Translations under genes and position numbers: made by a program
In this document: positions 1 through 64,000 of the stretch, in pieces
Numbering within the stretch: position 1 is the stretch's first letter
Layout of the letters: every line of letters starts with the position of its first letter
Assembly (NCBI GenBank): GCA_965204755.1
Contig: OZ242011.1
Coordinates: forward strand, 1,824,001 to 1,888,000
Source of the DNA: Candidatus Marinacidobacterium sp.
GTDB taxonomy: Bacteria; Acidobacteriota; Vicinamibacteria; Marinacidobacterales; Marinacidobacteraceae
Length of the DNA: 64,000 bases
Direction: 5' to 3'
The notes under the pieces: model-generated
What the model saw: the letters and a program-made list of their open reading frames with translations, nothing else
Databases searched by the model: none
Told to the model about the DNA's origin: nothing

Positions 1-703
1 CATCCAGTTCATCTCCGGCCTCGGCACCTTCGGCCGCAGCACCCAGGAGTTCCTCCACGCGCTGGACGCGCTCGCCGAACGCGGCCGCCAGACCGTGCTC
101 ACCCTCGACTGCCACCCCGGCGAGATCCCGAACCTCGACGGGCGTCTCCGCAGCCGCATGGAGAGCGGGCTGGCCACCGACCTGCGGCGGCCCGAGCCGG
201 GCACCCGCCGGACCATCGTCCGCCGGAAGGCGGTCGCCGCCGGCGCCGACCTGCCGGACGAGATCGTCGAGAAGATCGCGTCTTCGGGGACCGGGTCCGT
301 CTCCGAACTCGAAGGCGTGGTGAAACGCATCGTCGCCACCGCGCGGACCGAGGACGGCGAGTTCTCCACCCCGCTCGTGGAGAACCTGCTCGACGGGCTC
401 CCCGGCGGCCGGAGGAAGCGCGTCCCGATCGGCGACATCATCGCCGCCACCGCGGCCGAATTCGGCGTCCCGGCGCTCCGGGTCCTGGGCAAGCAGCGCC
501 AGCGGGACCTGGTCTCCGCCCGGCAGGTGGCGATGTTCCTCGCCCGGGAAGTCACCGAGTACAGCCTGAAGGAGATCGGCGAGGCCTTCCGCCGCCACCA
601 CTCCACGGTCGCCCACGCGATCACCCGGGTGGAGCACGACCGGAAGCGCAATCCCGGCCTCGGCCGCATCATCGAGCGCCTCGCCCGCCAACTCGCGGGC
701 TGA
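1..703 (+). CDS. dnaA: Chromosomal replication initiator DnaA (5'-truncated by window edge)
   Basis: IQF...TQEFLH, RLRSRMESGL, ELEG, ARQVAMFLARE, SLKEIGEAF and HSTVAHA match DnaA domains III-IV; lies directly upstream of dnaN. Confidence 0.95.
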   Translation, partial: IQFISGLGTFGRSTQEFLHALDALAERGRQTVLTLDCHPGEIPNLDGRLRSRMESGLATDLRRPEPGTRRTIVRRKAVAAGADLPDEIVEKIASSGTGSVSELEGVVKRIVATARTEDGEFSTPLVENLLDGLPGGRRKRVPIGDIIAATAAEFGVPALRVLGKQRQRDLVSARQVAMFLAREVTEYSLKEIGEAFRRHHSTVAHAITRVEHDRKRNPGLGRIIERLARQLAG

Positions 704-1241
704 CCCTCCCCCCGACCCGGCCGGGTTCCCCGGCAGGCGGCAAGCGCCTCCTCCGGTGGCGCTCCGACCCGTCCCTCCGGGCGCTTCGAGCCGCAGGCGC
801 CGACCGGTTCCGCCGACTCCCCGGCCCCCGCTCTCCGCGCCGCGGTTCGGAGAACCGCCGGAAAACTCCGCCGACCGGCGCGGAAAACTCGCGCGAACCG
901 GGGCGTTCCGCCGCCGCGGGGAGTCCGCCGCCGGAACCTCCGCGAACCACGCGCCCCCAATCCGAAAGAAACCCAACCGGAGAACCGCCATTGATACCAA
1001 TAGAGTCAACGAGTTACCGGACTCATCCGAAGTATCCGAACGCCAAGAATTCCACTATAATTCCCCCCTGTCGAGAGAGCGGAGATCTCCTTCGACACTT
1101 CCCCCTCCGGTCGGTTTTCTTCGATCGGTCGGCCGCTCGCTGCCGCCCGCCCGAGCCGCGACGGTTCGCCGGGCCGTCCGCTCCTCCCCGCCCCCGTCTT
1201 TCGCTTCGCCCGCCGGAGCAGGAAAGGACCCACCCGCCGCC
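704..1241. other. Putative replication origin (oriC) between dnaA and dnaN
   Basis: Position; locally AT-rich 960-1065; IHF-like AGTCAACGAGTTA near 1004; repeated CGGA(A/G)AAC motifs; no perfect TTATCCACA seen. Confidence 0.55.
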
Positions 1242-4944
<3,703 letters not shown>

Positions 4945-4989
4945 CGCCGGTCGCGGAACCCTGACGAGTCCAGCCCGCTGAGCCGGGAA

Positions 4990-7716
4990 ATGTCCGAGAG
5001 CCCCCCGGAGGACCTGCCCGAGGCCCTGCCGGCCGCCGGCGGCCGGGCGCGGTACCGCCGCGCCGGTCTCATCCGGGCGGAGATGGAGCAGTCCTATCTG
5101 GACTACGCCATGTCCGTCATCATCGGGCGCGCGCTCCCCGATGTCCGCGACGGGCTGAAACCCGGCCAGCGCCGCGTCCTCTACGCGATGTTCCGGGAGA
5201 AGTTGCTCCCGGCGCGGTCGCACTCCAAGTGCGCCGGCATCGTGGGCGAGGTGCTCAAGAAGTACCACCCGCACGGCGACGCCTCGGTGTACGACACGCT
5301 GGTGCGCCTCGCGCAGCCGTTCAACCTGCGCCACCCCTTGATCGACGGGAAGGGGAACTTCGGGTCGGTGGACGGCGACCCGCCGGCGGCCTACCGCTAT
5401 ACCGAGGCCCGGCTCACCCGCTTCGCGGTCTCGATGATGGAGGACATCGACCGCAACACCGTCGAGTTCGCGCCCAACTTCGACGGCAAGACGGTGGAGC
5501 CGGAAGTCCTCCCCACCGTCATACCGAACCTCCTCATCAACGGTTCCGACGGGATCGCGGTGGGCATGGCCACGCGCATCCCGCCGCACAACCTGGCGGA
5601 AGTCGGCGCGGCGCTCATCGCCGTGCTGGATTCGCCCGACGCTTCCGACGGGGAACTCACCGCCCGGCTGCTGGAACTCGTCCCCGGCCCGGACTTCCCC
5701 ACCGGCGGCCGGATCCACGGCCGCGGCGGCATCGTCTCCGCCTACCGCACCGGCCGGGGCGTGATCCAGGTGCGCGCCGTCGCCGACTTCGAGACTACGA
5801 AGGAAGGGCGAAACCTCATCGTGGTCACCGAGATCCCCTACCAGGTGAACAAGGCGCGCCTCATCGAGAAGATCGCCGACCTGGTCAAGGACAAGCGCCT
5901 CACCGGCATTTCCGACCTGCGCGACGAGTCCGACCGGCGCGGGATGCGGGTGGTCATCGAACTCCGCCGCGGCGAAGAGCCGCAGATCGTCCTGAACAAC
6001 CTCTACCGGCACACCGCGATGCAGACGAGTTACGGGATGAACCTGCTCGCCATCTCGCACAGCCGGCCCAAACTGTTCCCGCTCCTCGACCTCCTCCGGG
6101 AGTTCCTCCAGTTCCGCCGGCTGGTCGTCCGCCGACGCGTCCGCTTCGAACTCGAACGATGCGAGCGGCAGATGCACCTCCTCGAGGGTTTGGCCGCCGC
6201 GGTGGACCGGCTCGACGAAGTGATCGAATGGATCCGCACTTCGAAGAATCCCGCCGAAGCGCGCGAACGGCTGATGACCCGGCTGAAACCCCGCCGCTTC
6301 GAGATCGACAGCGAGTTGCTTCGGCGCAGCAGCAACGGCCGGGACGCCGCAGCGCCGTCGCCCGACGCCGACCCGGAGGGCCTCTCCGAGGAACAGGCGC
6401 AGGCGATCCTGGACATGCGGCTCCAGCGCCTCACCCAACTCGAACGCGACCGCATCGCCGGCGAGATGGAAGAACTCGGCGCCCGGATCGTGGAACTCCG
6501 CGAAATCCTCGCCGACCCCGGCCGCATAGACGAGATCGTCCGGGACGAAACCCGCGAAGCCGTCGAGAAACACGGCGACCCCCGCCGCACCGAGATCGTG
6601 GAGGCCGCGGACGACCTGACGATCGCGGAACTCATCCCGGTCGAAGACATCGTGGTCTCGATGACCCAGGCGGGATACATCAAGCGGACCGCGCTCAGCG
6701 AGTACCGGGCCCAGGCGCGCGGCGGCACCGGCCATTCCGGCGCGGGCATCCGCTCCGGCGACGCGATCCGCAATGTCCTGCTCGGAAACACCCACACCCG
6801 CATCCTCTTCCTGACCGACGACGGCCGGGCCTACCGGCTCAAGGGTTACGAGATCCCGGAGGGGGGGAAGGCGGGGACCGGCCGGGCCATCGTCAACCTG
6901 CTCCACCTCGCCGCCGATCGGCAGGTGGTCGCGGTGGTTTCGTTGCCCGACGACGCGGAGAGCGACGAGGGCCTCCACCTGCTCACCGTTACCCGGAAGG
7001 GGCAGGTGAAGCGGACCCCGTTCTCGCTCTACCGGAATGTCCGGGCGACCGGGCTCCGGGCGGTGCGCATCAACGAAGGCGACGCGCTGCTGGCCGCCAC
7101 CTTGACCGGCGGCGACGGTGAAGTCGTGCTCGTAACGCGCAACGGCAAGGCGATCCGTTTCCGGGAGGCGGTCGTCCGCCCGTCGGGCCGGTTCTCCGCC
7201 GGCGTGCGCGGCATCCGGCTGCTCGGCGACGACGAAGTGGTGAGTCTCTACGCTCCGTCCGCTTCCGAAGGCGACGCCGGCGCGGAATCCGAGGGCGCCG
7301 CGAACGGCGGCGGCGGCCGGTTGCTGCTCACCGTGACCCGAAACGGTTTCGGGAAGATGAGTTCCCTCGAGAAGTATCCGGTGCGCAACCGCGGCGGCCA
7401 GGGCGTCATCAACATCAAGACGACCGACGAGACCGGCGTCACCGTCGCTTCGGTGGGCGTGCGCCGCGGCGAGCAGGTGCTCGCCATCACCGCCGGAGGC
7501 AAGGCGGTCCGCATCCCGGTGGAGGACTTCCGCGACCTCGGCCGGCTGAGTCGGGGAGTCCGTCTCATCAAGGTCCGCGACGGTGACGAAGTGGTTGCGG
7601 TGACCCGCATCCCGGTCACGGACACCGAAGACTCCCCGGACGAAACCGCCGACGCGGCCGCACCGACCACGGAAACCGTCGAAGTCCGAGAGGAGCGCGA
7701 GGAGGAGAACGATTGA
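4990..7716 (+). CDS. gyrA: DNA gyrase subunit A
   Basis: [35 protein letters not shown] catalytic Tyr region, GyrA-box-like QARGGTG. Confidence 0.98.
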
Positions 7717-8444
7717 TGCTGCAGCGACTGCGCCGCAACCGCCGCCCGCTCGCCGGATTCCTGCTCGCGGGATTCCTCGGCGCGGCGGTCTCCTGTTCGT
7801 CTTCCGGCGACGAGGAGCAACTGCTCCGGCGCTTTTTCGACGCGCTCTCCCGCGGCGACACGATCACCGCGTTCGGGTTCTCGGTCGCGGCCTTCCCCGG
7901 CGGCGCCGTCTCCGCCTGGGAAGTCCTCGAAGTCCGCGAAGAGACCGCCGGCCCGTACCGCATCGGCGAACTCCTAGAAGAAGAGCGCGAATCCGTCGCC
8001 CGCCGCGACGAACAGTTCCAGTCCCTCTACGCCTTCCAGCAGGCGAACCGCGGCGACCTCGACCGCATCGCCGCGCGGCGGGAACGCGACCCGGACGCCG
8101 CGATCGGCGGCCGCCTCGGTTCCCTCGCCGAGGAATGGGACGCCTACGGCGAAGAGCGCCGCGGATTGGTGCGCGCCCTGAGCGAAGTCCAGATGGCCAT
8201 CGAGTTGGAGCGCCGCCGCACCCGCCGCAGCCTGCTCCGGGACGCGGCGGTGGACTACCTCACCGGCGAAGTCGCGCAGAAGGAAGTCGTCGTCCGCGTC
8301 ACCGAAGAGGAAGCCGGCGTCCTCGACTACCTGTTCATCCTGCTCCGCTACGACCTCGTGAACCAGTACGAAGCCGAAGTGCCGTCGCGCTGGATCATCG
8401 GCGCGATCGACCCGCTCCCCGAAAGCGCCACGCCCGAGCCCTGA
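7713..8444 (+). CDS. Hypothetical lipoprotein
   Basis: Basic N-region, hydrophobic stretch and AVSC lipobox; overlaps the gyrA stop. Confidence 0.7.
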   Translation: MMLQRLRRNRRPLAGFLLAGFLGAAVSCSSSGDEEQLLRRFFDALSRGDTITAFGFSVAAFPGGAVSAWEVLEVREETAGPYRIGELLEEERESVARRDEQFQSLYAFQQANRGDLDRIAARRERDPDAAIGGRLGSLAEEWDAYGEERRGLVRALSEVQMAIELERRRTRRSLLRDAAVDYLTGEVAQKEVVVRVTEEEAGVLDYLFILLRYDLVNQYEAEVPSRWIIGAIDPLPESATPEP

Positions 8445-8477
8445 GCGCCCGCGCGAACACCGAACACCAACCGTCCG

Positions 8478-9041
8478 ATGAGACCCGACGACCGCGAACG
8501 CCTGCTCGAAGTCCTGCGCCGCCGTTCGGTGCGCTTCGGCAAGTTCACGCTGACTTCCGGCGGCACGAGCGATGTCTATGTGGATGTGCGCCTGACCACC
8601 CTCTCCTCCGAAGGCGCCGGCCGCATCGGCCGCGTGCTCCTCGACGCGATGGACCGCGCCGGCCTCTCCCCGGGCGCCGTCGGGGGAATGGAGTCCGGCG
8701 CGATCGCCCTCGCCTCCGCCACCGCGATCGCCGCCGCCGAACGGGGACGAACCATCGAAGGCTTCTTCGTCCGCAAGACCCCCCGCGAACACGGACGAAG
8801 GAAACGCATCGAAGGCCTCGAAAACCCCGCCGGAACCGCCGTCGTCCTCGAAGACACCGCCACCACCGGCGCCTCCACCCTCACCGCGGTGGAAGCCGCC
8901 CGGGAAGCCGGCTTCGAAGTCATCGGCGCCGTCGCCCTGGTGGACCGCGAAACCGGCGCCCGCGAAAACCTCGCCGCCGCCGGCGTAACCCTCCACTCCG
9001 TCTTCACCCTAACCGACCTCACTACGGCCGCCCGCCACTGA
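8478..9041 (+). CDS. pyrE: Orotate phosphoribosyltransferase
   Basis: FTLTSG..SDVYVD, VRK, PRPP-binding VVLEDTATTGAS. Confidence 0.95.
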   Translation: MRPDDRERLLEVLRRRSVRFGKFTLTSGGTSDVYVDVRLTTLSSEGAGRIGRVLLDAMDRAGLSPGAVGGMESGAIALASATAIAAAERGRTIEGFFVRKTPREHGRRKRIEGLENPAGTAVVLEDTATTGASTLTAVEAAREAGFEVIGAVALVDRETGARENLAAAGVTLHSVFTLTDLTTAARH

Positions 9042-9215
9042 CCTTCGACCGTCGGAGTAGGAGTGAGCCGCTTCGTTGGCTACCGTTTCAGCGTCATTCG
9101 GTTACGGTACCGGTCGCCGACCGGGAAACCCAACAAGCAACCGTAGCGGCTACGAAGTCTCAGCAGGCGACGGCCTTGCCGCGAGAACGACTTGATCTTC
9201 GTTCGTAGTAACCCG

Positions 9216-9824
9216 CTACTCTGAACTCGGGCCGCGGAGACGCTGCCACAGTGCGCAGTACTGCGCCAAGTTCTCGGGCAGTAGATCCCGGTGACGTGGG
9301 ACTGCCTCGATGACCTCGTTCATCTCGGGAGGCAGGACCACCTCTCCCATCTTCTCGGGAGCATGTATCTCTTCCACGGTTTGGCGCCCACCCTTCACAA
9401 TTCTCCGTGGAACATCATCGCGGCCTCCGATTTCCACGATCATCGCGGGGCGTTGGTTCACGATGTCCGCCGCCTTGGCGTCGTTAGACGTGTCGTAGTG
9501 CCAGTCTCCGGTGATCCGTGCGAGCCAAAACTTCAGATCCTCCGTCTTCGTCCAGACGAGATCGCCGATTCGGACTTTCCCCTTCCAACGATCCACATTC
9601 CCCTTGGGGTCATATCGCTCGTGTTCTTTGCGGCGCTCATCGCGGCGCGTGCGATAGTCGTCCCAAGTCAGGAACTCGCCTTCCGTGGCTTCCACTCGCC
9701 ATCCCATCCCAAGGACGGATCGCTCGCGGCAGAAGTCCTGTGCCCACCGTGCCTTCTGTTCGCGTGTCTTCGGTTCCTGTGCTGTTCCACCTGTGGGACG
9801 AAGGTTCAACCACCAAATGTGCAT
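9216..9824 (-). CDS. Hypothetical protein resembling the N-terminal DNA-reading domain of Mrr/McrB-like proteins
   Basis: LGMGW...IGDLVW...LARITGDWHY pattern; RBS GAGGAG; lower GC. Confidence 0.55.
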   Translation of the reverse strand: MHIWWLNLRPTGGTAQEPKTREQKARWAQDFCRERSVLGMGWRVEATEGEFLTWDDYRTRRDERRKEHERYDPKGNVDRWKGKVRIGDLVWTKTEDLKFWLARITGDWHYDTSNDAKAADIVNQRPAMIVEIGGRDDVPRRIVKGGRQTVEEIHAPEKMGEVVLPPEMNEVIEAVPRHRDLLPENLAQYCALWQRLRGPSSE

Positions 9825-9939
9825 CGTCGATCTCCTCGTCGGCGACAGACGAACCGGAAGGGGTCTGGGAAACCGCTCTCGCCGGCAAACCGGGGCAGGC
9901 CATTCTAACCCGAGAGCGGACGGGGTCAGTGATGCCCGG

Positions 9940-10683
9940 CTAGACCGACGACCGCGTGGTGTTGGGCCATCCGGCCGCTCGGCCGAACTCGTAGATCAAG
10001 TCGGCGTACCTCTTCCAGCCTCGTCCGTCGTCGCGTTGCGTCCAAAACGGCCCGTAGCGCGGATGATGGGTGTGAAACCAGACGACCTGCCGGTCGTCCA
10101 TTTCGATCTGTACGGCGTCCGTGTCCTCACGGAGGGGCCTGCCACCGCCGTAGATCTTCATGATCGACAGCCTTGCCTGTTTCCCTTGAGTTACAAGGAC
10201 ATCAGGACGAAGAACCCTCAGTTCTCCGGGCAGATACTTCCTGCAGTTGGAGAACAACCGGGGATCGGCCTGTCTGCTGCCGGATTTGTTCTGGCAGCAC
10301 TTCGCGGCATTGGCGTGAGCGAAGTACCTCTTCGCATCCTCAAGACCGAGGTTGGCGTCAAAGCGTCGAAGAATGTACCAAGCGAGTTCGTGAGTCAGGA
10401 ACCAGTGCCGGTTCCCGGGCTGGTCACGAATGTCTCTGTCCATTTCGTCCCGACGCACCGCCTCCGGCAGTCGGTCCTCCGGATCCTCGGCCCCCCATCC
10501 GGAGTCTAGGGAGAGGAACAGGAGCCGAGGCAAGTTGCGGCGTTCATACTCGACACTCACGAACGCGGACTTGGGCCCGGTGAACTTGTCCCGTCCCCCT
10601 TTGCAGTCGTCCTCGTGTGGGCAGGTGAAGACTGTGGACAGGATTCCCTGCTCTCGGTAGTAGCGCTCCAAGTCCTTGAACAT
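9940..10683 (-). CDS. Uracil-DNA glycosylase superfamily protein
   Basis: Start MFKDLERYY with GGGAG RBS; NAAKC, ELRVLRPDVLVTQG and HP motifs typical of the UDG fold. Confidence 0.65.
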   Translation of the reverse strand: MFKDLERYYREQGILSTVFTCPHEDDCKGGRDKFTGPKSAFVSVEYERRNLPRLLFLSLDSGWGAEDPEDRLPEAVRRDEMDRDIRDQPGNRHWFLTHELAWYILRRFDANLGLEDAKRYFAHANAAKCCQNKSGSRQADPRLFSNCRKYLPGELRVLRPDVLVTQGKQARLSIMKIYGGGRPLREDTDAVQIEMDDRQVVWFHTHHPRYGPFWTQRDDGRGWKRYADLIYEFGRAAGWPNTTRSSV

Positions 10684-10880
10684 CGTGTCTCCCAGAGGGC
10701 TGCGGTACTTCCTCTGTGCGGCGTGTAGTGAGTGGTTCGACACCGTCGAGGCTCCGTCTCCTTCGTTCGGCCGCGCCGAGTCCCGAGGCGGGGCGCCGGC
10801 GGAGAGCCCGGCGGTGACGGGTCGATCCGCAATTGTAACTGGCGGGTGCGCGCCACCAGCGGTGCCGGTGCGGGCGGCGG

Positions 10881-12992
10881 CTACGCCGGGCGGAGGCCGG
10901 CGTATTCGAGGACCAACCGCTTCCTCCCCGCGGTGCGGAAGAGCACGGTCACGCACCTCCCGTCGGCGTCCGCGGACTCGACGCGGCCGCGGCCGAAGCG
11001 GGGGTGGTGGACGGCATCGCCGGGCCGGAACGGGCGGTTGTCGGCGGTTCGAGTCGTGGCGGCGCGGACCTTCGCGCGTGCTGCGCCGCTCAGCATCTCC
11101 TTCGGGATTTCGGCGATGAACCGTGAGATCCCCCGCGAGGCGGCGAACCCCGATGGGGCGGCGGTCAGGGTCAGCGACTTCCGGGCCCGGGTCATCCCCA
11201 CATAGAACAGCCGGCGCTCCTCCTGAAGCGACTCGCGGTTTTTGCGCGAGAACTCGTGGGGGAGCAGCCCCTCCCACAGGCCGCAGAGGAACACGGTGTC
11301 GAACTCCAGCCCCTTCGCCGCATGGATGGTCATCAGCATCACCGGCCCGCCGCCGGGCGTCTCTTTCGGCGCGGAGTCCTCGGCCGACACCAGACTCACT
11401 TGGTCCAGGAATTCCGCCACGCCAGCCTCCGGGTTTCCCTTCTGGAAGCCCTTTGCATGTTTGCGAAGCAACTTGAGATTCTTCCGCTCTTCGTCGTTCC
11501 GATAGTAGTCGTCGAGTCCGGTCTCCTTGCGGGCAGCCTTCACCGCCGCCTCCGGGCCGCGGGCGGCGGCCCGCTCGACCGCCTCCGTGGCGGAGAGAAA
11601 CCCGGAGAGCCCCTCCGCGATCCGCCGGGCGAACGCGCCCTCCTCCAACAGCGCGCCGGAAGCCTCCCGCATGGAAACCTCCCGCTCCGCGGCGGCTTCC
11701 GCGATCTGTCCGAGAGTCGTCTTTCCGACTCCCCGGGGAACCGCGCCGATCGCGCGCCGGAACGCGGCGTCGTCACTCGGGCGCACGGCGATCCGCACTG
11801 CGGCAACGGCGTCCAGCACCTCCTTCCGCTCGAAGAGGCGTGTGCCGACGACTACCGGTTTGATGCCTCGCGCCATCAGCGCCTGCTCGAATGCCCGGCC
11901 CTGCGCCTGTGTTCGATAGAGCACGGCGCAGGAGCCTCGCTTGGCGTCCAGGGCCAGGATCGCTTGGGCTACGGCCGCCGCCTCGCGCGCCTCGCTCGAT
12001 TCCACCAGCAACGACACCGGCGCGCCGGGTTCGCCGACCGGACGCAGGGTCTTGCTCTCGCGCCCCGAGTTACGCCGGATGAGCGCGTTCGCCGCGTCGA
12101 GGATCGAGCCGGTGGAGCGGTAGTTGTCCTCCAGGCGGAAGACGCGCGCTCCGGGGAAGTCCCGGCGGAACGCGTGGATGTTCCGGTGGTCCGCGCCCCG
12201 GAACGAGTAGATCGCCTGGTCGTCGTCCCCCACGACGAACACATCCCCGTGCGGCGCCAACCGCCGGATGAGCCGGTGTTGCAACGCGCTCGTGTCCTGG
12301 TATTCGTCCACCAGCAGGTGCCGCACGCGCCGGGCGATGTACTCCCGCGCCGGGCCGTCGGCCGCGAGGAGTCGGCCCGCAAGCAGGATCAGGTCGTCGA
12401 AGTCCACCGCGTTCTGACCGCGGAGTTCGTCCTCGTACTGCGCGGCCACTTCGCGGAGAGAACCCATCCACTGCCGGTAGCCGACGGAGTCCGAAGCCGA
12501 GGACAACGGCTCGCCGAGCGCCTCGGCGGCCCGTGCGCGCGACACCCCCCGCACGACCGCCGCCGGCTTCAGGTCGTCGTCCCGGATCAGTTCCTTGGCG
12601 ACCCGGACGGCCAGCGTCTTCGCCTCGTCGGCCCCGAAGACCGCGAACCCCTTCTCCAACCCCACTTCCCCGCCGAACATCCGCAGCAGGCGGAGGCCGA
12701 GGGCGTGGAAGGTGGAAGTCCACACGCGGTCCCACTCCCCGTCCCCGAACTGCTCGATGCGGTCGCTCATCTCCCGCGCCGCCTTGTTGGTGAAGGTGAC
12801 CGCGAGAGTCCCCTCCGGCGCCGCCCCGTCGGCGAGCACCCGCCAGGCGATGCGCCGCGTCAGCACCCGCGTCTTCCCGGACCCGGCGCCGGCGAAGACC
12901 AGCGTAGGCCCGGCCGGCGCCGACACCGCCGTCCGCTGCTGCTCGTTCAGCCCTTCGAGCACCGCGGCGGCGCCGCCCCCGGCCTCAGTCAT
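10881..12992 (-). CDS. uvrD: UvrD/PcrA superfamily I helicase
   Basis: AGAGSGKT, TFTNKAA, VDEYQD, VGDDDQAIYSFRGA, NYRS, TIHAAKGLEF, EERRLFYVGMTRA, C-terminal Tudor-like HPRFGRG. Confidence 0.95.
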   Translation of the reverse strand: MTEAGGGAAAVLEGLNEQQRTAVSAPAGPTLVFAGAGSGKTRVLTRRIAWRVLADGAAPEGTLAVTFTNKAAREMSDRIEQFGDGEWDRVWTSTFHALGLRLLRMFGGEVGLEKGFAVFGADEAKTLAVRVAKELIRDDDLKPAAVVRGVSRARAAEALGEPLSSASDSVGYRQWMGSLREVAAQYEDELRGQNAVDFDDLILLAGRLLAADGPAREYIARRVRHLLVDEYQDTSALQHRLIRRLAPHGDVFVVGDDDQAIYSFRGADHRNIHAFRRDFPGARVFRLEDNYRSTGSILDAANALIRRNSGRESKTLRPVGEPGAPVSLLVESSEAREAAAVAQAILALDAKRGSCAVLYRTQAQGRAFEQALMARGIKPVVVGTRLFERKEVLDAVAAVRIAVRPSDDAAFRRAIGAVPRGVGKTTLGQIAEAAAEREVSMREASGALLEEGAFARRIAEGLSGFLSATEAVERAAARGPEAAVKAARKETGLDDYYRNDEERKNLKLLRKHAKGFQKGNPEAGVAEFLDQVSLVSAEDSAPKETPGGGPVMLMTIHAAKGLEFDTVFLCGLWEGLLPHEFSRKNRESLQEERRLFYVGMTRARKSLTLTAAPSGFAASRGISRFIAEIPKEMLSGAARAKVRAATTRTADNRPFRPGDAVHHPRFGRGRVESADADGRCVTVLFRTAGRKRLVLEYAGLRPA

Positions 12993-14055
12993 CGGTAACC
13001 GCCTTCGTCAGCCCCTCCGGGGCATCCACCGGCCGCCCCAACGCGGCACCGGCGTAGAGCGCGAGCCACTGCACCACCGGAGCGGCGAAGAACGGCGCGA
13101 ATTCGACCGCCGCCCCGCAGTCGAACTGGGTGAACCGGTCCCGCCGGAACGCGGCCGGCGGCGGGCCGGGCGCGATCCGCAGCACCGGCGCTCCCGCCTC
13201 GGCCGCCGCCGCCAGCGACCGCGCCTCGGACGCGCCCGGTTCCGCCCGTTCGGACAGGGCGACGACCGGCGTCCGCCCGCTCAGCAGCGCGCGAGGCCCG
13301 TGCGCGAGTTCCCCGGAGGGAATCGAGAGCGCCGGAACCGCCGCCGTCTCCAGCATCTTGAGCGCCCCTTCGGCGGCGAGCGGCCGGAGCGCGCCCTCCC
13401 CGGCGAAGACCCAGGGGCCCTCGGCGGCGCCCTCGGCGAACGCGGCGGCCTCTTCGGTCCGGCGGAGTCCTGCCTCGATCGCGCCCACCGCTCGCGCCTC
13501 GTCCACCGGCACCGCCTCGCCCGACTCGCCCGCGGCCTCCGCGCCCAGCATCCGGAGCGCCGCGAGCGCCGAAGTGAAGGTCTTGGTCGCCGGAATCGCC
13601 CGCTCCGGCCCCGCCCGCGTGACCAGCGCCAGGTCCGCGAGTTCCGCCGCCGGACTCCCGGCTTCGTTCGTCACCGCGACGCGGCTCACCCCGGCATCCC
13701 CCGCCCGCTCGAACAGCCGCAGGAGGCTCCCGGTGGCCCCGGACTGCGTCACCCCGACGAGCACGCGCCCCCCGCGCCCCCCGCCCCCGGCGCCGTCCGC
13801 CAACTCCGTCGCCGGCTGCGCCTCCGCCTCGATCCCCCATCGCCGGAACCAGACCGCGGCCACCTCCGCCGCGTGCCGGCTGCTCCCGGCACCGGCGAAC
13901 ACCCACCGATCGCCGGCGCCCCGCCCGTCCGCGAGACCTCGCCGCCGCCGCTCCGCCGAGAGCGCGGCCACCGTCCGCGAGACCGCCTCCGGCTGTTCCC
14001 GGATCTCCCGGTAGAGCGCGGAGGCCTCGACCGCCGCCGAGCCGAAGACGCTCAG
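12985..14055 (-). CDS. SIS-domain sugar isomerase (GlmS isomerase half only)
   Basis: EIREQP, GSS, QSGAT, ATKTF, ALKMLE, GELAHGP, VDAPEGLTKAVT; no glutaminase domain; probable CTG start overlapping the glmU stop. Confidence 0.8.
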   Translation of the reverse strand: MSVFGSAAVEASALYREIREQPEAVSRTVAALSAERRRRGLADGRGAGDRWVFAGAGSSRHAAEVAAVWFRRWGIEAEAQPATELADGAGGGGRGGRVLVGVTQSGATGSLLRLFERAGDAGVSRVAVTNEAGSPAAELADLALVTRAGPERAIPATKTFTSALAALRMLGAEAAGESGEAVPVDEARAVGAIEAGLRRTEEAAAFAEGAAEGPWVFAGEGALRPLAAEGALKMLETAAVPALSIPSGELAHGPRALLSGRTPVVALSERAEPGASEARSLAAAAEAGAPVLRIAPGPPPAAFRRDRFTQFDCGAAVEFAPFFAAPVVQWLALYAGAALGRPVDAPEGLTKAVTDD

Positions 14056-15209
14056 ACTTCGTCCGCGCGTTCGTAGCGCCCGGCGGCGCGGTCCGGCTTC
14101 ACCGCCTGGCGCCCCCGCGCGATGGCCAGCGCGTTCTCCGGCACATCCTCGACGATGACCGACCCGGCGGCCACGAACGACCGCCGCCCGACGGTCACCG
14201 GCGCGACCAGGCACGCGTTGCTCCCCACGAACGCGCCCGGCTCCACCACCGTCCGGTGTTTCGCCTTCCCGTCGTAGTTGCAGGTGATCGTGCCCGCGCC
14301 CAAGTTCGCCCGCGCCCCGATCTCCGCGTCGCCGAGGTAGGAGAGGTGCGGCAGCGCGGCGTTCCGCCCGAGCACCACATTCTTCGTCTCCACGAAACTC
14401 CCGGCGAAGGCGCCCGGCTCCAGCCGGGTGTTCGGGCGGACATGGGCGAACGGCCCCACCCGCGCCCCCCGGCCGACGATGCTGTTGACCACCACCGAGT
14501 GGCTCAGCACCGCCGCGCCGGGCAGCACCTCGCTGTTCTCGATCCGGCAGAAACTCCCGACTTCCGCCCCTTCGCCGATCCGGGTGGCGCCGATCAGCCG
14601 CACCGACGGCGCGATGCGGGCGCCGGGCGCGACTTCGCAGGAGGGGTCAGCCCAGAGCGTCTCCGGCTCCTCGATCAGCGCCCCGTCCGACTGGAACCGC
14701 TCCGCGGTCCGCCACTGCGCGTCCCGCACCGCCGCCGACCAACTCCCGGCGCACTCGATCCGGATGGAGGCGCCGGGCTCGTCCTCGGCGAAGGGCTCCG
14801 GGCTCAGCATCTCCAGGCAGCCCCCGAAGGTGTCCTGCAGCCCGGCGCCCAGCGCTTCCGCCGAACCGGCGATGGCGATCACCTGGCCGAACTCGTTTTC
14901 GTACTGCATCGGCGCTTCGCCCGCGGCCTCGATCAGGTCGTCGAGGATCTCCACCGGCGGCTCCACCAGCCCGGCGGGCAGGATCACGCCCCGCGCCTGC
15001 TCGCCGAGCCGACCGATCTCGGCCACCGCCTGCTCGGCGCTCACGCGCTCCCCGTCGTCCGCGCCCCCCTCCGGGCCGCCGCTGACGACGAAGAGGCGAG
15101 CCGGTTCGAGCGACCGGGCGGCGCGCAGCCCGGCTTCGTTCACCGAGACGCCGAAGTACGGGTATTCGCCGACCTCGGCCCCTTCGGGATACACGAGAAG
15201 AAAGTCCAT
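14052..15209 (-). CDS. glmU: GlmU-like protein: intact acetyltransferase domain, degenerate uridyltransferase domain
   Basis: VGPFAHVRP, FVETKN, HLSYLGDA, NLGAGTITCNYDG, FVGSN; N-terminal LAAGxGTRM motif absent. Confidence 0.8.
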   Translation of the reverse strand: MDFLLVYPEGAEVGEYPYFGVSVNEAGLRAARSLEPARLFVVSGGPEGGADDGERVSAEQAVAEIGRLGEQARGVILPAGLVEPPVEILDDLIEAAGEAPMQYENEFGQVIAIAGSAEALGAGLQDTFGGCLEMLSPEPFAEDEPGASIRIECAGSWSAAVRDAQWRTAERFQSDGALIEEPETLWADPSCEVAPGARIAPSVRLIGATRIGEGAEVGSFCRIENSEVLPGAAVLSHSVVVNSIVGRGARVGPFAHVRPNTRLEPGAFAGSFVETKNVVLGRNAALPHLSYLGDAEIGARANLGAGTITCNYDGKAKHRTVVEPGAFVGSNACLVAPVTVGRRSFVAAGSVIVEDVPENALAIARGRQAVKPDRAAGRYERADEV

Positions 15210-15359
15210 CTGTCGGGTCTCGCCTTCGGCCGCCGCGGGCGGCCGGGGGGCTCCGGGTGGTACGGGGAAGCCCGGGAGGAGGAGCCGCCGATCTCGGTCC
15301 GGAGCCGTGGACGGGTCAGCGCCCGTCGGGATGCGCCCCATCCCCGGGGGGCGCGAATT

Positions 15360-16103
15360 CTAGGCGGGTTCGGGTCGTTCCCGGCCTTTCCCCCGCCGGC
15401 GCGGGGCCGGGCCGACCACCAGCGTGATCTCTCCGCGCATCGCCTCGGCCTCGACTTCGGCGGCGAGGGCGGAGAGGAGACCGAACCGGTTCTCCTCGAA
15501 CCGCTTGGTCATCTCGCGGCTGAGCGAGGCCTCCCGCTCCCCCAGCCGCTCCGCCAGGTCGCGCAGCAGCGCCGCCACCCGCCGGGCCGACTCGAACAGG
15601 ACCAGCGACCCCGGCGCCGCCGCCGCCCGGTCGAGGAACCGCCGCCGCGCCGCCCCCCGCCGGGGCGGCGGGAACCCGAGGAAGGTGAAGCAGTCGGTCG
15701 GCAACCCGGACACGGAGAGCGCCGCGGTGACCGCCGACGGCCCCGGCGCCGCCCGCACCGGAATCCCCGCGAGCCGCGCCGCCCGCACCAGCCGGTAGCC
15801 GGGGTCGGACAGCAGCGGCGTCCCGGCGTCGCAGACCAGCGCGACGGCTTCCCCGGCCCGGAGCCGGCCGATCAGGAAGTCCGTCCGCTCCGCCTCGTTG
15901 TGCTCGTGGTGCGAGACGAGCCGGGCGCCGAGTTCGAACCGGGTCACCAGTTTCCGCGTCACCCGCGTGTCCTCGCACGCCAGATGACGGACCCCGCGCA
16001 GGGTCTCCACCGCGCGAGGCGAGAGATCCCCCAGGTTCCCGATGGGCGTGGCCACGACGAACAGCACCCCCGGCGCGGCCCGTCCGTCTTCGCGCGTCTC
16101 CAC
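15360..16103 (-). CDS. rsmI: 16S rRNA C1402 2'-O-methyltransferase
   Basis: LFVVATPIGNLGD, ACEDTR, DAGTPLLSDPG, PGPSA, REMTKRFEE; GTG start inferred. Confidence 0.93.
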   Translation of the reverse strand: METREDGRAAPGVLFVVATPIGNLGDLSPRAVETLRGVRHLACEDTRVTRKLVTRFELGARLVSHHEHNEAERTDFLIGRLRAGEAVALVCDAGTPLLSDPGYRLVRAARLAGIPVRAAPGPSAVTAALSVSGLPTDCFTFLGFPPPRRGAARRRFLDRAAAAPGSLVLFESARRVAALLRDLAERLGEREASLSREMTKRFEENRFGLLSALAAEVEAEAMRGEITLVVGPAPRRRGKGRERPEPA

Positions 16104-16184
16104 AGACCCCGCAACCGTACCGGGCGCCGTCGCCGCCTCGCCGCCACTTGGGGGTCGCGCCGGGAAGAGTTTCGGCCCCGATGA

Positions 16185-16521
16185 AGGTCTCGATCCGCAG
16201 TATCGAGTCGGCCAGGGTGTCGATCCGCGAGTCCGGGGCGAGGGCGGAGGGTGTCGATCCGCGAGTCGGGCGGGCCGAGGGGTGTCGATCTGGGAGTCCG
16301 GGCGGGGGCGAAGGGTGTCGATCCGCGAGTCCGGGCGGGGGCGAAGGGTGTCGATCCGCGGGCCGGGCCGGGGGCGAAGGGTGTCGATCCGCGGGCCGGG
16401 CCGGGGGCGAAGGGTGTCGATCCGGGAGTTCGGGCCGGGACGCAGGGTGTCGATCCGCGGGCCGGGCCGGGGGCGAAGGGTGTCGATCCGCGAGTCGGGC
16501 GGGCCGAGGGGTGTCGATCCG
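16185..16521. repeat. Tandem repeat of ~30-34 bp units (mostly 33 bp), about 11 copies, core AGGGTGTCGATCCG
   Basis: Directly visible units such as agggtgtcgatccgcgggccgggccgggggcga; no unique spacers. Confidence 0.95.
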
Positions 16522-16629
16522 TCCGCCCGAGAGGCCCGGGGCGCCGACGCCGAGTCCGGCAGGTCAGCCGGCGCGGGCGCCAGCCGCGCCGGCTGCCGCC
16601 ACGGCCCGAGGTCCGCTCGACGAACCGCC

Positions 16630-16860
16630 GCCATGCTCAGTCAGGCCCGGAAGGTCTTTCGCAAACCCTCGAATGCGAGAGGGGACTGCGCCTGGTAGTC
16701 CCCGTGGGGCCGCTCGGTGGCGCCGCAATGCCCTCCGCTCGGTAAGCCCGAGTCCCTTGTTTTGGAGTTGCCAGGCGCTCCTCAACCAGTTGGTGGAGCT
16801 AGTAGGACGCGGCCCTTTCGAATGATGGTAGCGCGGACCGATACCGGTCGTCCGGCCTCT
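16630..16860. ncRNA. Candidate structured RNA, family unassigned
   Basis: Lower-GC intergenic segment with hairpins at 16681-16703, 16738-16752 and 16764-16781 and complementary loops. Confidence 0.35.
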
Positions 16861-17001
16861 GGTGAGCAGGCGGCGAAGGCGCCCCAACCGGCGAATCCGG
16901 CGGGAACACGGAGAATTGGGCGCGCCGGCGCTCCGGCCCGGCCCCCCGTCGCGGCGACCCCTCGCCCGGCGCCCGCCACCCCCCGCCTCCGACCTCGACC
17001 C

Positions 17002-18051
17002 ATGGACTCCCTCCGCAGCGCTTACGCCGGACGCCGGGTCGTGGTTACGGGCGGCGCGGGTTTCATCGGGAGCCACCTCGCCGCCCGGCTTGCCGGGCTC
17101 GGCGCGGAAGTCGCGGCGCTGGATTCGTTCGCCCCCGGTTCCGGCGCCGATCCCCGGAACCTCCCCACCGCCGAATCGGCGCGACCGGGGCGGATCGAAC
17201 TCCACCGGGGCGACCTCCGCGACCGGGACGCCGCCGGCGCCGCCCTCTCCGGCGCGGAGGCGATCTTCCACTTGGCCGCCGCCAACGGCCACCGGGAGAG
17301 CATGATCCGCCCGACCGCCGACTACGAAGGCAACCTCGCGTCCGGCGTCGCCCTCTTCGCCGCCGCCTCGGCCCGCGCCCCCGCGGCCCGGATCGTCTTC
17401 GCCGGCACCCGCCAGATCTACGCCCCGGCGGGGCCGGAACCAGGCCGCCGCCTGCCGGCGACCGAGGCGCACCCGGTCTCCCCGCCCGATGTCCACGGCG
17501 TCCACAAGGAGGCCGTCGAACACCTGGGCCGCCACTGGGCGCGAACCGGCCCCGGGTCGTTCTCCGTCCTCCGCCTGACGAACACCTACGGCCCCCGCCA
17601 GCCGCTCGCCGGCCCCGGCGCCGGCTTCACCGGGGCTTTTCTGGCGCAGGCCCTCGCCGGAGACGAGATCCAAATCCTCGGCCCGCCCGGACTCCTTCGC
17701 GACCTGGTGCAGGTGGACGACGCGGTGGACGCTTTCCTGCTCGCCGCGGCCCCGACCGCCCCCGCCGGAACCTGGAACCTCGGCGCCGACCCGGTGACCC
17801 TCGAAGACTTCGCCCGCGCCGTCTTCCGCGCCCTCGGCCGCCCGCCGCGCCTCCGCTCCGGCCCGCTTCCGCCGGGCCTCGCCGGCGCCGCCCTCGGCGA
17901 CTTCCACTCGGACTGGAGCGCGATCCACCGCGACCTCGGTTGGTCGCCCCGCCGCCCGCTGGACGAAGGCCTCGCCGAAACGGTCCGCCACTTCCTCCGC
18001 TCAAGCGTCTCGCCCGCCGCTTCGCCCCCCGTTTCGCCCGCCGCGCCATGA
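17002..18051 (+). CDS. NAD-dependent epimerase/dehydratase
   Basis: VTGGAGFIGSHL, IFHLAA, HGVHK (YxxxK variant), RLTNTYGP. Confidence 0.9.
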   Translation: MDSLRSAYAGRRVVVTGGAGFIGSHLAARLAGLGAEVAALDSFAPGSGADPRNLPTAESARPGRIELHRGDLRDRDAAGAALSGAEAIFHLAAANGHRESMIRPTADYEGNLASGVALFAAASARAPAARIVFAGTRQIYAPAGPEPGRRLPATEAHPVSPPDVHGVHKEAVEHLGRHWARTGPGSFSVLRLTNTYGPRQPLAGPGAGFTGAFLAQALAGDEIQILGPPGLLRDLVQVDDAVDAFLLAAAPTAPAGTWNLGADPVTLEDFARAVFRALGRPPRLRSGPLPPGLAGAALGDFHSDWSAIHRDLGWSPRRPLDEGLAETVRHFLRSSVSPAASPPVSPAAP

Positions 18052-19229
18052 GGATCCCGTTCCAGCGGATGGACATCGCCCGCGACCCCGAGGTCGCGGA
18101 CGCGCTCCGGCGGGTCCACGAGTCCGGCCGCTTCGTCCTCGGCCCGGAAGTCGAGGCCTTCGAGACCGAGTTCGCCTCCGCGCTCGGCGTCCGCCACGCG
18201 GTCGGCGTCGCCTCGGGCACCGACGCGATCACGCTCACCCTCGCCGCGCTCGGCATCGGCCCCGGCCGGCGCGTCCTGACCACCGCCTTCTCCGCCGGCT
18301 ACACCGCGCTCGGCGTCATCCGCGCCGGCGCTGCGCCGGTCTTCGCCGATGTGGAGCCCTCGACCCTCTGCCTCGACCCCGCCGCCGCGGAGCGCGTCCT
18401 CACCCGCGAACTCGACCGCGAGTCCCGCCGCCGGCGCTCCGGAGCCCCGGGCGGAGGCCGCCTCGCCGCCCTCCTCCCGGTCCACCTCTACGGCCACCCG
18501 CCCGCCGGCTGGGAGCGCCTGCTCGAACTCGCCGCCGCCCACGACCTCCCGGTCGTCGAGGACGCCTGCCAAGCCCACGGCGCCCGGTACCGCGGCCGGC
18601 CGCTCGGCTCCTTCGGCCGCGCGGCCGCGTTCAGTTTCTACCCCACGAAGAACCTCGGCGGCCTCGGCGACGGCGGCGCGGTCGCCACCGACGACCCCGA
18701 CCTCGCGGCCGCTGTCCGCTCCCTCCGCCAAGGCGGCGAAGACGCCGCCCGCCGCCACCTCCGCCCCGGCTGGAACAGCCGCCTCGACGAGATCCAGGCC
18801 GCCGTCCTCCGCGTCCGCCTGCGCACCCTCGAGGCCCGCAACGAGCGCCGCCGCGCCTTGGCCGACCGCTACCGCGCCCGGCTCTCCGGCCTGCCCGTCC
18901 GCCTCGTCGAACCCGACCCCGCCGCGCCCTCTCACACCGAAAGCGCCCGCCACCTGCTGGTCGTCCGCGCCGCCCGCCGAGACGCCCTCCGCCGCCACCT
19001 CGCCGCCGCCGGCGTCGGCGCGCTGGTCCACTACCCGGAAACCCTCCCCTCCCAACCGGCCTTCCGCCCCACGGGAGACCCGCCCGAACGCTTCCCCGAA
19101 GCCGAACGGGCGGCCGCCGAGGTCCTGAGCCTCCCCCTCTACCCCCTGCTCCGGGAAGCCGAAGTGGACGAAGTCGCCGAAACCATCGCCGCTTTCGACC
19201 CGGCCGCCCGCGGCGCGGTGGCAGAATAG
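18048..19229 (+). CDS. DegT/DnrJ/EryC1/StrS aminotransferase
   Basis: SGTDA, VHLYGH, EDACQAHGA, SFYPTKNLG, NSRLDEIQAA. Confidence 0.93.
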   Translation: MRIPFQRMDIARDPEVADALRRVHESGRFVLGPEVEAFETEFASALGVRHAVGVASGTDAITLTLAALGIGPGRRVLTTAFSAGYTALGVIRAGAAPVFADVEPSTLCLDPAAAERVLTRELDRESRRRRSGAPGGGRLAALLPVHLYGHPPAGWERLLELAAAHDLPVVEDACQAHGARYRGRPLGSFGRAAAFSFYPTKNLGGLGDGGAVATDDPDLAAAVRSLRQGGEDAARRHLRPGWNSRLDEIQAAVLRVRLRTLEARNERRRALADRYRARLSGLPVRLVEPDPAAPSHTESARHLLVVRAARRDALRRHLAAAGVGALVHYPETLPSQPAFRPTGDPPERFPEAERAAAEVLSLPLYPLLREAEVDEVAETIAAFDPAARGAVAE

Positions 19230-19235
19230 GCCCGA

Positions 19236-20084
19236 ATGGCAAGCGACCGGGGCCGGCGGAGTTCCGTGCTCTGCCCCGGCTGCGGCCAGTTGGTCGGCGT
19301 CCGCGACGCCGAGTGCCTGAACTGCGGCCGCCGCCATCCCGGACTCTTCGGCGCGGCGGCCTTCCTCCGCCTCGACGGTCCGGGCCTCCTCGGGCTGGTG
19401 GTCGGCGCGAACGCCGCGCTCTTCCTCCTGTCCCTGGCGCTCAGCGTCGGCGACATCGGCTTCGGCGGCCTTCTGGGTTTCCTCAGTCCGGACGGGAACG
19501 CGCTGTTCCAACTCGGCGCCGCCGGCGGCCTCCCGGTCTTCGCCCTGGGCAAGCCCTACTCCCTGCTCAGCGCCGGCTGGCTCCACGGCGGCCTGCTCCA
19601 CATCGGCCTCAACATGTACTGGTTGTGGAACCTGTTCCCGCCGGTGCGCGAGGCCTTCGGCGCCGCCCGGACGCTGGTGATCTACCAGGCCGCGGCGGGA
19701 ACCGGCTTCCTGCTGTCGTCGTTCTTGGGCGCATATGGCCCGGCCATCCCGATCTTCGGCGGCGCGCCCTCCATCACCGTCGGCGCTTCCGCGTCGCTCT
19801 GCGGCCTGCTCGGCGCGCTGCTCTACTACGGCAACCGCACCAGTTCCGCCTTCGCCCGGCAGATCTGGCGGTATGTGATCATGATCGGCATCTTCGGCGC
19901 CCTGGTCCCGGGCATAGACAACGCCGCTCACCTCGGCGGTTTCCTCGGCGGCTACCTGACCGCCTCGGCCTTCGGCGCCTTCACGCCGGAGCGGGGCAAG
20001 CACGCCCTCTGGGCGCTCGGCCTGCTCGCCGCCAGCGGCCTCGCGGTGCTCGGTTCACTCGCGGGCATTTCCTTCCGCGGCTGA
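19236..20084 (+). CDS. Rhomboid intramembrane serine protease
   Basis: HIGLNM, VGAS, DNAAHLGG; N-terminal CPGC/CLNC zinc ribbon. Confidence 0.9.
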   Translation: MASDRGRRSSVLCPGCGQLVGVRDAECLNCGRRHPGLFGAAAFLRLDGPGLLGLVVGANAALFLLSLALSVGDIGFGGLLGFLSPDGNALFQLGAAGGLPVFALGKPYSLLSAGWLHGGLLHIGLNMYWLWNLFPPVREAFGAARTLVIYQAAAGTGFLLSSFLGAYGPAIPIFGGAPSITVGASASLCGLLGALLYYGNRTSSAFARQIWRYVIMIGIFGALVPGIDNAAHLGGFLGGYLTASAFGAFTPERGKHALWALGLLAASGLAVLGSLAGISFRG

Positions 20085-20121
20085 CCGCCCGCCCCGCGAA
20101 CCACAGGAGGTACACGAAGCG

Positions 20122-20352
20122 ATGGCTCAACTCGTCCGGCCCCGCGAGGGCCGCCTGGTGCTCGGCGTCTGCGCCGGCCTCGCCGACTGGTGGTCGGTGG
20201 ACCGCACGCTCCTGCGGATCCTCTATGTGCTGGTCAGCGTCTGTTCCGCGGCCTTCCCCGGCATCCTCTGCTACCTGGTGCTGGGCATCCTGATGCCGCC
20301 GGAAGAGGAGCCCGCCGCGCCGGCGACCCCGCCCCCTCCTCCCGCCGCCTGA
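20122..20352 (+). CDS. pspC: PspC domain protein
   Basis: LVLGVCAGLADWW, LLRILY, one transmembrane stretch; RBS AGGAGG. Confidence 0.85.
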   Translation: MAQLVRPREGRLVLGVCAGLADWWSVDRTLLRILYVLVSVCSAAFPGILCYLVLGILMPPEEEPAAPATPPPPPAA

Positions 20353-20440
20353 CCTGACCGAGCCCCCGGGCGTCGCTGCTTCGCTCTCCGGCGTCCGGCT
20401 GCGCCTCGCCGGCGGCGGCGAAGGCCGGGCGCTCCTCGGG

Positions 20441-21148
20441 TTGACCCGGGACCCCGCGCAGTCGAAGCGCGACTTCCTCGCGGCGGTCCTGGCCTGGGCG
20501 GACGGCTCGGCCCTGACGGTCGCGGCCCTCCCGGTGGCCGCGCCCGCCCTCCTGGCCGACTTCCGCAGCCTCGGCTTCGACGACGCCGGCATCCTGCCCT
20601 CGTTCGCCGCGCCCACGCGCCCCGGCGCGCTCCGCCGGGCGCTCGCCGCCGCCCTCCTCCCCTCCGCTCCCGCGGCCCCCGAAGTCGAAGTCGTCCCCGA
20701 AGTCCTCCCCGCCGCCGCCCGCGCGGAAGTCCGCTCCCGCCTAGCCCCCTCGTTCGAGGTCCTCGCCGAAGGGGGCGCGGACTCCGGGGCGCCGCTCTCC
20801 GGCGTCTGGCTTCGCCGCGGCGGACAGCCCGTCGCCTACGCCGTCTGGCGGACACCGCCGTCCGCCGCGGCCGCGCCCGTCCGGGTCGAGGACTGGCTCG
20901 CTCCCCCGACCGAGTCGGCGGTCACCGCCGCCCTCGCCCGCGCCGCCCTCGCCGCCGCGGGGAACGCCCCCGAACTCGTCTTCTCCACCCCCCACCGCCG
21001 GCTCGGCCTCCACCTCCGCCTCGCTCGGTTCCTCCCCCGCACCGGTGACTCCCGCCTCCTCGTCCGCTCCCCCGGCGCCCGCGCCGCGCGAACCCCCGAT
21101 CCCGCCGGCTGGCACCTCGCCTCCGCCGCGCGGATCGAACCCGCCTGA
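20441..21148 (+). CDS. Hypothetical protein
   Basis: ORF with genome-like codon usage filling the gap; start uncertain. Confidence 0.5.
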   Translation: MTRDPAQSKRDFLAAVLAWADGSALTVAALPVAAPALLADFRSLGFDDAGILPSFAAPTRPGALRRALAAALLPSAPAAPEVEVVPEVLPAAARAEVRSRLAPSFEVLAEGGADSGAPLSGVWLRRGGQPVAYAVWRTPPSAAAAPVRVEDWLAPPTESAVTAALARAALAAAGNAPELVFSTPHRRLGLHLRLARFLPRTGDSRLLVRSPGARAARTPDPAGWHLASAARIEPA

Positions 21149-21183
21149 GCCGCGTTATACTCGCCGGTTCCACCTCGCGGGGC

Positions 21184-21258
21184 GCCGCTATCGTCTAGGG
21201 GTTAGGACGGGTGGTTCTCAGCCATCAAACCGGGGTTCGAATCCCCGTAGCGGTACCA
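21184..21258 (+). tRNA. tRNA-Glu(CTC)
   Basis: Acceptor GCCGCTA/TAGCGGT, anticodon arm GGTGG-TT-CTC-AG-CCATC, GTTCGAAT, CCA end; TATACT -10-like element upstream. Confidence 0.97.
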
Positions 21259-21325
21259 CTCGCGGGGTATTCGTCGTTCCGGCAGCCTTTCGGCTTTCGC
21301 GCCCGGGCTGGTTCGGTCGAAGGTT

Positions 21326-21401
21326 GCGCCCTTAGCTCAGCGGACAGAGCAACAGGCTACGAACCTGTAGGTCGGGTGTTCGAATCGCCCAGGGCGCGCC
21401 A
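21326..21401 (+). tRNA. tRNA-Arg(ACG)
   Basis: Acceptor GCGCCCT/AGGGCGC, anticodon arm ACAGG-CT-ACG-AA-CCTGT, GTTCGAAT, CCA end. Confidence 0.97.
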
Positions 21402-21449
21402 CTCGGGCGCGGGCGCTCCCCGCGTAACCCGGAAGGAAGGCAGGCGGCG

Positions 21450-22982
21450 ATGTTCCGTTTCCGAAGTCTGAGTCGAATCCGGCGCGTTTCCGGCGCCGTC
21501 GCGTTGAGCGCCGTCTTCGTCCCGGCGCTGCCCGCCGCGGCCCCGCAGGAGCGCGACCTCGACCTGGTGATCTCCCGCGGCCGCGTCCTCGACCCGGAAA
21601 CCGGCCTCGACGCGGTGCGCGATGTCGGCGTCACCGGCAACGAGATCGCCGTCATCAGCCGCGAAGTCCTCACGAACCGCCTCCGCCAGGGCGGAACCCT
21701 GCTCGACGCCTCCGGCAAGGTCGTATCGCCCGGCTTCATCGACCTCCACGCCCACGGCCAATCCGTGGAGGCCAACCGCTACCAGGCGATGGACGGCGTG
21801 ACCACCGCGCTCGAACTCGAAGGCGGCGTCCCCCGCGTGGCGCGATTCCTCGAGAGCCGCGCCGGAAACGCCATCCTCCACTACGGCGCCGCCGTCTCCC
21901 ACGGCGGCCTGCGCCTTCTCGGGATCCCCGACATCGCGGAACAGGTCGGGGAGATCCTCGACACGGAGAGCACCGGCGGCGAACTCATCATCGAGCACGC
22001 CAACCTCCTCCGTGAAGGCAACTACACCGCGGTCCCTCCGGGGCGGTACTCGGTCGTCAACGACGCGATCACCGCGGAACTCCGCGCCGGCGGCCTCGGC
22101 ATCGGGATGCCCCACCAGTACTACCCCGGCGCGAACCACACCGAGATCTACCGGATGTTCGAGTTGGCCGCCGAACTCGATGTCCCGATCTACACCCATG
22201 TGCGCGACATGGCGATCTCCGCCATCCAGGAAGTCCTGTCCAACGCGCTCGCCACCGGCGCCCCCCTCCACATCGTCCACCTGAACAGTTCGAGCCTCCA
22301 CCACCTGCCGGTAACCCTGGACCTCATCGCCGGCGCCCGCGCCGCCGGAGTGGATGTAACCACCGAAGCCTACCCCTACACCGCCGCCTCCACCGGCATC
22401 TCCTCCGCGATCTTCGACGAAGGCTGGCAGGAGAAACTGGGAATGACCTACGGCGACATCCAGATGCAGGACACCGGAATCCGCCTCACCGAAGAAACCT
22501 TCGACCTGTTCCGCGAAGAAGGCGGCACCGTCATCATGCACATGATGAAACCGGAGTTCATCGAGTTGGCGATGCGCACCCCCTTCGTCATCGTCGCCTC
22601 CGACGGAATGCCCTACGCCCCCGGCGCGCATCCCCGCTCCGCCGGCACTTTCTCCCGCGTCCTCGGCCGATATGTCCGCGACTGGAATGTCCTGTCGCTG
22701 AACGACGCCATCCGCCGCATGACCCTGCTGCCGGCGGAACGCCTCCAGGAAATCGCCCCCCTCATGCGCCGCAAGGGCCGCATCCAGATCGGCGCCATCG
22801 CCGACCTCACCGTCTTCGACCCGGCCACGATCATAGACACCGCCACCTTCGAGGACGACCTCTCCTACTCCGAGGGCGTCCACCATGTCGTCGTGGACGG
22901 CACCCCGGTCGTCCGGGACGGCGCCCTGCTGGAAGACGTCTTCCCCGGCAAACCCCTCGTCGGCCGCTACACTTCGGAGTAA
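21450..22982 (+). CDS. Secreted amidohydrolase (D-aminoacylase family)
   Basis: Signal peptide; PGFIDLHAH, IASDG, HPRSAGTF, KGRIQIGAIAD. Confidence 0.88.
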   Translation: MFRFRSLSRIRRVSGAVALSAVFVPALPAAAPQERDLDLVISRGRVLDPETGLDAVRDVGVTGNEIAVISREVLTNRLRQGGTLLDASGKVVSPGFIDLHAHGQSVEANRYQAMDGVTTALELEGGVPRVARFLESRAGNAILHYGAAVSHGGLRLLGIPDIAEQVGEILDTESTGGELIIEHANLLREGNYTAVPPGRYSVVNDAITAELRAGGLGIGMPHQYYPGANHTEIYRMFELAAELDVPIYTHVRDMAISAIQEVLSNALATGAPLHIVHLNSSSLHHLPVTLDLIAGARAAGVDVTTEAYPYTAASTGISSAIFDEGWQEKLGMTYGDIQMQDTGIRLTEETFDLFREEGGTVIMHMMKPEFIELAMRTPFVIVASDGMPYAPGAHPRSAGTFSRVLGRYVRDWNVLSLNDAIRRMTLLPAERLQEIAPLMRRKGRIQIGAIADLTVFDPATIIDTATFEDDLSYSEGVHHVVVDGTPVVRDGALLEDVFPGKPLVGRYTSE

Positions 22983-23221
22983 CGGTGCGAGCCGCGGGGC
23001 CTCCCCGGGCTCCGGCCTCCCGCGCGGTAACCGCCGGGGGGCGATGGGCCTTCGCTACGGAAACCGCGCTTCCTTCCCCGTCCCGGAAAGCGGGAACGGC
23101 CGACGACGAGGCCAACGCCTTTCCGGAAGCGCCGACCTCGGACCTCGTGGCGCGCACGATCGCACTCTGGAGAAATCGGGATCGCTACGGGACCGCCGAT
23201 TCTCGGGCGCACCGAGACACC

Positions 23222-23629
23222 ATGGGCGAGGGACAGCATTCCTCGCCCCGAACCCCGATCTTCCCTCTCCGGGCGCCCAGCCCGCTCCCCCTTTCGCAGG
23301 TCTCGCTCTATCCTCTTCAGGAGTGGGAAGGATTCGTCACGGAGGTCCATAAGGATTCCTTCGGCGTCCGTCTGCTCAACCTTACTGCGGGCGACCCATA
23401 TCCCCGAGAGACTGCGAAGATCCCGTTGGAGGAGATCTCTGGGGCGGACGCGGCCAGGATGGGGGCCGGGAGCATCTTCCGCTGGGTCATCGGTTACCGC
23501 CGCAACCTGTCCGGAACGAAAGAACGAACCTCCACGATCGTCTTTCGGACTCTACCCGGGGTTACGGAATCTCAACTCCGCGAAGCCGAGGCTTGGGCGC
23601 GTGACATTCAGAAGATCTTCTCGGACTAA
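23222..23629 (+). CDS. Hypothetical protein
   Basis: Globular-looking QEWEGFV...FRWVIGY segment; start uncertain (frame open from 22985). Confidence 0.55.
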   Translation: MGEGQHSSPRTPIFPLRAPSPLPLSQVSLYPLQEWEGFVTEVHKDSFGVRLLNLTAGDPYPRETAKIPLEEISGADAARMGAGSIFRWVIGYRRNLSGTKERTSTIVFRTLPGVTESQLREAEAWARDIQKIFSD

Positions 23630-23699
23630 CCGGCCGCGCCGCTCGCGGAGCGACTGATCGACCCGGTTTCCCCCGTCCCGGAGACAACGACTCAGATCC

Positions 23700-24440
23700 G
23701 TGCGCTTCCTTCTTCTCCAAGTCCGGGCGCCGGGCGACCCGATGGCCGCGGAGGAGCAGTCGGCCTTCCGTCGCGCCCTGGGCGTCGCGCCGGATGCGGT
23801 CCGCCCCTTCGACCTGCTCTCCGGTGCCCCTTCGCCGCGGGAGTTCGCTGACGCCGACGCCGTCCTGATCGGCGGCAGCGGCGACTACTCGGTCGTGCGC
23901 GGCGGCGCCTGGCTCCCCGCCGCGCTCTCGGCGATGGAGACCCTGTTCGAAACCGCGAAGCCCACCTTCGCCTCCTGCTGGGGCTTCCAGGCGCTCGCCC
24001 GCGCCCTCGGCGGCCGCGTCGTCACCGACCACGCCCGCGCCGAAGTCGGCGTCCTCCCGCTCCACCTGACCGAAGCCGGCCTCCGCGACCCGGTGTTCGG
24101 CCCCATCGGCACCCCGTTCCACGCGGTCATCGGCCACGAAGACATCGTGGACGAACTCCCCCCCGGCGCGGTCTCGCTGGCGTCGAGCGACAACCTCCCG
24201 AACGAAGCCTTCACTTTCCCGGACAAACCGATCTACGCCACCCAGTTCCACCCCGAACTCGTCCGCGAAGACCTGGTCCGCCGCCTCGCCGCCTACCCCC
24301 CCTACCTGACCCTCGCCGGCGCCTCCAGCCTCGACGACTTCCGCGCCGCCAACCCCGAAACCGCCGACACCGCGTCCCTGCTGCGCCGTTTCGCGGCGGG
24401 AACCCGAACCCGGAGAGCCCCGCCCGCCAACCCTCGATAA
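23700..24440 (+). CDS. Class I glutamine amidotransferase
   Basis: GGSG, SCWGFQ catalytic Cys, QFHPE. Confidence 0.9.
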   Translation: MRFLLLQVRAPGDPMAAEEQSAFRRALGVAPDAVRPFDLLSGAPSPREFADADAVLIGGSGDYSVVRGGAWLPAALSAMETLFETAKPTFASCWGFQALARALGGRVVTDHARAEVGVLPLHLTEAGLRDPVFGPIGTPFHAVIGHEDIVDELPPGAVSLASSDNLPNEAFTFPDKPIYATQFHPELVREDLVRRLAAYPPYLTLAGASSLDDFRAANPETADTASLLRRFAAGTRTRRAPPANPR

Positions 24441-24528
24441 GACCGGTCGCCCGGATTCCGAGCACCTGAGTCCGGGCCCGGTCGGCGGCCGTTCGGGATT
24501 GGCGCCGGGGCGCCGGCTCGAAGACATA

Positions 24529-24560
24529 CGACGAAATTTGTCGCTCTCTTGATCTATCGT
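24529..24560 (+). promoter_or_regulatory. WYL/DriD-type box plus -10 (copy 1)
   Basis: CGAC gaaattt GTCG, N11, TATCGT. Confidence 0.7.
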
Positions 24561-24642
24561 TCCCGCCGCCGCCGGAAAGGGGGGTCGAGGTCGGCCCGTT
24601 GGGGGCTCTCCAGACGCTCCGAAGAGCGGCGAGGAAACGCCT

Positions 24643-24789
24643 ATGCGATACTGCCCTACAATGAACATCGTGCGGCTCGGCACCCGACTCCGGAGTGCGC
24701 CGCGCAGAACGACGAAAGAAGATATCCAGAGCGAGGCCGGCGCTTCCCGGCGGTCGAGCGGACGGAGAAGGGAGATGCCGTCGACATGA
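24643..24789 (+). CDS. 48-aa leader ORF homologous to the WYL N-terminal HTH region
   Basis: MRYCPTMNIVRLGTRLRSAPRRTTKEDIQSEAGASRR vs WYL start; stop overlaps the next ATG (ATGA). Confidence 0.55.
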   Translation: MRYCPTMNIVRLGTRLRSAPRRTTKEDIQSEAGASRRSSGRRREMPST

Positions 24790-25859
24790 GTACAACCGAT
24801 TCGTCGCCGCGGGAGAGCGGCCAGCGTTCGGCGACATCTGCCCCGGAGCGGGTGTCCGGACCGCAGACCGGCAGGAAACGGTCTTCCCTTCCAGTTTCCA
24901 CTTTTCGCGTCGCCGTTGCGATGTCGTTCGTGATCTACTGGATTTGGGGCGTCCTCACCTATCCGTTTTTCGACACCTTCGCCGACGATTTTCCGTTCGC
25001 GGACCGCGGCCCCGAGAGTCTCGCGTCTTCGGCGGTCGTGGTTGTGTTGTTCGCGGCCGTTGCCGTCGTGGGTTGGCTGAAGAACCGCGCGGAGTTTCGC
25101 CGCGCCGTCAAGGCCGTCGAGCAAGATCCGACATCCCGCATCTCGCCGCGAATACACCGGTTCCTCGAGAGGATAGATCCGACCTTCGCCCAACGGAAGG
25201 ACGGATGGAGTCGTCGCGCAGCCGAGTTCGTCGATGAAGATCTGGAGTCTCCCGACTCATTGCGAGAAGCAGTAAGCCAGTATTTCGCCAAGATCGCCCC
25301 GACGATGGCCTTTCTAACGTCGTCGAAGAAGAGGAAGATCGTCCGGCTTCGTGGCGCCATCGAGAGACTCCCCGAGTCAGTGCGAAGAAACGAAGCTCGC
25401 GAGTGGATGGCCCCGACTCGCAGCGCCTTCGAGATATTGTTTCTCGTCTTCATGCCGACTTATCTGGTCGTCAATGTGGCCGAGTGGATGGCCGGTCGAC
25501 CTTACTGGGGAGGGATCCGATTCGAGGCCTTCTTCGCATCGTTAGCCGTGACCTTCGTGTCGATCGTCATAGCGACTATCGTTCGTGTGCAACGAACGCG
25601 GAAGGACTTCGGCGAGTCGCTGGAGGGCGCATCCACCGTAGGCCTGTCAGGTCTCGCGATCGCGGAGGTGGTCGTCAATGGCCCGAGAAGCGTGGCGCAT
25701 TTCCTCGGCATGTGGTTGGCCCGCTTTTTCCTGCTTCTGAGAGTACGCAAGTGGACCACTACGATCGTGTTCGTTGGCACCCTGCTTCTTCTCTCACGAG
25801 CCTTCGTCGCTCTGTACTGCGTCATGCCTTGGACTTCACCCTGCACCACACTATTCTGA
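24786..25859 (+). CDS. Multi-pass membrane protein (paralog A)
   Basis: About 5-6 hydrophobic segments; shares KRKIVRLR, APTR and ASTVG with 33060-34043. Confidence 0.75.
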   Translation: MSTTDSSPRESGQRSATSAPERVSGPQTGRKRSSLPVSTFRVAVAMSFVIYWIWGVLTYPFFDTFADDFPFADRGPESLASSAVVVVLFAAVAVVGWLKNRAEFRRAVKAVEQDPTSRISPRIHRFLERIDPTFAQRKDGWSRRAAEFVDEDLESPDSLREAVSQYFAKIAPTMAFLTSSKKRKIVRLRGAIERLPESVRRNEAREWMAPTRSAFEILFLVFMPTYLVVNVAEWMAGRPYWGGIRFEAFFASLAVTFVSIVIATIVRVQRTRKDFGESLEGASTVGLSGLAIAEVVVNGPRSVAHFLGMWLARFFLLLRVRKWTTTIVFVGTLLLLSRAFVALYCVMPWTSPCTTLF

Positions 25860-25941
25860 ATTCTGAAGAAGCGCCCGCCGATGTCGTTGCCTTCGGGGCT
25901 CGTGCGAAGGAAGTGACGGATGTCGCCGGAGGTCGGACCAT

Positions 25942-27567
25942 TCACATGCCCCAGATGCGAATCGTCAGGGCCGCGCCCTCGGTCGGCGGCGAGTCCGGCG
26001 TGACCTCCCAAGTCCGCGGCGCCTCCGGGTCGGCCGTCCTCCGCACGGAGAGGGCTCGCTCGAAGATCCTCTCTTCCCAGGTCTTGTTCCCGGCGTCGTC
26101 GATCACGACGAGGTGACCCTCCTCGGCGTCGCAGCGGTCGAGATACCGCGCCGTCTGCGCCGCGCCCTCGCGGATGACCGTCTCGAGCGCGTCGTGTTCC
26201 CGGCGCACCTTGCACTCCACGACGAACCGCTGGAGCCGGTCGGACGCGCGCCATTCGATCAGCAGGTCGCTCCGACCCATTCCGAGGGCGTACTCCCGGA
26301 CGATTCGTCCCCCGGCGTTGACGATCCGCTGGAGGAACGCCTGCAGCAGCACCTGCACCGCCGCCTCCCGGAAAGAGAACCCCTGCGCCCACCACTCGGA
26401 GTGTTCGCGGAAGAACCCCTGGAACGCCGTCAGCAGTTTCGGGACATCCAGACTGCGGTCTGCGCGAAGGAACGGTGTGTTGTCCGCGCTGAGGCGCGGT
26501 TCCGCCGCCACCGACAGGAGTCGGGGCACGACTTCGCGGTATATCGGGTTCGCGATTTCGACTTCCCCGTTCGCCTTGGTCAGGCCGAGCGCCCGCACAT
26601 AGGCCAAGTCGGTCCGGTCCGTCGAGAGGAACCGGGCGCGGCCGGCGAGGATGGGTTCGATCACCCGACGCACGCGCGGTTCCTTCAGTCGGTCGGCGAA
26701 GTGCCGCAGGAGGATCGGGCTGTAGAGGATCAGTCGGTCCCGTGCGGCTGCCACGGCATCCCTCTCGATGGTCCGCGACCGATCCCGGCCGGCCTCGTTC
26801 TCGAAGCAGACATCTCTCGCCAGCGCGTTCACCAGCCACGGTTGGCCGGCGGTCGCGTCCCAGATCTCTTGGACAGCATCCGGAGCGAATCCCTGTCCGG
26901 TCTCCTGCGTGTGCTGACCAAAAAGCCCCTCGACTTCGCCTCGTGAGAAGTCCGGCAGCCGCAGCGACTCCGACACGATGTTGAACGAACCGGCGTCTCC
27001 CAGCGGATAGTCCCGCAGGTCCCGGAGGCCGCAGAGGACCACGCAGCGAGGGAAACGGCGCGGGCGGCGCGCGAAACGGGCGCGCAACTGGCTGAGCAGC
27101 GCGAACAGCGTGTCCGCGTCCAGGCCGTCCACTTCGTCGAGCAGCAGCACGAGGCGCTCACCGCCCGTCGTCTGCGCCCACCGCGCGAGCGACGCTCCGA
27201 TCGCATCCGCCGGGCCGCGCTTGTCGAGTTCTCCCGGCCAGATGCCATCCAGCGAATCGTCATCGAGACACGCGACAGCGGCCTCGCCGATCGCGCTCAA
27301 GACGCCGCGGACGGCCGCCTCCCGGCCTCCGCCCACCCTTCGCGCCGACTCGACGCTGGCGTACAGGGAGCGCCAACCCTCCGCAGCGAGGCGCTCCCGG
27401 AGCGCGCCGAGGACGGAGGTCTTGCCGGTCTGCCGGGGCGCGTGGAGGACGAAGTACGCGCGGCCTTCCACCAAGTCGAGGATCCGCGGGAGGTCCAGCC
27501 GGCCCAGCGGGGACACGGCGTAGTGGACTTCCGGGTCCACCGGCCCCGCCACGCTGAAACGCCGCAT
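25942..27567 (-). CDS. AAA-like ATPase with C-terminal PD-(D/E)XK-like domain
   Basis: HAPRQTGKT, LLLDEVD, GQPWLVN, GRSDLLI...VVECK. Confidence 0.85.
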   Translation of the reverse strand: MRRFSVAGPVDPEVHYAVSPLGRLDLPRILDLVEGRAYFVLHAPRQTGKTSVLGALRERLAAEGWRSLYASVESARRVGGGREAAVRGVLSAIGEAAVACLDDDSLDGIWPGELDKRGPADAIGASLARWAQTTGGERLVLLLDEVDGLDADTLFALLSQLRARFARRPRRFPRCVVLCGLRDLRDYPLGDAGSFNIVSESLRLPDFSRGEVEGLFGQHTQETGQGFAPDAVQEIWDATAGQPWLVNALARDVCFENEAGRDRSRTIERDAVAAARDRLILYSPILLRHFADRLKEPRVRRVIEPILAGRARFLSTDRTDLAYVRALGLTKANGEVEIANPIYREVVPRLLSVAAEPRLSADNTPFLRADRSLDVPKLLTAFQGFFREHSEWWAQGFSFREAAVQVLLQAFLQRIVNAGGRIVREYALGMGRSDLLIEWRASDRLQRFVVECKVRREHDALETVIREGAAQTARYLDRCDAEEGHLVVIDDAGNKTWEERIFERALSVRRTADPEAPRTWEVTPDSPPTEGAALTIRIWGM

Positions 27568-27807
27568 GCGTTGAGTATGGCCGGACCGCCGAGGAGGCGC
27601 GGGTTGCCGGAACGGCTCCGCCGCCCAGCCCGGCCCTGACCGCCCGGGCGCCCGGCCTCGCCGGGATCGAGACCCGAATTCGGCCTCGTGGGGCCCGCTC
27701 ACCGTCAATTTTCCGTCGTTCAACGGAGAACCCAGCGCGCCCGACCCCCGGCGGGCGAAATTCGGCGCCCTACCGAACCGAGCCCGCCGGAGGTCTCACC
27801 GAACACC

Positions 27808-30687
27808 ATGCACGAATACGACCGCGCCGCCGTTCGCGGCTACCTGTTGAACGCCGTCCGCGTCGCGCTGCGGAACCGCAAGGCCGCGGCGCGGCTGGCC
27901 GACTGGGTTCGCTCCAACCGCGGCGAACTGGACGAGGAGGGGATCGCGGACCTCTACGCCGTCTGCGAGACCCGCGAAGAACCCGACTCCGACCCGAACG
28001 GCTACCGAGGAATGGTTCGCGGCGGGTTCGAGTCGCCGCGCCGGGCGACCGATCGGGACCTCGCCTTCCTCTCCGAGGTCGCCGCCGCCCTCGCCGAGAC
28101 ACCGATCCTCACGCCCGGAGACGAACTCTTCTCGCGAAGCCCCACCGCTCGAGCAGCGCACCTGTTCGCGTCCCGGCTCGGATTCGACGGCGTTTCGGCT
28201 GCCGTGATCCACCTGGGTCATCTCCACGAAGAATCGGGAGTCGTCCAGAGTCTTTGGGACAACATCCACGAAAGCCGCAAGGACCCCGTCGCAACGACCG
28301 CGCTCCTGCTCGGCGCCGGTACGAAACCGGTGGACCACGCGCTGCTCGCGCTGCTCGAGGCCGGCATCTTCCGTCGCGATCGCTGGAATTCGTCGTCACT
28401 CGTCAGCAGTGTCACCGGCGGCATCGAGTCGATCTGGCAACCGCCGGTCGAGAACGACCGCCAACTCGTCGAACGCCTGCTCACGGGCCCCACCGAGCCG
28501 TCACTGGCGCTCGACCAGTTCTCCCACCTGCCGGACCGCGACGAAGCCGTCGCCCTCCTGGCCGGCGCCCTTCGGGACGCGGCCCCGGGAGTGAACCTCC
28601 TCCTGCACGGCCGCCCCGGGACCGGCAAGACCGAATTCGCCAAGACCCTGGCGGCCGCGGCGGGCGGTTGCCTCTACTCCATCGGCGAACCCGTGCCCGA
28701 CTCCGCTTCCTGGAAGCGTGACGGCGACCGGTGCCCCGAACTGCGCCGCGCCGACCTTCTCCTGAAGACGGAGCGGAAAGCGGTACTGCTCTGCGACGAA
28801 TCGGACGATGTCTTCGCCCCGCAGAGGCACGAAGAATCTCGCGATCGCCTCTTCCGGCTCCGGCTCCTCGAAGAGAACCGGACGCCCACGATCTACACGG
28901 CGAACCGAATCGACACCCTCGACGAGGCCGTGCTGCGCCGCTTCACGATCGCGCTGCGCTTCACCGCCCTCTCCCCGCGCCGGCGGACGACGATGTTTCG
29001 CCGAATGCTCGAAGAATCGAAACTTCCCGAACTGGAGGCCGCCGAAGCAAACCCGGAACTCGCAAATCGCCTGTCGGTCGAACTCGAAGCCCCGCCCGGA
29101 GTCGTGGAACGGGCGATCCTCGCCACCCGACTCACCGGAGGCGGAAAAGCCGCCCTGTTCCGCCACGCGGAGCGCCTAGAACGCACGATCTCCGGCGTAC
29201 GCGCGATCCCCCGGCTGGGCGCCCCCGTCCGGCCGAAGCACCCGTGGGCCGCTTTCTCCCACCTCGGCGCGGACGCCGAAGATGCCCGGCGCTCGCTGGC
29301 CGCCGCCGTCTTCGGAGAGCGCGGCGAAACGCCCGAAGAACCGCGCAAGGGAGTGAACTTCCTCTTCTACGGCCCTCCCGGCACCGGCAAAACGGAGTTC
29401 GCCGCGACGCTCTGCGCCGAGATCGGCGCCTGCCTCTATTCCGTCGGTCAGCGGGAGTTCGGCCCCGACGCTCGCGTAGCGGCCGACCGCTGGGAGTGTC
29501 TCGAATACGCGCTGGAATCGCTCGCCGACGAACCGGGCGCGGTAATCCTCTTCGACGAGATGGAGGACCTCCCGGGTATGCCGAAACACTGGATGAACCG
29601 CGTCCTCGAAGAGAACCGGACGCCGATCCTCTGGGCCTGCAACGCGACGGACTACTACCGAGCGTGCGAACCCTTCTTCCTCGACCGGATGCTCCTCTCC
29701 GTGGAATTCCGCTCGCTGCCCCCGCCCGCGAAACGGGAAATCTACGAAGGAATCGTCTTGAAGCGCGGCGTCGCGGACGAGACCTCCGCGGCGCTCGCCG
29801 ACGAGTTCTCCCGGATGCCCGATGTGACCCCGCGCCAGGTAACTCTCGCTTCCGCCTGGCCGGCGGTGGAAGACGGCGACGCCGACGGCATCCGCCGCAA
29901 CCTCGACCGGAAGCGCCGCCTGCGCCGCGGCGCCCCGCCGGCGTCACTCCCGAAGCCGGCCCTCTACGACCCGAAACTCCTCCGCGCCGACTGCGACCTC
30001 CTCGAACTTGCCGACCGGATCGTCCGCTGCGGCCCCCGTCGAATGGGGCTCCTCTTCTCCGGCCCGCCCGGAACCGGGAAGACCGAGTTCGTCCGCCACC
30101 TGGCGAAGCGCTGGGATCGGGAGATCCTGCCGCGCCGCGCTTCGGACCTGCTCGACCGGTATGTCGGGGAGAGCGAGAAGAACATCGCCCGCGCCTTCGC
30201 CGAGGCCCGCGACCTGGACGCGATCCTCGTGCTCGACGAAGCGGACTCGCTGCTGGCCGACCGGCGCGCGGCGCAACACCGCTGGGAACTCGGCCAGGTG
30301 AACGAACTGCTCGGCCAGATGGAGGCGCACCCGCTGCCGTTCGCCTGCACCACGAACTTCGCTGACGCGCTCGATCCGGCTGCCGCGCGGCGCTTCCTGT
30401 TCCGCGCCGAGTTCCGCTGTCTCGACCGCGCCGGCATCGCCCGGGCCTTCCGCCTGTTCTTCGAAGCGGACGCGCCGCCGGAAGCGCTCGCCCTCGAAGG
30501 TCTCACTCCCGCCGACTTCGCGAATGCCCGCGAACGCGCCATCGTCCTCGGCTTCCGGGACGAGCCCGCTCGCATCGTCGAGGACTTGCGCCGCGAGGGC
30601 CGAGCCAAGGGCGGGCCGGAGAGGCCGATCGGGTTCGCTTCCGCCACTTCCGGTCGGCGGTCGCTCCCCGTGACCCCGCCGGCGTGA
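27808..30687 (+). CDS. AAA+ ATPase with three tandem ATPase modules
   Basis: HGRPGTGKT/LCDE, YGPPGTGKT/LFDE, SGPPGTGKT/VLDEAD; RBS GGAGGT. Confidence 0.88.
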   Translation: MHEYDRAAVRGYLLNAVRVALRNRKAAARLADWVRSNRGELDEEGIADLYAVCETREEPDSDPNGYRGMVRGGFESPRRATDRDLAFLSEVAAALAETPILTPGDELFSRSPTARAAHLFASRLGFDGVSAAVIHLGHLHEESGVVQSLWDNIHESRKDPVATTALLLGAGTKPVDHALLALLEAGIFRRDRWNSSSLVSSVTGGIESIWQPPVENDRQLVERLLTGPTEPSLALDQFSHLPDRDEAVALLAGALRDAAPGVNLLLHGRPGTGKTEFAKTLAAAAGGCLYSIGEPVPDSASWKRDGDRCPELRRADLLLKTERKAVLLCDESDDVFAPQRHEESRDRLFRLRLLEENRTPTIYTANRIDTLDEAVLRRFTIALRFTALSPRRRTTMFRRMLEESKLPELEAAEANPELANRLSVELEAPPGVVERAILATRLTGGGKAALFRHAERLERTISGVRAIPRLGAPVRPKHPWAAFSHLGADAEDARRSLAAAVFGERGETPEEPRKGVNFLFYGPPGTGKTEFAATLCAEIGACLYSVGQREFGPDARVAADRWECLEYALESLADEPGAVILFDEMEDLPGMPKHWMNRVLEENRTPILWACNATDYYRACEPFFLDRMLLSVEFRSLPPPAKREIYEGIVLKRGVADETSAALADEFSRMPDVTPRQVTLASAWPAVEDGDADGIRRNLDRKRRLRRGAPPASLPKPALYDPKLLRADCDLLELADRIVRCGPRRMGLLFSGPPGTGKTEFVRHLAKRWDREILPRRASDLLDRYVGESEKNIARAFAEARDLDAILVLDEADSLLADRRAAQHRWELGQVNELLGQMEAHPLPFACTTNFADALDPAAARRFLFRAEFRCLDRAGIARAFRLFFEADAPPEALALEGLTPADFANARERAIVLGFRDEPARIVEDLRREGRAKGGPERPIGFASATSGRRSLPVTPPA

Positions 30688-30722
30688 CCGAAACCACTTT
30701 CCTCGAATGAGCGCCCGAACCG

Positions 30723-30754
30723 CGACCGCTTCTGACGCAGCGACGGTGCAGGAT
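30723..30754 (+). promoter_or_regulatory. WYL/DriD-type box plus -10 (copy 2)
   Basis: CGAC cgcttct GACG, N11, CAGGAT. Confidence 0.5.
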
Positions 30755-30981
30755 TCGGGATGACGCGCCGCTCGGGAACGCCGCAACGCGATCGTGGCAA
30801 GCCCGCAACGGACGACCGATACCGATGCCATACGCCATAGACCGGTCGCGGCGAATCGCCGGGATCCGCCGACGAGAACGCCAACACGACCGCAGAAGAC
30901 GACCCCGATGAACGAATCCGCCCCCGCCGAACGGGGACACCCATTCCCTCCGTCACCGAATTACCGCCGAGGACGACTTCC

Positions 30982-31980
30982 ATGAACCACACCGACATCG
31001 CCACCGAACTGCCCGCCCCCGCCGCTCCGTCTCCGCGCGCGGCCGCCGATCCGCGCGACCGCTGCTTTTCCACGGGAAGAACCTACGGGCGGCGGCTCGA
31101 CTCCGGATGCCCGGACTGCGAACACCTTCCCGCTCCCGGCGCACGCGCCGGCGATACACCCCGGGTGATTCCGGCCTGCTCCACCTGTTTCCCGGCCGAT
31201 ACGGAACGAAGCGACTACGAATTCACCTTCGAGACTCCCGCCTTCGGCGACTGGATGGAGCGGGATATGGAGAGGGCGTGCCTCCGCTGCGGCGAGCGCG
31301 ACAATCCTCCCTACGGCGTCCTCCGCTGGCGCGGCCGCGCCGCCCCGCCGCGCTGCGACTGCGAGTTGCGCTGGACGGCCGCCGCCACCGCGTGGACGAG
31401 CGCCGCCGGGCTCCTCGTCCTCCCCCGCGGCGCCGCCGTCCCGACCGGCGACGGCCCGCAGGGCGGCCCCGTTCCGGTCCGCGTCTCGCTCTGGAAACGC
31501 GCCGAATACCGAGCCGCCTCCGCCCTCTTCCCCGACCCGGACACCGCCCGGCTCGCGGCGGTCACCGTGGATGCCGAAGGCGCGGTCCTCGAAGTCCGCG
31601 AAGCCGCCTTCCCGGAGAGTCTCGGCGACAGCGCCGAACCCACGCTCGCCGCGCCCGGCCCGATCCTCACCGTCGCCGCCATCCGTCCCGACCGCGCCGA
31701 GGCGCGAAAGGCGGCCCACCACCGCCTCGCCATCGCGCGAAGGCGCGCCCCGCAGCGCCTCGACCTGGACTTCCCGCTGGACCTCCCGCTCGTCGCGCCC
31801 GACCACGAGTTCTCCGACCGAGGCCCCGCCCTCCGTTTCGAGAACTGGCCCGCCGCGCTCGCCGGCGACTGGACGGCGTATTCCGCCACGCGCTTCGACG
31901 ACTCCCGGCTCCTGACCGCGGAACGCCCCGGCCGCCACACCTGCGCGGCGTGCGTCCCGGCCCCGAAGGAGTCGCCATAG
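30982..31980 (+). CDS. Hypothetical Cys-rich (putative multi-zinc-ribbon) protein
   Basis: CPDC, CSTC, CLRC, CDC, CAAC; RBS GAGGA. Confidence 0.65.
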   Translation: MNHTDIATELPAPAAPSPRAAADPRDRCFSTGRTYGRRLDSGCPDCEHLPAPGARAGDTPRVIPACSTCFPADTERSDYEFTFETPAFGDWMERDMERACLRCGERDNPPYGVLRWRGRAAPPRCDCELRWTAAATAWTSAAGLLVLPRGAAVPTGDGPQGGPVPVRVSLWKRAEYRAASALFPDPDTARLAAVTVDAEGAVLEVREAAFPESLGDSAEPTLAAPGPILTVAAIRPDRAEARKAAHHRLAIARRRAPQRLDLDFPLDLPLVAPDHEFSDRGPALRFENWPAALAGDWTAYSATRFDDSRLLTAERPGRHTCAACVPAPKESP

Positions 31981-32072
31981 CGCGCCTTCCTTCCCGCCAG
32001 CCGTCCCCGCCGAACGGTCCACGACCGAGACGAGAATTCGAAGAAAACGCCACAAGAGGAGGCCAAAACACG

Positions 32073-32402
32073 ATGTGGAAGACCATCACCAAGACCATCC
32101 GCAATCTCCTGCTCAACGCCCTCGCCATACCGAGTATTCTGCTTGGTGTGATCTGCTTGATTACTTGGCTGACAGTGATTGTCGTAGTAACCGGCACTTG
32201 GATAATTTCGGTTGTCGCATTGACCGGCGCGATCCTCATCGTTGCGTCGCCGCCCGGTTTCCTGCTCGCCATGGCCGTGGCGTACGAAAAGGGACGCAAG
32301 GAACGCAAGAAGCGCAAGCGCAAGGCCGAGAAGAAGCGTCGCACCGCTCGGGCTCTGCCCATCAGTCCGGACTACGCCGCGGCGGACGGCGAACACCAAT
32401 GA
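32073..32402 (+). CDS. Small membrane protein with basic tail
   Basis: MWKTITKTIRNLLL start after GAGGAGG; long hydrophobic stretch, KRKRK tail. Confidence 0.7.
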   Translation: MWKTITKTIRNLLLNALAIPSILLGVICLITWLTVIVVVTGTWIISVVALTGAILIVASPPGFLLAMAVAYEKGRKERKKRKRKAEKKRRTARALPISPDYAAADGEHQ

Positions 32403-32475
32403 GCGGGCAGGCCGGACATCCGCGACTGTCCCTCGACCAGCGAGTCGCAGCACGACCATCGAAACGAGGTGCATC

Positions 32476-32745
32476 TTGGACCTGATCGGCCTCATACTGG
32501 GATGGTTCTTCTTGGGTTTCCTCGACGAGAACTATCCCAGATTCTTCAAATGGGTCTTTCTTCCTCTGGCTCTCTGGGTCTCTATTGCCCTTGTTGTCAG
32601 TTGTGTTGATGACTTGCTACACCACGATGCCGTAGAGAGTGTTGATTGCGGCAACCCGGATGTCCGATGTATCAACGGGCCCCACTCGGTTGACTGCAGC
32701 GCCCCGGCGATCCGGTGCATCAACACTGACGGCGACCTACCGTGA
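32476..32745 (+). CDS. Small membrane protein with two SVDCxxPxxRCIN repeats
   Basis: TTG after GAGGT; two hydrophobic segments; Cys-containing repeat. Confidence 0.6.
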   Translation: MDLIGLILGWFFLGFLDENYPRFFKWVFLPLALWVSIALVVSCVDDLLHHDAVESVDCGNPDVRCINGPHSVDCSAPAIRCINTDGDLP

Positions 32746-32802
32746 CCTCGACCACGGAGAGTCGCGTCCGAACGGAGTCTCGATGGCGGATTGGAAGACA
32801 TA

Positions 32803-32834
32803 CGACGGAATCTGTCGCCCTGTCGATCTATCGT
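32803..32834 (+). promoter_or_regulatory. WYL/DriD-type box plus -10 (copy 3)
   Basis: CGAC ggaatct GTCG, N11, TATCGT. Confidence 0.7.
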
Positions 32835-32916
32835 TCCCTTGCCGCCGGACGATGTGTGTCGAAATCGGCCGGTCGAGGGCCGGTCGGACGCTCCGACGGG
32901 CGGTGAGGAAACGAAC

Positions 32917-33063
32917 ATGCGGTATCGCTCTACGAAGAACATCGTGCGACTCGCCACCGAAGTCGGGTGTGTCCGGCACGGGATGACCAACGAGGATATC
33001 TGGAGTGAAGCCGCCGGCTTTCGGCGGCCGAGCGGACGGAGAAGGGAGACGCCTTCGACATGA
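32917..33063 (+). CDS. 48-aa leader ORF homologous to the WYL N-terminal HTH region
   Basis: MRYRSTKNIVRLATEV...; ATGA overlap with 33060. Confidence 0.55.
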   Translation: MRYRSTKNIVRLATEVGCVRHGMTNEDIWSEAAGFRRPSGRRRETPST

Positions 33064-34043
33064 GTACGCCGGATTCTCTGCCGCCGGAGAAGGCCCGGCC
33101 TTCCGCGGCCTCCGCTCCGGAAAAAGGTTTTCCGAGCGACGAGGCTCGAGCACTCGCGATGTCGCGGAGATGGTGGGTCTGCTTCGCGCTGTCCTTCGAG
33201 ATCTGGTGGGTCGGATTCGTCGCGCTCCACCCCTTCTACCCTTTCGTGGACACCGCCTTGACGCGGGCGGCGTGGGCCGCGGTTCCGGTTGCCTTGGTCG
33301 CGGCCCGTGCGGTCTTGGTGTGGGTGAGCCTTTACGAGACCATGCGTACTCTCGTGCGTGCTCTCGCTGAGAGCAAGCTGGCCGAGTCCGGTGCAGTGCA
33401 CCATTTTTGGCTTCTCATCCCGGGATTCCTCCTTGGCGGAGCGTTCTCGAAGCGCAAGATCGTGCGGCTGCGCCGCGCGGTCAAGCGAGTTCCCCGCTCA
33501 GCGCGAAAGCACCAGTTCCGTACATGGAGGGCTCCGACGCGAAACGCACTGTGGGCCTGGGGACTGATCTTCTATCCGGCTTGGTTCGTGATCGGTGCGG
33601 TGCAGGCTGTAATCGGCCGAGATCATGTGACAGGAGTCCTCGAGATATTCGGTGCGTCGGTCGGTGTGGCGGTCATGGTCGTGGCCGCGCGGACGATCGT
33701 TCTCGTGCGGCGTGCGCGGAGGAAGTTCCGCGGCTCTCTGAACGACGCATCCACCGTAGGCGTGGCGGGCCTCGTGGTCGCGGAAGTCGTCGGCAACGCG
33801 CCGAGAAGGGTCGGCCGACGGCTGACCCGCCGCTATGTGCGGTATCTGACCTCGTTCTGGCGCACGAGGCTGCTGAATTTCTTGGCCCTTCTCTTTCTCG
33901 CAGCGATCATCCTCGCTTGGTTCGACTTCACGACACTGCTGAACCACCTCTCCCGGTTGTCTCCCGGTCTCGCGGTCCTCCTCATCTGGAGGCATCGAAA
34001 GGCCCGGAAGAAGGGCGCGGGGCGCACGAGAAAAAAGGATTGA
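33060..34043 (+). CDS. Multi-pass membrane protein (paralog B)
   Basis: Hydrophobic segments; homology to 24786-25859. Confidence 0.75.
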   Translation: MSTPDSLPPEKARPSAASAPEKGFPSDEARALAMSRRWWVCFALSFEIWWVGFVALHPFYPFVDTALTRAAWAAVPVALVAARAVLVWVSLYETMRTLVRALAESKLAESGAVHHFWLLIPGFLLGGAFSKRKIVRLRRAVKRVPRSARKHQFRTWRAPTRNALWAWGLIFYPAWFVIGAVQAVIGRDHVTGVLEIFGASVGVAVMVVAARTIVLVRRARRKFRGSLNDASTVGVAGLVVAEVVGNAPRRVGRRLTRRYVRYLTSFWRTRLLNFLALLFLAAIILAWFDFTTLLNHLSRLSPGLAVLLIWRHRKARKKGAGRTRKKD

Positions 34044-34215
34044 GGGTCGCTTCCTCGCGCGCGGAGGACGGCAGCCGTCGTCCGGCTTTCGGGCGGGGGC
34101 TCTCCGCCCCTCGTACCGAGCCGACCGCCCGACAGCGCTGCCCCTCCCCGGCCGCGGTCCGTAGCGCCCCGCTCGGCGGCGCTCCGGTTCGCCCCGTCGG
34201 CCCCTCCAAAATCTA

Positions 34216-34247
34216 CGACACATTTTGTCGCATACCCCGTCTAAGGT
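34216..34247 (+). promoter_or_regulatory. WYL/DriD-type box plus -10 (copy 4, upstream of the WYL gene)
   Basis: CGAC acatttt GTCG, N11, TAAGGT. Confidence 0.72.
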
Positions 34248-34329
34248 TCCCCCTGCCGCCGGAAGAGGGCGTCGAGGCCGGCCCGTCGGGGGTCGGTCGG
34301 GCGTTCCGACGGGCGGCGAGGAGACGCAA

Positions 34330-35319
34330 TTGCGATACGGCCCCACGAAGAATGTCGTTCGGCTCGCCGTCAAACTGCAGGGCGCGCCGCGCGGGCTGAC
34401 CATGGAAGAGATCCAGCGCGAAGTCGGCGGCTCCCGGCGGACGGCGGAGCGGATGAAGAACGCCGTCGAGGAGTGCTTCGACACCCTCCACGCGGTGGAG
34501 AGCGACGACCGGAAGACGCACTGGCGCCTGGAGTCGCGGGCGCTCCGCGGATTAATCCGGATCACCCCGGAAGAATTGGCCGAGATGTCGCCGATGACCG
34601 AAGCCCTGGAACGGGCCGGGCACACCGAGCGCGCCGCCGCCGCGCGGGCGCTCGCCGACAAACTGCGGGCGCTCCTGCCCTGCCGCCCCGAGCCCGGCGA
34701 GCCGGACGAAGACCTCGAAGCGCTGCTCCGCTCCGAGGGGCTGGCCATGCGGGCCGGCCCCCGCCCGCGGCTGGAGCCGGGCCTGCTCCCCCTCCTCCGC
34801 GAGGCGATCCTCACGCGGCGGGTCGTCGAGTTCGACTACCGGGCGCCGAACCGAAGCGAGCCGAAGACCTTCTCGGCGCACCCGCACGGCATCCTCTACG
34901 GCGCGCGGCCGCACCTCGTGGCCCGCGCCGACTGGGCGGACGACCTGCGCCTGTGGCGGCTCGACCGCATCCGCCGCGCCCGCGTCACCGACCGGCCGTT
35001 CACCCCGGCCCCGGACTTCGACCTCGAGGACTACGCCCGCCGATCGTTCGGCACCTACCGGGAGCCGCCGGTCCCGGTTGTCCTACGCTTCGCCGCCGCC
35101 GTGGCCGACGACGCGGAAGGGTTCCTCTTCCACCCCGGCCAGACCGTCGAGCGCAACCCCGACGGAACGGTCACGGTCCGCTTCGAGGCCGGCGGCCAAC
35201 AGGAAATGGCCTGGCACCTTTTCACCTGGGGCTCGAGCGTAACCATCGAAGAGCCCCGTTCCCTCCGCGACCGCCTCGCGGGCCTGTGCGCCGAACTCGC
35301 CGCGCACCACGCACCATGA
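34330..35319 (+). CDS. wHTH-WYL-WCX transcriptional regulator, DriD-like
   Basis: GLTMEEI...SRRTAERM HTH resembling DriD; HPHGILYG..HLVA, WRLDRI; WCX-like HPGQ and WHLFTWG; TTG start after GAGGAG. Confidence 0.9.
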   Translation: MRYGPTKNVVRLAVKLQGAPRGLTMEEIQREVGGSRRTAERMKNAVEECFDTLHAVESDDRKTHWRLESRALRGLIRITPEELAEMSPMTEALERAGHTERAAAARALADKLRALLPCRPEPGEPDEDLEALLRSEGLAMRAGPRPRLEPGLLPLLREAILTRRVVEFDYRAPNRSEPKTFSAHPHGILYGARPHLVARADWADDLRLWRLDRIRRARVTDRPFTPAPDFDLEDYARRSFGTYREPPVPVVLRFAAAVADDAEGFLFHPGQTVERNPDGTVTVRFEAGGQQEMAWHLFTWGSSVTIEEPRSLRDRLAGLCAELAAHHAP

Positions 35320-35903
35320 CTCGACCCCTCGACCCCACCACCGCCCCGCCGCCGGCGCCCGGCGCCCCGACGAAATTCGTCGCGCTCGACTTCGAGACCG
35401 CCAATATCTGGCGCGACAGCGCCTGCGCCGTCGGCGTGGTCGTCGTTGAAGACGGCCGCATCACGCACTCCGTCCACCGCCTCATCCGCCCCCCGAAGAG
35501 TTGGTTCTCGTTCACCTGGCTCCACGGGTTGGACTGGAAGAAGGTCCGCGACGCGCCGGCGTTCGACGCCGTGTGGCGCGACCTGGCGCCGCTGTTCGAC
35601 GGAGCGGACTTCGTGGCGGCGCACAACGCCTCGTTCGACCGATCGGTGCTCGCCGCCTGCTGCAGCCGCCACGGGTTGGCCACCCCGCCGCAGCCCTTCG
35701 TCTGCTCGGTGAAGGTCGCCCGCGAAGTCTGGAACTTCTACCCGACGAAACTCTCCGATGTCTGCGCCCGGCTGGACATCCCGCTGAACCACCACGAGGC
35801 CCTTTCCGACGCGAAGGCCTGCGCCCGCATCGTCATCGCGGCCACCGCCACCGGCTGGCGCCCCCGCCTCCCCGGGTCCGCGCCGCCCCCGCCGGAGGCC
35901 TGA
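35316..35903 (+). CDS. DEDDh 3'-5' exonuclease (DnaQ-like)
   Basis: ALDFETA, AHNASFD, HHEALSDA; ATGA-coupled to the WYL gene. Confidence 0.92.
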   Translation: MTRPLDPTTAPPPAPGAPTKFVALDFETANIWRDSACAVGVVVVEDGRITHSVHRLIRPPKSWFSFTWLHGLDWKKVRDAPAFDAVWRDLAPLFDGADFVAAHNASFDRSVLAACCSRHGLATPPQPFVCSVKVAREVWNFYPTKLSDVCARLDIPLNHHEALSDAKACARIVIAATATGWRPRLPGSAPPPPEA

Positions 35904-36248
35904 ACCCCCCGCGCCGCCGGCGGGCCGCAAACGCGCCCACCGGCCGGCGCGTGCGGTCGTCGGCGCTCCCCACTCGCGAGAACGGCGCTCTTGCGGAAGG
36001 CGGGGCCGAGAACCGTCGCTTCCGACCCCCCACCGTCGCGCCGGTTCGCCTCCCGAGCGCTCGGGATTCATGGCCACCGGCGCTCGCCCGACTGCGAGCC
36101 GTCCCTCGCCGGCGTCTTGCGCCCCCTCCCGCAGTTTTCTATAGTCGCGCTCAACGGGATTCCCGCGTCCGTCCGGGCGCGTGGGCGGCGATTCGCGCCG
36201 CCGATTCGTCTCCCCACCTTTCCATCGCAGGAGTTCACCCTCCGGTTC

Positions 36249-36740
36249 ATGACGACCTCTCCGGCGGCGGCGGCACTGCGCAGCCGCACGATGCGGGCGG
36301 TTCGGTCCAAGGACACGGCCCCGGAGATGCGCGTCCGCCGCCTGGCCCACCGCCTCGGGTACCGCTACCGCCTTCACCGGAAAGACCTGCCGGGAAAGCC
36401 CGATCTCGCATTCCCGTCCCGTCGGAAAGTCATCTTCGTCCACGGCTGCTGGTGGCATCAGCATGACTGCGCTCACGGACGCCGCCTCCCGGCTACCCGA
36501 CGGGAGTACTGGCTTCCCAAATTGAGCGGGAACCGGCGCCGCGACCGGGAGAACCGGCGGCGCCTCGAGGCCTCGGGCTGGGAAGTCCTGACCGTCTGGG
36601 AATGCGAGGTGACCGACGACTCCGCGCTGCGCGCGCGGCTTCGGAATTTCCTCGGCGAGACGCTCGCCCCACCCGGAGACCCCGCGCTCCCCCTGACCGC
36701 CGAGACCCGCGACAGTTTTCGTCCGGCCCCCGGGCGATGA
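36249..36740 (+). CDS. vsr: Very short patch repair endonuclease
   Basis: MRAVRSKDTAPE, LPGKPD, FVHGCWWH, VWEC. Confidence 0.95.
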   Translation: MTTSPAAAALRSRTMRAVRSKDTAPEMRVRRLAHRLGYRYRLHRKDLPGKPDLAFPSRRKVIFVHGCWWHQHDCAHGRRLPATRREYWLPKLSGNRRRDRENRRRLEASGWEVLTVWECEVTDDSALRARLRNFLGETLAPPGDPALPLTAETRDSFRPAPGR

Positions 36741-36842
36741 TCCCCGCATGAGATCGAGTCGACCTCCCCGCGCCGGGCGCGGCAGCGTCGCAGGCGAGTC
36801 CTCCCGCTCCGCTCCCCGATCCCCGAGCCCGGAGTTCCGGTG

Positions 36843-37886
36843 ATGCCGCGGCCCTCTGCGATCAGCCTCTTCGCCGGCGCCGGCGGTCTCGACATCGGCG
36901 TCGACCGGGCGCGGATCAAGACGATCTGCGCCATCGAACTGGACCGACACTGCGCCGCGACGCTGCGCCGCAACGCCCGTCGCAAGACGGTGTGGCAGGT
37001 GGACACCCGCGCCTTGGATCCGCAACGGGTTCTCGAAGTGTTCGGCATCGAGCCCGGCGAACTCACGCTGCTCCACGGGGGGCCGCCCTGCCAACCATTC
37101 AGCCAGATCGGGCACCGACGCGGGCTCGACGACCCGCGCGGCGCCCTCGTCTTCGAGATGGCGCGATTCGCGGCCGTCCTCCGGCCTTCGGCGGTCCTGA
37201 TGGAGCAGGTTCCCACCTTTCTCCAGGCCAAGAGCGCCACGGGCGAGCCGCTCGTCGAGTCTCTGCGCGAGGCGTTCTCCCGCATCGGCTACGACCTGCA
37301 CTCGCACACCCTGGATGCCCTGCACTTCGGAGTCCCGCAGAAGCGCCGTCGCGCGTTCGTCGTGTGCGTGCCCGAAGGGCAGTCGTTCTCGTTTCCCGGC
37401 ATCGCTCCCGCGGCGGTGTCCACGGTCGGCGAAGCGATCCGGGATCTCCCGAAGCCGGCGGCCAAGGGCGTGGAGCCGGCTCTGCCCAACCACACGGACA
37501 TCACTCCCGCCCGTGATCGCCAACGCATCCGCTATGTCCCGGAGGGTCTCTGGCTCTCCAAGTCACCCGGCGTGCCCCCGGACATCATGCGCAATCTCAC
37601 GAGAAAGGACACGACGAAGTTTCGCCGCCTCCATCGTGGTCTGCCTTCCCCGACGGTTCGCTGCGGCGAACCCTTCTACCACCCGACAGAACCTCGCTAC
37701 ATCACGCCGCGCGAAGCCGCTCGACTGCAAGGCTTCCCTGACGGGCATGTTCTCGTCGGGCCGATCCGCGGACGAACGGGCCAGGTTCCCGATCTGGATC
37801 AACACCGACAGGTGGCAAACGCCGTTCCTCCGCCGCTGGCGGCGGCTGTCGCTCGAAGCATCGGAGCATCGTTGTGTCTTTCGTAG
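36843..37886 (+). CDS. DNA cytosine-C5 methyltransferase
   Basis: LFAGAGG, GGPPCQPFS, MEQV (ENV variant), PQKRRR, REAARLQGFPD, NAVPP. Confidence 0.95.
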   Translation: MPRPSAISLFAGAGGLDIGVDRARIKTICAIELDRHCAATLRRNARRKTVWQVDTRALDPQRVLEVFGIEPGELTLLHGGPPCQPFSQIGHRRGLDDPRGALVFEMARFAAVLRPSAVLMEQVPTFLQAKSATGEPLVESLREAFSRIGYDLHSHTLDALHFGVPQKRRRAFVVCVPEGQSFSFPGIAPAAVSTVGEAIRDLPKPAAKGVEPALPNHTDITPARDRQRIRYVPEGLWLSKSPGVPPDIMRNLTRKDTTKFRRLHRGLPSPTVRCGEPFYHPTEPRYITPREAARLQGFPDGHVLVGPIRGRTGQVPDLDQHRQVANAVPPPLAAAVARSIGASLCLS

Positions 37887-38866
37887 TATCCGAACTCTTC
37901 GGTCAAGCGATCGGGGCTCGGAAGGCGGCGAAGGACGCTCGAGAGGACAGCGAGACAGAGACCTCCATTCGACAGGCGTGGTGCCCGTACATGGACGCCC
38001 GGTGTGATGGCGGCGGCAACCGGGACATGATGCGAGTCGCCGCGAACGACCCGGCGATCGGGCCCCTGTTCGACAAGGCGGTCGGCGATTCGACCGGCGG
38101 CCACATTCCGTGCGGCGTTTGCAGCGTCGAGCGCCATAGCAACGGAGAGCAGTGGGCCATCTGTCCGAGACGCCTGTTGGCCTTTGGCCCCTCCGGCGTC
38201 TCCGGGTATCACGAAGCACTGGCGCAGCGGATTCTCAAGATCGGCGGCTTCGAGGCGGGACAGCGTGTCGAAGTGTGGTCCGAGATCCACCTGAAGGAGA
38301 CGGGCCCCGATCATCGGAAGTTCGATTACCGACTGGACTATGTGATGCGAGGCGTTGAGAAGAAGTCCGCACCGCTCATCATCGAGGTCATGACCTGTTC
38401 GACTTCGGGCGGCAACAAGGCGAAAGGAACGGACATGAACATGGCCTTCCGTTCCGCCGTGCTGTTCGCTCGAGGAATCCGACCGGAACCGGCGCGATCG
38501 CCCGGCGTGAATGTGCGGCAGGTGTGGGCGCGCATGGCGTCGCAACTGATCGTCAAGTCGGAGGCCGCCCTCCATTGGGGAGGCCGAGCGGTATGGGTCA
38601 TACAGGATGTGTTGGCCCAGTACATCCAAAGCCAGACGGCACTTCCTCTCGAACGCCTCCGCTCCGACGACTGGATCCCCGGCGAAGTCAATCTGATCGT
38701 CTGCAGCCTCGATGGAGGAATGAAGTTGTACTCGGGCCCGATCCGCTCGTCCAAGTCGGCTCGTCCATGTTGGCTGGAGATTCTGGGCGCCCCCCATATT
38801 CCGGCGCTGGAATCGTTGGCGCGAAAACTGGACGAGAGCGCGCCTATCGGGCAATTCGCGATCTAG
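37874..38866 (+). CDS. Putative type II restriction endonuclease, NotI-like fold
   Basis: Cys4 pattern CPY..RC..GVC..CPRR; D..IIEV catalytic-like motif; adjacent to MTase and Vsr. Confidence 0.7.
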   Translation: MSFVVSELFGQAIGARKAAKDAREDSETETSIRQAWCPYMDARCDGGGNRDMMRVAANDPAIGPLFDKAVGDSTGGHIPCGVCSVERHSNGEQWAICPRRLLAFGPSGVSGYHEALAQRILKIGGFEAGQRVEVWSEIHLKETGPDHRKFDYRLDYVMRGVEKKSAPLIIEVMTCSTSGGNKAKGTDMNMAFRSAVLFARGIRPEPARSPGVNVRQVWARMASQLIVKSEAALHWGGRAVWVIQDVLAQYIQSQTALPLERLRSDDWIPGEVNLIVCSLDGGMKLYSGPIRSSKSARPCWLEILGAPHIPALESLARKLDESAPIGQFAI

Positions 38867-39045
38867 GCCGACGGTTCCCACGGCCGGCCCAAGTTGCGAC
38901 CATGAGATTGCGCAGTGGCGAAAGTGTTGCCCAAGATATTGCAAATGCGACATCACGGTTGTTGCGAAAATGATGCCAATACGATTGCGAACGCGCTGCT
39001 CCCGCTCTACGCTTCGCCCTCGGCGCCGTCCGGCCGCTCACTGCA

Positions 39046-40308
39046 TTGCTCCAGAACACCGCTTACCGCCCCCGCATCGCCGACCGGGAACTGGCGCAGC
39101 GCCTTCGCGCCGCCGGAGCGGTCCTGATCGAAGGTCCGCGCGGCTGCGGGAAGACGGAGATCGCGAGGTGCGCCGCCGCGAGCGAAGTCCTGCTGGACAC
39201 CGACCGGAACGCGCGCGAAGCGCTGGCGGTCGACCCGAGCGTCGTGCTCGCCGGCGACACGCCCCGCCTCTTCGACGAGTGGCAGTCCACCCCGGAGGTT
39301 TGGAACCACCTGCGACAAGCCGTGGACGACCGCCGCGAACGGGGCCAGTTCATCCTGACCGCCTCCGCCATCCCTCCGGACGACCGGACGCGCCACACCG
39401 GCGCGGGACGCGTCGGCCGCTTCCGTCTGCGCCCGATGTCGCTCGCCGAACTCGGCCGTTCGACGGGCGGAGTCTCCCTCCGCGAGCTGCTCGACGGGGA
39501 TCGCCCGTCCGCCGGAAAGGCGGAACTATCGGCAGCGGAACTCGCCGAGATCCTCTGCGTCGGCGGCTGGCCCGGACACCTCGACTCGCCGCCGAAAGCG
39601 GCCGCGCGCGCCAACCGTGACTACCTCGAAGACACCTGCCGAAAGGACCTGGAGCGGGCGGACGGCGTCCGCCGCGACCCGCGCCGCGTGAGCCGCTTCC
39701 TCAAGTCGCTCGCCCGCCACACCGCGACCTGCGCTTCGCTTGCGACCATCGCCCGCGATGTGGGCGGTTCGGAGGAAACCGTCGCCGCGCCCACCGCCCG
39801 CGCCTACCTCGCGGCCCTCGAACGAATCATGGTGGTGGAAGACCAGCCGCCCTGGTCGCCGCGGCTCCGTTCCCGCTCCCGCCTCCGCGCCGCGCCGAAG
39901 CGCCACTTCGCGGACCCGTCCCTGGCCGTGGCCGCCGTGGCCGCCGGCCCCGCCCACCTGCTCCGGGACTTCCGGTGGTTCGGCTTCCTCTTCGAGTCGC
40001 TGGTCGTCCGCGACCTCCGGGTGTACGCCCAGGCCACCGGCGGCCTCGTCCACCACTACCGCGACAACACCGGCCTCGAAGTGGACGCCGTCGTGGACGC
40101 CGGCCCCGGCCGCTGGGGAGCGTTCGAGGTGAAGATGGCCGCGGCCCGCGCCGACGAAGCCGCCGCGAACCTCCTCCGCTTCGCCGAACGGGTGGACACC
40201 GACCCCATCGGGAAACCGAGCGTCCTCGGCGTGATCGTCGCCAACGGCTACGCCTACCGCCGCCCCGACGGCGTCGCCGTCATCCCGATCACCGCACTCG
40301 GCCCGTAG
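39046..40308 (+). CDS. AAA_14 ATPase with DUF4143 domain
   Basis: GPRGCGKT, DEWQ, GGWP, KRHFADP, LFES, EVDAV, EVK. Confidence 0.88.
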   Translation: MLQNTAYRPRIADRELAQRLRAAGAVLIEGPRGCGKTEIARCAAASEVLLDTDRNAREALAVDPSVVLAGDTPRLFDEWQSTPEVWNHLRQAVDDRRERGQFILTASAIPPDDRTRHTGAGRVGRFRLRPMSLAELGRSTGGVSLRELLDGDRPSAGKAELSAAELAEILCVGGWPGHLDSPPKAAARANRDYLEDTCRKDLERADGVRRDPRRVSRFLKSLARHTATCASLATIARDVGGSEETVAAPTARAYLAALERIMVVEDQPPWSPRLRSRSRLRAAPKRHFADPSLAVAAVAAGPAHLLRDFRWFGFLFESLVVRDLRVYAQATGGLVHHYRDNTGLEVDAVVDAGPGRWGAFEVKMAAARADEAAANLLRFAERVDTDPIGKPSVLGVIVANGYAYRRPDGVAVIPITALGP

Positions 40309-40424
40309 CCGGGAAACCCGACCGCCCGCGTCCCCGGGCCGGTCGCCCCCGCCACCGGCGCAACGGATCTCGCTCCGCCGCGGCGCCGCCGGGGCGCGAG
40401 CCGCGCTCACGCCGGTGCGAACTG

Positions 40425-40456
40425 CGACCGGAACTGACGCACGGACTCGCAACACT
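40425..40456 (+). promoter_or_regulatory. WYL/DriD-type box plus -10 (copy 5)
   Basis: CGAC cggaact GACG, N11, AACACT. Confidence 0.5.
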
Positions 40457-40585
40457 GGCGCAGTCCCGCCTTCGCTGCGGTCGGCGACCGGGCGGCAGCA
40501 GCGCCCGGCGCCGGCAGCGATCCGTGGCGCCGAGGCAGCCCGCGCCGCTCTGCCCGCCGAAGTCCGCCAACCATCAGGAGAACCG

Positions 40586-41671
40586 ATGACGCGAACACGA
40601 TCCTGTCTTCTTTCCGCACTCGCGCTCGCCCTCGCGCCGAGTCTCACCGCCGCGCAACCGAGAATCGAACGCGTAAACCTCAACGCCCGTCCGCAGTCCG
40701 ATTGCGCCGAATGGGGGGCCGCCGGCTTCCTCGAGGAGCAGCCGGTCGAGCGCATCGTCGCCTGCATCGCCGCCGGCTCCGACCCGAATGAGACTTTCGA
40801 CAGCGGCCGCACGGTTCTTCGCCATTCCGTCTCGATCGCGACAGAGAAGCGTCCGGAGTTGATCGATGTCGTAGAAGCATTGATCGCCGCCGGCGCCGAT
40901 GTCCACCACCGGGACCCGACCGCGAACGGGTCCGAGCCACTTGTCGCCGTGGCGGTGTCGGCAGCACTCGACTCGCGACACCGGGCGATCGCCGAGCGGG
41001 TCGTCGACGCGCTCCTCGAAGCCGGGGCCGACGCTGACGCTTCGGTGGAAGACAACGACTCCAGCGCCGACGGGATCACTCCCCTGATGATGGCGGCATT
41101 CAAGGACGCGCACCGCCTCGTCGAGGCTCTGATCCGCGCCGGCGCCGATCCCGAGGCCACCTTCAGCGGATTCACGCCACTCCATGCCGCCCTCGCCTCT
41201 CGCCAGAGGCCGCATGCGGTGGTCGAAGCGTTGCTCGATGCCGGCGCGGACACCGGTTTCCGATCGCCGGACGGACAACTCCCCATACATCGCGCCGCCA
41301 GACGGGCCGACGGCGGCGAGTTGATCTCCCTGCTCGCCGCTGCCGGCGCCGATGTCAACGCCCGGGCCACCGAAATGCGCGAGACGGCGCTCCATATCGC
41401 GGCCGGGCACAACTCGAATCGCGAAGTGATAGATGCGCTCCTGGCCGCCGGGGCGAATACGGAAGTACGGAGCAACGCCGGCCAGACTCCGCTGCACTGG
41501 TCGGTGATCTTCGCCCGGAGCACGACCGGCTTGGAGGCGCTGCTCGCCGCCGGCGCGGATCCGAATGTCGTCGATGTGCTGGGTCTTCTGCCCATCGAGT
41601 ATGCCGAGGACAACAAGTTGATTCGCGGAACGGGGGCCTATGTCAACCTGATTCGAGCGCGCTTGCGGTGA
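40586..41671 (+). CDS. Secreted ankyrin-repeat protein
   Basis: Signal peptide; repeated TPLH/TALH...LLAAGAD. Confidence 0.9.
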   Translation: MTRTRSCLLSALALALAPSLTAAQPRIERVNLNARPQSDCAEWGAAGFLEEQPVERIVACIAAGSDPNETFDSGRTVLRHSVSIATEKRPELIDVVEALIAAGADVHHRDPTANGSEPLVAVAVSAALDSRHRAIAERVVDALLEAGADADASVEDNDSSADGITPLMMAAFKDAHRLVEALIRAGADPEATFSGFTPLHAALASRQRPHAVVEALLDAGADTGFRSPDGQLPIHRAARRADGGELISLLAAAGADVNARATEMRETALHIAAGHNSNREVIDALLAAGANTEVRSNAGQTPLHWSVIFARSTTGLEALLAAGADPNVVDVLGLLPIEYAEDNKLIRGTGAYVNLIRARLR

Positions 41672-41687
41672 CGCCGAGAAAGTAGCG

Positions 41688-42266
41688 ATGGACTCCGAAG
41701 CCGGCCGCGCGCGCTCCACGAACGCGCTCGCCACCAACCCGGTCCCGCCCGGCGCGGAACGCCCGCGCTCGTCGGCGCCGGCCGCCGAAACGGAAACGCC
41801 CGGGACGGAAACGGAGGAAAACGAAAGGGCCGAATCGGAGGACCGGCTCGTGAGGGAAGCCGTCACCGGGGGCATGGTGGTCGTGTTCCTCATCGTCGGC
41901 GGACTGGGGGCCTACTGGTTCTGGAGCGATCCGTCTTCGCCCAACCTGATCTGGACGGCCATATGGGAGGTGCTTTGGCCTTGGGGTCTGCTGGCGGCCC
42001 TCGCGGGCGGTCTCCTGCAGGGGACGCGCTGTGCTCTCCGTATCCGTCGGGAGTCCGAAGACGGCCCCGTAGAAACCGGGGAGGCGTTCGCCCTGGCCGC
42101 CTTCGCCATGTGGGGCGTCGTGCGCGGCTTCCTCAAGGAAACGAAGGAAGACGGCCAATCTCTCGCCAAGGTCCTGGTGGTCCTCGCCGCCATCGTGTTG
42201 CTGCTCCTCGTCTTCGCGCCCTCGGCGCTCGAAGACATCAAACGCTGGCTCGAAAGCCATCTCTGA
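41688..42266 (+). CDS. Hypothetical membrane protein
   Basis: Three to four hydrophobic segments. Confidence 0.65.
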   Translation: MDSEAGRARSTNALATNPVPPGAERPRSSAPAAETETPGTETEENERAESEDRLVREAVTGGMVVVFLIVGGLGAYWFWSDPSSPNLIWTAIWEVLWPWGLLAALAGGLLQGTRCALRIRRESEDGPVETGEAFALAAFAMWGVVRGFLKETKEDGQSLAKVLVVLAAIVLLLLVFAPSALEDIKRWLESHL

Positions 42267-42420
42267 AACATCCCGCCCCGGACCGAATGACCCGGCCTCC
42301 ACGCCTCCCCGACTTCGACTTCGGCGGCCACCCTGGGAACCCGCGCGGCGCGCTGCCGGTCCGCCACCCGCGGCGAACGAACGCCGCCCACCCACCTCGC
42401 TTCGGCGAAGGAGAGATTCG

Positions 42421-43158
42421 ATGCTCGATTCCATAAAGGCCGACATAGAGTCCGAGAAGTCCAACCGCGCCGGGCTGCTGTCCGCGCTGGGACTCCTGCT
42501 CGTCGCCGGGCTCGTGATCTACGGGTGGCAACAGCGCGAGGAGAACAACCTCGCCCGAATCACCCGGGAGAACGAGGAGTGGGAACGGCGCGTCCGCGCC
42601 GAAGAGACTCGGCAGATCCAAGCGCGCGCGAATGCCTGGAGAGGTGTCCGGGCGGCCAATGCCCGGTGGAACGAGTTGTTCCCGTGGATGGAACGGACGA
42701 CCGAACTCCGCCAGCGAGTCCTGGCCGGGGCGGCGGGCGTGGATTGGCTGCTCAGCGACAGCAACCCGCTCGATCCGTTCGGCCTCGCTCTCGGCGCGGG
42801 CGCCATCGAGATGACCAGCCGCGTGTTCGCCCAGGCGCAGGCGCAGATCCAGTTGAAGTGGCCCGAAGTCGTCGAGGTCCTGGTCGAGATGGACGAGGCC
42901 GCGGGAGCCATGTTGCGGGCCGATGCCGCGTTACCCGGTGATGAAGCAGCCGTGGCCGCCTTCGAACGCGCCAAGGAGGTGGCCTCCCGATGGGCGGATG
43001 ACGCCAACTTGATGCAGCAGGTAGCGGCCCAGGACTTCTTCAGCGCCGGCGCGTCGGCCGCCCGTCTCAACGAGACCACTGCCGAACTCATGGCGGCGCT
43101 CGGAGAGTTGATGCCCACCCCGACGCCGTCGAACACCGGCCCCCTCACTCAGCCATGA
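42421..43158 (+). CDS. Hypothetical single-TM coiled-coil protein
   Basis: RBS AAGGAG; N-terminal TM followed by a helical charged region. Confidence 0.7.
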   Translation: MLDSIKADIESEKSNRAGLLSALGLLLVAGLVIYGWQQREENNLARITRENEEWERRVRAEETRQIQARANAWRGVRAANARWNELFPWMERTTELRQRVLAGAAGVDWLLSDSNPLDPFGLALGAGAIEMTSRVFAQAQAQIQLKWPEVVEVLVEMDEAAGAMLRADAALPGDEAAVAAFERAKEVASRWADDANLMQQVAAQDFFSAGASAARLNETTAELMAALGELMPTPTPSNTGPLTQP

Positions 43159-43511
43159 CCGCCCTCCCACCCGGTCGGCGAAACGGCGCCGCCGCCTCGA
43201 CGCTCCTCTACCCGGCGACGGCGATGGCGCTCGGCGCCGCCGCCTGCATGGACGCCAGCGGCGGCGACGATCCGCTCCGGATACTCATCGGGCTCGGAGG
43301 CCCCCTCGCCACCTTGGGACTCGTGTTCCAACGCAACGCGACGATGGTGGGGATCCTCCTGGCGCTGTTCATCTGGCCGCTCGGCCTCCTCCATGCGCTG
43401 ACGAAGAGGGACCGGAGGGAAGGGGAAGACCGGGGCATCGCGAGCCGGAAGTCCGGCCGTCCCGCCGCCGCGAACCGGAAACCGCCCGCAACGACCCGGG
43501 CAACGACCTGA
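43155..43511 (+). CDS. Small membrane protein (paralog 1)
   Basis: LGAAAC, LIGLGG, FIWP..LHALTK. Confidence 0.7.
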   Translation: MTALPPGRRNGAAASTLLYPATAMALGAAACMDASGGDDPLRILIGLGGPLATLGLVFQRNATMVGILLALFIWPLGLLHALTKRDRREGEDRGIASRKSGRPAAANRKPPATTRATT

Positions 43512-43597
43512 CCCTCCATCCCCGAGCCGAAGCGCCGACCGATACCGGACGGACACCTCGCGGATCGGTTCAGCGGAGCGATCCGTCGCCCCTTCTG

Positions 43598-43629
43598 CGA
43601 CCGGATTCGGCGCAGGTCCGCCCTACCGT
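43598..43629 (+). promoter_or_regulatory. WYL/DriD-type box plus -10 (copy 6)
   Basis: TG-CGAC cggattc GGCG-CA; TACCGT 11 nt after GGCG. Confidence 0.6.
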
Positions 43630-43692
43630 CGCGGTTCCCGAAGGCGGGACGATTCGTCCCGACCCGACGACTCGACAGAAAGGAAATCCGCC

Positions 43693-43995
43693 ATGACCAC
43701 CGCGCCCACCCGAAGGCGCCGCCGCCGGCCCGCTTCGTTCTTCGTCGGCGCCGCGCTCGCGCTGTCTCTCGGCGCCGCCTGCGCGGGATCCGGCAACCCC
43801 GGCACGGACCTCCTCTTCATGCTCATCGGCGTCGGCGGCGCCATCGGAACCATCATGCTCGCGTCGCGCCGCGGCGTGATGACCACGGGAGTCGTCGTGC
43901 TGACCTTCGTCTTCTGGCCGGCCGCCCTCATCCATGTCCTGACGAAAGAGCGCGATCCAGAGAAGTTGGACATCGGGCCTTCGAGCAGCGACTGA
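43693..43995 (+). CDS. Small membrane protein (paralog 2)
   Basis: LGAAC, LIGVGG, VFWP..IHVLTK; RBS AAGGA. Confidence 0.72.
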   Translation: MTTAPTRRRRRRPASFFVGAALALSLGAACAGSGNPGTDLLFMLIGVGGAIGTIMLASRRGVMTTGVVVLTFVFWPAALIHVLTKERDPEKLDIGPSSSD

Positions 43996-44086
43996 CCCTC
44001 CGCCTCGCGTGCGAAGCCGGGCGGATACGACGATAGCGCGGGGAGGCCGCCGCCCGAATCATCGAATCGATCCGTCGCTCCAAATG

Positions 44087-44118
44087 CGACCGGATCTGGC
44101 GCAACGGCGCCCTAGTCT
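44087..44118 (+). promoter_or_regulatory. WYL/DriD-type box plus -10 (copy 7)
   Basis: TG-CGAC cggatct GGCG-CA; TAGTCT 11 nt after GGCG. Confidence 0.62.
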
Positions 44119-44184
44119 CCCTCGCCTACCGGATACCTGACCGGACCGAAATACGGATCTGGACATAGAAGAAAGGATACGAAC

Positions 44185-45135
44185 ATGGATCGTCGCAACT
44201 TCCTGAAACTCGGCGGCGCCGCCGGCGCGGTCGCCGCCGCGCCCGACGCCGCGGCCCGAACGACCGACCCCCCAAGCCTCGGATTCCACGCCGACCGCCG
44301 CGCCCTGCTCGCGGAACTGGCGCTCGTCGAGTTGCTGCTCGCGCAGGAGCGCCGGCCCTCCCCCGACGAACCGCCCCACCCGGAAGTCACGCTCTCCCCC
44401 GGCGCGTTCGGCTGCCGGATCTTCGCCGCCGCCGCGGACACCCGCTTCCACACCACGGTCGAGGCCGAGTGCGCCGGCGCCGGCGCCGTGACCGTCCCGC
44501 TGCCCGACCTCCGGCGCCGGCTCTCCGCCGGCAGCGGCGAAACCGTCACCGTTCGCGCGTTCGAGTCGGCGGACCGGATCGAAGCCGAATGCGGCGGCCC
44601 CGCCACCCGCATCCCCGCCCGACCCGCCGACTTCCCCGAACCCGACGCCCCGCCGCCCTCGGCGTTCACCGTCCCGGCCGACCCCCTGGCCCAATACCTC
44701 CGCTTCGTCTCGCGCGAGCGCTACGGCGTCCACCGCCCCGGCCCGCCCCGAATCCCCGACCCGGAAGCGCGGGAGCACTTCGCCCGCGAAGCGAGCCGCT
44801 CCCGCCCGACGGTGTATCCGTTCCCGGCCAACGCCGCGGTCGTCCCGCTGTGGGGAAACCCAGCCGGAAGGCGCGCCGCGCGGGGCGTCCGCAAGGACGA
44901 AATCGTCACGCTCCGCCTCGAAACCCTGATCCAGGCGTTGGCGCTCGAAGGAACCCTCGAGCGCCGCGCCCGCCTCCGCCAGGACGGGATCCGCATCTTC
45001 GTCGAGTGCGGAAAGCGCCTGCTCGCGTCCTCCACCTGCGCGCCGGGCGCCTCGGCCTCGACCACCATCGAACACCTGGCCTTCATCCGCTCCGGCCCCG
45101 ACCGGCTCGTCATCGGCGCGGAGTCCCCCGCCTGA
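44185..45135 (+). CDS. Tat-signal-bearing truncated beta-clamp (DnaN) paralog
   Basis: MDRRNFLKLGG Tat motif; IEAECGGPATRIP vs DnaN IQAECGAYTTRIP; IFVECGKRLL vs LFFELGKRLI. Confidence 0.72.
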   Translation: MDRRNFLKLGGAAGAVAAAPDAAARTTDPPSLGFHADRRALLAELALVELLLAQERRPSPDEPPHPEVTLSPGAFGCRIFAAAADTRFHTTVEAECAGAGAVTVPLPDLRRRLSAGSGETVTVRAFESADRIEAECGGPATRIPARPADFPEPDAPPPSAFTVPADPLAQYLRFVSRERYGVHRPGPPRIPDPEAREHFAREASRSRPTVYPFPANAAVVPLWGNPAGRRAARGVRKDEIVTLRLETLIQALALEGTLERRARLRQDGIRIFVECGKRLLASSTCAPGASASTTIEHLAFIRSGPDRLVIGAESPA

Positions 45136-45161
45136 CCGTCGCCCCTCACGCCTCCCCGGAC

Positions 45162-46625
45162 ATGCCCGACGAAACCGCCCCGCTCCCCCACGACCGCGCC
45201 GCCGAACTCGCGGTCCTCGGAGCGGTCCTGCTCGACCGCCGCCAGTTGGACGCCGTCCGCCAGGTCCTCGCCCCGGCCGACTTCCACGACGCCCGCCACC
45301 GCTGGATCTTCGACGCCGTCTGCTCGCTGGACACGGAGAACGAACCCATAGATGTCGTCACCCTCCGCTCCCGCCTGGCTCGGGACGGCCGGCTCGAAAC
45401 CGTCGGCGGCCCCGCCTTCCTCTCCGAACTCTTCGACGGCCTGGCGCTCTCCACGAACGCCGGCGACTACGCCCGCATCGTGCGCGGCCATTCCCTCTCC
45501 CGCCGCCTCCACCGCTACGGCAGCCGCATCGCCGCCGACGCCCCCCGCCGCGATCCCGCCGCCCTCCTCGAAGACGCCGAACGGACGCTCTTCTCCATCG
45601 CCGAAGGCCTCCAGACCAACGCCCCCGTCCCCGTCGGCGAAACCACCGACGCCCTCGCGGAGGAAGCGCAGGAATACCGGAAAGCGCTCCCCGGCATCGA
45701 AACCGGCCTGCCCGAACTCGACCGCCTCATGGGCGGACTGCGCCCGTCCGACCTCGTCCTGCTCGGCGCCCGCCCGGGAGAGGGCAAGACCAGCCTCGCC
45801 CTCAATGTCACGCTCGACGCCGCGCTCCGCGGCGCCCGCGTGCTCGTGTTCAGTCTGGAGATGTCGCTGCGGCAGATCGGCATCCGCCTGCTCTTCTCCC
45901 ACGCCCGGGTGGACGCCCGCCCGCTCTCCGAGCGCGGCGCCTATTCCGCGGACGACCGCCGCAAGATCCGAAACGCGGCCGACTCGCTCCGTCCCCTCCC
46001 GATCCGCGTGGACGACTCCCCGGTGACCCCGGTCGAACTCCGCTCGAAGGCCCGCCAACTCCGCCGCGACCCGGGCCTCGACCTGATCGTGGTGGACTAC
46101 CTCCAACTCATGCGCGCGAGCGACGACGGCCGCCGGCGCTTCGAGAACCGCAACCTGGAGATCGCCGACATCAGCCGCTCGCTGAAACTCCTGGCGAAGG
46201 AACTCGATGTCCCGGTCCTCGCGCTGTCCCAGTTGAGCCGCGCCCCCGAACAACGCGACGCCGCCGCCCCCCGCCTCTCCGACCTCCGCGAGTCCGGCTC
46301 CCTCGAACAGGACGCCGACATCGTCCTGTTCCTCCACCGCGAACGCCGCCCCGCCCCCCGCGCCCCCGAAAACGGCGCGTCCGCCGACCCCGGCCCGCCC
46401 ACCCGCCGCGTAACCGTCGCCAAGAACCGCAACGGCCCCACCGGCTCCGTCCAACTCGCCTGGCTCGACCGCTTCACCCGCTTCGCCTCCATCGCCGAAC
46501 TCGACGCCGACGCGGTGCCCGACGGTAAGGACGAATGGGAAGCCGAAGAGCCTCGGGAGCCCGCCGCCCCGGCCCAGTCCCGGACGGAAGCACCCCACGA
46601 TTCGGCCGCGGATGTGGGCTTCTGA
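45162..46625 (+). CDS. dnaB: Replicative DNA helicase DnaB (possibly a second copy)
   Basis: AELAVLGAVL, GARPGEGKT, FSLEM, VVDYLQLM, LSQLSR, SDLRESGSLEQDAD, KNRNGPTG. Confidence 0.93.
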   Translation: MPDETAPLPHDRAAELAVLGAVLLDRRQLDAVRQVLAPADFHDARHRWIFDAVCSLDTENEPIDVVTLRSRLARDGRLETVGGPAFLSELFDGLALSTNAGDYARIVRGHSLSRRLHRYGSRIAADAPRRDPAALLEDAERTLFSIAEGLQTNAPVPVGETTDALAEEAQEYRKALPGIETGLPELDRLMGGLRPSDLVLLGARPGEGKTSLALNVTLDAALRGARVLVFSLEMSLRQIGIRLLFSHARVDARPLSERGAYSADDRRKIRNAADSLRPLPIRVDDSPVTPVELRSKARQLRRDPGLDLIVVDYLQLMRASDDGRRRFENRNLEIADISRSLKLLAKELDVPVLALSQLSRAPEQRDAAAPRLSDLRESGSLEQDADIVLFLHRERRPAPRAPENGASADPGPPTRRVTVAKNRNGPTGSVQLAWLDRFTRFASIAELDADAVPDGKDEWEAEEPREPAAPAQSRTEAPHDSAADVGF

Positions 46626-46824
46626 TGCGCCGTCGCTCACGGGCCGGTTTTAGCGCGACTACCACGGATTCCCTGAACCTCGATCCAAGTCTCGCCCGCA
46701 GCACTTCGCTCGCCCATGTGTCGCTTGAGGGCGAGCCCCAGCATTCTCCCATGGCCCACAGGAGCCTCTCGAACGGAGAAAGCGGGAACGGACTCACACG
46801 ATCCCGCGCCCCAACTCGAATCCA

Positions 46825-47148
46825 ATGAAACATCTATCCAACTACCTCGAAATGGTTGACGACTTGGTCAGTCAAGCCAAAGAGTTGTGCGTTACTCGAT
46901 GGCTGCTGCTCCTCTTCGTCCTCATTAACCTCGACCTACCCTTCAGCACACTCCCTTTCAGCAAACCCATCGTGGATCTTGAGTGGACGGACCTCCCGAT
47001 AGTTCTCGGTGGGTGGATCGCGTGGGGAGCAGTAGTCCTTTGGAGGAGAAAGGTCGCAGAACGGAAAGTTCGCGCGAAGCACTGGGTCGTAATTGCCGAC
47101 TTGGATAGACGGCTCGACCAGCGCCTCAACGGTTCCGATTCGAAATGA
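46825..47148 (+). CDS. Small two-TM membrane protein
   Basis: Low-GC ORF with two hydrophobic segments; ATGA overlap with the next gene. Confidence 0.55.
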   Translation: MKHLSNYLEMVDDLVSQAKELCVTRWLLLLFVLINLDLPFSTLPFSKPIVDLEWTDLPIVLGGWIAWGAVVLWRRKVAERKVRAKHWVVIADLDRRLDQRLNGSDSK

Positions 47149-48113
47149 CGGCATCGCCAACCCACCCTGACGCTGCGACAGAGGCCACTCATCGCCTCCT
47201 CCGCGATGCCCTGACCGCCTCCGACCTTGATCCGGACATGCCGTCGCCGGAGGGCTCGTCCGAACTCCACCTCCTTCCCCAAGTCCTACCCCATCTCCAA
47301 CTGCTACCCGGCCTGATTCCCAAAATGATCGCCAACGGCGAGGACATCGAGGCTACTGATCGAGCGGGACGCACTCCGCTTCACTACGCGGTCCAGTACG
47401 GTAGGAACGCGGATTTGGTCAAGGCCCTGCTGGCCGCCGGCGCAGACCCCGGGGCTCGCGACGAGAACCGCCAGACACCGCTCCATCGCGCAGCCGCTTT
47501 CAGCGACAGCGCGGATGTCTTGGAGGCACTCCTGGAGGCCGGCGCGGCTTGCCACGCCCGTGACGCACGGAAGCGAACACCCCTCCACCTCGCCGCCCGC
47601 GAGGGTCGCTCCGCGGCCGTTACCGCCCTGCTCGCCGCTGGTGCAGACATCGAAGCCCGTGACGAGGACGGCGCCACGCCGTTCCATCTGGCCGTCGCCC
47701 GGAACGACGACGCCGAAGTCGTAGCCGCGTTGGAGTCTGCCGGAGAGATCAAGAACGATCGTGATGAATGGGGTCGTGCACCGATGGATTACTGTCGGAG
47801 CGAGCAAACCTATGCGGCAGGAGCACTGGGTGTGCGTCCGGGTGAAGAAGAAGGCGTCGACTTCGTTGCATTCCGTCTCGCACGATGGATGACGAGGACA
47901 TGGGGCAAGGTTCGAGATCTTCCCTTGTTGGTGGTCGTGGTAACTGCGGTCACCCTGTCGATCTTCCTGTTGATCTATTGGCCTGTTTCTTGGTTGACCT
48001 ACTGGCTGATCGAGGATCGTCTCTGGCGGCACAATGTGAACGGCATCGTCCCCGGGCTCGTCATGTTGTGGATCTGCTGGCGTGGGCGCCGTTGGTTCGT
48101 GAAAGAAGGATGA
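47145..48113 (+). CDS. Ankyrin-repeat protein with C-terminal TM helices
   Basis: GRTPLHYA, QTPLHRA, RTPLHLA repeats; two hydrophobic segments at the end. Confidence 0.88.
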   Translation: MTASPTHPDAATEATHRLLRDALTASDLDPDMPSPEGSSELHLLPQVLPHLQLLPGLIPKMIANGEDIEATDRAGRTPLHYAVQYGRNADLVKALLAAGADPGARDENRQTPLHRAAAFSDSADVLEALLEAGAACHARDARKRTPLHLAAREGRSAAVTALLAAGADIEARDEDGATPFHLAVARNDDAEVVAALESAGEIKNDRDEWGRAPMDYCRSEQTYAAGALGVRPGEEEGVDFVAFRLARWMTRTWGKVRDLPLLVVVVTAVTLSIFLLIYWPVSWLTYWLIEDRLWRHNVNGIVPGLVMLWICWRGRRWFVKEG

Positions 48114-48283
48114 CCAAGACTACGAGATCCACCCGGCCCTCTGGCGATCCAGAGGGCGAAGTCGCCGCCCGGTGTCTTTCGGACGCGCCAGCCTCAGCAC
48201 GACTGGGCCTGACCACTCGAGACGAGGACGGGAACACTTGTCTCCATCTGGTGCCGGTCGGACCTGCTCGCCTTGTGGAGTAG
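48110..48283 (+). pseudogene. Truncated ankyrin gene remnant
   Basis: RDEDGNTCLHL, then abuts an IS fragment. Confidence 0.4.
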
Positions 48284-48500
48284 GCCCGGGTCGGCCGCTG
48301 CGACGGAATACGCCGGGGTCTCGATCCGGACGCTCTACCGGTGGCGGGCGGCGTACCGGCAGCGGGGTGCGGCGAGGCTGTCACCGGTCTCGCCATGCCA
48401 CATCAGACCGGGCGGCGGACGATGCCCGGCGCCTCCGGGCGGAGCGCCCCGCTTTGGGGAAGCGGAAGGTCCATCCGCTCCTTCTCTGGTTCGGTTAGAG
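48275..48500 (+). mobile_element. IS481-like transposase 5' fragment
   Basis: AGVSIRTLYRWR HTH; RRLRAERPALGKRKVHPLL matches 49440-49505. Confidence 0.7.
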
Positions 48501-48556
48501 TAGGCATACGGACGACAGAGAGATCGATTCGTGCCAACTGACGAAGGAGTTCTCAA

Positions 48557-49276
48557 ATGATCTGGAGGGAAGACTTTACGCGGCTCCACATCGCGGCCGC
48601 GGTCAACGAAGAGGGCGTAGCCGCGCTCGTCGCAGCGGGTGAAGATGTCAATGCCCGCACCAAAGACGGCATTACGCCGCTCCATCTCGCCGCGATAGGG
48701 GGCGAGAACGAGGCCCTGACGACTCTGATATCCGCCGGCGCGAAAGTGAATGTCCGTGGCGGCGCCGAAGGCTGGACGCCGCTCCATGTCGCGGCCAACG
48801 GCAAGTCCGAAGGGATACTGGCGTTGGTCGCGGCGGGTGCGGATGTCGACGCCCGCGACAAGACGAAGCGAACGCCGCTCCATGTCGCGGCCGCGTTCAA
48901 CCGCGCGAAATCTGTAGCCGCGCTGATCGGATCCGGTAGCGACCCCGGTGCCAGAGCCAGATTCGGACTTACACCGCTGCATTTCGCTGCCCGTCACAAC
49001 TCGCGCGCCAAAGTCGTGACCGCGCTCATCGCCGCGGGCGCAGACATCAACGCCGTAGCCAACAGCGGCGAGACTCCTCTCCAGTGCGCGGAGATCAAGG
49101 GGAATTCGAAGATGGTGTCTGCTCTGCTGGCGGCAGGCGCGGATACCGAAGCCGGCGTCAAGCACCGATCGTCCTTCCACAGCGCGTGGAGAGTTGCTGC
49201 GACGGCCATCGTGTCTCGATTGCCCGTCTGGATGATCGTAATCGGTCTATTGGCGGTATGGATCTTCGCCTGCTGA
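48557..49276 (+). CDS. Ankyrin-repeat protein with C-terminal TM anchor
   Basis: About six TPLH repeats; RBS AAGGAG; hydrophobic C-terminus. Confidence 0.9.
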   Translation: MIWREDFTRLHIAAAVNEEGVAALVAAGEDVNARTKDGITPLHLAAIGGENEALTTLISAGAKVNVRGGAEGWTPLHVAANGKSEGILALVAAGADVDARDKTKRTPLHVAAAFNRAKSVAALIGSGSDPGARARFGLTPLHFAARHNSRAKVVTALIAAGADINAVANSGETPLQCAEIKGNSKMVSALLAAGADTEAGVKHRSSFHSAWRVAATAIVSRLPVWMIVIGLLAVWIFAC

Positions 49277-49339
49277 GTTGCCGCCTGCTCCCTGAGTCCG
49301 GAGGGACGATTCGGCGGCGCGAACTCCTCCTCCGCCTTC

Positions 49340-50285
49340 CGCACTACTTGGCGTAGACGGGGCTCGGAGCTTCGGCCGGTCTCGCGGCGTCCGCACCGGA
49401 CGCGGAAGCGGGAGTGGCCGAAGGCGGTGACGGAGGAGATCCGTCGCCTTCGGACGGAGCGCCCGAACCTGGGGAAGCGGAAGATCCATCCGCTCCTGCT
49501 CCGGTTCTGCGAGCGGCGGGGGCTGCGCTGCTCGGCGGTGATCACCATCGGCCGGCTGATCGCTGACGCCGGGGGGCTGCGCGCAGTTCCGCCACGCCCG
49601 GTCAACCGGGGCCGGCGCAAGCGCCCGCGACCCCCGAAGCCGCGCAAGCCCAAGGGCTTCCGGGCGCGGCGCGCCGGGGAGGTGCCGGCGGTGGACACCG
49701 TGATCGCGGTGTGCGACGGGGTGCGGCGTACCGGTTCGCCTGCCTCGACCTGCGCAGCCGGTTCGGCTTGGCGGTGGCCACGCCGGGGATGTCCTCCCGC
49801 TGGGCCCGGGACTTCGCCGACTTCGCCTTTGACCGGTTCCCCGCCCCGGTGGACCGGGTGCTCTCCGACAACGGCTCGGAGTACGAAGGGCGTTTTGCGG
49901 ACCTGTTGAAGGCGCGCGGGATCGCACGCTACTACACCTACCCGAAGACGCCGAAGATGAACGCCCACGCGGAGCGGTTCAACCGCACCGTCTAGGAGGA
50001 GTTCCTCCACTACCGCGAGGACCTGCTCTGGGGGAGGAGGCGAACCTCACCCTGCTGAACCGGAAGCTGGGGAAGTGGCTGCTCTGGTACAATGGGGAGC
50101 GCCCGCACGAGGCTCTGGGCCAGCGGACCCCGATCGCCGTCCTCGCGCGGGAGCGCTCGATGCTTGACCACCTCTCCCGACCGTCGCCGCCCCGAGTCGC
50201 AGAACCGGTGAAACCCCCTCCCCACCGCCCGACCAGTCGAGTTCTGTCGTCAATGAAGAAATGCCAACCCACTAGGGCCCACACA
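49340..50285 (+). mobile_element. Degenerate IS481-family element (frameshifts and stop)
   Basis: VDT, SDNGSEY, NAHAERFNRTV*EEF, YNGERPH spread over different frames; putative right end ...GGGCCCACACA. Confidence 0.8.
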
Positions 50286-50402
50286 TGTGCTTGACCGGTG
50301 CCATCTCTCGCCCATAGAGTCCTGCTCCGTGGTCCCTCGGTCGAATGCCACCGTCGCACTTCGGCGCCCGCAAGCCGCCATCGTGCGCTCCGGGGACGCT
50401 TG

Positions 50403-51800
50403 ATGCACCGAGCCGACTTGCAGCGTTTCTTCGACGCACTAGGGCCGCGTCTCGAGATGGCGCGGACGGTGGACGAGCGACTGAACTCAGAACTGGCGTC
50501 TCGGTTCAATGTCCTCGATTACATTCGGACATCGGAGCTGGGTCTCTCCCGAGTCATTGCCGACCTTCTCGACCCGAGTGCGACCCACGGTCAACAGACG
50601 CTGTTCCTGAACACTTTTCTCCGCGGTCTGCAGTCCGCGTCGAAGAGCGCGGACCGGCCGTTGGACCTCACCCACGACTACAACGACAAGTGGAAGGTGG
50701 CGAAGGGCACCGTGCGTGTCACGGTCGAACGCACCATCCCGCCCGGCCGTCGCCGACTCGATATCTCGGTGGAGTTCAAGGGAAATGATGGTCGCATCCG
50801 GTGCCTCGCCATCGAGAACAAGCCGTACGCGGGCGACCAGAAGCGCCAGATCCAGGACTACCTCGACTTCATGGAGAGTGAGTACGGCAGCAGAGACGGA
50901 GACGAACGGACCAACCATCTCTTGATCTACCTGTCCCCAGTGGGTGAGTTGCCCTCCGAGTGGAGTGTCGAGAAGAAGCGTCTCGCGCGCGAATCTGAGG
51001 AGTACGACTTTGCCGTGATGGGTTATTCGAGGGAAGGCGTCGTCGACTCAAGCCAAGAACAGGACGGCGCGAGCGAGTCGCGTCTTCGGTTGGATTGGTC
51101 CCTCGCGGAATGGTTCGACGCATGCCGACGGGAATGCGATGTGGAGCGCCTTCGCACCTTCCTGCGGGATGCGAGAGACTTTTGCCGGCAGCACTTCGGA
51201 GGTGTCGCCATGCCCGACACGACACAGGAACAGATCCGTCAGTTTCTCGAGGATCCCGAGAATCTGAAGATCGCCATGGCAGTCCACCGCCATTGGCCCG
51301 AGGTGCGCGCGGACATCGTGAAGCGATTTGCGGACCGCCTTACAGCGCGGATATCGGCGCACCTCACGGAACACCTGCCGCAACTCGGCACCATGCGAGT
51401 TGAACACTCGGTGACTGGGCACAACACGCCATGGCAGGCCTTCAAGGTGTACCGCGACGAGTGGCAAGGGAAGGGCGTGACGATCCAGATGGAGGCCCAG
51501 AAGCGGGGGAGCACGGACTGGATCGTCGGCGTCCGCAGCCCCAAGTTGAGGGACGCCCTGAAAGCACCCTTGGCTTCGGCTCTTGGAAAGCGCAGATCGA
51601 GCACAGGATGGCCGTGGTTCCGCTGGGTCGACGATCGCTGGCGATGGTGGGGCTCCGTGAGCGTCGTGCCGGATTTGAAGCGGGACCTGGAGAACGACGG
51701 AGACGCCACGCGCTACTTCGTTGACCAGGTTGCAGAACTCTGCGAGGTCGCAGTCCCGATCATCGACGAGGCTGTTCGCAGGCCCGGGGCCGGCCGCTGA
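50403..51800 (+). CDS. PD-(D/E)XK nuclease (PDDEXK_4-like) #1
   Basis: SRVIADLLDPSATHGQ, RLDI, IENK..AGDQ..QIQDY; TTGACC...TAGAGT promoter-like element at ~50291-50320. Confidence 0.85.
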   Translation: MHRADLQRFFDALGPRLEMARTVDERLNSELASRFNVLDYIRTSELGLSRVIADLLDPSATHGQQTLFLNTFLRGLQSASKSADRPLDLTHDYNDKWKVAKGTVRVTVERTIPPGRRRLDISVEFKGNDGRIRCLAIENKPYAGDQKRQIQDYLDFMESEYGSRDGDERTNHLLIYLSPVGELPSEWSVEKKRLARESEEYDFAVMGYSREGVVDSSQEQDGASESRLRLDWSLAEWFDACRRECDVERLRTFLRDARDFCRQHFGGVAMPDTTQEQIRQFLEDPENLKIAMAVHRHWPEVRADIVKRFADRLTARISAHLTEHLPQLGTMRVEHSVTGHNTPWQAFKVYRDEWQGKGVTIQMEAQKRGSTDWIVGVRSPKLRDALKAPLASALGKRRSSTGWPWFRWVDDRWRWWGSVSVVPDLKRDLENDGDATRYFVDQVAELCEVAVPIIDEAVRRPGAGR

Positions 51801-52035
51801 CCGACGCCTGCCTCGACCGCTGCAGCGGGTTCGCCTCTGGCGACGGGCGCGCCAGAGGCGTCTGCTGCCGTCGCCCGAAGCCTTGAACCGGCCACACCTC
51901 CGCTGCTGGGCCTGAGCAGCCGGCGCCGCCCCGTTGATATGATTCGGTTCCATGCTCTCCGGGCCAACCCGATTTCGGTCGAACGGGGCGCACCGTATTC
52001 GCGGCCGCTCACGGTCAGCGCGACTTGGTTGACTG

Positions 52036-52872
52036 ATGGACGCCGGTCAAGAAGTAATCGCGCCTGTAGAGACTCAGATGGACACAGAGCGACAGGTGCT
52101 TCGCGACCGGCTTTCTGTGTTCTTCTCCGGACTCGCGCCAGCTATCGACGTGGCTCGGGCGGCACAGGAGCGACTTGACCGTCGTCTCGCTACGCGGTTC
52201 TCCGTCTTTGATGATTTCTTCTACTTCATCCACAAGAAAGAGAACACCCTTTCCCGGATCTTCCGGAGTCTGCTGGACCCTCAGGGTCGCCACGGACAGG
52301 GCAGTCGGTTCCTTGATGCCCTTCTGGAAGAAGTCAGCAGCTCCATACCGGAAAACGAACTGCCACGAACGAATCTCGAGGAGTGCCGGGTCCGTACGGA
52401 GTACGGCATCAAGAAGACCACTAGAGACGGTCGTGGCAGCATCGACATCGTTGTCGAATGGCCGAAGTCTGAGTATCGGATCGGCATCGAAAACAAGCCG
52501 TGGGCAGGCGAGCAAGGCGGTCAGGTCACGGACTATGTCAAGGCACTGCTCCGTCAGACCGAGCGGTCAACGGGCGCGAAGAGAGTGTTGTTCCTGTACT
52601 TCAGTGGTAGCGGTGAAGACCCAAAAACACTTACCGGCGAGACTGCGAGAGCAGCACACTGCCTCACAGTGCCCTATCGCTCAGATTTGAGGCAGTGCTC
52701 CGTCCAAGGGTGGCTCCGTCGTTGTCGCACAAGGTGCGAGGCAGACCGTATCCGATGGTTCCTGATGGAGATCGACGACTACATCGAGCGGTCATTCCGT
52801 CATGCCGCTGTTCCAACTGACTCCCAGGAGGGAAAAGATGAAGAACGACATCCAGCTCGAGACGGCGATTGA
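52036..52872 (+). CDS. PD-(D/E)XK nuclease #2, nuclease domain only
   Basis: ENTLSRIF..LLDPQGRHGQG, SIDI, IENKPWAGEQ..QVTDY. Confidence 0.85.
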   Translation: MDAGQEVIAPVETQMDTERQVLRDRLSVFFSGLAPAIDVARAAQERLDRRLATRFSVFDDFFYFIHKKENTLSRIFRSLLDPQGRHGQGSRFLDALLEEVSSSIPENELPRTNLEECRVRTEYGIKKTTRDGRGSIDIVVEWPKSEYRIGIENKPWAGEQGGQVTDYVKALLRQTERSTGAKRVLFLYFSGSGEDPKTLTGETARAAHCLTVPYRSDLRQCSVQGWLRRCRTRCEADRIRWFLMEIDDYIERSFRHAAVPTDSQEGKDEERHPARDGD

Positions 52873-53428
52873 CTTCATTCGCCGAGACAGAAAGAACGCA
52901 GAACTTGCGCTACTCGTTGCGGCAGCCGTGCCCGCGTTGCAACAGCACGTTCGGGGACGCATCTCGGCGGCTGTAACGGAGGAACTGCGGAAGTTCCGCC
53001 GCCCGAACTGGAGTCTCGATGAGCACTGGGGTCGGGGGAAGCGCCTTTGGCGGCTTCGCCTTCACAAGAAGGACGGACACTGGTCCGAGAAACGGTTCAG
53101 CGGAGTATGGTTCCAGTGGGACGGTGACGACGGTATGGGCTTCCGGGTCGGCATCGAATGGCCGCAGGATCACGGAACTAGTCTGGACGAAAGTATTCGA
53201 GAGTGCTTCCGTACGGCCGATGTCGAACTCAGCGCACGACAAGAGGGTGGGGGTGATTCGGGGCGGCCGACAACTTGGTGGTTCTTCGGCTACCCCGCAG
53301 GAGATGACTGGGTCGGATGGGACTGTCTGCTCGTCAAGACGGACGAGGAGATTCCACAGTTCGTGACGGCCACGGTCGGCTTCATGAAGCGGCTGGTGGA
53401 GGTAATCGAGCGAGCCGACTTGCCTTAG
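52838..53428 (+). CDS. Separately encoded C-terminal partner domain of nuclease #2
   Basis: AGGAGG RBS plus ATG; N-terminus aligns with the internal MPDTT.. of #1; FSGVWF/FRVGIEWP shared with #3. Confidence 0.75.
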   Translation: MKNDIQLETAIDFIRRDRKNAELALLVAAAVPALQQHVRGRISAAVTEELRKFRRPNWSLDEHWGRGKRLWRLRLHKKDGHWSEKRFSGVWFQWDGDDGMGFRVGIEWPQDHGTSLDESIRECFRTADVELSARQEGGGDSGRPTTWWFFGYPAGDDWVGWDCLLVKTDEEIPQFVTATVGFMKRLVEVIERADLP

Positions 53429-53977
53429 CACCACTTCGATACCTACACGAAGAGTTTCCGCCACACGCCGCCATCCGAGTGGGACTGGCCCCGGTTCGAG
53501 GGCTACTACCTCGAACTCGAGAAGAAACTCGCGGAACGGGGCGTCCATGCCTGGTGGCACACGGACACGATCCGGGGCTCCACGACCTACCCGCACCTGT
53601 TCTGCAAGGCGGTGCCGCGAAAGGACGGGAACGAAGTGCGGATCCAGATTCGGAGCGGCCACCGCGACCTGAACCAGTTGACGGTGCAGGCGACCCGCCC
53701 GAAGGGGAGAGTGGACAGCGCCACGCTGCGCCGCCTCTTCGAGGAACACCAGGCGGCCAAGTCGTCGTTGGCCGGCGGGCGCATACACCGGTCGGCCCAG
53801 CGGTTCCGCGGGGGCGGGTTTCCCCAGTTCATGAAGATCACCTTCGACGAGGACCGCGGGAGTTATGTCGCGCTCGACGCGGACGGGAACGTGGACCTCG
53901 ACGAGACCGCGAACCGCATCGTGCGCGTGCGGGAGTTCCTGGAGACCGTCTCCGGCCGCGCCGACGACAGCGGCTGA
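53429..53977 (+). pseudogene. Start-less fragment homologous to the middle domain of nuclease #3, in frame after TAG
   Basis: WDWPRFEGYYLELE vs WGWRQIEGCYLDLE; VDLDETANRIVRVREF vs IDVAETAKRIRRVGDF. Confidence 0.6.
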
Positions 53978-53994
53978 AAGCGGAGTCCGCCTCA

Positions 53995-54173
53995 CCGGGG
54001 CCGCCCGCCCCCTTGACAGCGGGGGTCGCCACTGCATCCACGAGCCCGAGCGCGGCTCGGTGCACGAGCCGGTGGGCGTCGACATCCGCTCGGCGGTCGG
54101 CCGGATTGAGGCCGACTCGGTCCCTTTTGGGGCGAACGCCTATGCCGAGGACCGCCGGATCGGCTCCCCGACG
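53995..54173 (+). repeat. Degenerate internal fragment of the TonB-dependent receptor gene
   Basis: ccgagcgcggctcggtgcacgagccggtgggcgtcgacatccgctcggcggtcggccgg matches ~56893-56951 and the equivalent part of the intact gene. Confidence 0.8.
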
Positions 54174-54436
54174 AGGCCGGCTGGCGCGCTCACTTCGGGA
54201 CGGCGACTCGCAGAGCCACTTACCCGGTTTTTGCCTTGATATTCAATGACTTGCGTCTCATTCCGCTGAAGTTGACAGAGCGACTTGCTTCCCTCCGCCG
54301 CTTATGGCCAGATACGGGTCAACGCTCGTCGACTCGCCTCCGCGCCTTTTTCGGCCCGATGCGGGTGCTTCTTCTGTCAATCGCCCTAATCCGGCATGCC
54401 CCGCCGGCGCTGTCGCCGTACGGAGTCACCCAAGCG

Positions 54437-55981
54437 ATGACCAACTATCTCCCTCCGAACTTCTACTCGTTCGCTACCAAGGAACTGGACCAAGATGCGG
54501 CCATCGCCTACATCTTGGCATGGGCCGACCCGCAGTATCGGGACGCGCCCGCTCCGGACTCCAAGATGCATGGCCTCGCCCAAGCACTGCTCGGGGCGCT
54601 CGTCTCGACGCACCCGAGCCATGAGGACTGGACCCCCGAGAAGGTGACGAAGGTCGAAGTCACGACCCAAGAAAAGCAGGTGGATGTCCGCGCCCTGATC
54701 GAGACCGAAGACGGGACGCTCCTCCTCATCGTCGAGGACAAGATCGGCGCCACCGAACACGGCAACCAGATCCGCCGGTATGTCGAGGAATCTCGACGCC
54801 GTTTCCCGGGAGCCGAGATCGTCCCGGTCTATGTCAAGACCGGTAACGAGTCGGCGGACTATCTGCGGCGCAGGCTCTCGGTGGTATGCGGTGTCTTTCC
54901 GAGAAAGGCTCTCCTCGCCGTCCTCAACGACCACCGGGAAACCGGAAACCGGATCGTGGATGACTTCCGCGACCACTGGCAGGCCTTCGACGACCAGACC
55001 GAGGAATGGCGTTCCCGGAAGGTTGACGGTTGGGGATGGAGGCAAATCGAGGGGTGCTACTTGGACCTCGAGCGTCACGAGACAGAATGGCACTGGGGAG
55101 TGGATACGAGAGGCTTCAAACAAGTCCTCAACTTTTGGGCAGACTCCTTGATGATGAACATCGAGACGATTCCCGAGATCCAGTTGCGCGTCGAGATAGA
55201 GAACGCGAGAACGATGTGGATCTCGGCGCATCAGAAGAACCAACCAGTGTCTCGCACGACATTGGAGTATCTGAAGACGGTGCTTGCCTCGAGAAAGGGC
55301 CTTTCTGTCGGGATGGGCCTCACGCTTCGCAGAGCGCACACCAAGGCGGGTTCCAGGTGGCCGAGACCTGTACAGGTGATTGCTGACGAGAAAACGCTCG
55401 ACTACCGCGCTCTCAACGAGGACGACACGATCGATGTCGCCGAGACCGCGAAGCGGATCCGTCGGGTAGGCGACTTCATCCGGAGGACTCCTGAGCGAGT
55501 GGCACGGCGTGATGCTCTGAGCGGTCTTGTGCGGGAACGCTTGGAGAAGTCGCAGTCCGAGTCGCCGTGGAAGGTCCGCCCGCCTTCCGAGAGACTGCGC
55601 ATCTACAAGGAGAATCACTGGTCGGAGACTGCGTTCAGCGGAGTGTGGTTCCTGTGGGATGCTGACGATCAGACCTTTCGAGTCGGTATCGAGTGGCCGA
55701 AGGAGGGCGTGCCGAATCTGGCCGAGGGAGTTCGGGAATGCTTCGGTGCGGCCGGTATCGAAGCCAGTCGCGAGCAGGAAGGCGGAAGGGAACGGAAGCG
55801 GCCGAAGACCCGTTGGTTCTACGGTTCCCCGAAAGCCGAGGACTGGAGTTGGAAACGACTCTGTGACAAGAGCGACGAGGAACTGAGCGACTACGCGGAA
55901 GCCGTTGTGGCGCTGATGCGGGCCTTGGCCGGCGTCATAGACGACGCCGAGGAAACACCGGCCAGCCAGCCACCGTCCTGA
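54437..55981 (+). CDS. PD-(D/E)XK nuclease #3 with two accessory domains
   Basis: KELDQDA, VDV, IVEDKIGATEH.NQIRRY, VYVKTG. Confidence 0.82.
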   Translation: MTNYLPPNFYSFATKELDQDAAIAYILAWADPQYRDAPAPDSKMHGLAQALLGALVSTHPSHEDWTPEKVTKVEVTTQEKQVDVRALIETEDGTLLLIVEDKIGATEHGNQIRRYVEESRRRFPGAEIVPVYVKTGNESADYLRRRLSVVCGVFPRKALLAVLNDHRETGNRIVDDFRDHWQAFDDQTEEWRSRKVDGWGWRQIEGCYLDLERHETEWHWGVDTRGFKQVLNFWADSLMMNIETIPEIQLRVEIENARTMWISAHQKNQPVSRTTLEYLKTVLASRKGLSVGMGLTLRRAHTKAGSRWPRPVQVIADEKTLDYRALNEDDTIDVAETAKRIRRVGDFIRRTPERVARRDALSGLVRERLEKSQSESPWKVRPPSERLRIYKENHWSETAFSGVWFLWDADDQTFRVGIEWPKEGVPNLAEGVRECFGAAGIEASREQEGGRERKRPKTRWFYGSPKAEDWSWKRLCDKSDEELSDYAEAVVALMRALAGVIDDAEETPASQPPS

Positions 55982-56144
55982 CTTCCGTTCCGCGAGGGCT
56001 ACGCGCTCGTCGCGGAGTTTCGTAGCGTCGCGTGAGGACCGCCCCGGAACGCGGCGCTCGCGTATGGCCGGCGGCTTGCGCGCTGAAGAGCGACGCCGGA
56101 GCGACCAGAGCCGTCGCTTCAAGGCCGTGAATCGGCGCGGCGAG

Positions 56145-57264
56145 TTGGTACCATCCGCCGTTCTCTTGCTGCGGAATCTCGCCCGCTCGGGCCTCCCCCT
56201 CGTCGTCACCGCCGGCCTCGCCGCCGCCGCGCCGCCCGAGGATGACCGCCCCGATGCGCCAACGACCACGGACCCCACAACCCCCACCGAACCCCCCGCC
56301 GCCCAACCCGACGACCCCGACGCCCAACCCCCCGCCTACTCCGAAACCGTAGTCGTCACCGCCTCCCGCGCCGAGGAGTCCGTCGTGGACTCCGTCGCCC
56401 TCGTCACCTCCCTCGACGCCGACGCCCTCGCCCAATCCCCCGGCGCCCTGGTGGACGAGGCCCTCGCCCGCGTCCCCGGGTTCGGACTCTTCCGCCGCAA
56501 CACCAGCCTCATCTCGCACCCCACCACCACCGGGGTCTCCCTCCGCGGGCTCGGCCCCAGCGGGGCCAGTCGCAGCCTCGTCCTCTGGGACGGGATCCCG
56601 CTGAACGACCCCTTCGGCAACTGGGTGTACTGGAACCGCCTCCCCACCCTCCTCCTCGACCGGGTCGAAGTCGCGCGCGGCGGGGCCAGCCCGCTCTACG
56701 GCAGTTCCGCGCTCGGCGGAACCATCCAACTCTTCTCCCGCGACCCGGCGCCGGCCTTCCACGCCCGCGCCCGCGCCGGGGAACTCGGCGTGCGCGACGG
56801 CGAAGTCATGGCCTCCCACCGCTTCGGCGACTTCGGTTTCGTCGGCGCCGCCCGCCTCTTCGACAGCGAGGGCTACCACCGCATCCGCGAGTCCGAGCGC
56901 GGCTCGGTGGACGAGCCGGCGGGCGTGGACTTCCGCTCGGCGGTCGGCCGGGTCGAGGCCGGCCCGGTCCACTTCGGCGTCAACTACTACTCCGAAGACC
57001 GCAGGAACGGCACTCCGACCCAGGTCAACGACTCCCGCCTCCTGCTCCTCAGCGGCGGCATCACGCAGGACGACTGGAGTCTCAGCCTCTTCGGCCAGAG
57101 CGCCGAACTGAACAGCGACTTCTCCCGCATCCTCGCCGGCCGCGACCGGGAAATCCCCACCTCCCAGCAGCACTACGAGTACTCCGGGCTCGGCGGCCTC
57201 TTCACCGCGCGCCTCGGCGACACCGTGATGGTCGGGGCCGACTGGGTGCGCTCTTCTTGGGACG
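56145..57264 (+). pseudogene. 3'-truncated copy of the TonB-dependent receptor gene (~1.1 kb direct repeat)
   Basis: Near-identical to 60854-61979; homology ends at VRSSWD. Confidence 0.9.
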
Positions 57265-57297
57265 GCTACCATCGTTCGGTCCCCTTTTGCCTTTATA

Positions 57298-57310
57298 ATC
57301 AACGACTTAC
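57298..57310 (+). promoter_or_regulatory. IHF consensus site
   Basis: AATCAACGACTTA matches WATCAANNNNTTR, ~35 bp from the duplication junction. Confidence 0.55.
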
Positions 57311-57719
57311 AATCTCTTCCATTGAAACGGAAACCGCGACTTGCTGCACGGGCAGCTGGTACCGCCCTGTGTCCGAGGTCGTCCGTGGCAACAACTTGCG
57401 AAGGTCTCAGCGTCGGCGGTCGGGTGTGTAGAATGTGGCTCGGTTCTGACAGCAGCGCCGGGCACTCACCCCCCCAGAATTCTACAGACCGACAAGCAGC
57501 CGGGAGGGCCGCAATGGCTTCTAAACGTTTGACTAGATTGGATTTCCGCGGCGAGTTACGGGCTCGGATGCTACGAATTCTTTCGAAAATTCGATTAGTT
57601 CCGCCAGAGGTCGTCGTGGTCGTGCTGGACTGGCTAATGCGAGCGCTGGGCGGATGACGCGTAGACGGGGGAAAGGGAAGAGAGGGAGACTTGAGGTTGC
57701 CCCCTTTCGTGTACATGCC

Positions 57720-57950
57720 GGCGGCGGTGCCCTCGCGGGCTCCGCCGAAGCGGGAACAGACGCCGCCCTAGAGGACGGGTTCAGGGCCTCGAAGCGGGTG
57801 GCGCGGCGGGAAGCATGGATCCCGACCAGTACGCTGGTGCAGTGGTCCACCGCGACGAAGACCGTCACCTGGCTCTCCCGGAGGGTGGCGGTGGAGGTGG
57901 CGTTGGAGCCCCACATCACATCCAGCGCCTCGGTGCGGATGGTCCCCGGT
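57720..57950 (-). mobile_element. IS3-like transposase core fragment
   Basis: MWG..T...VFVAVDHC..LVGIHA....RFEAL. Confidence 0.6.
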
Positions 57951-57959
57951 GTGGTGGCG

Positions 57960-58335
57960 GGGCCGCAGGGGCCGCCGCCGCGGACGGGCGGGTGGGGAAG
58001 CCGACGGCGCTGGACGGCTACGAGGGCGCGGTGGAGTCGGTGCAGCGGGTGCTGGGCGACGCGTTCGCCTCGGCCTGCGGGTTCGAGGTGGACGCCTGCC
58101 GGCCGGGTCGGGGCTCGGACAGGGGGAAGGTGGAGCGGGGGGTTCGGGGGTTCCGGGAGTCGAAGTCCGGGGTGTTCCGGGAGGGAGCGGGGAGTCTTGG
58201 GGAGTTGGAGGAGCGACTGGCGGCGCGCGGGGAGGAGTTGATGGCTCGCTGGATCTGTCCGGCGACCGGAGAGTCGGTGGCCGGGTGTGCTGGCGGAGGA
58301 ACGGCGGTCGCTGCGTTCGTTGCCGACGATGGTGG
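57960..58335 (+). mobile_element. IS21-family IstA fragment
   Basis: FASACGFEVDACRP....GKVERGV; CPATG; EER..LRSLP. Confidence 0.7.
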
Positions 58336-58765
58336 AGTCGAGCGTCCGCCCCGGGCTCGCCGGCGCGACTTGGTTCCTAGAGGCTCAGCGTCGGACGGTC
58401 GAAGAAGGTAGGCGGATGCAATTCAGGCCGAGAGAGTTCGGGACGCCTTCCGTGCGGGCCGCGTGTACCGACCTGCCTCCGGTGTCTGGCTGCTCGACTT
58501 GAACCATCTGAGCATTTCCGCGGGTGCCCGCCTGCTCGGCACTTGATCCGCGAGCCACTGTCAGTGCCAACACTCAACGACTCGGCTCTCGGCTCATAGG
58601 TCATCTTAGAACAAGGGGCAGAGCGTTCGTGATAATGGGTGGCTCCGCGCCGCCGATGCGACCTCCGTCACGAACGCATCCTAAGGCTCCGCTACATCCT
58701 CGGGTGTCGCTGCCCGACAGAGCAAGTCTTTCCGTTGCGCCACTAGCCTGAGCGGCACGACGCGT

Positions 58766-60725
58766 CTACCTCCTTCGCGGGAAGATGCATTTGAGGACTT
58801 CAATGTCCTTCTCCGCGAAGAAATGGACGCTTGAGCCACTGAGCCACGGGGCCGACAGACTGCCCCAAGCCATCCTCACGCCCGGTGTTCCGAAGGGTAC
58901 ATCCGGATGTTCGAACCCTAGGAGGTGAGCTACTTCGTGAAGTAGTCCGGCCCCGTGACGGCCGTTGCCACTCCACCGCCCGGCGCAACAGGGGTCCTCA
59001 TCTCGCCACCACTTGCCCATCGTCCTACGGTTGTAACTCGTCGTACCCGTGTAGGTGAATGCCACATTCGGGGATCCTCCACGATGATCCCAAAACGACG
59101 AATCGTCATCCATGTAGAAGGCCAGCAACTGCCCTCTCTTTCGCGGCAACACATAGGGAGCCTCTCCATAACGATGGTAGTCGGTGTTCCACCCTCTCGG
59201 CATGCCAGGCGGAACTGGCACTATCTCCCCCATTTCCAAGATCCGGTACCCAACCTGCTCCTCGATGTCGTCAGCCAGAGAACGGAACGGCTCCAACTGT
59301 TCAAGGAGGTCCTCGTCGGTGACGAAAGAAGGGAAATTCCGTACGATATCCACTCGAAACGGCGTTCCGTCCCACTCATCCAATAGAAATCCGGCAGGAT
59401 GCCGGCCTACTTCGCGCCGTTCAATGCTGCAGTCGCGAATGTCTGCGAACGGCATGGTCTTGCGAACCTCATGTCCGCTTGCGTTCTCTATGGCGTGAGG
59501 GCCAAGATCTGTATCGACCGGAATCTTGCCGTCCCGCGACAGGATCGCTCCCTCATTTAGTTCTATCGCGTCCTCCGGGATACTGATACCGTCAGGATCG
59601 TGGTCATCATAACCGACGAAATAGCGGAATCGAACATCTGAATCCGATGTATTATGAAAGATGGCATATCGATATCCATATCCCACTTGAATTAGAAGCC
59701 TCGGCCACCCAGAAACCTCTACATCACCGCTCCATCGAACATCGATATAGACCGACTCGTTATCCTGATAGCCGAGTGGCGGATTATGAGGTCCGCCTGC
59801 CAAGTACACCCTTCTGATGCTAAGTCCGACACCTTCGCTGAAGTCGCGCACTCTATGGTCCGGAGAGTTCACTATTGCGTGTTGCCTGAGGTCTGTACTT
59901 ACTGTGGTCTCCGTACGAAAAAAGGAAGTGATCGATCCACCGCTGAGATCTATCGCTTCTGGAGGGAGGCTGATACCGTCATCGTCATGATCGTAGTTGC
60001 CTACGCGATACCTGAATTCGATACGGCCTGACGAAGACTGTTCGTAGAAGCGTGCGAATCGTTGCTCACTTCCAATTTCCAGTAGCATCTTCGGAGAACC
60101 TGTGACTTTGACGGCACCGCCGAAATAGACAGCAATTTGGATCTGCTCATCTGCCAGATAGCCGATCTCGAAATTCGACGGCTCCCGAATCAATATTCTC
60201 CGCACGCCTATTCCGACGAGCACCTTATCTCCACGGCGTTCTCGGAACAGATTCGTGTCAACCGACCGGCTACCGGTAGTGATGGACCCGCCGTTTAGCT
60301 CCAAGGCGTCCGCAGCGATGCTAATGCCGTCGGAGTCGTAATCGTCACCCCGAACGTCGTACGTGTAAAGGACACATCTGCCACCGGTCGAACTGACGGT
60401 CGCGAGTCTGGTGTGTTCACCAATCTCAATCCTCAGTCTCGGCGATCCGGAGACGTCAACCTGTGGGCCCCAACAGATATAGCCGGAAATGCGCTCGCCC
60501 ACCTGATATCCCAATGACGGATTGTCGGAGCCGTGGAGATCAAAGTCTTCGACTCGACTTCCAGTACCGGCAGACGGCGGAGTCGGCGCCGTAGGAGGCG
60601 GAGTCGGTGCCGTAGGAGCGAGAGTCGGGGAGGAATCCCCCCCCCCCCCCGCTGCAGCTGACGATCATCAACGCGGTGACGGATGCCACGAGTGGCCGCC
60701 GAAAGTTGTAGCGCGATCCGAACAC
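58766..60725 (-). pseudogene. Lipoprotein with three Ig-like repeats and a zincin domain, frameshifted at a G14 tract
   Basis: GTG after GGGAGG; LMIVSC lipobox; poly-G; Pro/Thr linker in the downstream frame; 3x Y.V..DD.D.DGIS; HEVAHLLGFEH. Confidence 0.8.
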
Positions 60726-60820
60726 GAAGTCCTCCCTTCTTTCCCGAGTCTTGGCGAAAATCCGGGTCGAGTGATGCCGCAAGTATACCGGAGCCTGTGA
60801 ACGGGCATGGCCGTTGAGGG

Positions 60821-62827
60821 ATGGGCCCGGAATCGCCCACTTCGTGCGTAGATGTACCATCCGCCGTTCTCTTGTTGCGGAATCCCGCCCGGTCGGGCCT
60901 TCTCCTCATCGTTACCGCCGGCCTCGCCACCGCCGCTCCGCCCGAAGATGAGCGGCCCGATGCGCCAACGACCACCGACCCCACAACCCCCGCCACCGCC
61001 ACCAACCCCCCCGCTCCCCAACCCGACGACCCCGACCCCCAACCCCCCGCCTACTCCGAAACCGTAGTCGTCACCGCCTCCCGCGCGGAGGAGTCCATCG
61101 TGGACTCCGTCGCCCTGGTCACCTCCCTCGACGCCGACGCCCTCGCCCAATCCCCCGGCGCCCTGGTGGACGAGGCCCTCGCCCGCGTCCCCGGGTTCGG
61201 ACTCTTCCGCCGGAACACCAGCCTCATCTCGCACCCCACCACCACCGGGGTCTCGCTCCGCGGGCTTGGCCCCAGCGGGGCCAGCCGCAGCCTCGTCCTC
61301 TGGGACGGGATCCCGCTGAACGACCCCTTCGGCAACTGGGTGTACTGGAACCGCCTCCCCACCCTCCTCCTCGACCGGATCGAAGTCGCGCGCGGCGGGG
61401 CCAGTCCGCTCTACGGCAGTTCCGCGCTCGGCGGAACCATCCAACTCTTCTCCCGCGACCCGGCGCCCGCCTTCCACGCCCGCGCCCGCGCCGGGGAACT
61501 CGGCGTGCGCGACGGCGAAGTCATGGCCTCCCACCGCTCCGGCGACTTCGGTTTCCTCGGCGCCGCCCGCCTCTTCGACAGCGAGGGCTACCACCGCATC
61601 CGCGAGTCCGAGCGTGGCTCGGTGGACGAGCCGGCGGGCGTGGACTTCCGCTCGGCGGTCGGCCGGGTCGAGGCCGGCCCGGTCCACTTCGGCCTCAACT
61701 ACTACTCCGAAGACCGCCGCAACGGCACCCCGACCCAGGTCAACGACTCCCGCCTCCTGCTCCTCAGCGGCGGCATCACGCAGGACGACTGGAGCCTCAG
61801 CCTCTTCGGCCAGAGCGCCGAACTGAACAGCGACTTCTCCCGCATCCTCGCCGGCCGCGACCGGGAAATCCCCACCTCCCAGCAGCACTACGAATACTCC
61901 GGGCTCGGCGGCCTCTTCACCGCGCGCCTCGGCGACACCGTGATGGCCGGGGCCGACTGGGTGCGCTCTTCCTGGGACGACCACGCGCAGAACCGGCTCG
62001 GCGCCTTCGTCCAGAAGCGGTTCTCCGCGAGCGACCGCGTGGAGTTCCTCGCCGACGGCCGCGCCGACTTCTGGCAGAACGCCGGGAACCGCGTCAGTTT
62101 CAACCCCCGCCTCGGCGTCCGCGTCCGCGCCGCCGACCGCGCCACCCTGCGCGCCTCCGCCTACCGCGGCTTCCGCGCGCCGTCGCTGAACGAGTTGTAC
62201 CGCCCCTTCCGCGTCGGCAATGTCCGCGTCGCCGCCAACGACGAACTCGGCGAAGAAACCCTCTACGGCGCCGAGGCCGGGGTGGACCTCTACCCGTCCG
62301 CGGACCTGCTGCTCCGCGCCAACCTCTTCTGGAACTCGCTCCGCGACGCCGTCGGGAATGTCACGCTCGAAGTGAACGACCGGGGAGTCTTCCGCCAGCG
62401 GCGGAACATCGGCCGCGCGCGGGTGCGCGGCGCCGAAGCGGAACTGCGACTCCGCGCCTCCGCCGACCTCGAACTCTTCGCCGCCTACCTCTTCTCCTCC
62501 GCCACTGTCGAGGACACCGGGCTGCGGCTGCCGCAGACGCCGCTCCACCAGGGGACGCTGGGTTTCGTCTGGGACGGGCCGGCGCAGGTGCGCGCCGACC
62601 TGCGGTTCATGAGCGAGCAGTTCGAGGACGACCGCAACGAGTTGCCGATGGCCGGCTTTGCCTCGCTCGGCGTCCGCGCCGCCTTCCCGGTAACCGAGGG
62701 CATCGGCATCTATGCGGCGGGCGAGAACCTGCTCGACGCCGAGATCGTCAGCGCCCGGACGCCCATCGAGACGCTGGGAACCCCCCGCGCCATCCACTTC
62801 GGACTCGACCTCCGCTTCGGCCGATGA
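60821..62827 (+). CDS. TonB-dependent receptor (start uncertain)
   Basis: ETVVVTASR TonB box, RG/DGIP plug, IEVARGGASPLYGSSALGG, FRAPSLNELY, ENLLD, terminal LDLRF. Confidence 0.93.
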   Translation: MGPESPTSCVDVPSAVLLLRNPARSGLLLIVTAGLATAAPPEDERPDAPTTTDPTTPATATNPPAPQPDDPDPQPPAYSETVVVTASRAEESIVDSVALVTSLDADALAQSPGALVDEALARVPGFGLFRRNTSLISHPTTTGVSLRGLGPSGASRSLVLWDGIPLNDPFGNWVYWNRLPTLLLDRIEVARGGASPLYGSSALGGTIQLFSRDPAPAFHARARAGELGVRDGEVMASHRSGDFGFLGAARLFDSEGYHRIRESERGSVDEPAGVDFRSAVGRVEAGPVHFGLNYYSEDRRNGTPTQVNDSRLLLLSGGITQDDWSLSLFGQSAELNSDFSRILAGRDREIPTSQQHYEYSGLGGLFTARLGDTVMAGADWVRSSWDDHAQNRLGAFVQKRFSASDRVEFLADGRADFWQNAGNRVSFNPRLGVRVRAADRATLRASAYRGFRAPSLNELYRPFRVGNVRVAANDELGEETLYGAEAGVDLYPSADLLLRANLFWNSLRDAVGNVTLEVNDRGVFRQRRNIGRARVRGAEAELRLRASADLELFAAYLFSSATVEDTGLRLPQTPLHQGTLGFVWDGPAQVRADLRFMSEQFEDDRNELPMAGFASLGVRAAFPVTEGIGIYAAGENLLDAEIVSARTPIETLGTPRAIHFGLDLRFGR

Positions 62828-64000
62828 CTCGTCGGGCATCCGCCGCCGGGCGCTTCCTCGCCGCGGCGCTGACCCTCGCCGCCCTCGCCTGCGGCGGCCC
62901 CGCCCCCGCGCCGGAAACCCAGGCCCCGGCCGGCCTCCGCGACCTCTCCGACTGGCCGCGGCAAACCCTCCGCGACGAGCCCTTCGATGTCCTCCACTAC
63001 CGGGTGGAACTCGACCTCGACGAGACCCGCCGCAGCCTCGACGGCCGCGCCGAGATCCGCCTCGTCGCCGAAGAAGACCTGACGCAACTCACCCTCGACG
63101 CCGAAACCTTCACCGTCACCGCCGTCGAAGTGGACGGCGCCGCCGCCGACTTCACCCAGGTCGCCGGCGTCCTCGACATACGACCGACCGAGCCCCTCCC
63201 CGCCGGCGCCGAAGCCCTGCTCGCCGTCGAATACGGCGGCGAGGGAGTGGATGTGGACGCCACGCGCTACGGGATGCCGGCCTCCTACGACCTCGGCCTC
63301 GACTTCAAGTCGGAAACCGACGCCAACCCCGAACTCGTGAACACCCTCTCCTTCCCGGAGGGCGCCCGCCACTGGTATCCCTCGGTGGACCACCCGGCCG
63401 ACCGCGCCACCTTCGAGGTGCTGGCCACCGTGCGCGAGGACTGGCGCGTCCTGTCGAACGGCCGCCTGGTCGGCATCACCGAAGGCGGGCGCCCCGGAAC
63501 GCGCACCCACCACTGGCGCCTCGACGAGCCGCACCCGACCTACCTTTCGGTGCTGGTCGCCGGCCCCTACGAGGTGATCGAAGACGCGCACGGCGCCGTG
63601 CCGGTGAACTACTGGGTCTATCCGCAGGCGGTGGCCGACGCCGACCGCAGTTTCCACAAGACGCCGGCGATGCTCGCCTTCTTCGAGGAGGAATACGGCG
63701 GCGTCCCCTACCCGTGGAACAAGTACGACCAGGTCACCATCCCCGGCATCGGCGGCGGCGCGGAGAGCACCACCGCGACCGTGCTCGGCCAGAGCACGAT
63801 CCACGACGAACGCGCCGAGCAGGACTTCCCCAGCCACGGCCTGGTCGCCCACGAGGCCGCGCACCATTGGTTCGGCGACTTCGTCTCCTACCGCGACTGG
63901 GGCGAGACCTGGCTCAGCGAGAGTTTCGCCACCTGGTCGGAGTACCGCTGGCACGCCGAGGAACTCGGCCCCGCCGAAGCCGGCGAAAACATGCGCCGGA
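62824..64000 (+). CDS. M1-family aminopeptidase lipoprotein (3'-truncated by window edge)
   Basis: ALAC lipobox; ARHWYPSVD.P.DRATF, GGAES (GAMEN-like), HEAAHHWFGD...WLSESFA. Confidence 0.9.
   Translation, partial: MTRRASAAGRFLAAALTLAALACGGPAPAPETQAPAGLRDLSDWPRQTLRDEPFDVLHYRVELDLDETRRSLDGRAEIRLVAEEDLTQLTLDAETFTVTAVEVDGAAADFTQVAGVLDIRPTEPLPAGAEALLAVEYGGEGVDVDATRYGMPASYDLGLDFKSETDANPELVNTLSFPEGARHWYPSVDHPADRATFEVLATVREDWRVLSNGRLVGITEGGRPGTRTHHWRLDEPHPTYLSVLVAGPYEVIEDAHGAVPVNYWVYPQAVADADRSFHKTPAMLAFFEEEYGGVPYPWNKYDQVTIPGIGGGAESTTATVLGQSTIHDERAEQDFPSHGLVAHEAAHHWFGDFVSYRDWGETWLSESFATWSEYRWHAEELGPAEAGENMRR

Follow-up and report, generated by a model that had tools for sequence, protein, structure and literature searches.

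In Candidatus Marinacidobacterium sp. (GCA_965204755.1 OZ242011.1:1824001-1888000), the switch, leader and first ~45 codons of a WYL regulator gene have been copied in front of two membrane-protein genes. Through this copied cassette the membrane-protein genes are probably under the control of the regulator, and the 48-codon open frame (stub) that precedes each of them looks like a relic, not a working peptide. The overall explanation favored here, which we hold to be likely but well short of assured, is that the 5′ control region of a DriD-like regulator was copied in one fusion and the fused unit was then duplicated, which would leave a three-promoter damage circuit with a relic stub. The window, the whole 64,000-nt stretch of DNA analyzed and the origin of all positions below, holds the following units.

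24503-24847, + strand: cassette A, upstream of memA
24786-25859, + strand: memA, 357 aa, five hydrophobic segments, unnamed family (ORF, 19-residue hydropathy scan)
32777-33121, + strand: cassette B, upstream of memB
33060-34043, + strand: memB, 327 aa, paralogue of memA, five hydrophobic segments (ORF, alignment, 19-residue hydropathy scan)
34190-34470, + strand: cassette C, the native 5′ end of the 329-aa WYL gene
34330-35319, + strand: DriD-like WYL regulator gene, 329 aa, TTG start, with helix-turn-helix, WYL and WCX (Pfam, PDB search)

Each cassette consists, in order, of a DriD-type operator, 8 nt, a TAnnGT -10 element, an ~80-nt leader, a Shine-Dalgarno site, and a start codon. A first-pass annotation had reported that ~270 bp recur at 24520-24789 and 32795-33063, and this was borne out by both a repeat finder and whole-genome blastn. 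The repeat finder returned three copies (24503-24756, 32777-33030, and 34190-34443; 69-71% identical to the reference copy) as well as an extended A/B pair (24584-24847 and 32858-33121; 74%). Across the 3.98-Mb genome, blastn matched the ~260-330-nt cassette at these three places only, with identities of 75.4% across 329 nt for A-B (E 3e-58), 72.7% across 260 nt for A-C (E 1e-32), and 72.3% across 235 nt for B-C (E 4e-25). An additional ~40 nt upstream is common to A and C and absent in B (24/36 against 13-14/36-40). The genes immediately behind the boxes are the regulator itself and two membrane proteins of a tiny, unnamed family, which share 33% identity over 300 aa (E 1e-28); memA has no match in Pfam, NCBIfam, or PADLOC. 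Both membrane genes have a low GC3 (0.72-0.76, compared with 0.85-0.91 in neighboring genes) and a high dN/dS of 0.78, near saturation.

Conservation within the cassette is uneven, peaking at the functional elements (box 86%, Shine-Dalgarno site and start 78%, junction with the membrane gene 93%) against 64% in the leader interior and 54% nucleotide identity in the membrane-gene bodies. This pattern argues against the idea, improbable in our estimation, that A and B are decaying debris of island rearrangement, kept similar by gene conversion between direct repeats and devoid of a regulatory role. Such decay would accord with the star-like divergence of the copies (75/73/72%), the high dN/dS of the membrane genes, and the state of the locus elsewhere: the sister species carries a different island at the corresponding chromosomal site, in which the regulator orthologue is truncated to 154 aa, and in one metagenome strain a contig joins 24394 to 25946, so that unit A is missing or replaced. 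Accordingly, the membrane genes could be dispensable or decaying cargo. Against decay, an uninterrupted, full-length memA is retained by relatives as distant as 82% identity, in three clusters.

The promoter elements of the three copies are as follows.

24526-24546, + strand: operator A, ATACGAC-GAAATTT-GTCGCTC, a DriD-type box (sequence, pattern match)
24555-24560, + strand: -10-like hexamer TATCGT, 8 nt past box A (equal spacing in all three copies)
32800-32820, + strand: operator B, ATACGAC-GGAATCT-GTCGCCC (sequence, pattern match)
32829-32834, + strand: -10-like hexamer TATCGT, 8 nt past box B (sequence, alignment)
34213-34233, + strand: operator C, CTACGAC-ACATTTT-GTCGCAT, in the regulator's own promoter (sequence, pattern match)
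34242-34247, + strand: -10-like hexamer TAAGGT, 8 nt past box C (sequence, alignment)

All three boxes contain TACGAC-N7-GTCGC, with spacers (GAAATTT, GGAATCT, and ACATTTT) that are AT-rich in a genome of 72% GC, and boxes A and B are identical at 18/21 positions (by eye; a computed comparison one base leftward also gave 18/21). DriD is a WYL protein that activates the SOS-independent response to DNA damage. According to the available portion of PMC10853764, DriD of Caulobacter crescentus has a box in its own driD promoter, an operator core of CGAC-N7-GTCG, and a consensus of ATACGAC(X)7GTCGTAT with AT-rich spacers; the outer TAT of the right half-site is not kept in the boxes described here. 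In PMC13004042 (available portion), DriD sites are described as lying across the -35 position with constant spacing to the -10 element, and by our own reading the didA and driD promoters printed in the Methods of that paper consist of a box, 8 nt, and a hexamer. The same order, a 21-bp box, 8 nt, and TAnnGT, is present in 3/3 copies, with the box likewise over the -35 position. The PafBC promoter motif tGTCgg(N10)tA(N3)T (PMC8635444) is also matched in 3/3 copies, as TGTCGC-N10-TATCGT in A and B and TGTCGC-N10-TAAGGT in C. Promoter prediction found no sigma-70-type promoter at the cassettes, and a -35-like hexamer is absent.

These promoters could alternatively be read as those of a repressor of the BrxR/CapW type, in which case the box would be an operator through which the regulator keeps all three genes, its own included, silent until released by a signal. 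We consider this unlikely. A box over the -35 position could block polymerase, as fits most WYL regulators of defense islands, and the locus is a defense-type island (an IetA-like triple AAA protein, Vsr, Dcm, a restriction-enzyme-like gene, and PDC-S01); ssDNA-sensing WYL repressors have also been published (PMC11662680, available portion). However, these cassettes lack the -35-like hexamer and the sigma-70-type promoter, and in geometry they match promoters activated by DriD and PafBC. The regulator was compared with BrxR and CapW through the PDB search only, where five of the six matches at E<=0.01 are of the DriD type and the sixth is PafC, none of them a BrxR-, CapW-, or DdaA-named chain; a closer kinship to BrxR/CapW than to the activators was rejected on these matches. 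Residence in a defense-type island is shared with BrxR/CapW and with DdaA of Moraxellaceae, the latter an activator of DNA-damage and defense genes (PMC12392091, available portion).

By domain and structure-database searches, the regulator is a full-length homologue of Caulobacter DriD, sharing its layout of helix-turn-helix, three-helix bundle, WYL, and WCX, with Pfam matches to WYL (4e-15) and WCX (2e-14) and with DriD chains 8tp8_A and 9pfq_Q aligned at E about 1e-51 over regulator residues 2-323. The DNA-reading Arg36, Arg37, and Thr38, roles taken from the available portion of PMC10853764, are conserved, S35-R36-R37-T38-A-E-R-M of the regulator aligning to G-R-R-T-A-E-R-M of DriD, while Arg43 is replaced by Lys and Arg8 by Asn. 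By hand mapping from the alignment, 3/7 of the ssDNA-contact residues of DriD are kept (Y170, R207, and W209, aligned as Y168, R204, and W206) and different residues are aligned to S172, R178, Y192, and K202; the ligand may therefore differ from that of DriD. Similarity to PafC is weak and confined to the C-terminal half (E 7e-9 in the PDB search), and the PADLOC WYL models that match the regulator are generic. The promoter-proximal half-site with its -10 motif and the absence of a -35 hexamer resemble the sigma adaptation of mycobacterial PafBC, but PafBC is a heterodimer of two paralogues, whereas this locus has one WYL gene and a full palindromic box. A PafBC-type adjacent pair was rejected, the sole other full-length paralogue lying 233 kb away (genome 2091371; 34-35% identity). 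That second paralogue could instead bind the cassette boxes.

Two further DriD-type promoters lie downstream in the window.

43595-43629, + strand: CTGCGAC-CGGATTC-GGCGCAG, 8 nt, and TACCGT (pattern match)
44084-44118, + strand: ATGCGAC-CGGATCT-GGCGCAA, 8 nt, and TAGTCT, upstream of an ORF starting at 44185

The first is followed by a 100-aa ORF (43693-43995) whose sequence, by eye, suggests a small membrane protein. In the whole genome, 14 sites match the strict operator-plus-(-10) pattern. Five of them, all + strand, fall between 24 and 46.7 kb of the window, against an expected 0.08; this region was picked after the hits had been seen, and 3/5 hits are mutual copies and 2/5 are not cassette copies. 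Genome-wide, the relaxed operator pattern is not commoner than in the reversed genome (14 against 9; 104 against 108).

The region between promoter and membrane gene comprises the following features.

24561-24642, + strand: 5′ leader A, with a GAGGA Shine-Dalgarno site at 24632-24636 (sequence, alignment)
24643-24789, + strand: stub A, 48 codons, its TGA overlapping the memA ATG (translation, alignment)
24764-24789, + strand: junction A, purine-rich GGAGAAGGGAGA, 10 nt, and ATGA (most conserved A/B segment)
32917-33063, + strand: stub B, 48 codons, its TGA overlapping the memB ATG (translation)

Codons 1 to ~41 of stub A are homologous to the N-terminal helix-turn-helix of the WYL gene, and the ATGA overlap with paralogous membrane proteins that had been annotated earlier is seen in both units (24786-24789 and 33060-33063). 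Over 24766-24792 the A and B junctions are identical at 25/27 nt, and the gaps of A and B relative to C fall in matching alignment columns. This common junction with its ATGA overlap points to a single capture event followed by duplication; two separate captures were ruled out on the same grounds. Because one ancestral fusion suffices, the 48-aa length of the stubs would be inherited, not convergent. The first-pass annotation had proposed promoter capture with stubs that diverged yet remained open for exactly 48 aa, as possible coupling leaders or inhibitory peptides; the copying of operator, promoter, leader, and translation start is supported, with operator and -10 element kept in 3/3 copies, whereas independent upkeep of the two stubs and an inhibitory peptide are not.

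It is very improbable that the stub yields a functional small protein, in the form of a truncated helix-turn-helix acting on the regulator as an inhibitor or modulator. Both stubs are open, with a start and a Shine-Dalgarno site, and keep helix 1, helix 2, and the first recognition-helix residues (RR), but the rest of the recognition helix and the wing are missing and the last 7-8 residues are read in a different frame from the regulator. The stubs are 58% identical, and their differences are spread evenly over codon positions (9/12/14). Alignment of the three copies, an analysis suggested at the outset, gives stub dN/dS values of 0.51 for A-B (Fisher p=0.08), 0.63 for A-C, and 0.67 for B-C, and an alternative frame yields 0.50 for A-B, so that selection on a peptide is not detectable. 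Since about 0.29 of random 48-codon frames at ~65% GC are stop-free (arithmetic from base composition) and the stop is inherited with the junction, the openness of the stubs counts for little.

Relatives were surveyed for the same arrangement, disrupted stubs having been named earlier as evidence against a maintained stub. In a related cluster of nine members, all six long forms fetched (405-407 aa, six distinct proteins) begin with the first ~21 residues of the stub and continue in the membrane frame, as judged from the protein sequences. A 1-nt frame change at about codon 22 thus fuses the stub start to the membrane protein, and conservation of the frame, start, and stop of the leader across relatives is not found. 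A second related cluster shows no net indel over the 48 upstream codons. The disruption in the first lineage also speaks against a small protein.

A 4-nt stop-start overlap (ATGA) is associated with translational coupling in operons. The stub could thus be a required coupling leader, with ribosomes loading at the regulator-derived site, translating the stub, and restarting at the overlapping ATG, so that the membrane protein would be made through the stub only. We judge this rather unlikely, though it has several observations on its side. ATGA is kept in A and B within the best-conserved A/B segment, both stubs retain ATG and GAGGA, and the 10 nt between the purine-rich tract and the membrane-gene ATG is a long spacing. 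Third positions of the stub differ at 14/48, a rate below the roughly 0.49 of the membrane genes (binomial p=0.006), and this lower divergence than at neighboring synonymous sites suggests some constraint, or gene conversion, on the stub DNA; calling the stub a pure relic may therefore overstate the case. The second related cluster, free of a net indel, is also consistent with coupling. The fused lineage can be read both ways: its frame change introduces no early stop, so ribosome flow is kept in all forms seen, but the stop-restart step is evidently dispensable there. Moreover, the membrane genes are provided with a purine-rich Shine-Dalgarno-like tract of their own, an open frame arises easily at such GC, and no significant RNA structure hides the junctions, both of which can pair across the start with z-scores of only -0.53 and -0.45. 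The predicted hairpin of leader A has a z-score of -1.4.

Returning to the favored explanation of a copied control region, tandem duplication can join the promoter and 5′ end of one gene to another gene. Precisely such a junction would arise from a tandem duplication that extended from the membrane gene through about codon 48 of the regulator and fused, in a single ancestral event, the operator, -10 element, about 80 nt of leader, Shine-Dalgarno site, start codon, and first ~41-48 codons to the membrane-gene start. Duplication of the fused unit would then have produced memA and memB. Compared with ordinary tandem-duplication chimeras, the donor here is an apparently autoregulated regulator, so that the copy carries its own operator and would enlarge the regulon, and what remains of the regulator frame persists as an upstream ORF in both paralogous units. 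The regulator would bind one type of box at its own gene and at both membrane genes, and by analogy to DriD and PafBC all three promoters may be switched on upon sensing of ssDNA that arises from DNA damage or phage attack, with positive feedback of the regulator on itself while two putative membrane effectors are made. The stub would be leftover regulator frame that is probably still translated and, ending on the membrane-gene ATG, may help pass ribosomes on.

DidA, a DriD target, is a membrane-bound division inhibitor. It binds FtsN (PMC10853764, available portion), and membrane proteins are among its targets as among the presumed ones here. The two systems differ in that the present box is located about 95 nt before the start, a position of the activator type, against an average of ~17 nt in alphaproteobacterial driD promoters (PMC10853764, available portion), in the partial retention of ssDNA contacts, in presumed targets that are 327-357-aa proteins with five hydrophobic segments, and in a regulon that appears to have grown by copying of the regulator's own 5′ end. 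The locus would offer a natural example of regulon growth in which a control region and a coding piece are copied together, bringing new genes under one signal in one step, and extends DriD-type WYL regulators, with operator and promoter geometry intact, to a defense-type island of an uncultured sponge-associated bacterium. If the membrane proteins are damage- or phage-induced effectors of growth arrest or suicide, regulator and effector would form a compact sensor-effector pair.

A broader and distinctly doubtful reading is that the 5′ end of the gene serves, under selection, as a portable plug for expression, made up of operator, leader, initiation region, and stub, that stub translation is needed for the cargo, and that a DriD-like ssDNA sensor drives a set of membrane or exported proteins. 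A fourth perfect box occurs elsewhere in the genome, followed by a 63-codon methylase fragment whose TGA overlaps a GTG that is in frame with a DUF4928 gene, an arrangement that supports the plug.

The DNA immediately upstream of two paralogous genes for putative membrane proteins, memA and memB, is a copy of the 5′ end of a WYL regulator gene. This cassette, comprising an operator box, a −10-like hexamer, a leader, a Shine-Dalgarno sequence, a start, and the first codons, occurs in three direct copies (A, B, and C), with C being the native 5′ end of the regulator gene. A blastn search at word size 7 of the whole genome (3,975,858 nt, 71.7% GC, one contig) found these three copies and no others.

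Cassette copies and associated reading frames (window coordinates)
24503-24756, cassette copy A (repeat finder)
24643-24789, stub A, regulator-derived frame
24786-25859, memA, 357 aa
32777-33030, cassette copy B (repeat finder)
32917-33063, stub B, regulator-derived frame
33060-34043, memB, 327 aa
34190-34443, cassette copy C (repeat finder)
34330-35319, WYL regulator, 329 aa
24584-24847 and 32858-33121, longer A/B repeat pair (repeat finder)

By blastn, A and B are 75.4% identical over 329 nt (E 3e-58), A and C 72.7% over 260 nt (E 1e-32), and B and C 72.3% over 235 nt (E 4e-25). Both stubs encode 48 residues followed by a stop, and the TGA of each overlaps the ATG of the downstream open reading frame (ORF; 24786-24789 for A and 33060-33063 for B). 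MemA and MemB are 33% identical across 300 aligned residues (E 1e-28), and each contains five hydrophobic segments in a 19-residue hydropathy scan. The recurring cassette, 48-aa stubs, ATGA overlaps, and paralogous downstream ORFs described in the first-pass annotation were all recovered by repeat finding, blastn, translation, and ORF comparison. At the matched position, the regulator starts with TTG (34330) and the captured copies with ATG (24643 and 32917); ATG is likewise the start in the copies of the sister species.

WYL regulators described to date include DriD, PafBC, CapW/BrxR, and DdaA, the last of which activates defence genes (PMC12392091, in part). Copy C opens a gene whose product carries the Pfam WYL and WCX domains and is a full-length homolog of Caulobacter DriD in a PDB sequence search. 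Five DriD-type sequences were matched, the best two at E of about 1e-51 over residues 2-323, followed by PafC (E 7e-9) and by nothing further at E ≤ 0.01. The recognition helix reads SRRTAERM, against GRRTAERM in DriD, and keeps Arg36, Arg37, and Thr38, which are among the DNA contacts of DriD (PMC10853764, in part). Three of the seven ligand-pocket residues are kept, so its ligand might not be that of DriD. The DriD consensus site is ATACGAC(X)7GTCGTAT, with a spacer that is AT-rich in the own promoters of 66 of 68 DriD homologs (same source, in part), and the cassette boxes compare as follows.

Operator boxes and downstream hexamers of the cassettes
Box A, ATACGAC-GAAATTT-GTCGCTC, hexamer TATCGT
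Box B, ATACGAC-GGAATCT-GTCGCCC, hexamer TATCGT
Box C, CTACGAC-ACATTTT-GTCGCAT, hexamer TAAGGT

Exactly 8 nt separate box and hexamer in all three copies. DriD-activated promoters are described as having no good −35 element, whose place is taken by the DriD site, and as sharing an identical distance from that site to the −10; the didA and driD promoters, read by eye, consist of a 21-bp box, 8 nt, and CAAGGT or CAATCT, respectively (PMC13004042, in part). The PafBC consensus, tGTCgg(N10)tA(N3)T (PMC8635444, in part), also fits A, B, and C (3/3), and a consensus scan detected no sigma-70-type −35/−10 promoter at any cassette. Because the DriD/PafBC geometry fits and sigma-70-type elements are missing at the cassettes, we read these promoters as activator-dependent and of the DriD/PafBC type. 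In the proposed mechanism, the regulator would bind the three boxes and, more probably as an activator than as a repressor, switch them on upon sensing ssDNA, producing positive feedback on itself together with expression of two putative membrane effectors; the stub would be translated as a remnant ending on the effector's start. The genome encodes two WYL paralogs, either of which could bind the boxes. An RNA element in the leader was considered and set aside, as hairpin z-scores of −1.4, −2.6, and −3.1 with a single compensatory pair among 27 give it too little support; Rfam returned no match across 23000-36000 at E ≤ 1, and folding of the junction RNA gave no signal.

The two captured copies meet their membrane genes at the same junction, GGAGAAGGGAGA(T/C)GCC(G/T)TCGACATGAGTAC, where 25 of 27 positions are identical. 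Relative to C, gaps fall in the same alignment columns for A and B, and the first ~20 membrane-gene codons are common to both. Because these three features are shared, A and B stem from a single fusion. The notion of two stubs independently kept at 48 aa is therefore not supported, the length having been inherited with one shared fusion. The membrane-gene frame runs GCC GTC GA- across the junction, matching the regulator's Ala-Val-Glu codons. The frame may thus have been continuous in the original fusion, with small indels splitting it later, though the alignment is ambiguous here. An additional ~40 nt upstream are common to A and C (24 of 36 identical) and absent from B (13-14 of 36-40). A tandem duplication with one end at the start of the membrane gene and the other near codon 48 of the regulator would yield exactly the order found at B and C, namely promoter, stub, membrane gene, promoter, and full regulator. 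Promoter capture, as first proposed, is supported by cassette homology, the single junction, the match in operator and geometry, and kinship of the regulator with DriD. No description of a regulator's 5′ end copied onto effector genes was found in full-text searches covering WYL, DriD, and defence regulators, which falls short of proving that none exists.

The membrane proteins belong to a tiny family, since a profile search of 1.84 billion representatives gave six matches (five at E ≤ 1e-30); six family matches were likewise found among 5.8 billion clustered proteins. Neither MemA nor MemB matched Pfam, NCBIfam, or PADLOC, and the best ESM Atlas score (0.80) lay under the lead threshold. Among 41 genomes including the source, memA had a single match outside the source, at E 0.003 and with an internal stop, and no related locus emerged from genome and metagenome contig collections, whether the query was a 21-base cassette pattern, the membrane protein, or an alignment of that protein. 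An AlphaFold2 model of MemA built from 15 sequences (mean pLDDT 47.6, pTM 0.27) was too poor to use.

The reading frames of the relatives were deduced from their protein sequences. Cluster 1, whose identity to MemA is 82%, comprises nine members, five of 405 aa, one of 407 aa, and three of 312 aa. All six long forms, each a distinct sequence, open with MRYCPTKNIVRLG... or MQYCPTKNIARLG... and agree with the stub frame over roughly their first 21 residues; from there they follow the membrane-gene frame as far as MSTTD, which lies 48 residues from the start. Cluster 1 is thus deduced to carry a net 1-nt change that places the stub start and the membrane protein in a single fused frame. This fused form is derived, because A and B both have the ATGA form and diverged earlier, and it has been retained while the sequence changed (R2Q, V10A, and others). 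For a second cluster (83%), the gene call begins far upstream in the membrane frame, and those 48 codons show zero net indel. The 312-aa forms, including family member P0030, are called from Met46 of MemA and are uninformative on the stub. The ATG at 24786 is supported as the likely memA start over Met46, since residues preceding Met46 are conserved in P0011, a distant member of the family.

Disruption of the stub in relatives had been named beforehand as evidence against a defined stub peptide, and the cluster 1 frame change is such a disruption. A role of the stub in delivering ribosomes would be compatible with that change, since in all forms seen the path that leads from the regulator-derived start into the membrane gene stays open. 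Identity between A and B is 86% in the box, 75% in the spacer-to-(−10) region, 64% in the leader interior, 78% from Shine-Dalgarno to start, 73% in the stub, 93% at the junction, and 64% in the first 20 membrane codons; the memA and memB gene bodies are 54% identical (synonymous difference 0.515, third-position identity 0.51). Differences between stubs A and B are spread over codon positions 1, 2, and 3 as 9, 12, and 14, and Nei-Gojobori dN/dS is 0.51 for A-B, 0.63 for A-C, and 0.67 for B-C. Given this spread, an A-B dN/dS close to that of the alternative stub frame (0.50), and a non-significant contrast of synonymous and non-synonymous changes (Fisher p = 0.08), no peptide-level selection on the stub is seen. 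Together with the altered frame in cluster 1, these values leave a functional stub peptide unsupported. Third positions of the stub differ at 14 of 48 sites, compared with about 0.49 at neighboring synonymous sites (binomial p = 0.006), and this lower divergence points to constraint on DNA or RNA or to gene conversion among the copies.

Further DriD-type boxes were sought genome-wide with a strict pattern (CGNC-N7-GNCG with at least three A/T in the spacer, then N11 and TAnnnT), to which 14 sites conform, compared with 9 when the genome is reversed. The 24-46.7 kb part of the window contains five of these sites, every one on the + strand, where 0.08 would be expected; three of the five are the cassettes. 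The enrichment is indicative only, because the region was picked after the matches were seen.

Further DriD-type boxes (window coordinates unless stated)
43595-43629, + strand, promoter of box, 8 nt, and TACCGT, upstream of a 100-aa ORF ending at 43995
44084-44118, + strand, promoter of box, 8 nt, and TAGTCT, upstream of an ORF starting at 44185
Genome position 1777044 (L018:3047-3330, outside the window), fourth perfect TACGAC-class palindrome, CGAC-ATCTTTT-GTCGCAT
30723, weaker box (one mismatch, poorer −10), upstream of a 332-aa ORF at 30982
36710, weaker box (one mismatch, poorer −10), some 130 nt ahead of the C-5 methylase gene (36840)
40425, weaker box (one mismatch, poorer −10), after the PDC-S01 gene

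The 43595 and 44084 promoters have the upstream sequence GATCCGTCGC in common, and the 100-aa ORF behind the former reads as a small membrane protein. The box at genome position 1777044 has the same 8-nt spacing, to TACCTT, followed by a 94-nt leader and a 63-codon fragment with a weak match to a C-5 methylase N-terminus (E 0.009), whose stop codon (TGA) overlaps an in-frame GTG of a DUF4928 ORF. Alignment of this region to the cassettes gave no homology beyond the box; its stub-plus-overlap layout is that of the cassettes with a different donor gene.

A variable island that follows a glutamine amidotransferase gene (23700-24440) and reaches to about 35376 contains the cassette units. In the sister species (G001), matching flanks (85-92% at the protein level) enclose a different and longer island. 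That island contains a truncated regulator ortholog of 154 aa (8946-9410 of locus L012, G001:C1:768000-787000), 61% identical over residues 1-117 and preceded by a degenerate box. At least six GCGACCGGATCTGACGCA-type boxes with TAnnnT 8 nt downstream occur in the same locus (1033, 1834, 3832, 6965, 14668, and 18351). Comparison of the island with relatives' loci by tblastx gave mostly GC-driven noise, and flank synteny alone was used.

The island is also covered by metagenome contigs from near-identical strains. One run has an 8,750-nt contig that joins 24394 to 25946 and skips unit A, which may be lost or replaced there; 25048-25795 lies outside all contigs of that run. Other metagenome joints link 24489 to 31011 (X8) and 31024 to 35413 (X11 and X13), each with short replacement sequence; they suggest strain variants of the island but may stem from other organisms.

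Within the island, a 999-aa protein (27688-30687) with three tandem AAA modules, whose P-loops are 762 and 690 nt apart, resembles IetA; its matches to IetA/IteA anti-phage ATPase models are partial and well under the NCBIfam cut-off. Other neighbors in the window are a 593-aa AAA/PD-(D/E)XK-like protein, Vsr, a C-5 methylase, a restriction-enzyme-like ORF, and a PDC-S01 protein. Two ORFs of about 108 and 81 aa at 32078-32745, without a family match, read as small membrane proteins and adjoin cassette B upstream, where the GC content of the island is at its lowest (0.62).

Follow-up and report, generated by a model that had tools for sequence, protein, structure and literature searches.

Why should a palindrome, followed at a fixed distance by a -10-like hexamer, stand in front of so many genes within 20 kb of the window, the 64,000-nucleotide stretch of DNA analysed here? 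All seven composite sites of the preliminary description were recovered on the + strand with the coordinates and hexamers it had listed, and all seven are intergenic, upstream of genes, with start codons 95-259 nt downstream of the box start. These are site 1 at 24529-24560 (box CGACGAAATTTGTCG, 11 nt, TATCGT; matrix score 39.5), site 2 at 30723-30754 (CGACCGCTTCTGACG, 11 nt, CAGGAT), site 3 at 32803-32834 (CGACGGAATCTGTCG, 11 nt, TATCGT), site 4 at 34216-34247 (CGACACATTTTGTCG, 11 nt, TAAGGT), site 5 at 40425-40456 (CGACCGGAACTGACG, 11 nt, AACACT), site 6 at 43598-43629 (CGACCGGATTCGGCG, 11 nt, TACCGT) and site 7 at 44087-44118 (CGACCGGATCTGGCG, 11 nt, TAGTCT). Each carries a CGNC-N7-GNCG box with an AT-rich centre, and the N11 spacing from box to hexamer is constant in 7/7. 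Judged from their sequence, the sites are probably activator-dependent sigma-70 promoters of the DriD type, served by a WYL-domain DriD homolog that is encoded among them and whose own promoter would be site 4.

Motif frequency, which the preliminary description had singled out for comparison with chance, gives a divided result. The bare 15-mer CGAC-N7-G(T/A/G)CG shows no enrichment in the window (41 matches versus 46.45 expected, with 76 of 100 shuffles reaching 41), whereas the box followed by N11 and xAxxxT occurs seven times against 1.11 +/- 1.07 expected, a count reached by 0 of 100 shuffles. A stricter composite, with C after the box and a TAnnnT hexamer, occurs five times in the window versus 0.01 expected. 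The composite is found 32 times genome-wide (3.98 Mb, both strands); seven of these lie within 21 kb, and the genome density predicts 0.17 for the 24-45 kb segment of the window that holds them. The matrix scan also proposed at the outset was carried out by leave-one-out, in which each site in turn was ranked among ~8 million genome positions by a weight matrix derived from the other six. The ranks of sites 1 to 7 were 7, 13, 4, 7, 29, 7 and 7, so that every left-out site fell between 4 and 29; the two weakest belong to sites 30723 and 40425, which also have poor -10 hexamers. The leader at site 30723 is ~220 nt.

No canonical sigma-70 promoter was found at the seven sites (the region's two promoter-like matches, versus 1.1 expected, are both elsewhere), nor was a -35 element or a TG-extended -10 found at any of them. 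Alternative ECF-type sigma factors recognize a -35 of GGAAC/GGAT and a -10 of CGT, and GGAAC, GGAAT or GGATC does occur inside some boxes. We regard promoters of this kind as practically dismissed, since GGAAC is present at only 1/7 sites, the ~20 nt from AAT to CGT is too long, and the conserved half-sites of the palindrome fit a dimeric HTH protein.

Sites 24529, 32803 and 34216 are paralogous copies of one another, and the copied segment comprises the promoter and leader of driD together with its first 48 codons, fused in two of the copies to orphan membrane genes. ORF A (24643-24789, +) and ORF B (32917-33063, +) are each 48 codons long and represent the driD 5' end, with ORF A including part of the wHTH; their ATGs align with the TTG start of driD, and their stops overlap (ATGA) the start codons of memA (24786-25859, +) and memB (33060-34043, +), respectively. 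MemA is an orphan of 357 aa with ~5 predicted membrane helices, without a family match in Pfam, PHROG or PADLOC; its only homologs number six, each at least 66% identical. MemB is its paralog, also with ~5 predicted membrane helices. These duplicated cassettes at three sites were absent from the preliminary description. Sites 43598 and 44087 have an upstream 11-mer in common. Because of this shared 11-mer and the three paralogous copies, the seven sites correspond to about four independent lineages.

The three cassettes, the flanking sequence shared by two more sites, and the chance-level frequency of the bare 15-mer could all be taken to mean that the repeats are duplication relics without a regulatory role, or chance matches. 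Such an origin is very improbable. The cassette copies are old (dS ~0.5), yet none of the three has lost its box half-sites or the four fixed letters of the hexamer (T, A, G and T in TAnnGT). Beyond the box and the -10, the paralogous sites have nothing in common with sites 30723 and 40425 or with the 43598/44087 pair. Moreover, 14 sites in a sister genome, and others in other phyla, keep both elements at the same spacing.

In this sister genome (G001), from the same genus as the window's genome (G000), the syntenic locus is occupied by a variable island. In this DNA, which is outside the weight-matrix training set, the matrix finds 13 + strand sites and a separate pattern search adds the fourteenth; two further sites are upstream of its full-length driD ortholog. 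A pattern scan of the whole sister genome returned 13 matches (10 in the island, two upstream of the driD ortholog and one elsewhere) versus 0 in the reversed control. Over all 23 sites both palindrome half-sites are conserved, and the -10 has A2 in 23/23, T6 in 23/23 and T1 in 21/23. A pattern scan of 28 family genomes was above background only in G000 (9 matches, control 2) and G001 (18, control 2), with 0-6 matches versus controls of 0-11 in the remaining 26. Many-site islands are also confined to these two among the family genomes. An island-type DriD (50-51% identical) is encoded in three genomes, G000, G001 and G013; the last has no pattern match, and a variant box is located upstream of its driD. 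The closest DriD homologs, from gamma- and alphaproteobacterial MAGs, have box+N11+TAnnnT upstream of, and co-oriented with, an AAA-ATPase-driD operon.

The protein encoded at 34330-35319 (+, TTG start) has the wHTH-3HB-WYL-WCX architecture, with Pfam matches to WYL (4.9e-15) and WCX (1.9e-14). DriD chains 8tp8/9pfq from the PDB align to residues 2-323 of its 329 (E ~1e-51). At E <= 0.001 this search gave only DriD chains and PafC (six distinct sequences, the PafC match being weak at 7e-9), and none was named CapW or BrxR. The recognition helix reads SRRTAERM compared with GRRTAERM in DriD, which keeps R36, R37, T38, E40 and R41; in the available portion of the DriD-DNA structure report these residues read G2, C4 and C1, with Arg37, Arg41 and Glu40 given as the base-reading residues of the helix (PMC10853764). 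The adjacent WYL protein, previously called DriD-like, is accordingly a full-length homolog with conserved base-reading residues. Three of seven ssDNA-contact residues are kept (Y168, R204, W206) and four positions differ (S172N, R178F, Y192H, K202D), so the ligand of the island protein could differ from that of DriD.

The proposed match to the DriD box also held, in that the box and its distance to the -10 are those of the solved DriD promoters in the accessible part of PMC13004042. Oligos for the didA, driD-divergent and bapE promoters contain, with spacing read by eye, the box, 11 nt and then CAAGGT, CAATCT and CAAGCC, and these promoters are described there as having no -35 element (PMC13004042). 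As published DriD promoters share this box-N11-(C/T)AxxxT geometry without a -35, the mechanism proposed here would be of a known kind. The RNAP-contact patch R120-R122 of DriD is not conserved and aligns to E-P-G-E in the island protein; of the other contact positions, which also include P125, S118 is R, A20 is P, E21 is not kept, and G18 and E27 are kept. Loss of the patch weakens activation as an explanation but does not exclude it, because the host polymerase differs too.

The missing patch would also suit a repressor. The boxes could be operators of a CapW/BrxR-like WYL protein, with the DriD homolog blocking the -35 region until ssDNA releases it. The available text of PMC11662680 and PMC9122601 describes WYL regulators beside defence genes as repressors that sense ssDNA, and several genes of the island are defence-like (vsr/dcm/REase-like, PDC-S01 and an IetA-like AAA protein). 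We nevertheless consider repression unlikely: the sites have no -35 or TG-extended -10 that would provide activator-free activity, their geometry is identical to that of DriD-activated promoters, and the PDB matches named above are to DriD and PafC.

A second candidate reader is a core WYL paralogue (genome positions 2091371-2092324), which 23 of 24 genomes in the family encode at 29-38% identity to the island DriD and whose helix HRTAQR keeps R37 and R41. Many genus g2 genomes, like the window's own genome (position 809311), have CGAC-N7-GTCG-N11-TATAGT upstream of an AddB-like gene. If this paralogue were the main reader, the island would be plugged into an ancestral damage regulon. There is little reason to favour this arrangement, as just two genomes, both among the three with island-type DriD, have many-site islands, boxes are upstream of the island-type driD in those two (with the variant box in the third), and sites with a matrix score of at least 12 come no closer to the core WYL gene than 4-7 kb upstream. 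The paralogue might still read the same boxes, with cross-talk between both regulators. Neither it nor the family-wide box upstream of the AddB-like gene had been noticed in the preliminary description.

Under DriD-type activation, a dimer of the protein from 34330-35319 would bind the pseudo-palindrome CGAC-N7-GNCG, which would replace the -35 element, the box ending 11 nt upstream of the TAnnnT -10. With a ligand, most likely ssDNA, bound to its WYL domain, the dimer would recruit RNA polymerase to promoters otherwise too weak, and transcription would start ~7 nt past each hexamer. Seven + strand transcription units are predicted. The first and third would comprise ORF A with memA and ORF B with memB, and the second an 11-Cys protein of 332 aa with no family (30982-31980). 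The driD box (34216) points into driD from 114 nt before its TTG start, and would therefore provide positive feedback on a fourth unit of driD and a DEDDh (DnaQ-like) 3'-5' exonuclease gene (35316-35903), the ATG of which overlaps the driD stop (ATGA). This unit may extend through genes for a Vsr endonuclease (35991-36740), a C5 cytosine methylase (36840-37886), a type II restriction enzyme-like protein (37874-38866; weak match) and an AAA_14/DUF4143 ATPase (39046-40308; PADLOC candidate PDC-S01).

The fifth unit would contain an ankyrin-repeat protein with a signal-peptide-like N-terminus (40586-41671) and three membrane proteins (41688-42266, 42421-43158 and 43155-43511); the second and third proteins of this group (40586-43511) have homologs behind boxes in the sister genome. 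The sixth would be a 100-aa membrane protein (43693-43995), paralogous to that at 43155-43511. The seventh would pair a diverged beta-clamp-like protein (44185-45135), with a Tat-type N-terminal motif (Pfam TAT_signal), and a dnaB paralog (dnaB2, 45162-46625). The clamp-like protein matches PHROG 947 (E 1e-4), its remote homologs carry DNA_pol3_beta, and its top Foldseek matches are all sliding clamps, from a structure model of mean pLDDT only 51. The earlier gene descriptions (two membrane paralogs, 11-Cys, ankyrin, small membrane, clamp-like and DnaB proteins) agree with these assignments, while to call the membrane proteins effectors is a guess. The island dnaB is an additional copy that shares 75% identity with the chromosomal one, a point on which the preliminary description was silent.

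The borders of the island are set by synteny with the sister genome alone. tRNA genes are located 3 kb to its left, with conserved genes in between. The gene content does not support a mobile element (prophage, ICE or integron): of the integrase or recombinase to be expected, only an rve fragment was found (49567-49995). A broader picture, which we put forward tentatively and hold to be possible rather than likely, is of a cassette hotspot of this acidobacterial genus, between glutamine-amidotransferase and TonB-receptor genes, in which nearly every gene that arrives or is duplicated has its own DriD-box promoter (seven here, 14 in the sister) and an ssDNA-sensing activator fires a membrane- and DNA-acting arsenal upon phage infection or damage. 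The driD fragment would be a portable cassette, and the regulon would have grown by promoter capture and not by operon growth.

The module had been called undescribed, which applies to the island and not to the promoter architecture, published in 2026. New here are the acidobacterial host, the clustering in a hypervariable island, the driD-cassette copies and the cargo. DriD-type control has been described at a few scattered chromosomal promoters in Caulobacter and Acinetobacter; here its promoter design is found outside the Proteobacteria and appears to wire a whole fast-changing island. If this is true, ~20 unknown genes, mostly for small membrane proteins, are predicted to be ssDNA-induced and become candidate DidA/AciT-like division inhibitors or abortive-infection effectors. 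The island would also be a natural case of regulon growth by copying a promoter plus a piece of the regulator gene, and the box+N11+TAnnnT rule could guide the prediction of DriD regulons in bacteria not yet cultured.

Among known systems, mycobacterial PafBC uses the motif TGTCGG-N10-TA-N3-T. PafBC is an ssDNA-triggered WYL activator whose motif at about -26 replaces the -35 (PMC11804915), and the 3' half-site of the box here would span about -27 to -24. PafBC acts as a heterodimer and, in the available part of that account, does not bind DNA without RNA polymerase (PMC11804915), whereas the island has a single WYL gene. A PafBC-type sigma adaptation was rejected, as there is no adjacent PafB/PafC pair and the DEDDh exonuclease gene follows the lone island WYL gene. 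CapW and BrxR resemble the island protein as ssDNA-sensing wHTH-WYL-WCX proteins adjoining defence genes, as far as described in PMC11662680 and PMC9122601, but they repress their own neighbouring operon, whereas here seven promoters lack a -35 and DriD is the protein's closest match. Acinetobacter DdaA, a WYL protein that activates aciT, recA and further genes of the damage response, has the same CGAC-N7-GTCG box, activates upon DNA damage and controls a cell-division inhibitor; its targets, where named in the accessible portion of PMC13010146, are single genes (aciT, recA, ssb, uvrA, dgt and three ACIAD loci) and not one island. The Caulobacter crescentus DriD regulon (didA, driD/CCNA_01149, bapE, recA, recJ, dnaG and CCNA_02375) is similar in its single-gene regulator of homodimer-type wHTH-3HB-WYL-WCX architecture and in its CGNC-N7-GNCG box, with an AT-rich centre, that replaces the -35 and is followed after 11 nt by (C/T)AnnnT. 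In both systems the regulator gene carries its own box, and both small membrane proteins and DNA-transaction genes are among the targets. In Caulobacterales loci, and as far as PMC9186387 describes it, the driD box is located at the start codon and faces away from the gene, unlike that of the island. Caulobacter sites are scattered over the chromosome, whereas here seven are within 20 kb of a variable island, in an acidobacterial host and with a cargo of mostly orphan genes.

The seven putative promoters of the preliminary description, each made up of a box (CGAC-N7-GNCG), an 11-nt spacer and a -10 hexamer, are present at 24529, 30723, 32803, 34216, 40425, 43598 and 44087 with the + strand orientation and hexamers claimed. 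Third-position G+C profiles and ORFs agree that all seven are intergenic, as had also been proposed, and the start codon follows the start of the box by 114, 259, 114, 114, 161, 95 and 98 nt, in site order. Whether the motif exceeds its chance frequency at this G+C content depends on the form counted. The bare 15-mer is at chance in the 70% G+C window (46.45 expected, 41 found; 76 of 100 shuffles gave at least 41), but the composite is above it: for the box followed after 11 nt by xAxxxT, 1.11 +/- 1.07 are expected, 7 were found and none of 100 shuffles reached 7. Requiring a C after the box and TAnnnT lowers the expectation to 0.01, and five occurrences remain. The composite is found 32 times on both strands of the 3.98-Mb genome, and seven of these fall between window positions 24 and 45 kb, where density predicts 0.17. 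Left out of the weight matrix one at a time, the sites ranked 7, 13, 4, 7, 29, 7 and 7 out of ~8 million positions. Masking the variable spacer gives scores of 29.8-39.5 for the seven sites and 20.3 for the next-best site in the genome.

None of the seven sites carries a canonical -35/-10 promoter, the two promoter-like matches in the region (1.1 expected) both lying elsewhere, and none has a TG-extended -10. An ECF-sigma promoter was rejected because the spacing does not fit. The DNA upstream of the AAA genes and the right part of the island (46.6-61 kb) yielded no additional sites: the best scores were at most 0.9, with a single exception of 13.4 at 32523, which has no -10. Perfect CGAC-N7-GTCG palindromes within the membrane-protein gene memA (25456-25470) and the exonuclease gene (35368-35382) have no -10 at N11. 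They are not conserved in the memA paralog memB and the exonuclease gene of G001 (the nearest sister genome, of the same genus), respectively, and were therefore treated as chance occurrences.

Sites 24529, 32803 and 34216 each head a copy (A, B and C) of one segment, in which box and -10 are followed by a ~75-nt leader and the opening codons of driD, the WYL regulator gene of the island; of the three, C is the intact gene. Copies A and B contain + strand ORFs of 48 codons to the stop (ORF A, 24643-24789, MRYCPT...PST*; ORF B, 32917-33063, MRYRST...PST*), each duplicating the driD wHTH over its first third. Both copies end at the same place; following a 2-nt indel, similarity to driD is lost within the recognition helix, and the stops of ORFs A and B overlap, as ATGA, the starts of memA (24786-25859) and memB (33060-34043). 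These ORFs may be translational-coupling leaders rather than proteins. The three copies are old, with dS of ~0.5 and dN/dS of ~0.5-0.7 over very few sites. Despite this divergence, all three are identical in their box half-sites and in four -10 positions (T, A, G and T of TAnnGT). Because these three segments are paralogous and sites 43598 and 44087 have an upstream 11-mer in common, the seven sites amount to about four independent lineages. The leaders (24561-24642, 32835-32916 and 34248-34329) are predicted to form a long hairpin (consensus -41 kcal/mol) that ends just before the Shine-Dalgarno sequence. Only one of its 29 pairs shows a compensatory change across the three sequences, so we do not claim it as an RNA element; an Rfam scan of 24-47 kb gave two sub-threshold chance matches and none for the leader.

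The product of driD (34330-35319, TTG start) was described as DriD-like, and it does match solved Caulobacter DriD chains full length. It contains WYL and WCX domains, and residues 2-323 align with chains 8tp8/8tpk and 9pfq at E ~1e-51; PafC is the only other family matched (E 7e-9). The recognition helix reads SRRTAERM, versus GRRTAERM in DriD. It keeps Arg37 and Arg41, the residues that read G and C in each half-site, as well as Glu40. The phosphate contacts Arg2, Arg36 and Thr38 are also retained, with Arg43 replaced by Lys and Arg8 by Asn. The basic patch Arg120-122, through which the DriD 3HB contacts the RNAP beta subunit and alpha-CTD, is not kept (E-P-G-E in the alignment), and only three of seven ssDNA-contact residues, as named in the available text of PMC9186387, are retained. 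On this alignment the polymerase interface of the window protein appears less reassuring than its DNA-reading helix.

A second WYL gene, at genome coordinate 2091371, encodes a core paralogue with 35% identity and the helix HRTAQR, which may cross-talk with the island boxes. WYL homologs are present in 23 of the 24 other family genomes, with identity of only 29-38% except in two, and we take these to be orthologs of the core paralogue. One site, CGAC-N7-GTCG-N11-TATAGT upstream of an AddB-like gene, is common to many genomes of one genus (g2) of the family. Its equivalent in the genome of the window (box, N11 and TATAGT, genome 809311-809342) lies directly upstream of the AddB-like helicase-nuclease gene at 809362, and the site is conserved in many family genomes having only the core paralogue. 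Given the core paralogue and this common site, the family seems to possess an ancestral WYL damage regulon built in the same way. Weaker box-N11-TAnnnT candidates occur at genome 1777044, 1629627 and 3813174, upstream of genes that are, by translation only, C5-methylase-like, N4/N6-methylase-like and hflK-like. Most probably, the seven island boxes would be bound by a dimer of the island DriD homolog, and the ssDNA-loaded dimer would recruit the housekeeping polymerase to these -35-less promoters, its own among them.

The gene descriptions offered for the putative regulon (membrane paralogs, Cys-rich, ankyrin, small membrane and clamp-like proteins, dnaB) agree with family and membrane-helix analyses. 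An ATGA overlap joins driD to the exonuclease gene, and the putative unit runs on through a DEDDh exonuclease, Vsr, a C5 methylase, a weak restriction-enzyme-like protein and a PDC-S01-type ATPase; terminator and promoter scans did not pinpoint its end. The memA and memB products have about five predicted membrane helices each and are orphans, with six close homologs in 5.8 billion proteins; memA has no family match in Pfam, PHROG or PADLOC, and Atlas matches (at most 0.80) were uninformative. Further predicted cargo includes an 11-Cys protein, whose unit lies behind one DriD-type site, an ankyrin protein that begins like a signal peptide and is encoded ahead of three membrane proteins in one unit, and a 100-aa membrane protein paralogous to one of 118 aa. 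The clamp-like protein (44185-45135, + strand) has a Tat-type N-terminus, and its residues 30-150 resemble a beta-clamp domain. It matches PHROG 947 at 1e-4, its remote relatives carry DNA_pol3_beta, and all Foldseek matches were sliding clamps (E ~3e-5, from a model with a mean pLDDT of 51). The twin-arginine motif is conserved in the G001 homolog and in protein P0013, and is odd on a DNA-sliding-clamp fold. The second dnaB is 75% identical to the chromosomal dnaB. An AAA + PD-(D/E)XK_9 protein is encoded on the - strand at 25942-27723 and has 15 further copies in the genome (43-64% identity), several in tandem at 540-566 kb. DidA of Caulobacter is a small membrane protein. DidA and AciT (Acinetobacter; PMC13010146) are both division inhibitors induced by damage under a DriD-type activator; by analogy, some of the small membrane proteins may target division or the envelope.

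Flanking DNA of G001 is 72-88% identical to the window. This similarity breaks off on the left at the amidotransferase gene (window 24397) and begins again on the right at the TonB-receptor gene (window ~61036); in between, G001 holds a different island of 27.6 kb. In it, the window-built matrix found 13 + strand sites and a pattern search added a 14th; a + strand ORF starts 28-280 nt downstream of 12 of the 14. A pattern scan of the whole G001 genome gave 13 matches (10 in the island, two upstream of the driD ortholog and one elsewhere; reversed control 0). The G001 driD ortholog is full length, 51% identical and located elsewhere than the island. Homologs of the window exonuclease, the clamp-like protein and two membrane proteins also lie behind boxes in G001. 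Among 28 family genomes, only that of the window (nine matches, control 2) and G001 (18, control 2) were above background, the others giving 0-6 matches versus 0-11 in controls. The G001 island also encodes a truncated DriD of 154 aa (L034, G001:C1:776945-777410), 59% identical to the window protein, with the wHTH and three-helix bundle and without WYL/WCX; such a protein might compete or activate independently of a ligand.

Contigs of four DNA runs demonstrated island versions near-identical to ~97% identical in other samples (1,260 variant positions). A mobile-element reading was not retained, no integrase having been found; the sole mobile-element trace is an rve-type integrase core fragment (49567-49995) on the right-hand side of the island. 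A duplication of the 5' part of the TonB-dependent receptor gene (55941-57431 and 60818-62827; 943 nt, 88% versus the G001 gene), with ~3.5 kb between the copies, delimits the variable region on the right.

The closest DriD homologs (48-56% identity) are from marine Pseudomonadales and alphaproteobacterial MAGs. At four loci (L042, L044, L045 and L046), box-N11-TAnnnT precedes an AAA-ATPase gene that is itself immediately upstream of driD on the same strand, and this ATPase is homologous (~40% identical) to the C-terminal half of the protein encoded at window 27688-30687. DriD and the AAA protein may form the conserved core module. The window copy, a triple-AAA protein of 999 aa, has no box in front of it.

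The module had been called undescribed. That does not hold for the promoter type, which is already published; for the island arrangement, no account was found among titles and abstracts on DriD and defense islands, or in literature on the WYL domain with Acidobacteria or sponge. Non-proteobacterial homologs or the spacing may be given already in the supplementary tables of PMC10853764 (a homolog survey) or the supplementary figures of PMC9186387 and PMC13004042. The comparison with PafBC is apt in position, as the available text of PMC11804915 speaks of a '-26 motif'. The DriD consensus is given as ATACGAC(X)7GTCGTAT (PMC10853764) and the didA site as ATACGTCCGTTTCTGGCGCA (PMC9186387). According to the available text of PMC13004042, the box in all DriD promoters overlaps the position of the absent -35, and its distance to the -10 does not vary. 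In the three promoter oligos given in the Methods of that paper, counted by eye, 11 nt separate the box from CAAGGT (didA), CAATCT (driD-divergent, reverse strand) and CAAGCC (bapE). Because this geometry is equal to that of the window sites, we conclude that the promoter type is already described. Caulobacterales loci have one box at the start of driD, in the opposite direction, as published, and the Caulobacter promoters have in common with the window sites both the 11-nt spacing and a GCGCA/GTCGCA 3' flank.

Follow-up and report, generated by a model that had tools for sequence, protein, structure and literature searches.

We find that a variable island carries seven putative activator-dependent promoters of the sigma-70 type that belong to the DriD class, a reading to which we give a probability of about 0.8. 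The island appears to hold the regulon of a DriD-type activator, unusual in that it is island-wide, and the overall interpretation of an earlier note on this DNA is supported. The window analysed is a stretch of 64,000 nt (contig OZ242011.1, assembly GCA_965204755.1, positions 1,824,001-1,888,000, forward strand), and positions are those of the window unless marked as genome positions. The island occupies 24441-60874, bounded by genes for a GATase and a TonB-dependent receptor. What is seen directly is the motif with its spacing and enrichment, the homology of the regulator, which extends to its base-reading residues, and the recurrence of the promoter type in a related island.

Each promoter contains a 20-bp quasi-palindromic box with the consensus sequence nTRCGAC-N7-GDCGCn, and in all seven a -10 hexamer (NANNNT, mostly TANNNT) follows after exactly 9 nt. 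All are on the + strand. Promoter 1 (24526-24560) has the box ATACGACGAAATTTGTCGCT and the hexamer TATCGT, promoter 2 (30720-30754) has CCGCGACCGCTTCTGACGCA and CAGGAT, and promoter 3 (32800-32834) has ATACGACGGAATCTGTCGCC and TATCGT. Promoter 4 (34213-34247), with CTACGACACATTTTGTCGCA and TAAGGT, is that of the driD gene itself. The remaining three are promoter 5 (40422-40456; CTGCGACCGGAACTGACGCA, AACACT), promoter 6 (43595-43629; CTGCGACCGGATTCGGCGCA, TACCGT) and promoter 7 (44084-44118; ATGCGACCGGATCTGGCGCA, TAGTCT). Five of the hexamers are TANNNT, while CAGGAT and AACACT at promoters 2 and 5 are both weak -10 sequences. The earlier note had listed these sites with correct positions, strand and hexamers, and all seven lie, as it said, between gene calls and ahead of + strand ORFs.

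At every one of the seven promoters the box occupies the position where a -35 element would stand. No usable -35 was found there, box positions 7-12 matching TTGACA at no more than two of six positions, and a scan with the sigma-70 consensus found no promoter at any of the seven sites. The promoters should therefore be weak without an activator. The 7-nt centres of the boxes are rich in A and T (28 of 49 positions, compared with 28% A+T genome-wide). The boxes fall into class A (TACGAC..GTCGC) and class B (TGCGACCG..GRCGCA), neither of which retrieved the other in weight-matrix tests.

The 15-mer CGAC-N7-G(T/A/G)CG, with which the sites had been described in the earlier note, is by itself at background level. 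It has 41 matches in the window compared with 46.45 ± 7.38 in shuffled sequences, and 76 of 100 shuffles contained at least 41. It is the 20-bp box taken with the -10 that is significant. The composite CGAC-N7-GDCG-N11-NANNNT has exactly seven matches in the 64 kb, all on the + strand, where 1.11 ± 1.07 would be expected; none of the 100 shuffles reached seven, the maximum being five. For genome-wide counts the control was the reversed pattern. In the 3.98-Mb genome CGAC-N7-GNCG-N11-TANNNT is found 10 times, compared with twice for the control, and five of the 10 matches fall within the single 20-kb stretch that contains the sites. The weight-matrix scan of the genome that the earlier note proposed was also run. 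The 20-bp matrix built from the seven boxes gives them scores of 20.9-26.9, which is circular for these seven, while just one other place in the genome scored 20.9 or above and the next best scored 18.3. That the seven sites are real and above chance is thus confirmed, although they represent fewer than seven independent events as paralogous duplicates are included.

The island encodes a homologue of DriD (34330-35319, + strand), a protein of 329 aa with a TTG start codon that lies 98 nt downstream of the box at 34213-34232. It has winged helix-turn-helix (wHTH), WYL and WCX domains (Pfam E-values of 4.9e-15 for WYL and 1.9e-14 for WCX). In a phmmer search of the PDB residues 2-323 were aligned with the DriD chains 9pfq (E 8e-52) and 8tp8 (E 1e-51), so what the earlier note termed a DriD-like WYL protein is a full-length homologue, sharing the DriD architecture of wHTH, three-helix bundle, WYL and WCX, with ~40% identity to Caulobacter DriD. 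The next PDB family was PafC (E 7e-9), matching residues 146-318 only (i.e. the WYL-WCX part).

According to PMC10853764, DriD recognizes the consensus box CGXC(X)7GXCG, with Arg37, Glu40 and Arg41 reading G2, C1 and the G opposite C4, respectively. In an alignment read by hand all three residues are identical in the island protein, lying within an identical RRTAERM stretch. All seven boxes fit this consensus, with G2, C4, G12 and C14 retained throughout, in agreement with the DriD-type palindrome that the earlier note had proposed. Ten published ssDNA-contact residues were mapped by hand, two of them falling in a gapped loop. Five are identical (Tyr168, Arg204, Trp206, Arg207 and Tyr240), two are changed conservatively (Tyr192 to His and Ser172 to Asn), and three are lost (Arg178 to Phe, Arg189 to Ala and Arg288 to Gln). 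Only half of the ssDNA contacts of Caulobacter DriD are kept, and of the residues tested there for contact with the alpha-CTD most are not; both points weigh against our reading. In what is again a gapped loop R121 is replaced by Gly and both R122 and P125 by Glu, while E128 is kept.

The architecture of the promoters also resembles that in Caulobacter. The promoter oligonucleotides printed in PMC13004042 for cryo-EM and FP comprise a 20-bp box, 9 nt and then CAAGGT (didA), CAATCT (CCNA_03891/01149) or CAAGCC (bapE). In the oligonucleotide with an 'optimised -35' of the same report box positions 7-12 are replaced, giving a 17-nt spacer to that hexamer, and the DriD site is described there as overlapping the -35 position at a constant distance from the -10. 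If the Caulobacter -10 is placed from these printed oligonucleotides, the gap of 9 nt between box and -10 is equal in the two systems. Counted by eye, the box at 44084 matches that of didA at 16 of 20 positions, and the box at 32800 matches that of CCNA_03891/01149 at 16 of 20. The likeness to Caulobacter DriD extends over the full-length homologue, the base-reading residues, the consensus with its A/T-rich centre, the box placed over the -35 position 9 nt ahead of the -10, and a box at the gene of the regulator.

The genes behind the seven promoters, all on the + strand, are those that the earlier note had named. Promoters 1 and 3 precede two paralogous membrane proteins. Behind promoter 2 is a Cys-rich protein (30982-31980; 332 aa with 11 Cys and an uncertain start codon), for which a family search found no family. 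Promoter 4 is followed by driD and a DEDDh (DnaQ-like) 3'-5' exonuclease (35316-35903), the start of which overlaps the driD stop by 4 nt. Promoter 5 stands before a four-gene unit (40586-43511) encoding an ankyrin protein with a signal-peptide-like N-terminus (40586-41671), a 2-TM protein (41688-42266), a 1-TM protein (42421-43158) and a small 2-TM protein (43155-43511). A 100-aa paralog of the last (43693-43995), a small membrane protein or lipoprotein, lies behind promoter 6. Promoter 7 precedes a beta-clamp-like protein (44185-45135; 38-39% identity to the N-terminal part of the DnaN of the window, with a twin-arginine signal) and a paralog of the DnaB helicase (45162-46625; 75% identity to a second DnaB at genome positions 1370194-1371528). 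By annotation the output is mainly lineage-restricted membrane, lipoprotein-like and secreted proteins, together with the exonuclease, the DnaB paralog and the clamp-like protein. A protein with three AAA domains (27808-30687, + strand) has no box upstream; in three distant genomes the first gene after a DriD box encodes its homologue (40% identity).

We suggest that the DriD homologue (34330-35319) would bind the boxes as a dimer via its winged helix-turn-helix domain when ssDNA, arising from DNA damage or from phage or plasmid replication, fills the WYL/WCX pocket. It would then recruit RNA polymerase, and the seven transcription units would fire together. We infer binding, activation rather than repression, the ssDNA trigger and the transcription starts. 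The appearance of ssDNA probably turns on the entire island at once. Since driD itself lies behind one of the promoters the circuit is predicted to be positively autoregulated, and the co-translated exonuclease is plausibly a feedback element acting on the DNA signal.

The named members of the Caulobacter regulon are didA, bapE, recJ, dnaG and the CCNA_03891/01149 operon. The kinds of target shared with the island are a small membrane protein (didA), an exonuclease (recJ) and a part of the replisome (dnaG there, the DnaB paralog here). However, the Caulobacter targets are dispersed in the core genome whereas those described here are clustered in one accessory variable island, and the cargo here consists mostly of orphan membrane or secreted proteins. 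Here driD lies behind a DriD promoter of the same sense, while in Caulobacter a distance of 10 nt separates the box from the start codon and constant DriD levels have been reported. A further difference is that two of the island targets were gained by copying the 5' region of the regulator gene.

PafBC of mycobacteria is another WYL/WCX activator, acting at promoters without a functional -35 from a site with a fixed spacing to a TANNNT -10. In these features it resembles the present system. PafBC is a heterodimer or a fusion that needs RNA polymerase for DNA binding, and its site is short and non-palindromic. Identity with PafBC was rejected for the island regulator, which is a single 329-aa protein with a palindromic box and a PafC match limited to the WYL-WCX part. 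DdaA of the Moraxellaceae is described in PMC12392091 as a WYL activator that directly turns on repair and anti-phage defence genes under DNA damage, and as a core regulator that has replaced the SOS system. The likeness to DdaA so described is that of a WYL-family protein, read here as an activator. Unlike DdaA the island regulator has a sporadic distribution, occurring in 3 of 28 family genomes, and its sites are confined to one island. The island can thus be called undescribed, as the earlier note had it, but the principle cannot, with DriD regulons and DdaA already in print.

A genome of the same genus (G001) has the same flanking genes bracketing a different island of ~27 kb. A weight matrix made only from the present genome found 10 places with scores of 16 or more in the 35-kb flanked region of G001, so the module of box and spacing that the earlier note described recurs there. 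In nine of these TANNNT follows on the + strand after exactly 9 nt, and the tenth has CAGTCT. When the -10 was required there were 14 sites in this region and none in 80 kb of four other loci, and in total the syntenic island has 14-15 such promoters. Genome-wide the strict pattern has 15 matches in G001 compared with 2 for the control; nine are in the island, and two of the 15 lie upstream of a full-length driD orthologue. The driD copy within the G001 island is truncated to 154 aa. Several of the G001 sites are paralogous duplicates. Modules of promoter and gene are duplicated in tandem there, and three promoter repeats stand in tandem upstream of driD. Pairs of box and gene common to both islands involve the exonuclease (67% amino acid identity), the small membrane protein 43693-43995 (32%), the family of 42421 (37%) and driD.

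Beyond the genus, DriD homologues with 56% identity occur in three genomes (G179, G191 and G243). Each has one or two such promoters beside driD, one of them lying directly before the gene for an AAA ATPase that is a homologue of 27808-30687. When 301 genomes of the class were compared, the present genome (8 vs 1 for the control) and G001 (11 vs 1) stood out with the greatest excess of the pattern; the only other count of at least 8 was 10 vs 4, in a genome of 10.2 Mb.

The boxes could instead be read, wholly or in part, by a family-wide WYL paralog (genome 2091371-2092324) that is 35% identical to the island homologue, so that the island would tap a core damage regulator. We consider this unlikely. 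The paralog is present in 23 of 24 other family genomes and retains Arg37 and Arg41 in its recognition helix (HRTAQRY), so that it could read similar boxes, although helix positions 36 and 40 differ (His and Gln). An orthologous 1120-aa gene in family genomes without the island-type DriD is preceded by a conserved DriD-like box with TATAGT or TAGAGT, and weak boxes are found near the genes of the paralog at three loci in relatives. The truncation of the driD copy in the G001 island would also fit. However, five family genomes having only the paralog are at or below control (12 matches vs 20), and multi-copy boxes are found only in the two genomes with island-type DriD. Every island-type driD has its own box, seen at the orthologues in G001 and G013 and at the homologues in the three distant genomes, whereas the paralog directly follows another gene and has no AT-centred box upstream.

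Slightly less likely again is a repressor of the BrxR/CapW type that uses the boxes as operators and leaves on binding ssDNA, whereupon the island would be derepressed. CapW is reported to sense ssDNA (PMC11662680), and these too are wHTH-WYL-WCX regulators beside defence genes in variable islands. The PADLOC matches in the island (an IetA-like AAA domain, PDC-S01, PDC-S26, PDC-S48, Vsr and an MTase) are the usual company of WYL repressors, overlap with the core promoter is a repressor position too, and Gozzi et al. raised the possibility of negative autoregulation by DriD at its own promoter. But BrxR and CapW each act on a single neighbouring operon, which they repress from an operator within a complete promoter, whereas here there are at least seven promoters, none with a -35 or a sigma-70 match, and a DriD-like protein. 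The geometry equals that inferred for DriD activator complexes, and PDB matches to the regulator at E<=0.01 were all to DriD or PafC and to no other WYL regulator. We therefore did not place it with the BrxR/CapW repressors.

It is very improbable that the repeats are mere traces of duplication or recombination in an island that changes fast, now without any regulatory role. In favour of this, three sites are evident paralogs and G001 has its tandem modules and repeats. But the four class B sites share little outside the box and -10 positions (over 189 columns the mean column identity is 59%), the similarity of the paralogs begins ~10 nt upstream of the box with the CGAC, GTCG and TA..GT positions retained, other families have genomes (57-62% G+C) in which the same box and spacing are found again, and both also occur in Caulobacter, where binding and activation have been demonstrated.

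The three paralogous segments, which include the sites at 24529, 32803 and 34216, are 71-75% identical across ~290 nt and span the driD promoter, its leader and the first 48 codons. Promoters 3 and 1 (32800 and 24526) have 89% identity over 45 nt. At 24643-24789 (+ strand) there is a 48-codon remnant of the 5' coding region of driD that is frameshifted past about codon 37, and its TGA overlaps the ATG of the next gene (as ATGA). A second remnant ORF of 48 codons (32917-33063, + strand) likewise has a stop overlapping the next ATG. The following genes encode the membrane paralogs, of 357 aa (24786-25859) and 327 aa (33060-34043), each with five predicted TM segments and with 33% identity between them; a family search with the first found no family. 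The promoters of both membrane paralogs are driD 5' regions that have been captured and still carry the remnant ORF of 48 codons.

We note finally a perfect palindrome, CGACGAAATTCGTCG, at 35368-35382 within the coding region of the exonuclease, where it encodes part of ..TKFVA.. ahead of the LDFET motif. It may be an internal operator.

The seven sites at 24526, 30720, 32800, 34213, 40422, 43595 and 44084 each comprise a 20-bp box followed after 9 nt by a -10 hexamer. All lie where an earlier note had placed them and, as it had stated, every one is intergenic (7/7 between gene calls) and upstream of an ORF on the + strand. The source genome is a single contig of 3.98 Mb with 71.7% G+C. The short motif CGAC-N7-GDCG alone is found 41 times in the window, against 46.5 ± 7.4 expected from dinucleotide-preserving shuffles, so that at this level there is no excess over chance. 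An excess is seen for the composite pattern, i.e. the short motif with NANNNT beginning 11 nt after it, the most permissive form of the second element. This matches exactly the seven sites in the window, all on the + strand, where 1.11 ± 1.07 are expected; none of 100 shuffles reaches seven. Genome-wide, CGAC-N7-GNCG-N11-TANNNT gives 10 matches compared with 2 for a reversed control, and five of the ten fall inside the 20-kb site-bearing stretch of the island, i.e. the variable region 24441-60874 between a GATase gene and a TonB-dependent receptor gene. We assign a probability of about 0.8 to the reading that the seven sites are activator-dependent promoters of the DriD type, recognized by the DriD that the island itself encodes (34330-35319), with the circuit positively autoregulated.

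The region upstream of the AAA ATPase gene at 27808-30687 contains just a degenerate GGGC-N7-GGCG element with the wrong spacing (over 27480-27840), which was not counted as a site. A perfect palindrome CGACGAAATTCGTCG lies at 35368-35382 within the exonuclease gene. It is one of only eight places genome-wide that match CGAC-NN-WWW-NN-GTCG, four of them in the island. There is no -10 at the usual distance from it, and it may act as an internal operator or simply reflect the coding of ..TKFVA... Outside the window there are weaker candidate DriD-type sites at G000:C1:1777041(+), 1629611(-) and 1991739(-) of the source genome (G000), intergenic and 5′ of genes, with matrix scores of 15.9, 14.4 and 20.9 respectively; the last has no NANNNT after 9 nt. 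Of the ORFs behind these, judged by eye, two have DNA-methyltransferase-like N-termini and one opens a two-gene unit with a Cys-motif protein.

The island DriD is a protein of 329 aa with Pfam WYL and WCX domains. Its residues 2-323 align end to end with Caulobacter DriD (PDB 9pfq, E 8e-52; 8tp8, E 1e-51); the next PDB match is PafC (7e-9), and no further WYL regulator is found at E up to 0.01. The DriD site is described as XC1G2X3C4(X)7G12X13C14G15X, with Arg37 contacting G2, Arg41 the guanine opposite C4, and Glu40 contacting C1 (PMC10853764). These three residues are all identical here, in an identical RRTAERM stretch (PDB alignment read by hand), and the earlier description of the protein as DriD-like is thus borne out over its full length and in its base-reading residues. 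Five of the ten ssDNA contacts listed in PMC10853764 are identical (Tyr168, Arg204, Trp206, Arg207 and Tyr240), while the other five are substituted (His in place of Tyr192, Asn of Ser172, Phe of Arg178, Ala of Arg189 and Gln of Arg288). Judged from the sequence, a DriD-type DNA specificity is therefore well supported, whereas ssDNA is a plausible and somewhat favored trigger. A related-locus search of genome contigs with the WYL protein returned only three distant Firmicute loci, of 24-31% identity.

The genome encodes a second WYL protein (2091371-2092324), a family-wide paralog that might read the boxes wholly or partly. It retains Arg37 and Arg41, and in genomes with the paralog there is a conserved DriD-like promoter 5′ of an orthologous gene for a 1120-aa protein. 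However, five such genomes have no enrichment of boxes (12 matches vs 20 in the control), and every island-type driD has its own box, making this reading unlikely. The box 5′ of the 1120-aa gene, with TATAGT or TAGAGT, is found at G000:C1:809311 (outside the window), at G001:C1:4232337 in a same-genus genome (G001), and in G008, G014, G018 and other genomes. It is conserved across family genomes that are without island-type DriD, and is probably a target of the family-wide paralog. The 1120-aa gene has an NCBIfam match to 'probable DNA repair protein', but this is sub-threshold (E 6e-8, 31 bits vs a cut-off of 300) and we do not so name it.

We next consider the architecture of the promoters. 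G2, C4, G12 and C14 are kept in all seven boxes, and A/T occupies 28 of 49 positions in the box centers compared with a genome A+T content of 28%. By eye, box 44084 matches the didA box (PMC10853764) at 16 of 20 positions, and box 32800 matches that of CCNA_03891/01149 (PMC13004042) equally well (16/20). According to PMC13004042, DriD sites overlap the would-be -35 at one fixed distance from the -10, and DriD promoters are without a consensus -35. The Caulobacter oligonucleotides printed there consist of the 20-bp box, 9 nt, and then CAAGGT (didA), CAATCT (CCNA_03891/01149) or CAAGCC (bapE); in an 'optimised -35' version box positions 7-12 are replaced, leaving a 17-nt spacer to that hexamer. 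From these printed oligonucleotides we infer the Caulobacter -10 placement, and the resulting gap equals the 9 nt found in all seven sites. At box positions 7-12, TTGACA is matched at no more than 2 of 6 positions in any of the seven, and a sigma-70 consensus scan called no promoter at any of them. If the boxes were instead operators of a WYL repressor they should accompany promoters with a -35, yet there is none at any site and the geometry agrees with that inferred for activator complexes, so this alternative is very improbable.

The boxes fall into two classes. Class A (24526, 32800 and 34213) has the pattern (A/C)TACGAC-N7-GTCGC, which occurs at those three places only in the genome. Class B (30720, 40422, 43595 and 44084) reads nnGCGACCG-N5-G(A/G)CGCA; GCGACCG-N5-GNCGCA has seven matches in the genome, of which four are the class B sites. 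The didA box is a natural hybrid of the two, its left half being ATACG.. and its right half ..CTGGCGCA, which argues that a single DriD-type protein can read both classes.

The class B regions have little in common outside the box and -10 positions. By contrast the class A segments are 71-75% identical over ~290 nt, and hence are not independent sites. Their similarity begins ~10 nt 5′ of the box, spans a 76-nt leader in which a GAGGA ribosome-binding site is conserved, and continues into coding sequence, where the shared start MRY.PTKN(I/V)VRLA is the N-terminus of the WYL protein. Full-length driD extends from 34330 (TTG) to 35319. Both shorter copies (24643 and 32917) leave the driD reading frame after about codon 37 and end after 48 codons, where the TGA of each overlaps the ATG of a gene for a 5-TM membrane protein as ATGA. 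The membrane paralogs 1 (24786-25859) and 2 (33060-34043) are only 33% identical, yet the 38 nt around the junction differ at just two positions. Taken with the shared driD 5′ segments, this indicates that two promoters were captured from the 5′ region of the regulator. Both paralogs do therefore lie behind DriD-type promoters, as the earlier note had it, but not as separate events; the captured regions give a concrete picture of how a regulon may expand. Pure duplication, or chance, as a source of the seven sites is excluded by the class B sites, the other genomes and the shuffles. A consensus fold of the three class A leaders gives a hairpin of 29 pairs (-41 kcal/mol), but with just one compensatory pair at 72% G+C this is no evidence of a structured RNA. 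Rfam (E up to 0.1, 22000-62000) gave a single sub-threshold snoRNA-like match.

Island-type DriD is present in 3 of 28 family genomes (E up to 1e-60) and in 4 of 401 sampled phylum genomes (E up to 1e-55), the source being counted in both. The three phylum matches outside the family are 56% identical to the island DriD, compared with 51% for the same-genus orthologue, suggesting horizontal movement. Between the same flanks (amidohydrolase 86%, GATase 85% and TonB receptor 88% identical) G001 has a different island of ~27 kb. A weight matrix made from the seven source boxes only finds 10 places scoring at least 16 in this syntenic island. At nine of these a + strand TANNNT follows after exactly 9 nt, and at the tenth CAGTCT does. 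When the -10 is required there are 14 sites in the G001 island, all on the + strand, and none in 80 kb of other loci examined. The strict pattern matches 15 times in the whole G001 genome (vs 2 in the control); nine are in the island, and two are upstream of the full-length driD orthologue elsewhere in the genome. Box-gene pairs common to the two islands involve the DEDDh exonuclease (67%), the small membrane protein (32%), the 42421 family (37%) and driD. Three more distant genomes with 57-62% G+C (G179, G191 and G243) have one or two such promoters beside driD, one being directly 5′ of an AAA ATPase gene whose product shares 40% identity with that of 27808-30687; a PDDEXK_4 nuclease comes next in G179. 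In a class-wide survey of 301 genomes, including two flagged as unpublished (G033 and G606) on which no particular conclusion depends, the largest excess of the pattern was in G000 (8 vs 1 control) and G001 (11 vs 1). The sole other count of at least 8 was 10 vs 4 control, in a genome of 10.2 Mb.

The full-length driD orthologue of G001 is preceded by three tandem repeats of ~190-240 nt (locus L025, 18700-19160, minus strand), in each of which a box precedes a TACGCT or TATGCT hexamer, after 8 nt rather than 9 in one of them. The driD copy in the G001 island (locus L027, 11946-12410) encodes 154 aa, i.e. the wHTH and part of the helical bundle with no WYL/WCX. It retains its own box and the RRTAERM helix, and as a DNA-binding fragment with no sensor part it could act in competition with full-length DriD. 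At L027 14300-17600 there are tandemly duplicated modules, each with its own box, in which small TM proteins with a ..(I/L)P(I/M/L)WPF.LAG.. motif alternate with Cys-containing proteins of ~220 aa.

In window order, the seven promoters precede a leader ORF with membrane paralog 1; a Cys-rich protein; a leader ORF with membrane paralog 2; driD with a translationally coupled DnaQ-like 3′-5′ exonuclease (35316-35903); an ankyrin protein with a signal-peptide-like start, then three small TM proteins; a small membrane protein or lipoprotein; and a beta-clamp-like protein with a twin-arginine signal plus a DnaB paralog. The fourth unit may extend into Vsr, a C5-methyltransferase, one ORF and a DUF4143 ATPase. 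Vsr, the C5 cytosine methyltransferase and a 291-330-aa ORF lie 3′ of the exonuclease (35991-38866), a possible restriction-modification unit, and are followed by the DUF4143 AAA ATPase (39046-40308; PADLOC PDC-S01, E 3e-68). A terminator scan found 6 against 11 expected, and is thus uninformative on operon ends. A crude Kyte-Doolittle scan predicts one or more TM segments in six of the 12 non-leader proteins, and two more have export signals; for the G001 island it predicts a TM segment in 15 of 24 proteins. The cargo families are known from close relatives only. Searches for homologous proteins gave seven for 42421-43158 and six for 24786-25859, all close relatives at 66-98% identity and none with a name or Pfam domain. 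Pfam, PHROGs and PADLOC had no match for the membrane paralogs, the Cys-rich protein, 41688, 42421, 43693 or 37991, and the best ESM Atlas score for membrane paralog 1 was 0.80, below the threshold for recognition. Defence-type genes without a box are also present in the island (PADLOC matches to IetA-like AAA, PDC-S01 and PDC-S26). A second DnaB is encoded elsewhere in the genome and shares 75% identity with that of the island. The clamp-like protein (44185-45135) is 38-39% identical to the N-terminal third of the window's DnaN over 120-149 aa, and begins with a twin-arginine export signal (Pfam TAT_signal, E 7e-6); an RR(N/R)FL(K/E)LG-like start is also found in the G001 homologue (locus L028, 113-1114). 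Predicted export of a beta-clamp-like domain is an odd combination. The Caulobacter DriD targets (a small membrane division inhibitor, recJ and dnaG) are alike in kind but unrelated in sequence.

A broader reading, which we offer tentatively, is of a chromosomal hotspot with fast-changing and mostly orphan membrane or secreted cargo, each gene of which is placed under a single ssDNA-sensing activator by a portable ~35-bp promoter cassette. New genes would join by copying the cassette; in two recruitments the copy would have taken the driD promoter, the 76-nt leader and the first 48 codons, leaving a mini-ORF translationally coupled to the new gene. Shared cassettes and positive autoregulation could then give all-or-none induction of the whole island on DNA damage or phage replication, a different logic from that of repressor-guarded defence operons.

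The earlier note called the module undescribed. The regulator and promoter type are already known, and the WYL activator DdaA is reported to control both damage-response and anti-phage genes (PMC12392091), so that the term applies to the island form. In the literature searched we found no published description of an accessory variable island nearly saturated with DriD-type promoters, of regulon growth through a copied regulator promoter, leader and first codons, or of cargo made up of orphan membrane and secreted proteins. Table S4 of PMC10853764, with 69 homologues, could bear on the rarity of same-sense autoregulation. DriD has so far been a Caulobacter regulator with a few dispersed core targets. 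Here an accessory and apparently horizontally moving island has taken up the regulator-promoter pair; the regulator is present in 3/28 family genomes and has its nearest relatives (56%) in other families. The 7 promoters here and 14-15 in the sister genome form a natural series in which the rules of DriD-type activation could be tested, e.g. which half-site variants are functional and whether a gap of 9 nt is required. The small membrane and secreted proteins, spare DnaB and putatively exported clamp-like protein become candidate players in a response induced by DNA damage or phage.

There are two long copies of the 5′ portion of the TonB-dependent receptor gene (56148-57059 and 60854-61774; 83-94% nucleotide identity, proteins 91%), with a third fragment of 177 nt at 53996-54172. 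Each is to the right of an island gene block, as if the 5′ end of the gene were a hotspot for repeated insertion. A scan of island ORFs gave no integrase, only an rve fragment. The window begins (95-7716) with the C-terminal end of dnaA, then dnaN, gyrB and gyrA, so that ~20 kb separates the island from the region of the probable replication origin. Related strains carrying the island are represented in four DNA or metagenome contig sets, including a 20.7-kb contig that spans 24403-40081 and shows 499 differences. Among the RNA runs listed, none contains 34150-44149. Contigs with the island (24400-44399) at high identity come from runs labelled sponge metagenome and marine metagenome. The genome has many ankyrin-repeat genes, which fit a host-associated lifestyle.
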